A DNA stretch of 64,000 nucleotides from Negaprion brevirostris (GCA_030324005.1 JARDVH010000121.1:10423035-10487034); one strand, 5' to 3'. Counted from the first letter of the stretch, positions 1 to 64,000 are shown. Notes: generated from the sequence alone by a model not told the origin. Numbers and translations are program-made.

Positions 1-1605
1 AGCCAATAAGGTCCCCTCCATCTTAGCAAAAAATATATCTGATTCTCCACCTTGTCTATGCCTCTTATTATTTTGTAGAAATCTATCAGCCACCCCATGC
101 GCCCCCCCCCCAACTCCTCCACCCCAAACCCCCCTCTCACTGTCTTTCCAGTGAAAATATTCCTATTGTATTCAAACTCTCCTCATGACCAACGCCCTTC
201 AAAGCACACAGCATCCTGGGTGATCCTTTGTTGCACTCTCATCAACCCTTCCACGTGCTTCTGGTAGGGTGGAGAACAGAAACGAGTAAAATACAACAAA
301 TGCAGTCTAAACACAGTTCGAAATGGCCGCAACATCATTTGCCAACCCTTGTACTCAAAGCCCCAGTCGATGAAGGAATTCATGTCACATGTCACATCAA
401 CTTGGCCACATGTGTTGACACTATTAGGGAACTGTGGATATGCACGCTAAGATCCCTTTGCATTTTAGCATTCTAAGTATTGACATGGAAATATAGAAGC
501 ATGGATAATAAAAGCAGAAAGAGGCAATTCGGCCCTTCGAGTCCTCTCCGCCTTTTACCATGTCCACGTTTGATCGTCCAACTGAATAGCCTAATCCTGC
601 TTTCTGTCATTTGCAGTGTAATTCACACCTAAATTTGTTCCTCTTAATTGCACTTGGCCAGATTAAACTGCATCTGTCATTTCTGTGCTGAATTCTAAAA
701 TCTATCTACATCCTATTTTATCCTCTGACAAAAAGTGGCATTTCGATCAATTCCAGCAATCTTTGTGTCATTCACAAACTTACCAATAATACTACCCATA
801 TTTTTCTGTAGATAATTTATATATGCTACAAGCAACAAAAGCCCAACCAGTGATCCCTGCAGAACGCCATTAGCTACAGATCTCCATTCCGAAAATAAAC
901 CTTCCGCTTCTCTTCCCTGTTTTCTATGACCAAGCTAGTTCTGTGTACATCTTGGCAGCCCACCACGAATTTCAAGACTTCTGTATCAGTCTGCCAAATG
1001 GGACCCTCTCAATCACTTACTAACGTACATATAAACTACAACCACACCATAACTCTGCCCCCTCTTCAAAACGGAAATGGCCTTCCCCGTGCAAAATCAT
1101 GCTGCCTGTCACTAACTAGTCAACTTTTTTTCCAAATGTGCATATGTTTTGCTCATCGGGATCTTCTCCGAATGGTTCACTACTATTGATGTCATTCTCA
1201 CCGACCCACAATATCCTGCGTACCCCTGATTCCAATCTGAAACGGGGAAATAGAATTGGCTATTTGCCCGTCCTCTGGAACTTCGCCTGTTGTCAAGAAT
1301 GATGTGAAGTCATCCGTTAAGTCTCCAAATATTTCTTCCCTTGGCTCTTGCTGTAACATGGGATCGATCCCATCCGGACACATGGAGTCATCTACTCCAT
1401 TGCAATTTAAGATATCCAAAATTCCTCTGTCGAGAGACTGACCTTCTCAAGACTTTTCACATATTTATCCATCACATCAACAATCGCCATTCTCTTCTCC
1501 TTGGTGAATACCGATTCAAAGCAGTCATTAAGAATTTTACCCATTTCAATTCATCGTCCTAGAGTGGTCTTGGTATTCATATTGCTAACCCCTTGCTCCT
1601 AATGT
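1..1605 (-). mobile_element. Decayed CR1-clade LINE ORF2/3' region, interrupted at ~490-610 by the 3' tail of another CR1
   Basis: ORF 1198..1419 (PDGIDPMLQQEPREEI...TTGEVPEDGQIAN) resembles CR1 pre-RT PDGIHPRxLKE...GEVPEDWRIAN. ORF 183..395 (VFRLHLLYFTRFCSPPYQKHVEGLMRVQQR) resembles VRPHLEYCxQFWSPYxxKDxxxLERVQRR. Confidence 0.85.
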
Positions 1606-2481
1606 ATCCTGTTCGCCCTGAGCCACAGGTTTTGGATGTACAGGATAATGCCAGAGAAAAGCGGTCCCGTAAGTTAGCATTTTTTTCTCAGCCCATCTCC
1701 ACAGGATCAGTGTTCGTACGTGTTAGTCAATATAATTACTGAGCAAAGCACGCGTTGACTGCATCTCCGCGGGCAAGCTCCCCACTGGCACTCTCTCAAC
1801 CGTTACAGCTTTTCCTGCATTTGCGCATATTGTGCCAGCAGAAACAGAGCGGGAAGATTACGTTTGGAGACAGTCCTCTGCCCTACGAACTGCGACAGGA
1901 ACTCTAGAAAATTACTTTTCCATTCACATCGTCACGCAGCCTGTTGCCTAAACTCACCGACCTGTCAACCAATATCCAAAATTATCCACAGCTAATCTGC
2001 GCAGTTGTCAAAAAAGGATAAGGAATGCTAAATCTCGGTGGAACCTAGTTATGTGGAGGCAGATGAAACTTTTATCATCTGTTCATAGATATACACAACA
2101 ATAAGAGAAACACGCCTGTCAATCGGAGTGTATCGAGGAGATTCTGCTTGAGATGTTGAACGTGCCGATATCTCATTAACTGAATGGTATTTCAATTGCC
2201 TTCATCATAGTGGCATTACTGACGTTTCAGACCCATGGATTTTCATTTCCTTTATAATCTGTTTCATTTTTCTTGCATTCAGCGGTTTGAAGCATTAGCT
2301 TTGTTTCCTCAAAATAATGATACCTAGTGTTATCTATAATTGACACCTTGGAATTTAGATCATTTGTCATAAATCTAATCACGTTGTTTTATATCAGCTC
2401 GGTGAGTTTAAACCATAGTAAGGTGTGGTTTATTTAAAAGTGATGTCTTCAAACAAACAGTGATTTGCACATCATTTTCAG

Positions 2482-2508
2482 ATAAATTACTGCAAGAAAA
2501 AAATATAG
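2482..2508 (+). CDS. 27-nt phase 1-1 micro-exon candidate (D)KLLQEKNI
   Basis: catcattttcag|ATAAATTACTGCAAGAAAAAAATATAG|gtattc; open in phase 1; same size and phase as many others in the window. Confidence 0.55.
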   Translation: MNYCKKKI

Positions 2509-3235
2509 GTATTCCTTTTAAATTAAATTATAAATTAAAAAGTTGTTCTCAAAATTGCTGTTAAAGATGTTGATTCCGATTTAGTCATTTCTTAATGTGT
2601 CTTTGAGACGTGATGTAACCCTAATGGCTGTTGGAAGTGCTGCATTGACCGAGGGGCATTTTTTGCACGACATGATACGTCAATGTTCCATCTTCACACT
2701 GAAAGCGCAAAACAACAAGTTGCAAAAATTTGCGGAAGTTACGGGCACATTGCATCTCTGCTTTTTACGCCCAACTTGTGAAATTTGGCTGAATATTTGC
2801 CGCAACGCAAATGAAAATACACTTTGAAACACTTAATGGCTTTAACATATGCAGCGATAAACTGATTGACACCACGTGTTGGTTCACTTGCGCTTTGCCG
2901 ATTAATATCTATGAACGACATCATGTTTTACCTCGCTTTAGAGTGAAAGAGCTGGACTGCAATTGATTTACCTGCAACTTGACTTTCTATGCGGTTAAGC
3001 ATTAACAACATTGACGTCATGATCGGAATGTGAAATGAAACATAAATAAGATCAGACATATTCCCTTATTATGGCGTCATGGACTTTTTTTTTTGTTTGC
3101 CAATATCCAACACGTTTTTTTTTTATGTTATTACCCAATGGGCGTTTTTTCGACGTGTTTGTAAACTGATATTTTTTCTTTGAAAGCCAATGGCAGAAAC
3201 TAAACTGAAGTCGGGGGTATATTTGCTGATCGCAC

Positions 3236-3405
3236 TAAGAACCAAGAGTAAAGAACAGGAACAGGTCCCGAGGCACTCCAAGCCTGGGCCGGTCATGATG
3301 CCTGCCCAAACGAAAACTCTATGCACTTACGGATTCCGTATCCTTCCACTTCCATCTTTTCCATGTGTTTGTCCAGATGCCTCATAAATCCCGCTATCGT
3401 ATATG
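3236..3405 (-). mobile_element. CR1 LINE 3' end fragment
   Basis: Reverse complement resembles the CR1 3' tail at 24290-24460 (gcatctggacaaacacatg...gatacggaatccgtaa...ggcttggag...gttcttt). Confidence 0.75.
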
Positions 3406-3759
3406 CAGTAGCTATTTAATTAGAATAACACCAATATCACTGCAGAGATTTTGTTTTTGTATAGGCGACAGGCTTTCTTCACCGGAGAGATCATATAACC
3501 GATCTGCGACTTGCTCGCTTCATGCACGAATCCCTGTTGCCCATTCTTCTGAAAAAAAAATCTATACATACTGTGTTGGAACATGTTCACATGAATAACT
3601 CACAAAGGAAAGCAGCAGCAGTAAAATTCCCTGCACTACGTTTGATTCTTCTGGGGATGGGAGGAGAATGCTGCTTTAGAATCAATGTTTACATGTGATT
3701 CGATAATAAGGGGAATAAATATTTCTTTGTCAAAAAAAAGGACTCGTAGATTTCAAGGT

Positions 3760-4130
3760 TACTTCATTACGTTGAGGACGATTGCATGACATTCTGGAGT
3801 CGAAGGGTGAACGATATTGGCGGTGTGGGGGGGGGGGGGTGGATGAGTGCCAAAGACAGAAAAAAAATCGCTATCGAAGAGTTTTGTCAATTGGGACCTC
3901 AATAGTAGTCATTTCAGGATCACTAACAGTTTCATCTGTTACTCAGTGCAAAAATATTAGAATATTTCAAATGAATACGTGGCTGAATTTATGGTGCGAG
4001 GGCGGGACGGGCGGAATGGGCGGGAAGGTGTTTTGGTAAAGGGAGAGGACGTAATTCAGATTCTTAAGGCTTTGGGACAGATTCAGAGGCGGATGGAACA
4101 AATGGAAACCATACCTGAATAGGTCAGGGA
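3760..4130 (+). mobile_element. Possible decayed L1/Tx1 ORF2 C-terminal fragment
   Basis: Broken frames give FWSRRV, WLNLW and WDRFRGGWNKWKPYLN, resembling the fish L1 ORF2 C-terminal F..KW.P.L motif; weak. Confidence 0.25.
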
Positions 4131-6509
4131 CTGACGTCTTAAGTGGTGTGTTTTGCAAAAGCTTGTTGCAGAGGATTTAACGTAAATGGGAGGAGCATTA
4201 GAGAATATGCAAGATTTCGGGCTGGGTGGGGATGCGCAGGGAGGTGATTAAGGATGTGACTCATACACAGAAGGACGAATAAGATAGTCAGAGAAACAAA
4301 GTGCCAGATTTAACTGGGATCCCAGTGGAACATACACTGAACACGAACAGTAATGTTAACATTTTGAGACGAAATTCTTTCTGTCCAAACACACGGGGAA
4401 ATAACAAAAGGCAAATATGAAGTCCGAAAAACAGCATATTAGGAGTTACAAAGAAAGTTTGAATTGATTTGTAATATATTTTTAAATTAATCGTCCAGTT
4501 AAGTGAACAGGTATGATGTGGTGATTTTGACAATTACCTTAAATGTGAAATTAGACATGCATGCGATTAATGCCCGTCTCCAAATATGATTAATTGTAAT
4601 CAGCATATAGATTAGGAAAATGAAATCAGTTAAACGACCGTTGAGGAAGAATTCGTGAAGAATTCCAGCTAGGCAATCTGCAATCACGAAGGAACTATTG
4701 GCAACCTCATTGCTTGACACTGCCCTTGGGGATGAATGTCAATAACATGATTCAATTGTTCTTCGAGCTGGAGAGTTACTTAACTGGCACTGAGACCCGG
4801 GTCCCGAATCTAAACAAAATACTCTATGATGCCATATGGCATGAGCTAGCAATAATAGATCAGCAAACTTAGCTTGAAGGGTTGACGTTTATGGAAAATG
4901 GCAGGCGTTGTAGGAATTCATGGATGAAGTCCAAATATCATTTCTTCGTGTTTGACACAAAAGTCAAATAGGAACGGTGGCCAAACCATGGATTACAGGG
5001 GAAATTGGAAATATTATGAGATCCAAGTGAGAGGCATAGAACTTGGCCAGGTAAAGCAACGGACTTTAAGACTAACAGAAGTTTAGAATTCGGAAAATGA
5101 GAACCCAGGAACTGCTCAAGAAGGGAAAATGGAATATGAGAGGAAGCCCATGGGGAATTGAAAAAGCAAAGACTGAAAATTGATATGCAATTATATGACG
5201 AGAAACAATTACTGAAGTTAAATGTAGGTCCCTTACATTCAGGAATAAGGAGCAACAAAATTCCTGACCATCTGACAACATGCCATCTTGACAAAGTTGG
5301 AAGAAAATGTAAGCACATTTTTTTTTTTAATTACGAGTATACATAGAGGAAGAGCATAACGAAAGTAAATGTTGGCCATTTTGAGGAGGATACTAGTGAA
5401 ATGTTAATGGGAAACACAGAGGCGGCAGCTGTACGAAACCAACATTTTACTTCTATGCCCACGGAAGAAGATATGACAATTTTCCAAAAGCGAGCTATCG
5501 TTAATTTAGAGCAACTTGATGGAATTAGCATCAGTAGTGAGAGGGTATTGAACATACTAACGATATGAAAGGCAGATAAGAATCTTGGAATTTACGACCT
5601 GCACCGGAGAATATTAAAGGAGTTCGCAGCAATGACGATGCAGGCAATGGTTGGGATAGTACAAAATTCCTTGGACACTGGTAAGGTTCCCGTGGAATGG
5701 AACAGACAAATCTAACGCCCCTACTCAAAAAGTGAGTGAGATTAAAAGTAGGTAACTTTAGGGCAGTTAGCTTGAACTTTCTGGCGGGCATGTTGCTGGA
5801 ATCTATCATTAAGGTGGAGGTGAATAAACATTTGGAAAAACAAAAGCACAACCACAATTCCTAAGCATGATTTTATGTAGGGAAAAATCATGCTTGACAA
5901 GAGTTCTTGAGTTATTTGGTGACGTTGCCATCGAGGTGGATAGTGAACTGCCTATGGATGCCATAAAATTGGACGTCCAGAAGGCGTTTGCTGAAGTGCC
6001 ACGTAGAAGACTGATTCAGGAGGTGAGATCGCAGAGAATTGGGGTGAAGTATCAAATTGGATTGAGGATTGGCTAACTGACAAAAATCCGAACATCAGGA
6101 TAAAATGACATTTCCCTGTCTGGTGAAATGTAACAAGCTAATGTGATAAGCGTGAGAATATCATTTTTCGCAGAAAAAAACTAATACAGAGACAAATTAT
6201 TACCTAAATGGTAAGCATATTCAAAATGAGGCACGCAGAGGGATCAGGGTGTCTTTCTCCATGAATCACACGAGTCAGTGTGCACGTGCAGAATTTACTT
6301 TTTAAAGGCAAATAGTACGTTGGCGTTTGCCGCAAAAGGGCTGGAGTATAATGAATTGAGCTGTTGTTGTATTTGTCTAGGGTGTTGCTGAGATCAGATC
6401 CGATGAATTGTGTTCACTTTTGATCTCGTCACTTGAGGAGGGATGTGCTGACATTGGAGAAAGTTCAGAGAAGTTCAACAGAATAGTTCAGGATGAAGGA
6501 ATTAGATCA

Positions 6510-7690
6510 AGGAACAAAGAACAAAAAAAAACACAGGAACAGGTCTTTCCGCCCTCTCAACCTGCGCCGACCATGCTGCCCGACTGTACTAAAAATCCCT
6601 ACCCTTCCGGGGACCATATCTCTCCATTCCCATCCTATTCATGCATTTGTCCAGAAGCCCTTTTGAAGTCACAATCATATCTGCTTCCATTACGCCCCAC
6701 GGTAGCGAGTTCCAGGCACCCGCCAACCTCTGTCGAAAAAAAACAGTGAGAAGTCTCACAACACTAGGCTATAGTCCAACAGGTTTATTTGGTAGCACAA
6801 ACCACAAGCTTTCAGAGCACTGTGAAGGGGCAGTTCTCCGAAAGTTGTGGTTTGTGCTACTGCATAAACTGTTGGACTTTAACCTGGTGTTGTCAGACTT
6901 CTTACTGTGCTTACCCCAGTCCAACACCTACACTGCCACATCAGAAAACTAAAACACATGTCTCATACATCTCTTATAAATCTTATCGTACCAGCAGCAA
7001 TTTAGGGAGTTAGTAGTAAGTTTAAAAAAAACAGGATCTCTCACTACCCAGTCTTTTTACCTGGCACTTTAGCGCCTTAAACCTATGCCCCATAGTAATT
7101 GGCACTTCTACACTGGGAAAAGGCTTCTGGCTAACCATTCTGTCCATGCCATTTATAATCGTGTACACTTCCATCTGGTCACTGTCAATCTCAGTCGTTA
7201 CAGTGAGGCCAATCCAAGTTTCGCCCAATTCTCCTTATAGCTCATACGATTCATACCAGGCAACCTCCTGCTAAATCTTTTCTCTACTCTCTCTAGGCCA
7301 CATCCTTCTGGGAGTGTGGAGGCTAGAATTGTTCACTACATTGCAAGTGTTGCCCAACTACGTTTCTATAAAGCTGCAACACGACTTGCCATTTATAAAA
7401 AAAACTCGAAGTCTTGGCCGTTGAAGGCTTGCATGCCAAAGACCTTCTCAGCAAAGTTCCCACCTTTGTTGCCACTCTCAGTGACCTGAGTCTACACTCA
7501 GATCGACCAGCCTGCCAATACTCTTAAGACTTCTGCCATTTACTCTTTATTAACTCTTCCAAAATGCATAACCTCAAATTTATCAGGATAAAACTCCACC
7601 TGACATTTCTCCGCCCAAGTGTCCAACCGATATACATCTGGCTGTATCCTCTGCCATTCCTCATCACTATCTGCAAGTTCGCTAACCTTG
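6510..7690 (-). mobile_element. CR1 LINE 3' ~1.2 kb inserted antisense into the above CR1
   Basis: ORF 7540..7761 ADSDEEWQRIQPDVYRLDTWAEKCQVEFYPDKFEVMHFGR; 3' tail read as aacaaagaaca at ~6513. Confidence 0.85.
6743..6943. mobile_element. Palindromic Penelope-like element terminal remnant (fold-back)
   Basis: Arms ~6743-6817 and ~6836-6908 are imperfect reverse complements; same family as 37125-37505 and 37915-38050. Confidence 0.75.
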
Positions 7691-7999
7691 AAGAACTTGA
7701 GGTGAAAAAGATCGAAGGATATTGGGGAAGTTGGGAATAAGCTATTGCGTGGGACCATCATCCATGATCATATAGAACTGCGGAGAAGTTTAGAATGGCT
7801 GAAGTTCCTGCATCTGTTCTATGTTCTATATGCCTTTGTCTCAATTTCGGTCTTTGGCGTGCATTGTCCCTGGGCATTGCAGCGTGACTGAGCTAACTCC
7901 AATGGCATCTTGTAAAACGTGTGTTCTGCAGCCTGAATAATAATCTTCTAATTAAGAAAATGATTCTGTCCCTGACTGCAATACATGACTTTTAAATCA

Positions 8000-10200
8000 C
8001 ACAAACACAGGAAATGTTGAAAAATATTCGCAAGTCTGAATACATTTGCAAAGAGAGAATAGAGCCAAAGATTCAGGTCGGCCTGATCTGAGTGGGAGAT
8101 GAATCCAAAGAAATTTGGATAAGATTTGTGTTATAAAAGTGAGGAGAGTGGCACGGGTGGTAACAGTTGACAGGAGTACGGTAGGGTGAGGGAAGAATTG
8201 GCGAATGTTGACTGGGGGAGCGCGTTGGAAGGTAGGTCTGCTGAGGAGCAGTGGAGGATCTTTNNNNNNNNNNNNNNNNNNNNNNNNNNNNNNNNNNNNN
8301 NNNNNNNNNNNNNNNNNNNNNNNNNNNNNNNNNNNNNNNNNNNNNNNNNNNNNNNNNNNNNNNGGGGCAGGCTCGAAGGGCTGGATGGCCTACTCCTGCT
8401 CCTATTTCTTATGTTCTTATGTTCTTATGAATAACGTCGAGAGAAAAAAAGGTCAAGAGAATGCAAATGGTGAGGATAACGATAGAATATTTCTCAGACC
8501 GTCCATTAAATAACGGATGATACAAATGGCAGAACAAATGTGCAAAGTGCAGGGATATATGTGCAAGTGATAGAGAGCTGGAAAACGAAGGCTGTGAAGC
8601 AAGGTGGTAAACTTTAGAAGTGGAAGATCAAAAATAAGAATATAAAGCAATCTAATTTTGGAATGACATGGAAAAGAAGATATCAAGCACAAAAGCGCAC
8701 ACAGCGGTGAAGTGCCTAATCGGAAGCCGTACCACTGTTTGTTCAGTTTACCTTAGACTTCAAAGCAACTTTGCAAAATGCCAAGGATAGACATCTGGGC
8801 AGGAGAGTACCGTGCGTTGTTGACATATCAAGCAACAGGAAGGCCTCCATCCTGCTTGTGAATGGAGCAATGTGTACTGCAAAGCGATCATTCACTGTCG
8901 GTTTAGCTTCATTGATGTAGGAGCAGCGAATGCAATAGACCAGATTAAAAGATGCACGCGCGAAGTGCAGCTTCACGGCAAAATACTTTTCGGGCCCTGG
9001 GATTGTGAGCAGGGAGGAGATGAAAATGTATGTGATGCATTTATAACAATAGAATGACAAGGTGTTAGTGGTGGAGGGTAAAATGTTGGGTGAGATGGGG
9101 GAAGGCGCCCTGACATCTCAGAGGAACTAGAGCCAACAGAGAATGGACAAGTTGGGTGAGGAGATAAGAGGAACATATGTTGTGTGGTATCCTCATGTTC
9201 GAATTCCCGGAAATTACGGAGAATGATCACTTGAACTTGGATGGAGAAAAGCATGGAGAATACAGACTATTTATGTTTCTAGGAGGGAGGGGAACAGTGT
9301 GAGCAGCAAATCGGGTGATGGATCGCTCACGGCTGAGAACTCTGACAAATATAGTGGGTGAAGAAACATGATTTTGGAATAATAAGTTAATGCCACCAAC
9401 ATTTTTTTTTAATGTTCAATCATCAGGTCAGATATGACAGAAGCAAATGAAGTGAGAAAATGAGATGAATTCTTACACCATGTAACGTGTGAGCAGCTGT
9501 AGACAGATGAAGTGTTGGAGTCTCTGAGCTTTCTGGTCTCCAGAGAACAAGAATGTGAATGTTTCACAGTGGTACAAAAATGGTTTAACGGAATGTTGCC
9601 TGCTCTGGAGGATATTAGCTCTGAGGAGAGATTGGATAATTTGGTCTGTTCTTACTGGAATGACCTAGGTTGAGGGGTGACCTGACAGATAATTACAAAG
9701 ATTATGAGCTGCATGAACAAAGTTGATAGTCAGATGTTTTTTTTTCTTGGATAGAAGAGTCAAGTACGAGGAGACATAGGATTAAGTTGTGTGGGGGAAA
9801 CTTTAGAGGAGATGGGAAAGGCAAAGTTTTTGATACAAATGTGGTGAATGTCTGAAACGATCTGCTCGAGGTGGTGGAACAGGTGCAATACCGTCATTTC
9901 AGGAGCAGCTAAATAAAAAAATAATGATTGGTTGGGGATGGAGGGATGGAGACTCGGTAAGAGCATGCAGTTTTAGTATAGGCAGATATCGCGATCTGCA
10001 TGGCCTTGGAAGGCCGAGGCGTCTGACCCTGTGCTGTGCTTTTTTTTCGTCATGGATGCTGGTGTGCAGTCCATTACTAGAAGTAGAGACGCAAAGGTCT
10101 AGGGAAGGAACTAAAGATTCAGTGATGAAACATCTGACGGTGATATTGCGTGGCAACCTTTTTGAAACTTATTCAGAAGAGCAGATGATGTAAAGACGCC
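8000..10200 (-). mobile_element. Decayed Penelope-like retroelement (RT C-terminus + GIY-YIG endonuclease), interrupted by CR1 pieces at ~8170-8430 and ~9570-10045
   Basis: ORF 8743..9060 TIPGPEKYFAVKLHFARASFNLVYCIRCSYINEAKPTVNDRFAVH resembles GIY-YIG (NLVYCIRC..YIGET...DRFAEH). ORF 8973..9254 IILRNFREFEHEDTTQHMF. ORF 9899..10156 SLVPSLDLCVS resembles the RT LPFLD motif. Confidence 0.8.
9570..10045 (+). mobile_element. CR1 LINE 3' fragment
   Basis: ggaatgttgcctg...gaggagagattggata...aggttgaggggtgacctgac...gtggtgaatgtctg matches other CR1 3' ends in the window. Confidence 0.8.
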
Positions 10201-10674
10201 ATAGATGTAAATGGATATCTCAAAATTGGAGCAGGACTATGCAAAGGATGAGCATCCTAATTTGTTGTGATTATCCTGAAGATTCCCTAACCCCCGATGA
10301 AAAGGCGATCTTTCATGATTAACTACCTCCAAACACGATTTGAACCAACACAAGAATCATGGGATCAGCATTTTGCTTTCATTGTTAGTGGACTTCAGTC
10401 TCTTTGAGCTGGTGGATTTGCCCTCCAAGGAATACGCTTGATGGAAAAATGGTGAAAGCCATTCAACATATTTTCATGCTTAGTTTATTGTTTTTGTAAC
10501 CCTCGCCAATACAACATCAGCAAGCCATCCAGCTAACCCCACTAACCAACGCTAAATGTGGTTATTTTAGATTGTGAATGGTTTCCATGAGGAGTACTAC
10601 AAGGAAAATAACATCTCATTTGCTATGCAAATGTATGGATAAATTGTGTCATTTGTTCAATTTTTCTGAGTATG

Positions 10675-10711
<37 letters not shown>

Positions 10712-10818
10712 GTAGATNNNNNNNNNNNNNNNNNNNNNNNNNNNNNNNNNNNNNNNNNNNNNNNNNNNNNNNNNNNNNNNNNNNNNNNNNNNNNNNNNNN
10801 NNNNNNNNNNNNNNNNNG

Positions 10819-10884
<66 letters not shown>

Positions 10885-10885
10885 C
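10675..10885 (+). repeat. (GATA)n microsatellite spanning an assembly gap
   Basis: Direct reading; source of the LSIY/YLSI/IYLS ORFs. Confidence 0.97.
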
Positions 10886-11675
10886 CGACCACAAGTCAAG
10901 TGCAGGAAATTTCAAAGAATGGCATGTTTACGCCTAAAAGAAAGATCCTGGCTAAAGTCAAATATGGTTTTATTCAGTATTTTCCAAATACTAAGGACTA
11001 AACCATATTTTTCGAACTAAATTTACGAATTGATTTACACAACACAACCTGGTGTCCCCAAAACCCAATGCGAGGTTGGAGATGCTGGAAATTTTTATTT
11101 TTAGTTTCAGATAATTGGCGATGTCTTCATGAACTTCACATTTTCCACGAGCATTTAAACAGGCAATACGTAACTCAAATGTAATCTGAAAGAGGATGGG
11201 GCTCTAATACATGTCATCTATTACATAGTCCATTTTTGAAAACACTACCTATCGCTTCCAAAAATGCAGCGATAATTGCAACACCAAAACAATGTGTCAC
11301 AAGGCAAAGCTTTAAAATAGTTGACAGATGAATGCAAGTCATCATGCTACTTTATTAAAAGCTGCTGTAGTAACAACCAGTTCGGGAAATACATCTTCCA
11401 AGCTTACCTGGGCTGGCCTACGTTTCACTCCAAACTGACACCAATGCTTTTAACTCTTCGATGCCCTGCCAGTTGACTAATCAATCTTGCCAGCGGCAGT
11501 CATGTCACATGAAANNNNNNNNNNNNNNNNNNNNNNNNNNNNNNNNNNNNNNNNNNGAAATAATACAACAACTAAAAACAACTTTCAATACAGGAATAGG
11601 TTAACATGGCAAAAATGTCACGAGGAGAACCTCAGGTTCTGTTCCAATTCAGTTACAAAACATCTTGACCAACAG

Positions 11676-11702
11676 AGACTAGTACCGTGCAGGCGGAGAT
11701 AT
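11676..11702 (+). CDS. 27-nt phase 1-1 micro-exon candidate (E)TSTVQAEI
   Basis: cttgaccaacag|AGACTAGTACCGTGCAGGCGGAGATAT|gtatgt. Confidence 0.5.
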
Positions 11703-12103
11703 GTATGTGATTAATTAGCACAGCATGAAGGATTGTTTTCAGCTACAGACAAGAATGGAATTGGTCTATCCTGCAATCAATAAGAGAGGAAATTACAAGA
11801 GAACTCCTATCCAAATGTACCGTCAGGTCCGTGAGCATATTGAGCGGCACGAGCGTTATGTGTTTGTAGGCAAATGCATTTAGGAATGCCGAGTGAGCTG
11901 ACCTCTTTGAACTTTTATTGGGAATCACCAACACAATACTTACTAGTGTTAATTGCAATATATACATTGCCGTCAACAAATGCCTTGCCCATCGACGCAG
12001 GTAGGCAATCTGTCATTAAATCCTGTTGGTTGATTAGTTACAAAGTATGAACTAGCAACAAATTAAACACTTATTCGAGCCAGGTTCCAACCACCCCATT
12101 CAG

Positions 12104-12130
12104 AAATTCGCACGAATTGCCTCAATGTAG
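12104..12130 (+). CDS. 27-nt micro-exon candidate (E)IRTNCLNV with GC donor (non-canonical or mutated)
   Basis: ccccattcag|AAATTCGCACGAATTGCCTCAATGTAG|gcaaca; peptide resembles exon 47897-47923 (ELRSHFLTV). Confidence 0.4.
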   Translation, partial: KFARIASM

Positions 12131-13172
12131 GCAACAATCTGGCTACTCACGACCCCCTGAGAACCTTGAAGGAATGCAGTGATTACAATGCAAATACGTG
12201 ACACTCACTCACCAGGATGCCAGTTGCTGGCAGGCAGTCCATCTTTCGCATGTCCCATGCAGTCTGACCACACTTCAGGAATTGAATCCATGATGGTCAG
12301 AAGAGCTGAGTTGCAGCCCAAAGATGAAAATGCTTGCCTCTGAAAGTACAGATATGTTTTATATCTTCTGGTATTAAGAAAGTTTTGTAAGTTTTAGGGC
12401 AATGACAACTGTGCACATTATCCAACAAGCCAAGTGCATGCATGGTGTAAAGTAAAATTATTGATGGTAACCAAGCATATTGATTGGCCTCAGGACTTGG
12501 TATCATTCCAGTAATGATGGCCTATCTACAAGAACAGCAGAAGTGATGATGCTTACAGTTAACTAAAGGCTGTTCCATCCCAAGGCCGAAAGAGAATCAA
12601 TCCCTGACAGCACATAAAGAAAGTTTTGGCAAAGTTAAAACTCAGACTAATGCATGACACGTGACATGTAGATGAAACTCAGTATCATTGGCTCTGACAA
12701 GTGGGAATGGTGCCACCATGTCCGTCAATATCAGCAGCATCATCAGCACGATCATTAATGTCCTAATCGACCTCATGTGACTTTGCAAGCAGTTGCTGAT
12801 ACAATTTAAGTACAGCTGTATTGAGCAAAAAAAAAACAACGCACTCAGTGATTGATACGCTTCTTTCATCACTTGGCTCCATCCCCAGTTTTTCTCTGGC
12901 GCTTTTTGACTTGATTCAGTACACAACAAGAATCTGAGGATCATAACCATCATCATAGAACGAAAATGTTATGTGGCAGTTTTACCGAATCGCAGCAGTT
13001 TAACAAACATAAAACTATATGGGTCAGAAATTGCGAATTCAGTTGCCGCTGAGAGAACAGACGCGTCAACGATACCCTGGCACAATCATATTTGATTGGT
13101 GGTTCCTGCCCTGGACGTGTAATTTGATGGGAAATATACAGATGTATTTAGTTACATTTATTTGTATTTCAG

Positions 13173-13208
13173 AACTGGACAATTTGAGACAAGCTCTGCA
13201 ACAAACAG
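13173..13208 (+). CDS. 36-nt phase 1-1 micro-exon candidate (E)LDNLRQALQQT
   Basis: tttatttgtatttcag|AACTGGAC...CAAACAG|gtgtgc; amphipathic; same class as 45772 and 51755. Confidence 0.6.
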
Positions 13209-14019
13209 GTGTGCCATCTTACTTCAATAATAACTTTCCACGTCTCTTGGGTGTTATTGACTCTACTCAGTCATAGCAGGTATGGTGCCGTAACTTATTG
13301 TTGCGTATATTTGTCGGTGATGGGAGGTTGACAATGGGAATGGCCGACTATTTGGCAGTTTTTTGTTAATGTTAGCAAATTTTCATCATACCAGCGGCGA
13401 TTCAATGCTTAAAAAGGACTCACGTTTGTTTCAAACCCGTTGTGGCTCATAATGGACATCTGAATTTGAATTTGCAGTTTGTCATATACCTCATGACTGC
13501 AATATTCCGAATAAGCCAACCTTCACAAGGAAAAATAAGATTCCCGTAACAGAGCGACTTAAAACACTAGCGTCGGGAGCTCAATGATCAGTTGAATTTA
13601 TCGCGCTGACCGCATGGATACTAAATTACCGTTCTGCATTATTGAAAGGAAAGTAGCAGCTGCATAAAACTGTTATTTTTTCTCTCCATTTCTCCTTGCA
13701 TTTATTTAAGGTAATTCTGCAGCTTGAAGACAATGAAACGAATCCTTCAATGTTGGCTTTATATATAGATGTTTCTATTTTGTTCTATTTCCCATAAATT
13801 GTATCATTGATGCCGAAGGCTTTCGATAATCGCGACACATTATTTGGACTATCAAGATTTCTAATCCCACTAAGGAATGTTCAAAGAATTACGTGTCTTA
13901 CTATCGGTTTGTAAATTTTTAGTCGTTTTTTTTTGTCCATGGACGTATTATTCCACGATAGCACCATAACTTTGCAGGCCGCATGTTCTGTTCACTGTAC
14001 CAATAGTTTATTTTCACAG

Positions 14020-14046
14020 AGCAAAAACTGCGCCAGTGTCAGCAAG
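14020..14046 (+). CDS. 27-nt phase 1-1 micro-exon candidate (E)QKLRQCQQ
   Basis: tttattttcacag|AGCAAAAACTGCGCCAGTGTCAGCAAG|gtaaac. Confidence 0.65.
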
Positions 14047-14159
14047 GTAAACGAGGGCAATGGACTTTATCTTCTTATCTTCTATTCGCATAATTGAATA
14101 CTTAACATCGTTACTTCTTGCTGTGACAATTAAAACAACTTTATTAAACATATCTGCAG

Positions 14160-14186
14160 AATTTGATCAGAAATGTAAAGGTTTCG
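14160..14186 (+). CDS. 27-nt phase 1-1 micro-exon candidate (E)FDQKCKGF
   Basis: catatctgcag|AATTTGATCAGAAATGTAAAGGTTTCG|gtgagt (consensus donor). Confidence 0.65.
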
Positions 14187-14289
14187 GTGAGTAATATCAA
14201 CGAATGTACTAGTGGAAAATGTCCATAATGGAAGAAGGAGGGGATATGCTGCATCGAAATGTGTCACTGGTAGAGCTACATTATGGCAG

Positions 14290-14630
14290 CCGTGGTTATC
14301 TTCAAAATGTCATGCAGGAACATACGAGTTCCTTTCAGCAGCATGTGCCAATCTATGACTACTACCGCCTGTAAGGACAATAACAGCAGATAACTGCAAT
14401 ACACAGAAACTGGAGATCTCCCCTTAACCAGTCACAGTACTGACTTGAAAATAATTCACCACACCGCCATCGTCACCGTGTCAAATTTCTGGTTTTTGGC
14501 TCTCCAACAGCACTGTAGGAGTAAATAAAACTCAGAAATTCCATTGGATCAATAATGAGACTCACCACCGTTTAGTCAAGGAGAATTACTATTGGCCAGT
14601 TTAACCACAGACGCCACATCACATGCATGA
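14290..14630 (+). mobile_element. LINE (L2/CR1 superclade) 3' end fragment; related copies at ~16030-16480, ~17820-17910, ~26540-26830, ~58790-58855
   Basis: Shared blocks aggacaa..gcagcagata, ctgacttgaaa, cagcactgt.gg, ctcaccacc...tcaagg recur in the listed copies. Confidence 0.6.
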
Positions 14631-14984
14631 TTAAAAAAAAACACTCAGGAGTGATATTGTCCCCTATGAAAAAGCAGTTCACCTGGAAAGGGTCATTACA
14701 ACCAATGTGGAATATGAAGGAGAATACAAGGGTGCAACCGCAATGGAAAATGAACATTGTCATTGTAGACAAGGTAAATTGTGGAGTGTAAGTTCTACAT
14801 AAGTATGAGTAGTAAAATGTATTCGAACAGCTTAAAGAAACTGCATTTAAACCTAAGAGTACATGGCGGAATCAGAACTAGTAAAGTAGTGGAAGTTATT
14901 GCTGACTCGTCAAACCCTATCAGAAAAGGCTTAAACATGAAGTAAGAGTACATTTTATTCAAAATGAGTTAAATATATCTGCAG

Positions 14985-15011
14985 CTTCAGACAAAATGCA
15001 GGTGTTAGCGG
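14985..15011 (+). pseudogene. Possible decayed 27-nt micro-exon (A)SDKMQVLA with broken donor
   Basis: Acceptor ttaaatatatctgcag is nearly identical to that of exon 14160 (ttaaacatatctgcag); 27 nt open in phase 1, followed by gagtga instead of gtgagt. Confidence 0.35.
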
Positions 15012-16879
15012 GAGTGACTCTCAGAGAAATCACTCAAAGCTCAGGGTTGGTCCACGCATGAAATGGTTTATTTTCGCCAGCAGGGAGATAGCTTATGTTA
15101 AACCTAGTGCCACTCTCCGACAAACAAAGGAAAAAAATCCATTCTTATACATTTTTCACGGCTCGACTTTGTCCGATAATATTGATTACAAATGACATGC
15201 ATGTAAAATAAAAAGAAAAATTACTTAAGGTGAGCTTGTGCATGATCTGCTCGTGGTCTCCTGGACACGACTCATGGTACCTCCGTCAATATTCGCTTTC
15301 TTTCTCCTATCTGGAGCCCTTGAGTGTGCAATACTCCTTGTCCAGTGGGCCTCCTTATCATCCCCCGTGATTGCCTTCCCCAACCCTCCATGTCTGATTT
15401 TCATCCGAAGCCTCAGATCATAGACTAGTACCAGTCACCNNNNNNNNNNNNNNNNNNNNNNNNNNNNNNNNNNNNNNNNNNNNNNNNNNNNNNNNNNNNN
15501 NNNNNNNNNNNNNNNNNNNNNNNNNNNNNNNNNNNNNNNGACCAAGTGACCCAGTGGTGAATTCAAATGCAAAGTCTTCTGAAAAGAGTTGGCAATATCG
15601 TGAATTAGGCACCATAGCACATGGTTGAACATTCCTGCATAGATTATTTTAAGTGAGAACCACCGAATCATACGAGGCAGTCACATAGTAACGGATGTAC
15701 ATTGGATGCGAGAAGTTGAACGCATTTCCAGAGTCTCCTAAACACCAGCTTTAACTTATTAGGACGAACGGCTGTTTGGAACGTCACGTAGCCTAGTGTG
15801 GAAGTGGAAAAATAATCACTGAAACGAAGAAATGGCAATGTCTGTAAGTTGTCAAATGGAGACAAAGAGTGGCCATTTTTACATGATGTGGTTCTGACTG
15901 TGGCCAAAATGCAAGAAGAAAATTAATTAACCTAAGAAAATTTGAAAATAGTGAAATGATGTTGAATGCCAGGAGTATAGTAGCATGTTGCTCATTTGTG
16001 TGGATAAATGCAGTTCACAAAGCACACAAGAAACTTTACACCATTCAGGACAAAGCAGCCCGCTTGCTTGCTGTCTCTTTCACAAACTTTCAATACCTCC
16101 CATATGGATGATCAATTCCAATGATTTGGAGCACCTACAAGAGAGAATGCAGGAACTAATAGAGGATTCTGAGGATGCACCATCCAAACCCTACTGGACT
16201 AATGTCTAGAAGGACAAGTGCAGCAGATACCGGAAACGACCATAACGTGTCGGGTAGTCTCCACCTTGCTCACCTGACTTTGAAACCTACCGCTCACCGG
16301 TCCATCACTGTTCCTGGACAAATATCCTGGAATTCGCTCCCTACCAGCGCTGTGGGTGCAATAATACGGCTAGGGAATGCAGAGTTAAAGCAGGGAGCTC
16401 ACAAACACCTTATGCGGAAAAATTATTTTGGATTATAATTGCTGGCATAGCCGATAACACCGATAATCCATAAACGAAGTTCTTAAGAAATTAATTAATC
16501 TTATGGTGCATTATTGACATTGAACTAGCATGCGTTATTTTAAGTTTTGGAGAGTTTGATTGATACTGAAGGAAGCCATGTTTCGGAAAGAATTATGTTT
16601 TGCTAGAAATATTGAATCGATAGTACATGTTGGGGAAAGCGGTCAACCACACGACTGTTGACCTGCTCAAAGCAGTGTTTATAAATTTGAAGTTAAACTG
16701 GCATTTAATTAGAACAAGTTACTCGGGATGCATTAACACAAACTAATATATTGTACCTTTGCATGCCTTCCGCAAAAATGGGAAACTCTTTTGATGTTTA
16801 ATGAGCAAAGGTCATTTGGGGGAAATTGAAACATTAGATTTGTGTGTGTGTGTGTGTGTGTGTGACAGAGAGAGATAGC

Positions 16880-17250
16880 TAAGACAAATTGTTGTTCATC
16901 CATCGTGGACCTCGACACCATTAGTCATTTTGAGGCTGATTGCAGTGTGTCCGAAGGTGACTGATCAGGCCAACTCGGGCACGAAATGTCCTGGCACATA
17001 TTGGACAGACTTGGTAGACACTGTAGAGGCACGAAATGTCCTGGCACATATTGGACAGACTTGCGTAGACACTGGTGGCTCTGGATTTGCGCAGCTCGCG
17101 CTTAAGTTGTGCTTCAGCATTGCACATTGCTTCGTGAGCTTGACAGCCTGTGTGGATGAGACAGCGCCAGGTAGGGAGGTTTTGTGCCAGCGTTTCCGAG
17201 GTGGTCGTGGCAATGTCAAGCGACTTCATGGAGGCCTTGAGTGCGTCTTT
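16880..17250 (-). mobile_element. RTE-clade (BovB-like) LINE 3' end with C2H2-like tail
   Basis: ORF 16921..17229 ETLAQNLPTWRCLIHTG...KRELRKSR...CPICARTFRARVGLISHLRTH is typical of an RTE ORF2 C-terminus. Confidence 0.85.
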
Positions 17251-18061
17251 GAAATGTAAGACAAATTACAGACAACGTCAATCGTTCATAGACTGTTTCC
17301 TAAATCTTCTGGCGAGGGATTGCGACATTTTGATTAGTTTTGGATGGGTGCAGCTATTTTGCACAGTGCATTGTGATTTCACGCAATGGTTAAATAAAAG
17401 TTTGGGTATATTGTGATGTTGCTCGGGAACCTGGAATCAAATGCTTTAGGCAGCTGTTGTAGGGTTAGGTATCAGCAGTGGTGTTGACCCGAGACTGAAG
17501 AAAACCACTGGAATAAAACAATATGAGTGAATATGTTGATTCAGGATGCTCGAAGTGCACAATTATGTAGGCCTTGTGTTGCATGAAAATGTAGCCTTGG
17601 ATTGAGCAGGACAGCAGAATGAATATTAGTTTTCCAAAATATGATGGGCCAAGAGTATCGTCGGACAGCATCATCCTTAACTCCATAATTTTTAACCATC
17701 AAAAAGGGCATGAACAGCAGGCACATGAGAACAAATACACCCATGGAACACAACCACCAACGCATCCACTAACCTGATTGGCAATATTTTCTGTCGCTTG
17801 TCCAAATCTTGAAATGGTCCTTCCAGGAATTTGAGTATGTCAACAACACACTGACTGCAGCACTTCAGGGACAGGCAATAAATGCACCATTGTCAGTGAC
17901 GTTAAGACCACAGAAAATATGTTTAAATTAAAAAAAATCCTTCTGCACATTTGCATGCAATAAGCAGAACCGTGGTATTAAATGTGGACATTCAATAAGA
18001 TGTCAGGATCAATGAACAACTAACCGAGTTTGCGACTTATTGATATAAGTCTCTTATAAAG

Positions 18062-18094
18062 GACTTGGCGCCAAATTTGTGATGATTTGGGAAA
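18062..18094 (+). CDS. 33-nt phase 1-1 micro-exon candidate (G)LGAKFVMIWE
   Basis: tctcttataaag|GACTTGG...GGGAAA|gtaagg; weak AAG acceptor. Confidence 0.3.
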
Positions 18095-18649
18095 GTAAGG
18101 TTATTGCAATATTGCGAGGTTGGTATATTGCTTCCACATTAATTCATTTCATCTGGGCCTCAGGGAGGCAATCCGTTTACTTGATTTCTTATTTGTACTT
18201 TACGGAGACACAGATGGCTCGCAGAACTATATTAATTTGACACTGAAATGCAGTATCAACGCTATTGAGTCAGTTGTATCCGGGTGCTAAAATTAGTATT
18301 GCACCTGGAAAGAGGATTGGGTAGGTCAAGACATTTAGATGTATATCGAAAAGTTAATGACATTTTGTAGTTATTTCTAATAGTTTATGAATTCCCTGTG
18401 CAGAATCCTGAGTTCCCACTTGGGGGAGGGGAGGGTAGTTTGGGGGGAGGGACTATCACGTGTAGATGCTTGCAGACAACTCGTTGAAATGACACCCGAC
18501 ATGGATCCAAGGTGTACGGAAAATAACCTATCTAAAACATACCGTCTAAAATGCAGAAACGGGGAGCAGTGCATTTGTTGCAAATTGGTATCCAAGTATG
18601 CATTTGACACAGTGTTAAATCATAGATTACTGCATGTTTGGAGAACAAA

Positions 18650-19840
18650 TGAGTTAAGGGCAACATATCAGCATAGCAAAAGTGTTGTGCAGCGAACAAT
18701 CATGGGCGGGTTGGATTTTGTTTTCATGTGTTAGAAAACTGGAAATAATGGAGCACTATGTGGATGACCGAATAGGCTTTACCTGCTACGGAAGCATGTG
18801 GAGGACCTTGATGGATGGATCAATTCTAGGGCAGCTACATTTACCGATCGTGTCAAGATAGGTAGAAAGCATGACGTAAAGATGAGATACAGAACATTCC
18901 ACGCTCAGGTCAGTTGACAGAAATGGAGCACGTCACGTGGAAGAATGTGAAACTGTCAATCCTGGTAGGAAAATGTAAAAATAACTTACTAATCGAGCGG
19001 AGATNNNNNNNNNNNNNNNNNNNNNNNNNNNNNNNNNNNNNNNNNNNNNNNNNNNNNNNNNNNNNNNNNNNNNNNNNNNNNNNNNNNNNNNNNNNNNNNN
19101 NNNNNNNNNNNNNNNNNNNNNNNNNNNNNNNNNNNNNNNNNNNNNGAATGACTTTAATTACTGAAAGTTTACATTGCAGTTCAGAAAACAATTACTGGTG
19201 AAAATGATACCTTGACGTTCATTGCAAGGCCATTTGAAAATAGCAAAATGTGTTTCTATAGCAGTAAAGGACCGGGGTGAAACAATACCTGGATTGTTAT
19301 CTGCAGTTTTCGTGTCTTACCCATCGAAGGATACATCTGCCAAAGGGGGAAATAAATAATTTTAACCCGATCTATTTTGGAAATGGCAACATTGTCGTTA
19401 ATGGAAGGAGTAATTCCGTTAGATTTTTATTTACTGGAGTGTAGACAAATGAGAAGCGCTCGAATTGAACCGTACCCAATAATGATTGTCCTGGACATAA
19501 TACATGAAGACATAATGATTTGTTTGGTGGATGGCGGGAGTGTAGAACACGGGGCAACTGTTTCAAAAGAGGGAGAAAACCAGTTAGAACTGAAAGGAGG
19601 TGAGATCTCTTAACTTAGTTTGTTGTGAAACATTGTGGATCTCTATTGGAAAGACAGTAGAGGTCTAGTCACTGCATAGAAGAAAATAAAAAGAAGTGAG
19701 ATTACTGGACGTTAAAGGCACAGGAGGCATGATGAGAACGCAGACATATCGTTTATTAATAGAGTATGAGTTATTACCATGCTCAATGGAGGACCAGGAT
19801 CGCAGGTCAATGAGTTTGCATGATGGATTGGGCTACAGTC
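18650..19840 (+). mobile_element. Heavily decayed CR1 RT C-terminal/3' fragment across a gap
   Basis: Fragments such as aatgtgaaactgtcaatcctggtaggaaaa (KCEV.H.GRK-like) and acctggattgttatctgcagtttt (HLEYCVQF-like). Confidence 0.55.
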
Positions 19841-19859
19841 ACGCCATTTTAGCTTTTTG

Positions 19860-20764
19860 CGGTGTTGAGCAGAGCAGGAGCCATTTCAAGTACTTAAAGC
19901 CACCAGAAAAAAATGCTTTAATTCATGCATCTGTAAAAGTAATTCAGAACCGTAGCGGACATGGCAGATTTCCTCAGTCTTCTGAGAAGGAAAAGGCAAT
20001 TGTGGCGTTCATAAAATTTATGTCAGAATTGCTTGGGAGGGGGGTGGTGTTGGGGGGAGGCCAGATTGTTTGCGATCTGGACATCTTAAAACGTTAAGTT
20101 TTCTACTTCATTTATACTTCATCCCCACTGATGTTGATAGGGCGTCTTCTCCATTATGCTTCCTAAAGTTGATGACAATCTCCATCACTTTGTTCACAAT
20201 GAGAGTGAGATTAGTTTGTCGCACTAGTTCCCCAGATTATCTAACTCATTCCTGTCCTCTGTCTCAGTACGGCGGCGTCATCAGCAAACTTGAAAGTATA
20301 ATTGGAGATGAATTTGGCCACAAATTTATTGGTATTTAAGAAGTACATTAGGGGTCGAGACAGTTTTTTCTGACGGGGGTGGGGTGCGGTGTCGGGGGTG
20401 ATAGTGGAGGAGGTGCTGTTTGCTCTCCTTGCTGATTGTGGTCTATTGAGGATCCAGTCACAGAGGAAGAGCCGAGGCCCAGGCCACAGGGGTGGAGATG
20501 AGTTTTGTCGAAATAATAGTGTTGAAGGCTGAAATGTAGTCAATAAGTCGAAACCTGGCATAGATGTCTTTGTTATCTAGATGTTCCAGGGCTGAGTGCA
20601 GGGCCAGGGGTGTGGCGTCTTCTGTGGAACTCTTGTTGTGGGTCGACAAACTTTCGTGGATCCAGCAATCTGGACGACTGGAATTCGCTTACGATGACTA
20701 ACCTTTTGAAGCACTTCATGATGATGGATGCCAGAACCACCGGACGATAGTAATTAGGGCCTGC
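19860..20764 (-). mobile_element. Rex1/Babar-type LINE RT fragment
   Basis: NYYRPVVLASIIMKCFKRLV; [38 protein letters not shown]; CDWILNRPQ; TFKFADDAAV. Confidence 0.9.
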
Positions 20765-20887
20765 TGGATTCACTTAGGAGCATGCGGGTGGAAGTCCGTG
20801 TAGTTTGCTAAACATTGTAGCATTATGAAAACAGACAAAGCACAGAGTTGTATTTCAAAGTTGAGTAACCACATTTTCATATATTAG

Positions 20888-20905
20888 TAGCATCGGTCAT
20901 TTCAC
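20888..20905 (+). CDS. 18-nt phase 1-1 micro-exon candidate (V)ASVIS
   Basis: ttttcatatattag|TAGCATCGGTCATTTCAC|gtaagt; strong donor, atypical size. Confidence 0.3.
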
Positions 20906-20922
20906 GTAAGTACTACTATTAA

Positions 20923-21265
20923 GGGCGGCACGGTAGCACAGTCGTTGGGCAGCACGGCAGCACAGTGGTTAGCACTGTTGCTTCACAGCTCCTCGGATCG
21001 ATTCCCGGCTCGGATTATTGTCTGTGTGCAGTTTGCACACTCTCCTCGTGTCTGCGTGTGTTTCCTCCGGGTACTCCGGTTTCCTCTCACAGTCCAAAGA
21101 TGTGTGGGTGAGGTTGATTGGCCATGCTAAGAAATTCTCCCTTAGTGTTCAGGGATGTGCAGCTTAGAGGGATTAGTGGGTATAATATGTAGGGTGGAAC
21201 TGTGTTCAGTGCAGACTCGATGAGCCCAAGGGCCTGCTTCTGCACTGAAGGATTCTATGAATGTA
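20923..21265 (+). mobile_element. HE1-type tRNA-derived SINE (5' end duplicated)
   Basis: gggcagcacggcagcacagtggttagcactgttgcttcacagc...tcgattcccggc...gtttgcacactctcc...tcctccggg...gcagactcgatg; pol III A/B-box-like head. Confidence 0.85.
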
Positions 21266-21279
21266 TGAAAGAATTTTGC

Positions 21280-22170
21280 TGTGAGATGTCGTAGTTCCGG
21301 GAAGTTTCAAGTGTTCCGGATAACTACATGCACAAGTTCAACCCAATTTTAGCTCCTTATAGTCACATGGATCGTTGGGAGCAGCAGTTGGATTCACTTA
21401 GGAGCATGCGGGTGGAGGAAAGCGTCGGAGACAGGAGCTTGAAATACGTTGTCAGACCCAAAGTGCAGTTACATAAATGAGGGACCACTCGAAAGGGAAG
21501 GCGCAATGTGCAGCTATCCCCTTTAGCTGTTCTCCTCTCTTAGAGGCATGAAGTTCTGGATATTGCTGTTGTGGCAGGCCGATCAGGGGAACACCGTAGC
21601 AGACAGGGTAGCGACACTACGACTGGCATTTTCGTTCAGCAGAAAGTTTCATGAAGCAGAAGAACGACGTTTGTAGGGGACTCTCCTACCATGGGCGCAG
21701 ACAGGCCTGTCTGTGGCCGGGAAAGAGACTCCAGGATGGTATAATGCGTCGCCAGTACCAGGGTGAATGATGTCTCTGCATGCGCATGAAATATTCTGAA
21801 AAGGGCGGGCGAACAACCATGGATTATTGTACTCATTGCTACCAATGGCATTGACAGTGAGAGTGACAAGGTCCTGCGAGCAGAGTTCAGGGCTTGAGGT
21901 AGTAAGTTAAAAGTAAGGACATTTATGGTTGTAATCGCACGATTACTTCATGTGCCATGTTCCGGATAGGCTAGGGATAGGAAGACAGTACAGCGAAGCA
22001 CATGGCTAACGAGCTGGTGTAGGAGGAAGGGGCCCCGTATTATTCTTCATTGGGATTTCTTCCGGGGCAAGTAGGGTCTGTGCAAGAAGGATGGGTTATT
22101 CCTAAACTGGAATGGAAACAAATCCTGGCAGGCTGATTTGCTAGAGTCAGTCGGGAGAGTTTAATCTAGT
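21280..22170 (+). mobile_element. Decayed CR1 ORF1 (zipper region + SGNH esterase domain)
   Basis: Broken frames: VPDNY...DRWEQQLDSLRSM; VGDS...GADRPVCGRERDSRMV..V.STRVNDVS; HIATNGID; KDGLFLNW (GDS, GxND and DGxH-like blocks). Confidence 0.8.
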
Positions 22171-22349
22171 ACGGCAAGGTTTGGTCATGATACAACCCCA
22201 GATGTAATCAGGAAGTACAGTGCAGCTGGCAGCTGCAGTCATGACACAGTCTCCAATCCGTTCACAGTTCAAAACCTTTCTGCAGCATTACTGGCATCCC
22301 TGTCTTTGGAGTTACTTGTGCGACCGCGGCTGTCCCAACGGGACACTTC

Positions 22350-22418
22350 CTGTTAAAAGCCGGTATCGCGAACTGCCATCAGCAGCTGTTAAAAGCCGGT
22401 ATCGTAAACTACCATTTG
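22350..22418 (+). repeat. Two-copy ~36-bp tandem duplication
   Basis: ctgttaaaagccggtatcg(c/t)(g/a)aact(g/a)ccat occurs twice. Confidence 0.85.
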
Positions 22419-22699
22419 TGTAACAATGTCCAAGTAACACAAATAGGTAGGATTTGGAAAGTATACAAAATAACAGTCACACAAAAGTATCTGTCTTTAT
22501 AAAAATGAAAGTTGAAGCACGCAAGACATGAACAAATAACTGCCAGGAGCAGTTTAAGCTTCAGAAGATCAGTCATGATGAATGGTTATGTTTGTGACAT
22601 GTTCTGAGCACAAAATCCATTAACCCTTTCCCTCAGGTACAAAATGCAGTCACCATTTCCCTACTTCAGAATTGTAAGGCCTTGATCTTTGTATCAGTA

Positions 22700-24460
22700 T
22701 TGATTACAGGTAAAGTTCTGGAGGATTGGAGTACATACAATGTTGTCCCATTGTTTCAGAAGGGCAGCAGCGATAGTCCAAGATATTATGTATATATACA
22801 TGTTTAAGTTTATTTCTTAGAAACAAATAGGCTACATTAACACTGCAATGATTTTTTTGTTTGAAAACCGCCTCCTCGCCATACTACAAAGCCTGTTTGG
22901 GTACAGCGAGAGAGAATTTAACACGGCCAATACAGCTAACCCAGCACGTATTTCGCACTGTGGGAGGAAACTGGAGTATCCTGGAGGAAATCCACTCAGA
23001 CGTGGGGAGAACGTGCAACTCGACCTAGATAGCGACTCAACTGGAAATCGAACTCGGGAACTTGGCGCCATGAGACCTCATTGCTAATCACTGTGCCACC
23101 ATGTGTGCCCGGAGAACCTTACAATGGCAGAAGGGATTTTGTTTTATTCTAATTTACTCATTTCGATACAAATAGGTTTATTAGTGATAGATGGCGCTGT
23201 TTTATGAAGGTGAGGTTGTGCCTCACTAATTTGATAGAGGTTTTCGAGGAAGTGACAAAGATGATAGAAGAGGGAACGGCAACGAACTTCATATACATGG
23301 ACTTCGGTAAAGCCTTTGACAAGGTATTTTGTGCTAGACCGGTACGAAAAATGAAGTCACCCGTGATCAGAAGGAAGCTGGTAAGATGCATACAACAGTG
23401 GATTGGACATAGAAGAGAGAAGGTAGCAAAGAGGCGCATTGTCCTAAATGGAGGGCTATGATAGTGGCTTTCCACAGTGATCAGTCCGGGGCGTTTGATC
23501 TTCGTGTTCTATTTAAATAACTTGGGGGAAAAGAAAAACAGCTGTTCTGATTAGTAACTTTCAAAATGGCCCGAACATTGGTGCAAGCATGGATAGAGAT
23601 GCGGATTGTCAAAGGATACAACAATGACTCGTTGGAAAATTGGATTGAGAAATGGAAAATTGTGTTTACTCTGGACAAATTACAGGTAATATTTTCAGAA
23701 GGTCAAATGTATGTTGGAATGATGCATTAAATGGTCGAACACTTAGGATTAACGACAGTGAGTGAGATTAAAGTGTGCATGTCCAACAATCACTGAAAGT
23801 AGCAACGCTGGTTGCATACGGCATGTTTGCCTAATCTGTCAGGGCATTGGGTATATAAAAAAATGGAAGATCATGCTGCAGCTGTACAGAACATTTGTGA
23901 GACATCATTTGAAATATTATGTAGGATTCTGGTCGTCATACTGCCAGAAGGATGAGGATGCTCTCTAGAAGGTGTAGATGACGTTTACTGGAAAGTTGCT
24001 GTCGTGGAGCGTATTATCTAATGTGGGGGGAGGGGTGTTGGATTAACTCAATTTGTTCAAACTGGAACGGCGGAGGTTATGGGCCGACCTGATCGATGTT
24101 TACAAGATTATGATCGGCATTGATAGAGTGGATACTCAGATCCTCACTCCTACATTAGAAAATCCAATTACTTGAGGGCATAGGTTTAAGGTGTTTGGCG
24201 AAATGTCGAATGGAGTTGTGTGAGGCAAGTTTTATTGCACAGAGAGTGATAAATATCTGGAACGCATCACTGAAGGAGGTGGTGGGAGTGTCGTAACGGC
24301 ATTTAAAGGGCATCCAAGCGAACACATGAATAAGATGGAAATGGAAGGATACAGAATCCGTTAATGCAAACGGTTTTATTTCAGCCAGACATCATGAATG
24401 GTCCAGTCTTGGAGGGCTGAAGGGTTTGTTCCCTTTCTGTACTGTTCTTTGTTCTTTGTG
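22700..24460 (+). mobile_element. Decayed CR1 RT to 3' tail with antisense SINE insertion at ~22800-23105
   Basis: ORF 23204..23461 CLTNLIEVFEEVTKMIEEG...IYMDFGKAFDKV; ORF 23762..23968 LYRTFVRHHLKYYVGFWS; tail ctgttctttgttcttt. Confidence 0.9.
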
Positions 24461-25197
24461 TTTTATTTTTCTTCGTAAACCTTACCAACAATTCAATTCA
24501 CCATTTAACGGAATTTCTCCGAAAATTGTTACTGCGGTGTGACAATTAACTTGTTCCAAATCCACCAAGAAAACACTCCTTGTCAGTATCCCTTGAAAAC
24601 ACCAGTCATATTCTTCAGTAAAACTGTGCTACAATTTCAGATAACTTGAGACACAGTCACATCGCGTTGGCCACTCAGATCCAACTGGGTCCGAAATAAC
24701 CTGAAGGCAACATTCATTCTCACGTGAAGTCGTGTGAACTTAAGGCGATTGAACTACTTTCATATGCAGCATTACTGGCATTTGTAAAACAAAGAAACGT
24801 TGAAAATTAAGTTATTAAATTTCCAGCTGTCACCATGAGATTTATACTCTGGTCTCCACAATTTCTGCTGGTTTTTTTGTGCGTTTATAGCGCAGTAACA
24901 TAACTATAATGCTGATGTACCGCAATAACACGTTTATCTTCGGCCCTCCTACTGGAGACGGACTGTCGTTATTTACCCGAACAAGTGTTCAAGAAGTTGA
25001 CTATGTTGACATGTTAACTCTTGTTTTTGTGTCAATAACAGAACATGGCCGATTTACGTATTCGAGCGGGCATTGGCATCGAAGTTTCACTTCCTGTTTT
25101 GAATCATGGTGCAAAATTGGCATCCTTTGAACTTGCCCGCGAATCAGGACATGAATTATTTGAGCTCAAAACGTTTGATTTGTTCTTGTCCATATAG

Positions 25198-25224
25198 ATG
25201 AAAGGCTGAGTGAAAGAGAAATAG
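25198..25224 (+). CDS. 27-nt phase 1-1 micro-exon candidate (D)ERLSEREI
   Basis: ttgttcttgtccatatag|ATGAAAGGCTGAGTGAAAGAGAAATAG|gtaaca. Confidence 0.65.
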
Positions 25225-25563
25225 GTAACATCCTTTGAAGCGTCTCATTGCCGTCATTGCATATAAAATAACTTACAATTGCCCTTACAGTTCAAATTTG
25301 AGCCATGGAATTATTAAATGGCATAATATTAAATATGTCACATTTAGTCCACCAGCTCCTTCTGACTGTTGCCCTCCATTCTTCACACGTAACAAATATA
25401 TTCATCAATGATGTTGTCTGTTAAATATGATCCTTTTCACACAGAATTATTATGTAAATTGAGTAATACGCATTATTATCCATGTGGTAATTGTGTTTGA
25501 ATGTCTTATTTTTTCATTTCTGTCACCAGTACATGTTTGTTTTGTTCTTCTTAAACAAATTAG

Positions 25564-25638
25564 ATGAACATTTTGGGAGTGGAGTACCAGCATTTATAGC
25601 GACAAAATATGGTAGAAACGAAATATCTAGCCTGCAAG
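25564..25638 (+). CDS. 75-nt phase 1-1 exon candidate (D)EHFGSGVPAFIATKYGRNEISSLQ
   Basis: Long pyrimidine tract ...ttcttcttaaacaaattag| and donor caag|gtgtgt; open frame. Confidence 0.35.
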
Positions 25639-27119
25639 GTGTGTTTTAAACGTCAAAGTCAGATTTGTGTCAGTAAAATGTCTCGTCCCACCTCCAAACT
25701 ATAGTCAGTGGATTTCCGCACTACCCAAGGTGTATTCAATTGAAAAATGAAGTATTCGTCGAAGTATAAATTAAATGGATTTTGAACAATTGCAAAACAA
25801 AGAATATTATATCAACTGTTTGTTTTGCATTTGGTGTTCCAGGTATTCCGCTAATAGAAGCGCAATATTAAGCACAATTTAACACTGACCAATCACGATC
25901 CAAATACGTTGTTCAACTCAGAAACAACTATCTAAAAAGTAATTTAGATCACTCAAATCTTGCATAAGTGAAACAGAAGGCCACATTCATATCCAACTTC
26001 ATACTGACGCAGTCAACAGATTTTAACGATGATTAATGTCAGCAAGTCAGTAGACTTTTTATCCGAACAATTCATTTGCAACGGACAAGATGTTTTTTCA
26101 CACCGTCCAAGCCTGTAGCAATGATGCGGTTCATTTATTCACCGGGCTATCCTGGAGACTTAGCAGAACCATCCAAATACTCTCAATCCCTGTCATTTTC
26201 CAAAAGATGAGAAAAATAATTGAATTACTTGTCCATTTCGAAATAACAGTTTGCAATCCAAATTTAACTCTGCAGCCAACAAGTTGCGATTTTGTTTTCA
26301 ATCAGTTGATTGTAAAACAAAACTCAATATCATCCATTCAGTTGATATACTCATCTGCAACCCAGTAAAAAAAAAAACAGCGGACAGTCATCCGCTCTCA
26401 CTTTGAACGCCAACCACGAACCCCATAGTACTGTACACAATGTACTAGAAAACACAGCAATATTATTACTTTGTCAAAAACATCTGATAATTTGTAACGT
26501 CTCCGTTAATGCCCCGATGAAAAATATTTCATCCTTTGCGTCAGGGACAGCAACCTTCTAAACGCACGACCACTTCCACCTTGAAGGACAAGGGCAACAG
26601 GTACATGGGAACACCACGAACTGTGTTATCTTCTAAAGCACTTGCCATTCTGACCTAGAAATATATCTCCCTCCCTTCACAGTCAGTGGATCAAAATATT
26701 GGAATTTCCTTCCAACTGGCATTGTGAGCCAACCTACAGATTATGGGTTACAGAGTTTCAAAGCCGCACCTTCTCAAGGACAACTAGAAATGGGTAATCA
26801 ATGCTGGCCTAGCCAGCGACGCACAAGCTTGACTTTTTTTTAATGGATCCCTTCAGAAGCACGATTTCAGGTAACGTTCGTAGTATTTAATCACTTGAAG
26901 CGTAGAACTCCTCGATTTGCACTGTAAACATAAAAGATAGCAGGCGCTCAATGTTCAAAACACATGCCCATTTGCCAACTGATACTGTGGCAATGAAGAA
27001 TAATCGTGAGAAGAATTAAATTATGTTTCACATTATTGTTAAAAGGTAGGACAATGCTGAATGGTATCACAAGGTTCTGTTTCTACATCTCGTCCCCCAC
27101 TCCTCATGTTCTGTCCCAG

Positions 27120-27149
27120 TCTTTTTAAAAGTATCAAACATAAATCGTC
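27120..27149 (+). CDS. 30-nt phase 1-1 micro-exon candidate (V)FLKVSNINR
   Basis: gttctgtcccag|TCTTTTTAAAAG...AATCGTC|gtaaat. Confidence 0.35.
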
Positions 27150-27250
27150 GTAAATCGAGCAACTTCTGAACGATGCAATACCAACAGTTCAACTGCTCTG
27201 TACGACAGATGTTTACAAAACAGATGATGCGTTTTATGATTTGATTTCAG

Positions 27251-27283
27251 AGGTTGAAAGATTGAAGATGATTATTAATGCAG
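27251..27283 (+). CDS. 33-nt phase 1-1 micro-exon candidate (E)VERLKMIINA
   Basis: tttgatttcag|AGGTTGAAAGATTGAAGATGATTATTAATGCAG|gtggga; heptad-like, similar to ELTKLKGVISDL. Confidence 0.55.
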
Positions 27284-28716
27284 GTGGGAAAAAAATCACA
27301 TGAACTATATATATAATATTTACAGAAATTCGATGTTGTCAATTCCGCCATATGCTGGACAAACGTGGCCAATGCAATACAGAAGCCAAGAAGTGTGGAT
27401 ACTGGAATTTGAAGCGACAATAGAAAATGTTGGAAAATATCAGCAGGCCTGGCAACATCTGCAGCGAAAGAAAAGACTGAAAGTTCCGAGTCGGGAAGTG
27501 ATTTCGTCATGTACTTTTTTTTTGTTATTCGTTTCTCTGTAGAAAACTAAAATTGAATCTTTGTGTGATCATTGATCCCACATCCCAATAATATGTAAAT
27601 TCAATTTGACCCAGTAATGACCATCGGCAATAATACCCGGGAACTTTTTTTTCCCCATTTGAGTTTATAATCTGCCCCCAGTATCGAAACCAGCAAATTG
27701 TTTGTGCGTCGTCATTTCGCTCAACATTTTTTTTAACCTCGTTATTTTCTCAGTTACAACGTCTGAATACAGACGTTTCCACAAATAGTTGTGGCAGCAT
27801 CTGTGAAGAGAAATTACGGAGCACAATTTAAGTGATAACTTGGATCCGAAACGTTAACTCAGTTTCCTCCATGGACACTGCAACTACTGTTGAACTGAAA
27901 CACAATTTTCTGTCATTATTTCAGTGTCGCCTTTATATATCTGCTTTCGAACGTTGCAAGCCAGTTTCAACAAACATACAAAACGTTAAAGTTGAAATTA
28001 ATCAGGAACGATTGCGAGTCATGAAATAATCAAAATAGAATATTTCGAATGACGACGGAAATCGCTCTGCTGTTCGATTAATTGTGTCAATTCTAGTTGA
28101 AAGAAACACATTGACATCAATGTGAATCCTTTATCTTTGTTCATGTTCTATTGTTTGATAGTTCCTGATAATTTAAATACTTCAACGATTTGTTTTCTTC
28201 TGTGACGAAACTCAAGAAAACTGCATTCACAACTTCTGAAGTTAAGCTATGTTCTGAGATAGGCTTTTTTTTGCACGGACAGGGGAGAATTTCATACAAG
28301 ACTTTCATGCATGGACATTATAATTTCTAGTTGGCAACAAAATTAACTTCGTGTTTAGTGACAATTATTCGTTCGGCTTTCTTTTTCTTAATATAATCCA
28401 GCATGTTAAAAACAAAAGCAAGCTGATTTTGTAACCGCAGTGACAACATTGTGGTGAAGGCTCTTTATGGAGAGTTCTTAGAACATCGAACTCCCAGCCT
28501 GCAAAATATTTCTCGAAGATCAATTTATGTAGGTGTTGATAAGGGTACGAGGGTGAAATGATTTTTGTTTTATATTAACGATTCGTGCCAGATGAATGAT
28601 ATTGTGAGTGTTCTCGTTTCATTTGGAGTACATATACTGGAATGGGATAGGTCAGCATCAGTGCCATAGCTTTTGTGCATCTGTGCGCAAACTTTATATT
28701 TTATCTTTCTTGATAG

Positions 28717-28743
28717 GAGAGTGTGATGAAGCATACAATGCAG
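28717..28743 (+). CDS. 27-nt phase 1-1 micro-exon candidate (G)ECDEAYNA
   Basis: tatctttcttgatag|GAGAGTGTGATGAAGCATACAATGCAG|gtgaca. Confidence 0.6.
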
Positions 28744-30020
28744 GTGACATTAATATATGCATGTATAATTACAGTACTGCAATATATGTTCAAACAATGC
28801 CGAGTAGTTCTATTAGTCACTCGGCCGTATATGGCTTGGCAAATATCGGAGATGATGGCGAATTGGTAGTGTCATGGCAATATAATCTAAGCATTGCCAC
28901 AGATAGACTGAAAATGTTATCTGAAACTCTAGAAGTGTGGAGGTGAAAATCGTTTTAACTAACTGATCTGGAATGAAAGTAACGTTTCGAACGACCATGA
29001 ATGTATCACATATTATCTATAAATCTTATCTGCAATCCCGTTCAGGTTCAGACTCTTTGCAACACCAGATTCACAGAAATGTGGTTGGATCTTGATTGCT
29101 CCCGTAAATTGCAAAGCAAGCCACTTATTACAAAAAAAAGATACGTTGTAAATAAAATCTCGAGCATAACCAGCAATGCCAATATAACAGGAATTAAAAC
29201 ATACAAGATGTTCAGCAGTCAATGCAATGAACAGCCATGTGACACTTGCGAAGGTCGATTAGCTTGATTTAAAATGGCACAAACAATTATCTTCACCAAC
29301 ACACTATTCTTCAAAAAAACGTACCCGCTTTAATTTCCAACGGTAACAGTAAACAAGGTCAAATGTCTCTATAATAACCGTGCCCTGCCCGAAACAATCC
29401 GGTGTCAATACAAATAACTGAGGAACTAATGCATTGCAAAGTTGAATTTTCACTCCATGACGGATGCAATTACTTTATTCATTTGTTTCGCATACGAGAA
29501 TCAGATTTTGCTGATGTAATCCAATAAGGTAGACTTTATAGGTACACTTCAACATCGGACGATCAAGAACGTTTCCATCAATCAGTGAAATTGGAATGTC
29601 TGTCTTGATGGTCGTAGACTACTGACGGTAAAATGGGTTGAGGGAAAGAAAAGTATGATGGAAGCTGAAGTGAACTAACGCCAAGTTACCATTTTGTGTG
29701 GCTTAAGAGGCAATATACCTTAATTGTTTCAGTTAATTGTAGATCAATGCGGTTGCATGCTAAAGATCGTCAAAATTAATTCAAATTAAACGTGATTGCG
29801 AGAAATTCAACTTTCTGCAGCAAATGTCCTTTAAACGGAGCTCATTCATATTTAGATTGATTAATTGACAGCTGCGCACCAATCACGGTGGACTTGAGGA
29901 ATCAGATGCTTCATGCAAACTTGCAATGTGACCGCATGTAAAGGGAAAAAAAATTGACGTTAATTTTCTATTTTTTGTGAGACTTACTTTGCCGTCACGT
30001 CTTTTTTTTTTAATTTGCAG

Positions 30021-30047
30021 AACTCGCAGCACTAACTCACGACTTGA
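30021..30047 (+). CDS. 27-nt phase 1-1 micro-exon candidate (E)LAALTHDL
   Basis: ttttttttttaatttgcag|AACTCGCAGCACTAACTCACGACTTGA|gtaaga. Confidence 0.65.
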
Positions 30048-32027
30048 GTAAGAAAAAAAAACATACATTTTGGGAAGCATTAATCGTAAATGAATTCCCT
30101 GTGTTTTGAAGCAAAGACAAACACGCAGCCAAACAGCACAATAATTCCTCCATGATTTTGCGAAAAACGTGCAGCAGGTGCTGATATTATCTCACTGCCA
30201 GTGTAATGAGTAAGCATTTCTATACCCTCTGTTGAATACTCAGTTCTCTGGAATTTCGACTTCAACGCAAAGCAATACCTACTGTTTTCGCCCAGGGGGT
30301 TTCTAAAGACGACACATTCCAATTTCATTATGTTCCTCGACAACAGAAATTAAACTGGATTTATGTNNNNNNNNNNNNNNNNNNNNNNNNNNNNNNNNNT
30401 AACAAATTCTTGAAGTAGAACGAGGTAGATTACATTTGCAAAATAATCAAATTCCGTGTTCCCGAAACAAGTCTAATAAGTAAACAGAATCTTTGGGGAA
30501 GGCAACATGTGTGCTGTTGTGCAAAGATCGATACATCCCAATTGAGCTTGGCGACACAATAATGTCATTATTTTCAGAAACACGTAATAATACAGGAGAG
30601 AACTAATTCATTTGTCCCTCGCATAGTGAGAGCACTGTGGACAATGAAGCATATCATCACACAGCCACTGAAAGCTGTGTACTCACCTTGTACAATGATT
30701 ACTGCCTGTTAAAATTGCAGCAATAATTATCTGTATTCTTGTGTTGCCATTATTAAGTGCCGAAGTGCGATAGTACAGTCATATAGTCAAGTCGTTTCTG
30801 CAGGTGAACCATCAGCGATCATGCTTGACAATATCACAGCTTTGAAAATAGGCAGCCATAGAAATAGCGCGTTTCTCGGCGTCAATAATGACCCGAAGCT
30901 TACGAGCTCCGTTAGTAATTCTAACGATTTTTCCGAGGTAAATCGAGAATTTGCTAGAAAGAGATCAAACAGAATGTCTGGCAGGCAAGGGAAAAAGCAA
31001 TTTNNNNNNNNNNNNNNNNNNNNNNNNNNNNNNNNNNNNNNNNNNNNNNNNNNNNNNNNNNNNNNNNNNNNNNNNNNNNNNNNNNNNNNNNNNNNNNNNN
31101 NNNGGAAAAAGCAATTTCGATCTTTTAATTTACTTATTGTTGCCAAAACACTCTCAGAATTTAGAAGTTTTCAAGGGTTAGGTATTGTTTCATCTGCAAA
31201 CCTCTGGAAAAGTACGCTGCATTTAACATATTGACAAAAGGTGAAATAATATGCATGAGAAACAGGATTAAGGCAATGTACAACCGTGGATGACAACACC
31301 GTTATCTGTGTAGTACTCAAATATGAAACATTTCTAGTAAATCTATAACCAGAACTGGGTATTAAATATTTCAACAGTGAAACCTCACTTGGAAAACTGT
31401 TCGACCTTCATCAGAGAACGATGGTGAAATTAACCGCGACAACGGTGTCAGTGGTTCCGAATAGACGGGGAAAATTGCCACAGAAAATCAAACAGCTCGT
31501 TGTAGCTTTGATGAAGGTTGTTCCTGTTTGATGTGTGACATCCTTATTGGACAGATATAAACATCAACGTCCTGGAAATATGGAACCGGAAAATGTACGT
31601 TAAAAGACGACCCCAGGACTTTTGAGATAAAACAAATTTTGAAATGAGGTCAAGGTTGCTTTTGTTTTTAAGGGGTGTGAAAGGGAGAGCTGATCGTGAC
31701 ATATTGTAATTAGAATTGGGATAAGGGAACCATAGAATGTGAAAAAATACCAAGTAAGTTTGCAGTTCGAAATTTAGTTCCGATGCTCGGAGGCCCAATC
31801 AGAATTGTGTGAAGGGAAAACGAGAGGCATATGTCGGAGGCGTAAAGCACAAAGGCATTTGAAGAGAGAGGGAAAAATGAAAAAGACGACATTAAAAACG
31901 AAAAAGTCAACATCATGGGATATAGTCACGGTAGACAGCCAGGGTGAACACAAGAACTGAAAAATGTTTTTGTAATCTCCCATTGTAGTAATGATTAAAG
32001 TCAGTTATTTGTCTCAGTTCACAGCAG

Positions 32028-32054
32028 ACGGGCGAGTACAAAGAATCATGGCGT
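32028..32054 (+). CDS. 27-nt (30-nt via NAGNAG) phase 1-1 micro-exon candidate (D)GRVQRIMA
   Basis: gttcacagcag|ACGGGCGAGTACAAAGAATCATGGCGT|gtaatt. Confidence 0.45.
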
Positions 32055-32582
32055 GTAATTTAGACTTAGAATTGGCCAAAAAAAACTGACGATTCCCTCA
32101 CGATTCTGAACTGATGGTGAAGGAGTGAAACCATTTAACATATGGCAGCAGCTTCTGCTTGTGTTTTCGTGATAGGACAGTGATCATCACAAACTCGTGT
32201 CCCTTAAATGCCTGTTTTCGCATCTTGAATGTCAAGCAGTGGGAATACGTATTACACGAAAGAAAACACGCATGTCGTTCACAAACAATTGTACTTTTAC
32301 AAATTTTGAGGCAAAAAAAACATTCTTTTGACTTTTTTCCTTGTTTAACAGGATGTACGAATTTAATTTATCTCGGAATTTACAATGTAATCCACTCATT
32401 TGTATTGAATTATGTAAATAAGTAAACTCGCATATTTTAGGTGAATAAAGCAACCCGATGGCATATCCCCAGTATAATATACAGTATTAAAAAGATCAAA
32501 ACATAAAGATTGATGAAAAGGTAAATTGACAAATGTTTGTAACAGCGAAAGTCAGTGCCATTAACTGATTATTTCTCCCTAG

Positions 32583-32609
32583 GCAAATCAATTCTTGTGA
32601 AAGAAGGAG
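32583..32609 (+). CDS. 27-nt phase 1-1 micro-exon candidate (G)KSILVKEG
   Basis: attatttctccctag|GCAAATCAATTCTTGTGAAAGAAGGAG|gtaaat. Confidence 0.65.
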
Positions 32610-33739
32610 GTAAATCTTTATTGACAAATTATTTGCATATACTATCTGTATCGGAATTGGTAATAAAATGCAAAGTAACGGTATTATGCATGCAAATATT
32701 TTCCAACAAAAGCGGCTTCGTTTTCAATGAAATTTATTTTTTTTTCCTTGAAGTGAGTGAAGGGCCAACTAAAACAAAAGTAACAGACTAACGGTATTAG
32801 AATCTAAGAGTACATGGGCTTGTTGTAGTTGAATGTCATACCGAGTCGAGAGTGATTATATCGAGAAACGGGTAAAGTGTTCACTGAATCCAAGGAATAA
32901 TAATGCAGAGATAGAGGAATGATTTGTTTGGGTCAATAGTCTAGAAGCAAAATGATAATGTTTCTTTTGGCATAAAAACTGAATTGTGATACCAGAGCAA
33001 CCAATTTTGCATCAAAGGATCAGAATATTTAAATTGGAGTCGTATAGAAAATAAAAATGCTGAAGGGAGGTCAATTAACATTAATATGATGACGTTCTTG
33101 ACCAGTTGCATTCAGCAGGGGACAATATTAATATTTAGGAGCTGTAGGGAAAGTGTTGCGATCCTAAGTGATTGAAAAAGCAACAGATACAGATGATACA
33201 AGTAACTAATTTTGAAGTGATGGTATTGAGTGTTAAGCATCCTTGAATCCAAGACGTTCCTGAATCATGCTAATATTTCCATTAGAGTCCAAAATCAATG
33301 TGGGATTGCAGGATCAACCATGGTAAATATTCAGTGTTAGGGTAGCAGGGCAGGGGAAAGGGCCTGGGTGGAATGATTCTTAGGAATGTTGGTACAGAGT
33401 TGATGGATCAGTTCACTCTTTATCTATGGTTCTACAGGTATAGGGTGGAATAGAGAGAGGTACTTTAATCATGACATACTACCAAACGTCAAACTGTGGT
33501 GAGTATGGTTCGGGGATGTGTTCGCATCAAGGACCAACAATCTCCAGAATTTAGTGAAGTGCAAATATCATGGATATTACATATCTGAAGGATATATGCT
33601 AGGCAACATGTATAATGAAGCACAAAATATAACGACAGAACTTCGAACATTATGGTGAATGTGGGTTGTGGGCTTGCGGAAGCACAGTTAACAGATACCT
33701 TATTTTGTGGAATGAAGAATTAAATCTCTGTCCCCATAT

Positions 33740-33980
33740 GCATTAACGTTTGCCTTTGGGAATTAATCTAAACTGCACTAAATGACAACTTAGCATGGCC
33801 AACACACCAAACGTGCAACACATTGGACTTTTTGGCAGAACTGGTGTACTCAGAGTAAACCAATGAAGAAAGTTGTGAACAGCAAATTTGCTGCATTCAG
33901 ATGAGATCAGAATCGAACCGGGGTCCCTGGTGCTGGGAGACAACGTTTCTAACATTTTGTTTCACGTTGCTGCCATGTGG
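33740..33980 (-). mobile_element. Decayed HE1-like SINE
   Basis: atcgaaccggggtccctggtgctg and ttagcatggccaa match the antisense SINE at 57870-58205. Confidence 0.65.
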
Positions 33981-34649
33981 GAACTTCCGTGCACTTCCCA
34001 GGTCTTCATGAAATACGATATGGATTGTCTCTAGTGGTGAGATCTGAAGTTTCACGTTGTCGCGATTGTGAAGGAATATAAAGCAATATTGTGCATCGGT
34101 GGATGCATGTTCCAAGACTTTGGCAGTTGACATACAGTAAAAATGTAGGAGGGTGATCCTCCAGAAGGGTGAAGCGAGCTGGTAGTAAGAAGCCTCCTGT
34201 GTGTACGGGACAATGCTGGGACAGTTAACAGATTTAATGAAATGCATTTCAACCTATAGCAAGAAAGGGCAAGAGCCGTACAACACTATAAGTGGAAAAA
34301 AAGGGTTTGACATTTAAACCATGGAGGCACTTCTGTATGTTCATGATCAATCCTCTACATCAAGGCAACGTTCGCATTTTTATTTGCTCATGTATTTTGG
34401 CGTAATATAGCGCCAATATGCGTTTTGACCACACTCAATGTGTGTGTATTCCTCGCCCTGGGATGCAGAACACAACTGGGCACTTCCAGTTGAGTGAAAA
34501 AAAAACTTACCCGATTAGCAGCACAAAATCTTTAAAGGCTTATTTTGAGACTGTGCCCTCGTTTGGTCCGTCGGAAATTAAAGAATGCACTCCATTTACT
34601 GGAGTTGTGCTGCAGGCCTCCTAATAGCCAGTGGGTGATAGAGAATTAG

Positions 34650-37090
34650 ATATGCAGACAGAAGAAAAAAATGCAAAAACAATATTATTCATGTTTGATG
34701 ATTGTAACTTGCACATTCTTGAATGAGATTCCACAAGCGCCAGAGGCTTGGTTGGGGAATGACGTGTTATGTAAGTCCAGGCGAGTTCCTTAAAGCAATA
34801 CGTAAATATTCCAATAAGGGAAGGAGCAATACTAGATCTGACGTTGGATAATGATCCCTAATCAGGTGACCGAGGTTTAAATAGGAAAGCATATTGGCAA
34901 GAGAGGTCTTAATTCCATAATTACTGTTAATTAGTGGTCAGGATGATAATAGTGCTTGGGTGAAAGAATTACATTGGCGAGGCCAACTATGAGATTATTA
35001 CACATGGACTGCGGAACTTAGGTTGGAGATGCATGTTTGAGAGTAAATCTTTACCTGTCTTGAATGAATATTTTGAAGCCCAGTTGATTAGAGTTCAGGA
35101 CTAGTACGTTCAGGATTAGTAGTTCAGGACTATTACATTTTACTGTGAAAATGTACAAAAGGAATGGAAGAAATCTAGGAGGCGTGGACGACAAAATAAG
35201 TTGTGAATTTATTTTGAAAAGGATAAGCGAAAGTCTTATGTATTTCTTAAGAAACTGAAGATAGACAAAGCCTTGGGAGAATATGAAGAAACCAATAATG
35301 GCAGTGAGGACGGGTCATTCATGATACTTGGCAAATAGCAGTTACGAAAATCCGAAGTCATTAAATACATATGTAGTGAACAAGCAGGCAGCTAGGGACA
35401 GGGTAGGAACACACAAGGACAAAGGAGGGAATTTATTCATGCAGCCACAGAATGTGGGCGTGGTCCTTACCAAATACATTGCATCGTAATTGACAAAGGC
35501 GACGGTGCTGGCCAGTATAGAGAGGGCTATTTTGGTATTCCAAGATATGCCAATGCAGAAAAGGAGAAGAATAGATGCTTTGAAATTAAATCAAGTAGGA
35601 AAGCCGTGCAGACATGATGAGATTTATCCCAGAATAGGTGTGGAGGTAATGGGGGAAATTGTCGGTGTGTTGGAAGAAATTGTTGTATCCTCTTTAGTCA
35701 GAGGAGAGATCCCAGATTACTGGAGAATAAACAAGGCCGTCCTTTTGTTTAAGGTGAACAACAGGAATAAGCCAGGGAATTGCAGGCCGATGAGCCTTAT
35801 ACCAGCAGTGGAGAAATTATTGGTGAAGATTATGAGAGACAAGAAAACATATTTGGGTATATTAACAATAGGCAGCATGGCTTTGCCCTGTGGAGTTCTT
35901 GCCTCATACAGCTGATTGAGCCTGTTTTTTTTTCGCGGTACTGACAGCGATGGTTGATGTGAACTGGGCAATTGTTCTTGTCTACGTTTACTTCAGCAAG
36001 GTATTTCACAAGAGTCGTCATGCCATGCTGATATGCAAGATAAAGTCGCATGGGGTTCCCCACGAGCTAGACATAGGGTGGACATTTATCTAGCTGAAAC
36101 ATAAAAGGCTGAGAATAGCGGTAGAATTGTGTTTTTCTGACTCAAGATTTGTGACCAGCTATGTTACGCAGGGATCAGTGCTGTGACGACTGTTTTCAAC
36201 AATATCTCTAAATGATTTTGACATGAAAGTAGGTTGTCTGATTAGTAAGTTTGCCCAGACACAAACATTGTAGTAACTGTGGAGATTGAGGAGGATTGCT
36301 AACGTTTTTGGCAGGATGTAAATAAGTTGGAGACTTCGGGGGAGAACTGGAAGGATGAATTTAACATGGAGAAATGTGAGGTGATGTGTTTTGGAAGGTC
36401 TGTTGTTGGAGTGAAGTACACCCTAAGTGGCAGAACTCTTCGAAGAATTCATGCACAGAGAGTCTAGGTGCACAGATCCATATGCCACTGAAAACTGAAC
36501 GCAAGTAGGTAAACTGCTCAAGATGACCTGTGAAATTTGTGACTTCAATGTTCGGGAAAGAACAAATAAATTGGCAGGTCATGTTGCAGCGGTGCGGATC
36601 TTTATTTTGGCTACATTTCCAATATTGTGTACAGTTCCGATAGCCAGACGGTGTGTGGAGTCTTTCGTGAGGGTACAGAAAATGTGTACCAGGACTTTGC
36701 CTTGTTTGGAGTGTATAAGCTACATGGAAATGTTGGAGAAACGCACTTGAAATTCAACGGCTTAGGGCCGACCTGATAGAAGGTAACAAACAAAAACATT
36801 TAAGCCGCATTTATAATGGACAGACAGATAGTTTACCCAGGGTGAAAATCTCAATTACAAAGGGACAGAAATTTAAGTAAAAGGAGGGGAAGTATGAAGG
36901 ACTTAGGGGAGACATGATTTTTCTTTACGAGAGTGTGCTGAATATCATACATGTGGTGTCAAATGAAATGGTAGAAGCAGAGGCAAACAAAATTTGGGAT
37001 CCATTTTGACATAGGCAGGAATAGAAAATGAATAGTGCGAGTGAAACCCCATTGAAGCAAAATAGTTACTTGGAAGAGACAACTAAAAGC
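34650..37090 (+). mobile_element. Decayed CR1 ORF2 (endonuclease end, RT, 3' region)
   Basis: ORF 35490..35915 DEIYPRI...SSLVRGEIPDYWR...KPGNCRPMSL; cagggatcagtgctg (QGSVL); agtaagtttgcc (SKFA). Confidence 0.85.
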
Positions 37091-37124
37091 GTTTTCTCCA
37101 AATTTCTGAATGGTAAATATAATT

Positions 37125-37505
37125 TCTGATGTGAATATGCCGGCGTTGGACTGGGGTAAACACAGTAAAAAGCCTGACAGCACCAGGTTTAAGTCCAACC
37201 GATTTATTTGATAGTAAACTCACTAGCTTTCGAGGNNNNNNNNNNNNNNNNNNNNNNNNNNNNNNNNNNNNNNNNNNNNNNNNNNNNNNNNNNNNNNNNN
37301 NNNNNNNNNNNNNNNNNNNNNNNNNNNNNNNNNNNAAGACTTGAATAGCAGGTTAGGTGTAAAGATTCACATTCTAATCAGTAATCTGTAAACTGTCTGT
37401 GCTGTTATATGTACTATCTGAGCCAGAACTCTCCATTCACCTGACGAAAGCTAGTGAGTTTACTATGAAATAAATCGGTTGGACTTAAACCTGGTGTTGT
37501 CAGAA
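37125..37505. mobile_element. Penelope-like element with inverted termini and apparent target-site duplication
   Basis: 37173-37232 (ctgacagcaccaggtttaagtccaaccgatttattt...ctagctttcg) is inverted at 37445-37503; flanks aaatataatttctga / aaatataaattctga. Confidence 0.75.
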
Positions 37506-37914
37506 ATATAAATTCTGACAGAACGTAAGCAGTCATAGTGTTTTGATGATGAATCACAGAGTTGGTGTATACGCTAAGAACAGCAGCACACTTCTATTAC
37601 TTTAACATAGACTTACTTTTAGTGAAGTATGAAGCAATGTTATTCGAATGCCGACTGATGTAGTCAATCCAGTTGTGACATATTCGGACAAAAACTGTTG
37701 GAAGTGTTAAAAACGTTGTCGTCGTTTGCAATGGTGAATTGTTTGCACCTGAAAATTCTAACAGTTTGAATTGGAAAGGAAAGACAGGTAAAGAATTGAT
37801 GCAATCTTCAAACATTATCTAGATAATTGAAGTGCCGGACGAATTTTACGGTGGCATAAATGAAATCTTTACTCAACCAACAATTTATAGTCACAATGAG
37901 TGGCCAGCTGGTTC

Positions 37915-38350
37915 ATGGTGATGCGGAGAAGCCGGCGTTGGACTGGCATAAACACAGTAAGAAGTCTCACAACACCAGGTTGAAGTCCTGGTTTATTTGA
38001 TAGCAAAAACCACGAGCTTTCGAAGCACTGCTCCTTCGTCAGGTGAGTGTGATTTCAGTTCACAAAAAAGGCATATGAAGACACAAACTCAATTTACAAA
38101 CTAATAGTTGGAATACGAGTCTTTACACGTAATCAAGTCTAAAAGGCACAGACAAGGTGAGTGGAGGGAGGGTTTAGCACAGGTTAAGGAGATATGATTT
38201 GTCTCCAGTCAGGACAGTAAGTACGTTTTTGCAAGCCCAGGCAAGTCGTGGGCGGTCGCAGATAGTGTGACATGAACCCAAGATCCCGATTGATGCCGTC
38301 CTCATGTATGCGGAACTTGACTGTCAGTCTCTGCTTGGCGACTTGAAGCT
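37915..38350 (-). mobile_element. Penelope-like element 3' region with hammerhead-like motif
   Basis: Same terminal repeat as 6743 and 37125; minus strand reads cacCTGACGAaggagcagtgcttcGAAAgc. Confidence 0.8.
38000..38050 (-). ncRNA. Putative minimal hammerhead ribozyme (Penelope-associated)
   Basis: Core boxes CUGACGA and GAAA flank a helix II GGAGC-agu-GCUUC; helix I/III pairing is weak. Confidence 0.5.
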
Positions 38351-38699
38351 GTTGTTAAGACTTGTACAATAAGATACCCAAGGGGGTAGAAACGATGAGA
38401 AAGAACTCAGATGTTTTCACTTTGATGAAATTAAAAATCATATTGCAGTTATTGGTAAAAACACTAATACAGTGAAGGAAATCTCGAAAGGAATCGAGGA
38501 GCTGAAGTAGAATGCATAACCTAGGGATAGGCTGAACAGCAAGATAATGCCCATCGTTACAAAGACTTGACCTGTGTAAGTACGGTTTACTCAGTTACAG
38601 CAGGGGGAGCAGGCCAAGAAATTAAAATATTGAGAGTACGTGAGCTACTCTATCTCTAATATTAAGAGATGAAAATGTTTGTGATCTTTCTGAAATGTC

Positions 38700-41200
38700 G
38701 CCAAAGGAGAAGGAAGGAATAGAAGTGGTGACAGAAATGTTCTCCGGTGTAAAATAAAGCAGGGAATTCCAATCAATACTGGGAAAGTGATGGTGTGAGT
38801 GATGGAAAACTAGCTATTCCAGGAACATGGTTAAACGTTGGAAACAGGATAGTTGGATTACAGTTGGGAGTGATGCCCATTGTAATAGGAAAGCCAGAAT
38901 AAAACCAAATAACTGAAGATATAAAGGAAAAGAAACACATCCTGGACTTGTTCTGGGCTATTTGGTGAGACGATTCCACAGCCAAACGTTAAAGGAGGAA
39001 AGGAGAGCAAAAGTCAAAGCTGAAGGAATTGAGGTCTGCTTAGGTTTGCACTCTGACGAGTTGGTAAAGAACAACGTCAGCAGAAAGGGGATCAGACAGA
39101 GGTGATTAGTTCTGAAAGGTGAATAGTTTTGCAACAGAAAAAAGAGGCCAGAAAGGATCCACATCTTTAAGCCTATAAGCAAAAGGAATCAGTGTATTCC
39201 AGAATGCTATTACTTTAAGGGATACAAAACTCTTAAGGCAGAAATGGAAAAACAGTTTTAAAAAGATTTTGAAAATGATGGAATTTCACCAGATTGTGTT
39301 ACCGGTTGAATACAGGCAGGCAGTATTGCGGATGGCACACGAATTCCCTGCAGCAGGTCACCTAGGATTCAGGAAGACTCAAAGAACAAAGAACAAAAAC
39401 AGCCCGGGCTAAGATACAAAAGCTTTTTTTGGCCGAATTAAAGAGATGGTGGTGAATTTTGCAATACATGTCATATGCTTGTCACACGGTAGGAAAGCCA
39501 CAGTCTGTTAAATCCCGGGCCTTGTATGCCAATTCCGGCACTTGAAGGATCTTTTGCACGGGTTACCACTGATTGTGTCGATCCTTCACTAAAACCAAAA
39601 GTGGAAATCAATATCTTATAACCTTAAAGGATATGTCAACATGGTTTCCAGAAGCAATTCATTACGGCATATCAAGGCAAAAAAAATATTGTGGGGGAGT
39701 TATTTGTTTTCTTCAAACGTATGGAGTGCCATGGAGATTCAGTCAGACCACGGGTCCAATTTACTGCCAAATTATTTTAGGAGGGCATGGATATTTTACT
39801 TATCAGACTCATGGCATCAATCACTTGTCACCCTGAATCCCAGGGTTCATGGGAAAGATTGTATCAGACCAAAACAAGACTACATTGAAGTCTTATTGCC
39901 AGGCTTTCCAATTGAATAGGACAGATGTATTATCCCCTTTATATTATTTGCTCTGACAGATGTTCCAAATGAATCGAATCACTTTACACCATTTGAATTG
40001 ATATTCGGGCACGAAGTAAAATAACCTTACAAATTAACCGTAGTCAGAGTTCTCACAGTTGAATTATGTGTCTGAGGTGAGAGAACGAGAGTGGTGAATT
40101 AGCTGACAAAATTTGAAGGTGATCCAGCAGATGGGAGAATTAAACTTCGTATGTTTACCCGTGGGGATTAAACAGTGGTGATATTAGCAGAGTCAAGTGA
40201 TTACTTCGAAGCAAAATTTAGTAGTCCATATCAGATTGAGAAAAAGTTAAGACGACTGAGTTATCTGGCAAAGATGTCAGATATGCCAACATTTTATCGT
40301 GTATGTGAAGTGAACATGGTAAAGAACAAGTCAATGTCTGAAAAAAGGGAACCAGCAAAACAGCAATTACTTGTTGACGTTCAGGTCTAGGAATGAAATC
40401 CTAAATGGATGTGGATTTTAATGTGCCTGAGAATAAGTTGAATCATGAAGAGTCATTCAGGAGTAGAAAGGGTACTGAGCTATTTGCCTCAGGGACAGAG
40501 AACTGAATTAAAACGTTTGCTGCAGTGCTGGAAGCATCTATGTCGGAATAGAATGTGGAGGACTAATGATATAGTTTCTGAGATTGGCGTAGGGAATGCA
40601 TATCCAATAAAACAATACTCCTGCCGGCTTGATCCTCTCAATGCAGCGCAGGTTCCGAATGAATTGGTTGCGGTGCTACAAGACAACATCATAGAGCCAG
40701 AGAAAAAGCCAGTGGAGTTCGCCAATCCTGTAGGTTCGCAAATCTGATGTTACTCAACGATTATCAGAAGGTTAACCATGTGATTATGGCTGATTCATAC
40801 CCAATTCCAAGGCTGAATGATTTCGTGGGAAATGTGGGACAAGCTACTTACACCACAAAGTTCGACTTACTTCATGGTTGCTGGCAAGCACCTTTATCAG
40901 AGAGAACAAACTAAGATCATGGTTTTGTTAGTCCAGATGGGCTACATCAATTTGTCACCCCTTTGGGGTGACAAAACAAACCGGCTACTTTCCAAAAGCT
41001 TATGAGCTGAATCTTCCAGCGTTGACTAATTGAGCTGTCTGGGTAGATGACTTACTGATATTTAGCCATTCGTGGAAAGATCTCAAAGATCATTTAGCAG
41101 AGATTTTTTTTCAGAGAGGGAACGGACTTCCCCCTTCATAACAAGATATTCTAAGAAAGATTCCGTTAAACAAATCAAAGCACGTGTTTGACAGAATTAA
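38700..41200 (+). mobile_element. Decayed Ty3/Gypsy LTR retrotransposon pol with integrase before RT (Gmr1-like)
   Basis: IN zinc finger AVLRMAHEFPAAGHLGFRKT...FW...FCNTCH (~39320-39480); core TKSGNQYLITLKDMSTWFPEAI and IQSDHGSN (~39590-39760); GPY-like FSSPYQIEKK (~40220). RT follows: PIKQYSCRL, DSYPIPRL, DLLHGCWQAPL, VWVDDLLIFS (~40600-41100). Confidence 0.85.
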
Positions 41201-41850
41201 GACTGAACTAAAAGGGGGTTATTTCAGTTCTACTGAGCAGAAACCGCCTTTCAAAAAGAGGTTAGACGACATTCAAGATGATTTTTTCGGACGAGAATAT
41301 GGAAGATGCTGGTGTTCCTGAACGTTGAAAGGACTACGTCCACGTCCTCTGGTAAAAATCAGCAGACTCGACTAAGATAACATGCAAAAAATTGAGGCGT
41401 TTATCACTTAAATCCATCTGCAGCCGCCAGTATATCTCTCATATGTTTGATAAAATAATCCCGAACGTTGTCCTATGATTAGCAATGTCAGGAGACCGCA
41501 GAAGGACAAAGAAAACGGTGTTGGTGTGTTCACTAATCTGTGACTACACCTGGCTTATAGCAGATCAAAATGAAGTCAATCAGCTGGAAAGGACGCGCGA
41601 AACTTTGAACAGATCATGTATTCGACAATAGTCATGTGCCCCGCATTTGCCAGGGAGAGATCGTCAACAAACAGCGTATCAGGCTGTCTCAAAGCAGCAA
41701 TTCAGCGTGCAACCTGAGAGATTACTTAAGAGGACGATTGCGTGTTGTGTGTGTGTGTGTGACATTGTATGTCTTTTTTGTGTTTTGCGTGTGTGTCTGT
41801 TATACGAATCGAAACAGGGCACAAGTTATCAGTAGAACATTTATGCATGT

Positions 41851-42110
41851 GAAATCAGAATTATTGTGGAAGTTGAGTTGTGGATAATAGTGAGATTAAA
41901 AACAGGTATAACACCAGCGTCTGATTATGTGAATGCTAGAGTACTTAAAGGGATGTTCTTCTAAAGAGTGAATGCATTTGCTGTCAGCTTCCAAGATTCT
42001 ATGTAGTCTGGATCATTTAATATTAGCTTAGATTACAAACTTGCGAATGTTAAACAACTATTTTAAAGGCAGATGGAGAGGAACCCACATTATAGGTCAA
42101 TTACCCTGAC
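41851..42110 (+). repeat. Left arm of a ~260-bp inverted duplication (partner 42997-43257)
   Basis: gaaatcagaattattgtggaagttgagttgtggataat...gagaggaacccacattatag matches the reverse complement of the partner closely. Confidence 0.9.
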
Positions 42111-42379
42111 GGTGCTCTGCATTTAATTAATTTATTTAATTCATTACCTCAAGGTTCTCTGCATTAATTAAATGCAGAGAACATTGGCAGAAATTGGCAT
42201 TGTCCGATATGGTAAATTAAGGGGAATATTTTGAATGACTATTTTCCTGAATATTTAGACTCCGTGGTGTGCTGTATGTGCTTAGAACTTTGAAGGTGGA
42301 AGCATTCTTTAACTTGGCCAATCATGTGTGATCTTGCGATCATAGCTGGATATATGGGCACAAAAGCAACAACGTCAGA

Positions 42380-44830
42380 TGTACATAGAAATATGAAATA
42401 CGAGCAAACATGCGTCATTTTTCACTTCCATCACGCACCCGCACACATTATGACAGTTAGCCTCTTCCTACCTCCACAAACGTAAATCCGTGTTTAGCTT
42501 TCATTCCAAGAATTATATTTCCTTCTTTTTTGAAGGCAAACTACTTTGTGAGGTAGTGAATTTCAGAGGTTTACCACTCTCTGACTGAAGTTTTTTTTTC
42601 CTTATCCTCAGAATGTGATGCCTTAATCTGGATTCTCCCCTCCCACCTACGTAAACATCCTCCCTGCATTACCGTTGCCAAGCCTTGTTAAATCCGTCCT
42701 CATTCTTCTGAACATGAGCAAATATAATCCTAACCAACCGATCTTTCTTCATACATAAGTCCTGCCATCCCATTTATCAGTCTGTATTCAACGCACTGCC
42801 TCTATAGACATATCATCCTTCCTCAAACAGGAACACCAAAACTAGACATAGCATTTCAGGTGTGCCTTCGTCAAGGACCTATGTAATTGAAACAATTAGA
42901 TATGTCAAGCACCAATTTTCTAGATTTTGTCACTGTTTGCATGTGTTGTGCTATCAAATCCTTTATGATAGTCTGCAGACTTTCCCATGCTACCGACGTC
43001 AGTGTGATTTATCTATAATGTGGGTTCCTCTCCAGCTGCCTTTAAAATAGCTGTTTAACATTCGCAAGTTTGTAATCTAAGCTAATATTAAATGATCCAG
43101 ACTTCATAGAATCTTGGAAGCTGACAACAAATGCATTCACTGTTTTGAAGAATACCTCTTTAAGTACTCTAGCATTCACCTAATCAGACGCTGGTGTTAT
43201 GCCTGTTTTTAATGTAATTATTATCCACAACTCAACTTCCATAATAATTCTGATTTCCTTGAGTTCTTCACACTCACTAAACATTGTACTCCCAAAGTTG
43301 CGAAACACATTTCCTCAATTGTGAAGGCAGAATCAAAGTATGTATTTAGTGTTCCCGCAATAGACTTGCTCCCCATTATAAATCCACCTGTTTCTGACTT
43401 TAAGACATCTGCATTTTTCCCTGATTTTTTTTTCTCTTTACATGCCTATACAGTCTCCTACAGTCAGACTTTATACCCTCAAAAATAATCTCTTACTCGA
43501 TATCTCCAGCCGTTTACTCTCTCATGCTGAATGTTGTATGGCACCCAATCCTCAGGTCTATTGCTCATTTTGATTATTTTTTTGACTGAATAATTTTTAT
43601 GTCCTTTTTTGGATGCATGACTACGGCCAATGTTCCTCATAACCCATGGATTAGCCACTTTTCCAGCTTTCCTTTGCCCGAGATTACAATTCAGCATTGC
43701 CACAATTCAGCCATGCACGCTTTGAATATTTACCATTGTCAAACTACCAGCTTCCCTGAACATCTCCCAGTTCATCATCGCCAACTGGGACATCATACAG
43801 TAATAATTTACGTTCTTTCGATTCAGGACACTGGTCTCTGAATCAAACATGTCACTCTCCACCTTGAAGAATTCTACCATCACCTCGTTAGCAAGCATAT
43901 GTGGAAGTATATTGTCAATTTCTTAATTTCCTATCGCACAATACCTGCAGTACTGCAATATTCCATTGATCCCACAACATATTGGTCGACAAAGCCATTC
44001 TGTATCCACTCCAGGAATTCATGCTCTATGGTATTGTCACTAATTTGATTTGCCAATACTTTGCCAGATTATACTCAGCCATCATTACAGAGATTCAATC
44101 ATTCATTGCATAGCTACATTTTTGTGCAATGTCATTCTCAACATCACGATTACAGTTTGGGGTTATAAATTTCTTTCTTTTAATTTATGTTGCCTCTGTG
44201 TTTCTCAGTTCAACCCACTGCAATTCCTCATCATGGCATCTCACTAATTTTATCACTATAGCGTTAATTTCACTTGATCTAACAACGGAGCTCTACCACC
44301 TTTATGGATATGCTGATTTTGGATAATCAGTGAGCATCCCTGTTCAGCCGAGTGGCACGCCTCCATAATCACAACTTTATCACGTGAATTGACATCTATT
44401 TGCGATTTATTCAGCTACTTCGTCGTGAATGCTCTACTGATTAAGGCAAAAAAAAATCTTAAGGCTTGTGTTGCAACTTTTTTAATACGATTCACAGTAT
44501 TTTACAGAGTGGTCATTTTGGTTTTGTTTCTCGATTTATCTGCCTGTCACTTTTCTGTTTCCCTTACTGTACATTGTTCTTTCCAAGACTCGTCCTCTCT
44601 TCACGAACTGCATTGGACTGCCCGACATGCAATTTCTATTAAGCACTTCCCAACGAATTTAGCAAATACACACCATAGGACATCAGTTCCGGTAATGTAC
44701 AGGTGAAAGTTGTTAAGCTTGCAATGATCCTGCCTCCTCCTGAATCGCTTACACAGTTCCTGTATTTCCTTCGAGCTCAGACATTCGCCCAGTATAATCC
44801 ACTGGTTTACGTTGATTAGTACTTGACATT
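42380..44830 (-). mobile_element. Decayed CR1 LINE (3' tail at ~42380 through ORF2 into the 5' part)
   Basis: Antisense CR1 motifs, e.g. ORF 43479..43703 PWVMRNI...KMSNRPEDW; ccattctgtatccactccaggaattc (EFLECIxDG-like antisense). Confidence 0.75.
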
Positions 44831-45009
44831 GATGGTGAGCTTAACATTAGTATGGTGGAGTTCTACATTTCAACTTGTTTGATAATGCAGAATAGCATTG
44901 GAAACTCTTGGAGCCGTCAATTGGCATCCTCAGATACTAGGCATCAGGGCATCCTGGAGCCTCCTTTGCAGCTATAAAAAACGCCTATCTATCCCCCTTA
45001 CGCGTGAAT

Positions 45010-45310
45010 CCTCTATTCTTCCTTCCTTCCTTCAATCCTCCCTTCCCTACTTCCTTCCTGCCCTCCCTCCCTTCCTTCCGTCCTTGCCACCTTCCTTCCT
45101 TCATTCCTTCCTTCCTTTCTTCCTTCCATCCTTTCTTTCTTTCTTCCTTTCCTCCTTCCTTCATCCCGTCATATCTCCCTTCTTTCTTTCCCTCCTTTTC
45201 TCCTTTCTTCCCTCCCTTCCTTCCTTCCTCCCTTCCTTCATTCCTTCATTCCTTCGTTCCTTCTTTTCTCCCTTCCTTCCTTCCCTCCATCCGCTCTGTC
45301 TCCTTTCTGT
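45010..45310 (+). repeat. Degenerate (CCTT)n polypyrimidine tract
   Basis: Direct reading; source of the PSFL-rich ORFs. Confidence 0.95.
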
Positions 45311-45317
45311 GGATGGC

Positions 45318-45600
45318 AGGGCGGCACAGTGGTAGATATTGCTGTGTCATGGCGCCAGGGACCTGGGTTCGAAACCAGCTTGGGTAGAGTCTATGTGAAG
45401 TTTGCACATTCTCTCCATGTCATTGTGGCTTTCTTGCGGATATTCCAGTTTCGTCCTATAGCTATAACGATGTACCAGTTAAGTGCACTGGCTATGCTAG
45501 ATTCTGCCTCAGCGCACCCAACAAGCTTCCAAGCATGACAACTAGGAGAGTTTCACAACGACATCGTTGTAGTAATAATGAAGACCTATTACCGAACAAA
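45318..45600 (+). mobile_element. tRNA-derived SINE
   Basis: gggcggcacagtggta...ccagggacctgggttcgaa...gtttgcacattctc. Confidence 0.75.
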
Positions 45601-45771
45601 TACAATTTAAACTATCGTTCGTCCCCTCAATCCTTCCTCCTTTCCGTCCTTCCCCCCTTTCTTCCATTTACCCTACATCTCTTCAAATCTTTCCTTATCT
45701 CCCTATGTTCTCACGTATTGTTTTCTTTTGTCGATTGTTTCCTGATTGGTGCATAATTACGTGCCTTACAG

Positions 45772-45807
45772 AACTGACAAAATTGAAAGGTGTTATTAGT
45801 GATTTGG
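45772..45807 (+). CDS. 36-nt phase 1-1 micro-exon candidate (E)LTKLKGVISDL
   Basis: gtgccttacag|AACTGACAAAATTGAAAGGTGTTATTAGTGATTTGG|gtaagt (consensus donor). Confidence 0.7.
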
Positions 45808-47896
45808 GTAAGTAAGTAAATTTTGTTTGGTTTTATTACCCAGCAAGGGATATATTAATTTAACTAAACGTTTGACGATGATATTGGAAGCATTAGCGTG
45901 AATGATTTCTAAGTAATCATCCACACTCAGGCCTGTTCAAATCATCAGTGTATTGAACTCCCACGCCAGTAGGGAGAAGTCATAAGGCAAGGCCAAATGC
46001 CACTCCATTGAGGCAAAGAAAATACATCAGCTTTTATACAGTTACTCGACCCATCTCGGCCGTAAACAATCCGATCCAAAAAGCTATTGATTTCTGTATC
46101 ATCCCCTCGATCCAACTGGAGTGACTATTCATCACAGTGGAGGCGTCCTGATGATCAGCAGTTATACCCTTGGCACCCTGGTAATGAATACCCGATTTAT
46201 CACTTAGAGATTTGGTTGGGATCCATGGGTATCTTTGCTAAGCATGCCATTACCTCCTCTTGTTCCAGTCCCTGACTTGGTGATGCGCATATAAGCATGG
46301 ATTATTTCCTTTCCGTCAACATGGGCGTCATCCCTTCACAAAACCACCTAACATTTTTTTTTCTCAGAATGAAATCCTGTNNNNNNNNNNNNNNNNNNNN
46401 NNNNNNNNNNNNNNNNNNNNNNNNNNNNNNNNNNNNNNNNNNNNNNNNNNNNNNNNNNNNNNNNNNNNNNNNNNNNNNNNNNNNNNNNNNNNNNNNNNNN
46501 NNNNNNNNNNNNNNNNNNNNNNNNNNNNNNNNNNNNNNNNNNNNNNNNNNNNNNNNNNNNNNNNNNNNNNNNNNNNNNNNNNNNNNNNNNNNNNNNNNNN
46601 NNNNNNNNNNNNNNNNNNNNNNNNNNNNNNNNNNNNNNNNNNNNNNNNNNNNNNNNNNNNNNNNNNNNNNNNNNNNNNNNNNNNNNNNNNNNNNNNNNNN
46701 NNNNNNNNNNNNNNNNNNNNNNNNNNNNNNNNNNNNNNNNNNNNNNNNNNNNNNNNNNNNNNNNNNNNNNNNNNNNNNNNNNNNNNNNNNNNNNNNNNNN
46801 NNNNNNNNNNNNNNNNNNNNNNNNNNNNNNNNNNNNNNNNNNNNNNNNNNNNNNNNNNNNNNNNNNNNNNNNNNNNNNNNNNNNNNNNNNNNNNNNNNNN
46901 NNNNNNNNNNNNNNNNNNNNNNNNNNNNNNNNNNNNNNNNNNNNNNNNNNNNNNNNNNNNNNNNNNNNNNNNNNNNNNNNNNNNNNNNNNNNNNNCCCCT
47001 CGATGTACCTGTCTCCGTTTTTTTTAAAGTATTGTTCCCAACTGGAATTCGAATTGGGTGAAGCATGCCATCCTGTTCCCCCGTAGATTGACACAACAAA
47101 CTCGTATTATCTTCTCTGCCCGTATCATGCTATGTCCTCCAGCTAGGGCACGCATGCTTTGTTGGGAAATTTTGGCGTAACTCTGCAGGTCTTCCTTCCT
47201 TTGTGATTTGGGAAATTCGCCAGGGACTCATGCTGACCACTTAATTAGATCCTAGTTTGACGGTTCAGCCACTCGCTGTGGTGTTGGGTTGCTTATGACT
47301 GCAACTGTCATGGTTTAAGGCACGGATATTGTTTGATAAAGCGGCTAGTCATCCTCCAATGTTACACACTAGCATTCTGGAGATTAAAAAAAAATACTCA
47401 TTTAACATACTTATGCGTAAAACATCTAAACTTTCTCTACGTATACATACATATATGCAGGTGCTCTGCCACATTTCCGTACTAACACGCCATTTTGGTA
47501 ATGGACTATCCCTTGTCCCATTTAACCGAATAAACCTGTAACCTTCCCAAACTTATTTTAAACAACCCCTTTTCGCCTGGTTATTTCCCGCCTGATCATG
47601 CTGGCCAATCACGTATTTCCTTTAATTCCGATCACATTTTCATCATCTCAATGTGTCTGTTGCCAATTCGAGTCTGCGCTATAATTGCCCTTTGATATTC
47701 CCTCACTTAAACTGACGTCCTTTTCCACAAAATGCATCCTTGGCAGGATCGACAGATCATTTCTCCTCATGTCTAACCTATCAATCGGGCTCCTACCAAT
47801 ATATGCGCAATCATTTGCATCCAACCATGGTTATCAACATTCGTTCCGCAATCCAATTTGTTCCACGTTTAGCTCCAGCTAGGCGTCTATTTCCAG

Positions 47897-47923
47897 AACT
47901 CCGATCTCATTTTCTAACTGTTG
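47897..47923 (+). CDS. 27-nt phase 1-1 micro-exon candidate (E)LRSHFLTV
   Basis: tctatttccag|AACTCCGATCTCATTTTCTAACTGTTG|gtaagg. Confidence 0.65.
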
Positions 47924-48546
47924 GTAAGGTTTAACGGACTGCGCAATTCGGAGTCTTAATTGTCTGAGCATTTCCACAAGATGGAGGATAGGGACTGATT
48001 TTGCCTTCTCGTATTCCTGTAGATTGTCACGGAGAGGATTAGGAAAGTGGGTGGACTCCTTCCTTCTCTGTATATGTGCAACATTCAAACGTTCCCTTTG
48101 AGGAATGGTCACTAGAGTTGAACAAAACAAAAATGAGTATCGTGTGGGGGAATGTGGACATGAAGTTTCAGTGGTTAAGACAACGCACTTTCCACTCCTC
48201 TGCTGAGGAGTTCGTGGTGCAAAAACAATTTCCGCTTCAAGTCCCGAACTATTACGAGAATGAAGGCATAAAACGATAGGGCTTATTTATCCAACAAAAA
48301 GAGCACGACAACTTTGATATACATTTGGAATATCTGACTGCTATGAAAGAAGATGCACAAACAGTTTGAATTCACACGTCCAGCCCACAAACATGACGGT
48401 CGGAAAGTACTTCACATTCACTCATACATTTCTGAGGTGCACGCAGTCAACCGCGTAAGGCAGTTGTTTCATAACATTCACGTAGCGATTATCCACATAA
48501 ATTGATGGGTTTCGTCCGATGAAACTCTGCATTTGCTCTCTTTTAG

Positions 48547-48573
48547 AAAAGTCTGGAAAGTTGCTGCCAGATG
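48547..48573 (+). CDS. 27-nt phase 1-1 micro-exon candidate (E)KSGKLLPD
   Basis: tttgctctcttttag|AAAAGTCTGGAAAGTTGCTGCCAGATG|gtgagt. Confidence 0.72.
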
Positions 48574-48983
48574 GTGAGTTGTAACAATGGCCATTCTACA
48601 TCGCAAGTTCAGTTACATCGTGAGTCATTTCATCCAAGGGATCAATTATTTGTAAAAACTCATCAGGCATTAATTGCTAGATAGTATAGGTGGTTTCTCT
48701 GGTTGGTATTATAAAAATGCTAATGTCACGTTAAATTACTAGTGTGATTTTAATTATGTCTGGCTGCAACAGAAAACAAAAATTTGTAGAATGTACTTCA
48801 AATTGCGGCAGCATCAGTTTTAATCTATACATTTCTTTCGTATTCAACACAAAAACGTGTGCCTGTTCTTGAAGAATTTCATGACGATTTCAAAAGTATT
48901 GCCGAATATTAAGCAGGGGTTTCTGTTTAAACAGCGATACACAAGCGTCAACTGAGTATCTATGTTTACTCTTTGCTTTACAG

Positions 48984-49010
48984 ACAAAACGCTCCTTGAC
49001 AAAACCATCG
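48984..49010 (+). CDS. 27-nt phase 1-1 micro-exon candidate (D)KTLLDKTI
   Basis: ctctttgctttacag|ACAAAACGCTCCTTGACAAAACCATCG|gtaagt. Confidence 0.72.
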
Positions 49011-50199
49011 GTAAGTTAGTTTGCTATAAGCATATTAACTTATTTACCAAATCACGAAAGTTGCTGAGGAAACAGCGTCGAATCAAGTTCATGTGATTCC
49101 GCTTTAAACATTTCGCCCCAAGCAAAGTACCCATTGATTCTCTTCCTGTTTGTTTGGCTTCATTCTTTGAATTGCTGTCCTCAGAAAATAGAATATTTGT
49201 CTGCCGATCTCAAACAATCTATCCCTATTCCCATCAATTGAGACCGCTTAATATCTTTCCTTATATCATCCTTGCTTCTTTTCTCAATCACCTTCAATCG
49301 GTGTACTCCAGTTCTCAAAGCGTCCGCCAATTGCAGCACTTACCCACCAACCAATCCTTATGAGACCCGTCATAATACTGTATGCCTCTTTAAACGATTC
49401 TAGTTAACCGTCCTTCTCCGATTTGGACATCCAGCACTTCTGCAACCTATCCATATACCCAAAGTCACTGGATCAATGAACTTGTTTGCAGACATTTTGC
49501 TGCATATTCACCAGTGGCATCAGCGCATGCTTAACATGCACAGAATTGGTCAGGTCACTGCAAACCTGTTTTCTTTTTTTTCTTGCAGTATTGTGAGCAG
49601 CAGCGACAATAATATTGCAATTTGCATTATTATTATCGCCATATTAAACCAAATGTGTGTATTATAAATTGATTATTGTTAATATCTTAATGGGCTTTGC
49701 ACCTCGCCTCACGCATTTACACAAATTATTCTCTAGAAACAGAGTCAGTATTGCCCAAGACATACAAAGAAATAACGTAAATTTTAAAGAGACGCCAGGG
49801 AATGTTCCCGTTATAATCTTTATCAACCCATGCACTTATGATGATAACTGAGGCCTTCCCAGGATCAATTCGTGTTCTGCGCCACTCTATTTTTTTTTAA
49901 TTTAATCCTGCTATATCCTTCTCAGCAGTTAACATTCTATCAGAACTAACATGACCCCACGATTTTTATCTTGCTTTCCACCAAATGGAACCTAGACCAT
50001 TTTTACGGCAATGTATCATCCCAACGCCCTCTCTTACTCTCGAGATTTCATAGTGCATCTCTCTCTCCATCCAATTCCGTTATGATACTTCCAGTCCTAC
50101 AGCCATTCGTTCTTGAACGGCTTTTATTCTGGAACACCTTATCATCCACTGCCCATATTCTAATAGCGTTATTTACTATCCAGGCCATATTATACGTAA

Positions 50200-51330
50200 G
50201 ACCACAAGACCCTAAAACTTCTGGTCAGTTCGGCCCCTCTAATCTGATCCTCAATTCAATAGCATTATAGCTGGTCCGACATTTTTCTCATCCATTTTCC
50301 TGTCTGGGACTTTTAAAGATGACGATATTACTGAGCAAAAAATTATTTAGTTCAATCCCTAAGTATACCGAAGGACAATATTTTCTTTGAAAGGGAATAG
50401 GAAGTCTCACAACCGTGGAAAGATAAACTGCACCTCTTAGTGTTTTACTTATGATCCTGGCCTATCCCAAGGAGGAATCTATCATTTCAGAATTTACACC
50501 GGCAGCTCCATTATGGATCATATATATATCAATGAGATTACCTATTACTCTTGACAATTTCAATGGGTAGACTGCCAGCCTGTTTACAATTTCCTCGTGA
50601 GGCCATCACTCTAGACCAAGCATTATCCTCTAAATGTTCTGAACTGTCCGCAATTACGTAATATTGTCATTCCTTAAGTAAGAGTACCACAGTGTTCACA
50701 GCCCTTCAGAGGATGTCTGGTCGGAGTCTTGTATAGCTAAAACTAGATTTGTCTCTTCTTATAACCCAGCTCACTTTAATAAAGGTCACATTCCATTTGC
50801 CTTCTTGGCTACCTGTTGTACCTATGTGCTAACGTTCTGTGTTTCCTGCACATTGGCACTTTTTTTTAGTAGATTCTCTCCATTGAATCAATACTTCTTC
50901 GGTTGTTCTCCATTGTGAATGAACAATTTCGTTCTGTCCAATGACGTAACCTAGAAGTATGTAAAAATTTGGTACCACATTCGTAAATTGTATTTTCGTC
51001 TATGTTTGTTTCGTCTGCAAAGTTGGCTACAGCACATTCATTTCCAACCTTCTAGTTTTTAAATAGATATTGTAAACAGTTATGAGTCCAGCACTGATTC
51101 CTATGGAATCCCGGTTGCTACATGTTGTCAATCTGAGAATGAACGACTTATCTCCACTCCTTGTTTCATGTCCATTACCCAATTATGTATCCATGTCAAA
51201 TTAGGACTTCCAAACATGGGCTTTCACTTCATGTCCCAGTCTCCATCTATTTTGTGACTTGCACGATTATCGATGTACGCTACGAACCATGTGGACCTAT
51301 TGTACAAATTGTTTCTTACTGTCTCCTCAG
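50200..51330 (-). mobile_element. Decayed CR1 3' region/RT
   Basis: Antisense gtttcgtctgcaaagtt (KFADET), ccagcactgattcctatggaatccc (GIP.GSVL); 3' tail near 50200. Confidence 0.75.
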
Positions 51331-51754
51331 CCATTATTCACACTTTTTGCATTTTCGCAATATTTATATTTCTTCACAACTTTAACATATGTTTTCATTG
51401 TTGCTGTTACACTATCGTTCTGACATCCTGAACTTGCTATAAAATCTTAGTTGCACTTGCAAACCGGTTTTATATTCCTTTCTAAGCACAGTTTAAAAAA
51501 GGCTATTCATGAACCAACAGTATTTTTAGCAAGACATTTACCAGTCCGAAGCCTCTAAGCGATGTTATACCGTCAAGAGGCACTAGATGTAAACTCCGGG
51601 TTAATTCCTTCTAGATCACGACCATATCTATTAGGTCAAATAAAATATTAATGACAATTACAAGATACCACCGTATTGCCTTGAAATAAAGAATAGTTCA
51701 GATTCAGCATGACACCCCATTGGCGGTAACAAAACATATGTTTTTCTTCTCCAG

Positions 51755-51790
51755 AACTAGAAAAGACGAAGGATAAACTTAAAGAAGCTG
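51755..51790 (+). CDS. 36-nt phase 1-1 micro-exon candidate (E)LEKTKDKLKEA
   Basis: gtttttcttctccag|AACTAGAAAAGACGAAGGATAAACTTAAAGAAGCTG|gtgaga; coiled-coil-like. Confidence 0.72.
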
Positions 51791-53374
51791 GTGAGAAATC
51801 ATTCCATTGGCTTCTCTTGAGTAGGTTATAGTTTTCCACGCCAAAGTACTAAATTAATTATAAATTAATCAGGCCAGTGTTTGTGTCTTGCACAAGTCTT
51901 GTCTTGCTCTGCTTAACTTAATCCTATCCAAGTGTCCTTACATATATATCGTGGCAGAAATTCACTGTGATGTTGCGTCCAAGCTCTTTACGTCAACTGT
52001 TTCACCTGGGAGGAATGAATGTTCTGAACACATTCAGAGCAATTAGGTTGTGATCACTGAATTTTTGATGGCATTCATTGGTAACCATTTTCCATAATTT
52101 CTTCCATTTTTAAGGTGCAAAAAGGGGACATCTTATTGGAATGCACTCAAAGTGATATTTTGTGGTTTCTTAATATGTCATTACGTTGCTTCCCGGTATA
52201 TATTTTTTTGGGCAGCAAATGATAATAATAGCAGTTCCTCCTTTTTCGAAAGTTATAGAAACTCGATTCTGAATTTCACCGCAGTAAATCATTTCTAGAT
52301 CATCCTTCGCAATTTCTTAGGCAATACAGATTGGAAACATTGAACATTGATGGCTTAAAATATATAGCCTGTATTCACTGATGCAAGTGTGTTGCTTCAA
52401 TGATTTTGGACTGACATGTTCGCATTTTTTTGTATCCGCTGTAACATAATGATTTACCACAACTTAACCGCAGGAAAGATGTGTCATGATTTCCATTAAT
52501 CGAGATTGCAAAACAATGCTTAAAACTGAAGCTATCATTCAATGGTTTAAACAAATAATTGTGCAAATTCCCCTAGGCACTTAACCAATCAGCTGATCGC
52601 CTACATCACAATTGTACGTCAGGCCAATGTGGAACTATAGATGTAACAACGGAANNNNNNNNNNNNNNNNNNNNNNNNNNNNNNNNNNNNNNNNNNNNNN
52701 NNNNNNNNNNNNNNNNNNNNNNNNNNNNNNNNNNNNNNNNNNNNNNNNNNNNNNCAACGGAACACACGAAATGCCTGGAAAGGCTCAACTGTGAAAGTTC
52801 AATTTCAGGCTGCTCGGACGCTTGGAAGATATGTTTAATTCGAAGAAGGCGCCAGTGACTTAAATCCATGCAAATGGACTTTGCTTATCCAGAATGTTCT
52901 GCATTACAAAATCTAAACAATTACGCCTGATGTAAGCTCACAACAGGCGCTCTTGCACTCCCCTCTATTCATATGACTGCACACATAAATCGCCAGAGCA
53001 CTCGACAGATAATAGCCCTAAATTTTAGCTGACGTTCCCCGACACCAGAGATTTGTGTGCCCAATCTGATGGCCCCATCGAGCCTAAAAATATTCCCGAA
53101 CCTATTATTCGAACCAAACTACCACCTCAAACCAGCAGGTGATACCAATATTGAAGGCGTAGTGGGCAGTCAAGAAGGTTATCGAGGATTGCAGCAGGAT
53201 CCTGATCAATTGGGCCAGGAGGTTGACGAATGGCCGATGCAGTTAATTATGCATATATGCGAGGTTATACATTCNNNNNNNNNNNNNNNNNNNNNNNNNN
53301 NNNNNNNNNNNNNNNNNNNNNNNNNNNNNNNNNNNNNNNNNNNNNNNNNNNNNNNNNNNNNNNNNNNNNNNNNN

Positions 53375-53695
53375 ATGTGGATTAACTGGGGGAATGGGGG
53401 TAGACAGGGACAGGGAGTGAGAGTAAAATAGGGAATGTGGATTAACTGGGGCAATGGGGGGCAGACAGGGACAGGGAGTGAGGGTGAAATAGGGAATGTG
53501 GATTAACTGGGGGAATGGGGGTAGACAGGGACAGGGAGTGAGAGTAAAATAGGGAATGTGGATTAACTGGGGCAATGGGGGGCAGACAGGGACAGGGAGT
53601 GAGGGTGAAATAGGGAATGTGGATTAACTGGGGGAATGGGGGTAGACAGGGACAGGGAGTGAGAGTAAAATAGGGAATGTGGATTAACTGGGGGA
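53375..53695 (+). repeat. G-rich minisatellite, alternating 60/61-bp units, running into a gap
   Basis: atgtggattaactgggg(g/c)aatggggg(t/gc)agacagggacagggagtgag(a/g)gt(a/g)aaataggga repeated about 5 times. Confidence 0.95.
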
Positions 53696-54004
53696 GAATG
53701 TTAGATTTTCATAGTTTAAAGTTTGAATTAACCTGGAACAGAATGGGGAGTAAAACACATTTATATTCAATATAGTTTTATAATAACACACACCAAGATA
53801 ACTCAATTGGATTCAGATTTATAAATAGGGATTAAAACACATTTCATAATATTCACCGACATTTATTCCGATATTGGTAGCATTATTTATATTTACGTAT
53901 CATGATAACACAATTAGATTTATATTGTATACAGAGTAAAACATGTCATAATATTTATCTTTATACACTGATTTCTATACATGTAAGAAAACAGATATTC
54001 ATAT

Positions 54005-54555
54005 GCAAATTCGGAGCAGACATAGGCCACCCTCGAGACAGCTTTGCAATTCAATAAGATTGTGGCTGATCTGATTGTTACCTCGTCCCCACGTTCCCGC
54101 TGACCTCTGATAACCTTTCAGCCCCAGTTCTAGATTCTCCCACAGGAGGAAACATCCTCTCTACACCCACTCTGTCGAGACCCCCTCAGGATCTGAAAGG
54201 TTTGGATCGAGTCGCCTCTTACTCTTCTAAACTCCAGTGAATACAAGCCCAGCCTCTCCCAACCTTTCCTCATCAGACAACCCGCCCATTCCTGGGGTTA
54301 GTCTGGTAAACCCTCTCTGAACTGTTATGACACCTTTACTTAAGTAAGGAGACCAACATTGTCCACAGTACTCCAGGTGTGGGGTCACAACATTCCATAC
54401 AGCTGAGGCATCACCTCCCTGCCTCTTTAATGAATTCCCCTCACAATAAACAATAACACCCTATCAGTTTTCTGAATTACTTGCTGTAACCGCACACCAG
54501 TCTTTTGTGATTCATGCACTAGGACTCCCAGATCCCTCTGCACCTCAGAGCTCCA
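54005..54555 (-). mobile_element. CR1 3' fragment (antisense)
   Basis: ggagcagacataggcc...caataagattgtggctgatctg; gtactccaggtgtggggtcac (VxPHLEY antisense). Confidence 0.85.
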
Positions 54556-54559
54556 GATG

Positions 54560-55975
54560 TTAGGGAACTTGGGGAAATGAATAGTGATGTCTTGAAGAGT
54601 GCACGTATAATGGAGAAGGAGGTGCTCGAAGTCTTAAAAGTGCCTCAGGGTAGACAAATGCCCGGGACCCGATGAAGTGTACCCCAGGATGTTGTGGGAG
54701 ACTTGGGAGGATATTGCGGGTCCCCTTAGCAGAAATATTTGGATCATCAACACCACAGATGAGATGCCTGAAGATTGGAGGGTGGCAAATGTTGTGCCTT
54801 TGTTTAAGAGGGGCTGCAGGGAAAAGCCTAGGAACTACAGGCCAGTGAACCTCATCTGTAAGTGGGTAAGTTGTTAGAAGGTATTTTGAGAGACAGGATC
54901 GACAGACATTTAGAGACACAAGGACTGATTAGGGACAGTCAGCGTGGCTTTGTGAGCGGAAAATAACGTCTCACAAATTTAATTGAGTTTTTTGAAGGGG
55001 TAACCAAGAAGGTAGGTGAGGGCAGTGCAGTTCATGTTGTTTACATGGATTTTAGCAAGGTGTTTTACAAGGTACCACATGGTAGCTTGTTGCATAAGGT
55101 TAAATCTCACGGGATCCAGGGTCAGGTATCTAAATGGATACAAAATTGGCAATTGGGCCAGTGGGCTGACGAATGGCAGATGGAGTTTAATTTAGATAAA
55201 TGTGAGGTGATGCATTTTGGGAGACTGGACCAGGGCAGGACTTACTCAGTTAATGGTAGGGCACTGGGGAGAGCTACAGAACAAAGAGATCGAGGGGTAC
55301 ATGTTCATAGTTCCTTGAAAGTGGAGTCACAGGTGGACAGAGTGGTGAAGAAGGTATTCGGCATGCTTGGTTTCATTGGTCAGAACATTGAATACAGGAG
55401 TTGGGACGTCTTGTTGAAGTTCTACAAGACATTGGTAAAGCCAAACTTGGAATACTGTGTACAGTTCTGGTCACCCTATTATACAAAGGATTTTGTTAAA
55501 CAAAAGAGCGCAGAAAAAATATTACTAGGGTGCTACTGAGAATTGATGGTTTGAGAAATGACGAGATAGTCTGGGACATTTTTCTCGGGAGCATAGGAGG
55601 TTGAGAGGTGATTTCATAGAAGCCTACAAAATAATGAGGGACATACATCAGCTAGATAATCAATGCCATTCACCCAAAGGTAAGGGAATCTGGGAGTAGA
55701 CGGAATAGATTTAAAATGAGATGTGAGAGATACAAAAGGGCCCAGAGGAACATTTTTTCTTCACGCAGAGGGTGGTGATTGTCTGCCAAATTTAGTAGTA
55801 GAGGCAGGTGCAATTTTGACTTTCAAAAAGCGCTCAGACAGCTACATGGGTAAGATGGCTTAAGAGGGGTATGAAACAAACGGGGGCAATTAGGACAAGC
55901 TTCGTGACTAAAAAAAAGCGGCATGCACAAGTTGGCCCAAAGTCCTATTTCCATGCTGTAACCATCTATGACTCA
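54560..55975 (+). mobile_element. CR1 RT to 3' tail with an internal deletion of the RT core
   Basis: ORFs 54677..54877 (PEDWRVANVVPLFKRG...NYRPV) and 55045..55539 (MDFSKVFYKVPHG...WIQNW/QLGQWADEWQMEFNLDKCEVMHFG). Confidence 0.92.
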
Positions 55976-56870
55976 AACCGATTGCATGCACCCCCGCCAA
56001 TGAAGTTGGAGTCAATCATACCCAACTACAGATTTCCTCAGGGCAGTCACGCCACTTGGCGGAATCTGGTTGCTCGCCGAGAACATGAATACACTCACAG
56101 ATGCATTGAAATGTTATTTTTTGCAACTCAACTATCCTGCAAGGAGAAACACTCAAACACCTAGCAAACAGTCCCTTTTGCGACGATAATCGACTGACCC
56201 AGGAATCCATCCAATTATTTCACCTTCATCAATTATTCATCAAATTTCAGCCACATCGCTCATACCATCCATCTACTAAACTCACGCACTTATTTGGCAA
56301 ACCAAACAAACAACACAGCAGATTCTCCAGCCACATACGGACCGAAACAAATACACATCTACCGGTGATCATGACCATTCATCCAGTCATCAGTCTGCTA
56401 GTCCACTCGCTCAACCATTCACCCAGTCAAGCATTTACCCATGCATTTAATAATACTCACAACCACACAAATTCTTCAGACGTCTGCATCTTGAAATAAA
56501 TTCCCGAATCCGAAAGCAAAAAAAATGCATGTAAACGCTCTTTTCAACGGCTCTTCTCAGCTTGATGGAGTTTTCCAGAAGCGCAGCATTTCACAGTTTT
56601 TTTTTTATTATTCAGTTAGAATGGAGACACCTCTGAAGTAATAGTCACAGATTTCGTGTCCAGAGTTTTATTGAGCCACGATATTGTCACTGACTGAATG
56701 ATTAAACCGACGATCGCGGGTGGGGGAAAGACAGGGGGAGAGGTGTAGGAAGATGATGGAGGCGAGCCAGGTTTAGAATGTTAGAAAAGGAAGAGATTGA
56801 TTCCATGCAACGTTTAATTTAGTGTGCTTTGCTATTCAAATAACAATGTCTTGTTCTTGTCACTATTTAG

Positions 56871-56897
56871 AAGATAAGCTGGACATGGTAGACAAAG
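56871..56897 (+). CDS. 27-nt phase 1-1 micro-exon candidate (E)DKLDMVDK
   Basis: ttgttcttgtcactatttag|AAGATAAGCTGGACATGGTAGACAAAG|gtaaag; acceptor resembles that of exon 25198. Confidence 0.68.
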
Positions 56898-57115
56898 GTA
56901 AAGCGAACAGCTGCAAATATTCTTTCCATTTTTTATTTGTCTGAACTGTATCCTTGGATACAATAAATATTGCGGGTCATTCGGAACTAATTGTAAATTT
57001 AAAATAAGTTGACTATTATCCAAAATTGACATCCATCGACTTTCTGTAACATAATTACAAATTGTCTAAAGTTAGTGGTGGGAAAAGTTACAGGAAGTAA
57101 CTTTGAGTGACAGAG

Positions 57116-57360
57116 TGGGCAGTGTAGTGGTTAGCACTGCTGTTTCACAGCGCAGGGACCCGGCTTGGATCACTGTCTGTGTGGTGCGTGCCCGTTCTAC
57201 CCGTGTGTGCGCGGGTTTCCTCTGTCTCCTCCGGTTTTCGCCCACATTCAGGAAGGTGTGCAGGTTGTGTGTATTGACCCACACAGGCGCCGGTCTGAGG
57301 CGACGACGGGAATTTCACAGTAACTTCATTGCAGCCTTACTTGTGACTAATAAATGCATT
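57116..57360 (+). mobile_element. tRNA-derived SINE
   Basis: gggcagtgtagtggttagcactgctgtttcacagcgcagggacccgg...cacagtaacttcattgcag...cttgtgactaataaa. Confidence 0.85.
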
Positions 57361-57869
57361 TAAAAAAAGCAGAATGCATCGGCAATTTTGGGAACAAAGA
57401 CTAGTGATGACTATCAATATAGATCTGATAAGGGATGGTCGCATTTCTGAACCAAAAGTATATTTTTTAGAATATAAAATATATTCTATATTTAAAATGC
57501 ATTTGACGCTGAAACACGTCATTGAATCCAACTGTCAGTATTTGATCACAGATGATGTTTTAACTTCCTTGATAGTACAATCCTGATCTGTGTCCACAGT
57601 ATTAGAACAGTTTATTACTCAATAATGCCTCTGTTGCAAATACTCGAAGAATGCGCGTGAACGCAACATCTACTATGAAGTGAAACGTGGAAGAACGTCC
57701 CCAATGATAAACAGGCGTTTGGCTATCCAGGAGAGGCGGCAAAGAGGCTTCACTGGTACATTCAGGGAAAGGTGGGCCCAGAAACATCGACGAAGAAATG
57801 GGAAGCGGATGATTTCCTCTCAAGGACCGGTCCAGTAAGACTCAGGGAAAGAGCAGGCAGAGTGTATCG

Positions 57870-58205
57870 TAGAATCATAGATAACATACACGGCGGAAAA
57901 AGGTCATTTGGCCCATCAATCTGCACCGAGCACAGTCCCACCCAGGTCTTACCCCCTTAACCCTACATATTTACCCACTAATCCTTCTAACCTAAGCATC
58001 TCAAGACAAAAAGGGGCACTTTTAGCATGGCCAATCAACCTTAACCTAACTGTGGGAGGAGACAGGAGCACACAAATGATACCCACGCAAACACGAGGAG
58101 AATTTGCAAACTCCACACAGACAGTGACCCAAGCCAGGAATCGAACCCAGGTCCCTGGAGATGTGAAGCAACAGTGCTAACCACTATGCTACTGTGCCAC
58201 CCATG
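57870..58205 (-). mobile_element. HE1-type SINE (antisense)
   Basis: tttagcatggccaatcaacct...caaactccacacagacagtgacccaagccaggaatcgaaccc...gctaaccact. Confidence 0.85.
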
Positions 58206-58720
58206 TGTGCTGCTCTGGTCACCTCACTGTAGGAAGAATGTGATTGCACATGAAAGGGTATAGAGGATGAAATATTTGAGCTATAAAGACAAACTCAGTA
58301 GGCTTGGATTGTTTTCTTTTGGGCAGAGAAGGCTGAGGGGGGACATGACTGAGGTGTATAAGATTATGAGGGGTATAGACAGGGTAAATAGGAAGCAACC
58401 AACTGTTCCCCTTGGTTGAAAGGTAAATCATGAGGGAGCATAGCTTTAAGGTAAGGGGCAGGAGAATCAGACAGGATTTGAGAAAATAAAATTTTCACTC
58501 AGAGGGTGGTGCAAATCTGGAACGCACTAACTGGGAAGACAGTGGATGTTAGAAACCTTACAACCTTGAAAAGGTATTTGGATGAGCGCTTGAAATATCA
58601 CAACATTTAAGGATATGGGGCTACTGCTGGAAATCAGATTAACGTGACTTTTGTGGTAGTTACTATTGAGGCAGACTTGATGGGCCAAAGATCCTTTTCT
58701 GCACTGTACAACTCTAAAAA
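58206..58720 (+). mobile_element. CR1 3' fragment
   Basis: gaaggctgagggggg acatgactgaggtgtataagattatgagggg...actcagagggtgg...ctgtacaactcta. Confidence 0.85.
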
Positions 58721-59291
58721 TCTATCAATACTATCTGGGATAATAGACTTTACATTATCGTCATGTGATTCAAGGCCCAAAGTCCAAACAAAGCCTTCAG
58801 TTCAAGGGCAATTGGAGATGTTGGCCTTGCGAGTGACACCCATATCCAATTAAGGGGGAAAAAAAATCATTCATTGGGTTCTTCTCAATTTATAATGGTA
58901 GTTGAAAATATTGACAGAAATACCAGAATTTTCACATCCTACCCACCATGCGAATCATAGCAGGCAGAAGTAGGTGCCCCCATGCAAAGGTCAGTTGACT
59001 TCGGGCATAATTTTCCAGTCTTGGGGCAAGCACGGCTGGAAAATTCCACCCAATATCTTTGATGGGGGGCCACCAAACCAAGCAGTTGTGTTCTCTGCAT
59101 TCCTTTATTTCACTTTGATTCGACCTGTTGTCCCTTGAGTTTGGATATTCAGAAGCTTTTTCCCAGGGTGGAAGAGTCAATTAATAAGGGGCATAGATTT
59201 AAGGTGTGAGGGGCAATGTTTAAAGNNNNNNNNNNNNNNNNNNNNNNNNNNNNNNNNNNNNNNNNNNNNNNNNNNNNNNNNNNNNNNNNNN

Positions 59292-61710
59292 GTGCTGGGA
59301 GATTTTAATATATTGACTGGGACTCACTTAGTGCTAGGGTGTGGATGGGGCAGAGTTTGTAAGGAGCATCTAGGGGGGCTTCTTGAAACAAATATGTAGA
59401 TAGTCCAAATAGGGAAGGGGCCATACTGGACCTGGTATTGGGAATGAGCCCATCCAGGTGGTCGATGTTTCAGTAGGGGAGCAGTGACCACAATTCAGTA
59501 AGCTTTAAGGTACTGATGGATAAGGATAAGTGTATTCCTCAAGTTGAGGTACTAAACTGGAACAAGGCTAATTACAACAATATTAGGCAGGAACTGAGGA
59601 CTGTAGATTGGGGGCAGATGTTTGAGGGCAAATCCACATCTGGCATGTGGGAGACTTTCAAGTGTACGTTGATAGGGCTTCAGGACTGGCACATTCCTGT
59701 AAGCATGAAGGATAAGTATGACAAGTTTTGGGAATCTTGGATAATGAGAGATGTTGTGAGCCTCGTCAAAGAGAAAAAGGGAAGCATTTGTCAAAGCTAG
59801 GAGGCTGGGAACACATGAAGCAAGTGTGGAATACAAGGGAAGTAGAAAGAAACTTAAGGAATAAGGAGGACTAAAAGAGGGTTGCGAAGAAGCATTGGCC
59901 AGTATGATTAAGGAAAATCCAAAGGCTCTTTATAAATATATAAAGAGCAAGAAGGTTGCCAGGGATATGGTTGGCCCATTCAAGCACAAGGGAGGGAATT
60001 TATGCATGGAGCCAGAGTAAATGGGTGAGGTCTTAAATGAGTACTTTGCATCAGTGTTCACAAAGAGAAGGACTTGGTGTATGATGAGTCTGGGAAAGGA
60101 TGTGTAGATAGTTTGAATCATGTTGAGATCAAAGACGAGAAGATGTTGGGGGTCTTGAGAAACATTAAGGTAGAGAAATCCCCAGGGCCTGATGGAATAT
60201 ACCCCAGAGTACTGAGAGAGGCAAGGGAGAAAATTGCTGGGGCCTTGAGTGAAATCTTTGTATCCTCACTGGCTGCAGGGGAGGTCCCAGATGATTGGGG
60301 AATAGCCAATGTTGTCCCTTTGTTTAAGAGTAGCAAGGATAATCCAGGTAATTATAGGCCAGTGAGCCCTACATCAGTGATAGGGAAATTATTGGAGTGG
60401 ATTCTTTGAGACAGGATTTACTCCCACCTGGAAATAAGTGGATGTATTAGTGAGAGGCAACATAGTTTTGTGAAGGGGAGGTCGTGTCTAATGAATTTGA
60501 TTGAGTTTTTCAAAGAAACGATGAAGATGATTGATGAGGGTAGGGCAGTGGATGTTATCTACATGGCCTTCAGTAAGACCTTTGATAAGGTCCCTCATGA
60601 CAGACTGGTGCAGAAGGTGAAGTCGCATGGGATCAGAGGTGAGCTGGCAATGTGGATACAAAACTGGCTCAGTCAAAGAAGACAAAGTAGCAGTGGAAGG
60701 GTGCATTTCTGAATGGAGGGCTATGACAAGTGGTGTTCCTCAGGGATCAGTGCTGGGACCTTTTCTGTTTGTACTATATATAAATGATTTGGAGGAAAAT
60801 GTAACTGGATTGATTCGTATGTCTGCAGACGACACAGAAGTTGGTGGATTTGCGGATAGTGATAAGGACCATCAGAGGATAGAGCAGAGTGTAGATTGAT
60901 TGGAGACTTGGCCTGAGAAATGGCAGATCGAGTTTAATCTGGACAAATGTGATGCAATGCATTTTGGAATGTCTAATACAGGTACGAAATATACAGTAAA
61001 TGGCAGAACCCTTAAGACTGATGATAGGCAGAGAGTTTTGGATTTACAGACACAAGGTCACTGAAAGTGGCAACGCAGGCGAAGAAGGTAGTGAGGAACC
61101 CATACGGCATGCATTCCTTCATCGCTGGGGCATTGAGTTTCAAAATTGGCAAGTCATTTTGCAGATTAATAGCTTCTTATTGAGGCCGCACTTGGAATAT
61201 AGTGTTCAGTTCTGGCCGCCATACTGTATGAAGAGTGTGGAGGCTTTGGGGAGGGTGGAGAAAAGATTTACCAGGATGTTTCCTGGAATGAGGGGAGCTT
61301 AGAGAAACTTGATTTGTTCTCACTGGAACGACGGAGGTTGAGGGACAACCTCATAGAAGACTACAAGGTTATGAAGGGCATGGACAGACTGGATTTCCAG
61401 GGTAGATGAGCCAATTACTCGGGGGCGTAGATGCGAGGGGCAAGTTTTAAAGGACATGTACCAGGCAAGTTTATTTCACACAGAAGGTGATGGGTGCGTG
61501 GAACCCGCTGCCGGGGGAGATAGAGGAAGCAGATACGATAGTGATTTTTAGGGTGTCTTGACAAATACTTAAATGAGATGAGAATGGCAGGATATGGTCC
61601 ACGGTAGGGTAGAAGATTTTAGTTTACTCGCTCAGCATGGACGGTACAGGCTTGGAGGGCCTAATGGCCTGTTCCAGTGCTGAATTTTCCTTGTTCTTTG
61701 TTTTTTGTAA
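59292..61710 (+). mobile_element. Best-preserved CR1 LINE ORF2 (endonuclease end, RT, 3' UTR), frameshifted
   Basis: GDFN/DW; KSPGPDGIYPRVLRE; NYRPVS; SCLMNLIEFF; AFSKTFDKVPH; [11 protein letters not shown]; ADDT; RPHLEYSVQFW; tail ttgttctttg. Confidence 0.95.
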
Positions 61711-61943
61711 CGGTTTCTAAATAAAGCACAGATTTAAGACAGACATGCTTCCTCAGTTTCAACATTAGGGAATGGGTGGACTTTTTTTTCCGATTCAATT
61801 CTTGAAGTACACCCACTCAGGTACAGATTTTTTATTATTATTACCTTTAACAAATGTGAACAAATGATTGTTCAACATGATTGAAAATACACAGGTTTAC
61901 ATTACCTCAATGTTGCCTGCCGCACAGTCTGTTTTAACCCTTA

Positions 61944-62756
61944 TGCGGTGGACAAGTAACTAAGAGTAGACGTCTTGTAAGTACAAACAATATTTATTTA
62001 AACCCGCACAATCGATGATCACCCACCCGACCAACAATAAGCTATCTTACAGGAAAATACTAAAGTTCAAGTCCAATACGAGACCTTGACATAACTTTGC
62101 CTGACTGGCAAGTACCTAAGCAGCTATTGGCCTTTATCTGTGCACTGGTCTCGGTAGTCGTCTGTATAGTCTGGTCCTTTGGGCTGGTCTGTCATTCTGG
62201 CTCTGGTCTGCTTCCTTCCTTCTCGGGTGTGGTGGGTCTCCTCTTGCTGGCGATGGTCACCACTGTTGTACCTTGTTCGTGGGGCCCGAGAGAAAGAGAG
62301 ATTCCTGGTTGTGCGGCACCCTTTATATCCCGTTTTGTTTCACGCCCCTTTTTGGCCATTGACAATCAATTGATCAGGACTTGATCACTCTGATCGATAA
62401 GAGTCAAATCAGGTGCTACCACACCGATCTTTGGGTGTGTCCCCAACGGCCATGTCTGTAGGTGTTGGAAGCACATGGGCCACATACCTCCCTCCTAAAT
62501 AAGGGTTCACGGTGCCCTTATGTCTGGTACACAGCCCAGTGAGACCAGAAAGCCACTTTCGTCCTGGAGTTGAAACAAACCAGTGTGACTAAAAAGTCCC
62601 TTTCATCCTGGAGATGACCCATATTGAGTTTATTCACTTGTCAGGTTTGCAGCCTGTTTGTCTCTGTCTTTAAACTTAGGCCTGTCGGTTTAGTTTCTTG
62701 CCCAATTGTCCCAGAGTGCTTTACAAAACGCCATTTTAGATGGCCTGTTGGCCACA
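61944..62756 (-). mobile_element. Probable solo LTR
   Basis: TG...CA bounded ~810-bp block. Minus strand shows TATA-like gatataaag (~62321-62329) upstream of AATAAA (~61993-61998). No clear target-site duplication. Confidence 0.45.
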
Positions 62757-62954
62757 TCACTGTACGGTATCAGAAGTGAGAAGAACTTTATTAGTTGTGC
62801 TCACCAGTATTAAATCAACAACTGCCATTTACTTGTTCCAATTTCAATAAACCTCTATTTGGTACATTGTTAGGTTACGAAAGAAACAACATCGTTAAAC
62901 ATTTTTGCTCCCTTTTGTTGCATGCCAATGCTGACGCTCCCACTTGTCTTACAG

Positions 62955-62978
62955 GCGAAGCCCCGACCAGCGTAACAG
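62955..62978 (+). CDS. 24-nt phase 1-1 micro-exon candidate (G)EAPTSVT
   Basis: cacttgtcttacag|GCGAAGCCCCGACCAGCGTAACAG|gtaata. Confidence 0.6.
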
Positions 62979-63470
62979 GTAATACTGCGGTTCAGCATTA
63001 CTTATCTGCACTTGTAACAACTAACCATTCTGCGTTTAATAAAACGGTTCCCCTTGTGTCCTTGTTGAGTATCGCAGGGAAAAAGTACACATTTCGAAAT
63101 GTGTTAGCTTGCAGTCGTTGAGAGAGTTCATAAAAATGCACTTATCAGGAGAAAAAAACAATTTATATTTTATCGAAGGAAGTGGTCATAGGCTAGAATT
63201 CGGATTGCAATTGGCAGAAAATAATATATTTGTTGAGCCTGACTAACTGTTAACTGTCCAATATTTGCAAAGTCCTATTCCGTGATGATGAGTTAGTGTT
63301 TGACAAATACTACTGAAGTACTAACCGTTACGAACACGGTAAATAATTCTGGAGACCAGAGCGGAGTTGTGAATAACTTTTCTGGAAATTAAAGCAACGA
63401 GTATTGCATCAGAAATCCCCATCAAATTGGAATAAACGTAAATGTGAGTGGAAATGTTTGCGCTTTTCAG

Positions 63471-63494
63471 GCATTCTGAGCACGGCTACAGATG
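63471..63494 (+). CDS. 24-nt phase 1-1 micro-exon candidate (G)ILSTATD
   Basis: tttgcgcttttcag|GCATTCTGAGCACGGCTACAGATG|gtattt. Confidence 0.55.
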
Positions 63495-64000
63495 GTATTT
63501 GCAAGATGTCAATTGTCTTTGTTCCAAAATATTAGGATATGATGCGTGTATACTGTCTTAGGTGCAAACATTTTCAACTGCTTCATCAGTTACCCACTTT
63601 CTATCCTTCATCTGGGTTGGATGATAGTAATTACTCATTTGTACCATTCATAATGGTTAAGATCCAGAAGTTAGCCTTTCCCAAGTGCAACAAGACCGGG
63701 CCAGATTTGACAAATGGCAATTAACATTCGCGCTATACATGCGCCTATAAATAACTATCAAAAAAAAACGCGAGAATTCAACATTTTCCTTCCATTCTAT
63801 CGCCGTACAATTACTCTAACGCCTTCTTTCAACATCTCGGGAAATATCACTGAAGATTCCGAGCTCGAGGTGTCATTACCAAGGCTAAAAGGGCAACAAA
63901 TTCGAGAAACTCACATACAGGCCGCCACCGGCTATCCATCATGGATAAGGCATTTACCTGTTTTAGCATAGATCCAAGAACACTGCAAAAGTGGTCTATG

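Follow-up and report, generated by a model that had tools for sequence, protein, structure and literature searches.

A phase-1 micro-exon array in the shark Negaprion brevirostris that probably encodes a coiled-coil rod tipped by a B30.2 domain

In the chicken BG genes a long coiled coil is spread over numerous tiny exons, each of which starts within a codon whose first base lies in the exon before, the genes forming a tandem cluster and the tail being alternatively spliced, as two reports describe (PMC4046983, PMC5938342). Those exons are of 21 (sometimes 24) nt and number 13–36 per gene. The BG proteins, which form disulphide-linked dimers at the cell surface, possess an IgV domain and a transmembrane helix. 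According to a further report they have no B30.2 domain, and the butyrophilins comprise IgV-IgC, a transmembrane helix, and only a few heptads (PMC8813856). In butyrophilins such as BTN3A1 and its relatives the heptad region is followed by a C-terminal B30.2 domain, and in the TRIM proteins with PRY-SPRY (TRIM21, TRIM39, pyrin) an oligomerising coiled coil presents the B30.2 heads. The enterophilins of the guinea-pig carry a B30.2 domain behind a long heptad run and are not known to have a RING, B-box, or Ig domain. Enterophilin-1 interacts with SNX1, as two sources state (PMC13749957, PMC9205943).

The locus of N. brevirostris analysed here resembles all of these systems in part. With BG it shares the tiny split-codon exons, the predicted coiled-coil region, and the tandem cluster, but in the shark array exons of 27 and 36 nt alternate so as to make up three heptads, and these number ~110–140 per gene over 0.5–1 Mb. 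The order of a heptad region and then a C-terminal B30.2 domain is that of the butyrophilins, and the predicted presentation of B30.2 heads by a coiled coil is that of the TRIM proteins, whereas the predicted shark rod exceeds the TRIM coiled-coil family, of 142 positions, several-fold in length and is built from micro-exons. The enterophilins are likewise far shorter than the shark rod, and that likeness, one of architecture, serves as a lead only.

The window, by which we mean the whole stretch of 64,000 nt that was analysed, had been the subject of a preliminary description in which 21 cassettes were proposed as micro-exons (Table 1; positions beyond the window are given relative to its start). 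All 21 have AG upstream, GT downstream (GC at 12104), the length claimed for them, and a stop-free phase 1. The bare AG-27-GT phase-1-open pattern is by itself uninformative, occurring 140 times on the + strand versus 113 on the −; but when scored with a splice model trained solely on cassettes outside the window, eight 27-nt and three 36-nt cassettes attained at least 6 on the + strand, while none of either length did so on the −. Since 100 local Markov resamples gave a mean of 0.19 and a maximum of 2 as against these 11, the scored cassettes lie far above chance. Grading each cassette by the chance matches expected per length per window, with strong defined as <0.15, we obtained 13 strong, three moderate, and five chance-level cassettes. 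In the moderate class, 32583 and 62955 were good on generic matrices only, and 47897 was middling on both the generic matrices and the trained model. Those generic, untrained matrices, applied to 464 kb, found 48 phase-1-open 27-nt cassettes on the + strand versus 7 on the −, and 35 versus 3 for the 36-nt ones. Two chance-level cassettes, 11676 and 32028, end in T, and would therefore create a stop codon on being joined to any exon starting with AA, AG, or GA—as do 90 of the 109 modelled exons—and are thus probably not members of the array. The 40-nt and 31-nt cassettes on the + strand we read as +4 alternative donors of the 36- and 27-nt exons. By a crude 15-mer proxy the flanks of the cassettes, earlier described as TE-poor islands, are poor in repeats, at 0.002 versus 0.029 for random places (P=0.004, 2000 draws). 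Two contig sets match the window, one of them nearly letter-identical and the other from a relative ~95% alike; they yielded no junctions because the introns were covered evenly in both. In the relative's contigs, none of 12 of the 13 indels fell in the two exons covered, a weak result in that those exons make up 63 of 5,551 bases.

Table 1. Features of the micro-exon array within and around the window
Feature	Position	Strand	Basis
Whole window inside array	1..64000	+	
Three strong cassettes upstream of window	-8,314, -5,312, -5,182	+	
Candidate phase-1 micro-exon of 27 nt, borderline strong, donor weak	2482..2508	+	splice score
27-nt cassette, chance-level, T-ending; probably no exon	11676..11702	+	splice score
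27-nt cassette, GC donor, chance-level	12104..12130	+	splice score
36-nt micro-exon, strong	13173..13208	+	splice score
27-nt micro-exon, strong	14020..14046	+	splice score
27-nt micro-exon, strong	14160..14186	+	splice score
27-nt micro-exon, strong	25198..25224	+	splice score
30-nt cassette, chance-level	27120..27149	+	splice score
33-nt micro-exon, strong	27251..27283	+	splice score
27-nt micro-exon, strong	28717..28743	+	splice score
27-nt micro-exon, strong	30021..30047	+	splice score
27-nt cassette, chance-level, T-ending; probably no exon	32028..32054	+	splice score
27-nt micro-exon candidate, moderate	32583..32609	+	splice score
36-nt micro-exon, strong	45772..45807	+	splice score
27-nt micro-exon candidate, moderate	47897..47923	+	splice score
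27-nt micro-exon, strong	48547..48573	+	splice score
27-nt micro-exon, strong	48984..49010	+	splice score
36-nt micro-exon, strongest of window	51755..51790	+	splice score
27-nt micro-exon, strong	56871..56897	+	splice score
24-nt Pro/Thr-containing micro-exon candidate, moderate	62955..62978	+	splice score
24-nt cassette, chance-level	63471..63494	+	splice score
21/24-nt Pro/Gly cassette run	62955 to +82 kb	+	
93-nt signal-peptide-like exon candidate	+93,500 to +93,592	+	
Regular array, 91 modelled cassettes	+115,837 to about +524 kb	+	
Terminal PRY-SPRY (B30.2) exon	+528,744 to +529,264	+	

The array extends far beyond the window, in agreement with the earlier proposal that an elasmobranch gene has here a long, modular segment of micro-exons: some 250 phase-1 cassettes occur between −1,014 kb and +524 kb (~1.5 million bases), of which the window-bearing stretch has 109 modelled cassettes (~1,120 aa) with an SPRY (B30.2) exon at its end, at +528.7 kb, where the suggested search of the flanks for PRY-SPRY found it. 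Assembly gaps account for 13% N across the 1.7-Mb region and for 50,584 bases within the gene span. The five 36-nt peptides of the window section resemble the downstream section (mean score 1.03) more than they do the upstream gene (0.59).

The unit of repetition is not the nine residues first suggested, but 36+27 nt, that is 12+9 = 21 aa or three heptads, only the window's own section being rich in 27-nt exons. Hydrophobic residues occur at positions 2, 5, and 9 of the 36-nt exon (fractions of 0.96, 0.80, and 0.93), and in the 27-nt exon at position 4 (0.69); in the alternation they fall on the heptad a/d positions. The autocorrelation peaks at lags 7, 14, and 21. Twenty-four of the 45 gaps between 36-nt exons equal 21 aa, with 23/40 in the downstream section versus 1/4 in that of the window, which is the irregular part of the array and for that reason may not form a clean coiled coil. 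Every 27- or 36-nt cassette whose splice sites are strong reads open in phase 1 (68/68 and 84/84, respectively; in phase 0 the numbers are 33 and 12), a count that is partly circular in that the model's training set consisted of phase-1-open cassettes. When the 21-aa unit was used as a profile, no relative in the protein set reached significance (best E 0.05). Because the exons are nearly all multiples of 3 that end in G (104 of the 109 modelled), any of them could be dropped without a frameshift or a stop; the description of the segment as freely skippable is therefore apt for the reading frame, but not for the heptad register, which would shift on single-exon skipping since neither 9 nor 12 is a multiple of 7.

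Tandem copying of exon–intron blocks is observed in the neighbouring gene upstream, where 18 exon pairs have common flanks, and which also contains one block of 21-nt cassettes (8 of its 142 being of that length). No window exons had flanks common to one another, which indicates that these exons are old, their splice sites and open frames having nonetheless been kept. This retention, together with the biases in strand, length, and phase, the heptad pattern, the intact terminal SPRY exon, and the agreement of a paralog's cassettes with annotated orthologues (see below), makes it most improbable that the cassettes are chance matches or the relics of a dead gene, even with five of the 21 at chance level and ~140 raw matches per length to be expected by chance.

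The terminal exon attained 57.6 bits for SPRY (cut-off 26.3) and 12.8 bits for PRY, below the cut-off of 27.5, and PDB matches of the head span residues 2–160, the best being the B30.2 domain of butyrophilin 3A1 (E 1.5e-24). ATP1A3 and GRIK5 are neighbours of six B30.2 exons of this family, all on one contig and within 4.7 Mb; the other five of them likewise have such cassettes on their 5' side; one further family B30.2 exon lies outside that contig. Five of six 10-kb samples from C121 at 6.4–8.0 Mb were without a cassette, so that this interval is not evidently filled by the two far paralogs. In an unrooted tree the family B30.2 domains fall together with proteins of shark, skate, ray, and chimaera, and separately from those TRIM and butyrophilin domains that were sampled: a 100/100 branch divides 14 family rows from 9 that bear Ig and 19 that bear RING or are of other kinds, the sample being small and chosen by the family's own profile.

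To that B30.2 group belong (these or their isoforms) XP_038668997.1, XP_038672306.1, XP_055510696.1, XP_069775384.1, XP_078422387.1, XP_042191566.1, and XP_042192744.1 ('nuclear-pore anchor-like'), automatic RefSeq predictions that likewise carry a coiled-coil stretch in 9-/12-aa blocks, but are mostly of 175–460 aa, much shorter than the modelled array; the names of the relatives are generic ('TRIM39-like', 'TRIM58', 'zinc-binding protein A33-like'), and our literature searches met with no description of such a family. The paralog on contig C84 has four cassettes in a row (24, 27, 27, and 48 nt) that correspond to abutting blocks of catshark XP_038672306.1, seven of 19 candidates matching that protein, as against none of the 12 from the other strand. 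Single 9-aa blocks distinguish RefSeq isoforms from one another in catshark, electric ray, and chimaera, and 10 of the 13 blocks that distinguish two chimaera models are of 9, 12, or 18 aa; skipping has so far been visible in such database models of relatives only. Chimaera XP_042192744.1 has the order rod, 11 Pro/Thr/Gly 8-aa repeats, rod again, and B30.2, the internal run of repeats resembling the 24-nt run of the array at +63 to +82 kb; the window peptides matched it only weakly. Word-index protein searches gave few matches: 3/334 candidates (frog TRIM fusions), 1/758, and 2/7,999.

The flanks were also to be searched for Ig and transmembrane exons, and neither these nor RING or B-box exons were found in the 1.7 Mb (13% N). 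Among 51,902 ORFs no match to IgV, IgC, RING, B-box, or the TRIM coiled-coil was obtained, the best scores being E 0.085 (RING) and 0.29 (B-box), a search that had no positive control within the region; nor did motifs and our own profiles detect IgV or IgC in the region, and PF22705 matched nowhere near the cluster. The genome contains 20 butyrophilin IgC matches, seven of them on C84 and none near the cluster, and six relatives that were scanned, one of 1,697 aa, contain no Ig, RING, or B-box domain. No transmembrane helix was found before the heptads in the region, where assembly gaps could conceal one; in the sole hydrophobic medium exon, that at +93.5 kb, hydropathy over 19 residues is at most 1.13 and the core comprises 11 residues. 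The BG/butyrophilin-like character first suggested thus applies to the design of the tail—heptads in small phase-1 exons, albeit of 27+36 nt with 21 nt in the minority—and is not supported as to identity: unlike BG, the shark genes have B30.2, and their B30.2 domains group apart from the butyrophilin ones sampled, with no Ig or transmembrane exon found. A true membrane protein of that type (Ig, transmembrane helix, giant heptad tail, and B30.2), or a TRIM, with its 5' exons in the gaps, is accordingly improbable; the butyrophilin 3A1 match, the upstream 21-nt block—BG tails being of 21/24-nt heptad exons according to PMC4046983—and the 6,929 N bases in the 53 kb before the first cassette would be in keeping with it, but those exons would have to be hidden in all three arrays examined.

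No convincing first exon was found for the window section, the best candidate being a strong donor at −30.9 kb behind a basic open frame; other candidates were weaker. An ATG with a signal-like peptide occurs at two of the 103 strong donors on the + strand of the 1.7 Mb and at none of 75 on the −, the two being that at +93.5 kb and another at −1,005.6 kb, right where the upstream array begins. A 22-kb cassette-poor gap follows the 93-nt exon at +93.5 kb, and a separate gene may start there, with the window cassettes in another unit. Under such an arrangement, a gene for a secreted rod with B30.2, extending from +93.5 to +529 kb, would have that exon as its first coding one, for the signal peptide; the cassettes of the window would then be those of another coiled-coil gene upstream, or of an alternative 5' part, which would extend from about −8 to +91 kb and lack its own B30.2 exon. 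We hold this to be rather unlikely, in spite of the signal-like donors, the gap, and the short hydrophobic stretches with which skate and chimaera models also open. The 93-nt exon has a good acceptor, is a multiple of 3, and is phase-1-open from its first base, as expected of an internal exon; neither a terminal exon nor an SPRY remnant could be recognised from −61 to +140 kb; the start of three multi-isoform relatives lacks a strongly hydrophobic stretch; and the pyrimidine tracts of acceptors translate into hydrophobic residues, so that signal-like stretches and database N-termini—several of which we met—can be artefacts. A search for paralogs of the 93-nt exon returned just that exon.

We therefore favour, with a probability of about 0.6, the reading that the strong cassettes of the window are coding micro-exons constituting the front, irregular part of a ~540-kb gene of ~110 cassettes for a coiled-coil rod plus a B30.2 domain; that the locus is spliced in this way, and that the window joins the B30.2 exon at +528.7 kb, we infer from the sequence. 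As no Ig, RING, or B-box was detected, we read the product as a soluble rod-plus-head protein, either cytosolic or secreted. Its chains would pair via the a/d stripe into a rod which, a coiled coil rising ~0.15 nm per residue, is predicted to be of the order of 150–200 nm in length, and which would hold the B30.2 heads together at one end, possibly as a spacer or tether for avid binding to a protein ligand. Exon skipping is likely to tune the length of that rod: the loss of a 36+27 pair would shorten it cleanly by three heptads, while that of a lone exon would move the heptads out of register—12 aa equalling a 2-residue and 9 aa a 5-residue insertion—and would produce a kink or hinge. The array itself probably grew by tandem copying of blocks of exon and intron.

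A wider picture, which we offer tentatively and regard as rather unlikely, would be that of an ancient cartilaginous-fish cluster of half- to one-megabase genes with 100–150 micro-exons each, encoding secreted rods of 150–200 nm with a family-specific B30.2 tip, whose length and hinges are set by combinatorial 27/36-nt skipping within an extracellular recognition or structural system. The locus suggests that an annotation blind to short exons would largely miss a whole gene family, whose relatives in sharks, rays, and chimaera have mostly short database models. It would represent a BG-style coiled coil in tiny exons with several-fold the exon count and a different unit (12+9 residues), in which the skipping of one exon would alter heptad register and length together; it would provide a testable case for the growth of a micro-exon array by tandem exon–intron copying; and it bears on the place of B30.2-tipped rods among the butyrophilins, BG, and the TRIMs.

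All 21 candidate micro-exons (cassettes) of the preliminary description were found in their places, preceded by AG and followed by GT or, at 12104, by GC; none contains a phase-1 stop codon. The bare AG-27-GT pattern open in phase 1 is common in the window (140 on the + strand, 113 on the −). It is the difference in splice-site quality that makes signal and noise separable. With generic splice matrices, whose values are approximate, the window plus 200 kb on either side yielded 48 phase-1-open cassettes of 27 nt on the + strand versus 7 on the −, and 35 versus 3 of 36 nt, with no comparable + excess at other lengths. A held-out splice model, trained exclusively on cassettes from outside the window, recovered eight 27-nt and three 36-nt cassettes on the + strand of the window and none of these lengths on the −, while 100 local Markov resamples gave a mean of 0.19 and a maximum of 2 against those 11, so that the proposed enrichment over the opposite strand and shuffled sequence was borne out. 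Graded individually, 13 of the 21 were strong and 3 moderate exon candidates, the remaining 5 being at chance level; the cassette flanks, judged by a crude proxy, were repeat-poor, in agreement with the TE-poor islands initially described. We judge the cassette array real. Its introns include a CTTC microsatellite (45018–45292) and a 60-nt tandem array (53375–53695).

The window occupies 10423035–10487034 of contig C121. We covered 1,714,000 contiguous bases around the window (228,265 of them N), plus samples; the + cassettes span −1,014 kb to +524 kb relative to the window. The suggested search of the flanking scaffold for a PRY-SPRY exon led to a downstream SPRY exon, in which PRY was sub-threshold and whose domain best matched, in the PDB, the B30.2 of butyrophilin 3A1 (E 1.5e-24), then pyrin and TRIM21. 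Since a second family B30.2 exon lies upstream, the + array comprises at least two genes.

Features of the array, with signed positions relative to the window
Feature	Position	Strand	Details
Chance-level cassettes	starts 11676, 12104, 27120, 32028, 63471	+	per-cassette splice scores
Terminal exon, window's gene	+528,744 to +529,264	+	phase 1, 172 aa; SPRY 57.6 bits, cut-off 26.3
Second family B30.2 exon	-62 kb	+	interrupted by 10-N gap
Window's gene		+	109 modelled cassettes, 1,120 aa; 6 minus-strand hits across its span
Upstream gene	contig C121, about 9.41-10.36 Mb	+	142 cassettes modelled for about 1,460 aa, the last exon being the -62 kb B30.2 exon; 4 minus-strand hits in same span
Signal-like exon candidate, upstream array's start	-1,005,685 to -1,005,624 (stretch L165)	+	ATG and 20 mostly hydrophobic residues, strong donor
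Signal-like exon candidate	+93,500 to +93,592	+	symmetric, 93 nt; ATG with signal-like peptide

As to the 5' end, our own profiles of IgV, IgC, RING, B-box and the TRIM coiled coil, used without a positive control in the region, matched none of 51,902 ORFs (best E 0.085), and none of the genome's 20 butyrophilin IgC matches lay near the cluster. Among 103 strong + donors, two carried an ATG with a signal-like peptide; among 75 on the − strand, none did. The candidate at −1,005.6 kb, which directly follows a pyrimidine tract and AG, would be either the upstream array's signal-peptide first exon or a recursive splice site. The one at +93.5 kb was rejected as a membrane helix, its hydrophobic stretch being too short. 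We favour, at about two to one, a single gene containing both the window's cassettes and the downstream array, with the +93.5 kb exon internal: that exon has its own acceptor and an open phase-1 frame; no terminal exon or SPRY remnant was recognised before it; the 36-nt peptides of the window section, on only five exons, resemble the downstream ones; and within a chimaera protein there is a run of Pro/Thr/Gly 8-aa repeats similar to the 24-nt cassettes found between +63 and +82 kb. The exon may alternatively start a separate, secreted gene, for which speak the gap behind it and the parallel with the upstream array. Between +63 and +91 kb stands a Pro-, Gly- and aromatic-rich run of 21/24/27-nt cassettes, two pairs of which have near-identical acceptors, and which is a possible hinge.

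The 36-nt peptides of the window's gene have hydrophobic fractions of 0.96, 0.80 and 0.93 at positions 2, 5 and 9 and 0.37 at 12, and the 27-nt peptides 0.69 at position 4, so that a 36+27 series places hydrophobic residues at 2, 5, 9, 12 and 16 of 21, which are the a/d positions in three successive heptads; the autocorrelation of hydrophobicity shows peaks at lags 7, 14 and 21. Successive 36-nt exons were 21 aa apart in 24 of 45 intervals and 12 aa in 11, which shorter intervals probably reflect missed 27-nt exons. The array's unit is thus 36+27 nt, not the nine residues first proposed, a reading explained by the irregular window section with its runs of 27-nt exons (21-aa intervals 1/4, versus 23/40 downstream). 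The last base is G in 104 of the 109 modelled exons, and in these the junction codons are therefore E, D, G, A or V, never stop. Among 260 exons compared, 18 pairs in the upstream gene shared flanking intron (71–91% identity) and none of the window's did. In the upstream gene, 21-nt cassettes form a block at −913 to −897 kb, and 22 of the 62 36-nt exons have Cys at a core position. Inverted copies on the − strand (−91,757 and −91,154) of cassettes at −90,162 and −90,782, and a near-identical direct pair (−115,419 and −114,098), represent either local duplication or an assembly artefact.

Enterophilins may have the nearest architecture. They are cited in PMC13749957 and PMC9205943. The array works like the tail of a BG molecule or a butyrophilin. 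The tail of BG is described as 13–36 alternatively spliced exons of 21 or 24 nt (PMC4046983, PMC5938342), butyrophilins as combining Ig and transmembrane parts with few heptads and a B30.2, and TRIMs as bearing RING and B-box (PMC8813856); cartilaginous fish are reported to possess butyrophilins (PMC12841164). Of the BG/butyrophilin-like identity initially suggested, the tail-like design stands; unlike those families, however, the window's gene has no detected Ig or transmembrane exon and, unlike TRIMs, no detected RING or B-box, because of which we did not file it in any of the three. We found no published description of this micro-exon B30.2 family in the literature outside subscription journals and supplements.

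A profile built from five of our own B30.2 domains gave 75 matches at E ≤ 1e-30 among 1.84 billion proteins, the top named single-domain ones (10 of 150 hits looked up) belonging to catshark, skate, electric ray, basking shark and chimaera and bearing non-specific names (TRIM39-like, A33-like, nuclear-pore anchor-like); Ig, RING and B-box were absent from all six relatives scanned. In a 42-row unrooted tree, excluding multi-SPRY fusions and the gap-split domain, a 100/100 branch set 14 family domains apart from 28 Ig-bearing, RING-bearing or other listed hits. For the paralog on contig C84, four consecutive cassettes align with abutting blocks of catshark XP_038672306.1, which protein 7 of 19 candidates match, whereas none of the 12 from the opposite strand does. 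The 6.23 Mb gene yielded no match to the skate protein among 11 candidates. Isoforms of relatives—automatic models, independent of our cassette scan—differ by single 9-aa blocks in three species and by 6 aa in one further pair, and two chimaera models by 13 blocks, 10 of them of 9, 12 or 18 aa.

The most similar family B30.2 domains of 121 genome matches lie on C121 at 6.23, 8.31, 8.81 and 8.85 Mb, and on C84 at 93.46 Mb; cassettes were found 5' of all five (10–20 kb sampled per locus) and were absent from five of six samples between C121 6.4 and 8.0 Mb. In sampled stretches, a third array runs on the − strand from −1,023 kb leftwards to the B30.2 exon at C121:8,849,711, head to head with the upstream gene's. 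The C84 member sits within a dense cluster of ordinary B30.2 exons (about 85–101 Mb), with 7 of the genome's 20 butyrophilin-type IgC matches. Downstream, a 385-codon open frame (+552 to +554 kb, stretch L108), preceded by an exon that we take to be Myb/SANT-like, is probably a transposon accessory gene; beyond it, on the − strand, the best matches are Na/K-ATPase alpha-3 ATP1A3 (L093, +704 kb) and the kainate receptor GRIK5 (L095, +824 kb). Other exons are presumably POU2F2-like (L098) and tectonic-like (L112/L091); in human 19q13.2 the order is ATP1A3–GRIK5–POU2F2.

The chains would most likely associate along their a/d stripe, forming a coiled-coil rod of at least 1,100 residues, 150–200 nm long by the textbook rise. 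Exon skipping would leave the reading frame intact: dropping a 36+27 pair would remove three heptads with the register clean, whereas losing a lone 36-nt exon would be equivalent to a 2-residue insertion. In trimeric coiled coils such insertions are described as turning the helix into short beta-strands (PMC4786415), an effect that could extend to the predicted rod if it is trimeric. The rod would present the B30.2 heads at one end, and its role may be that of a spacer or tether through which a ligand is bound with avidity.
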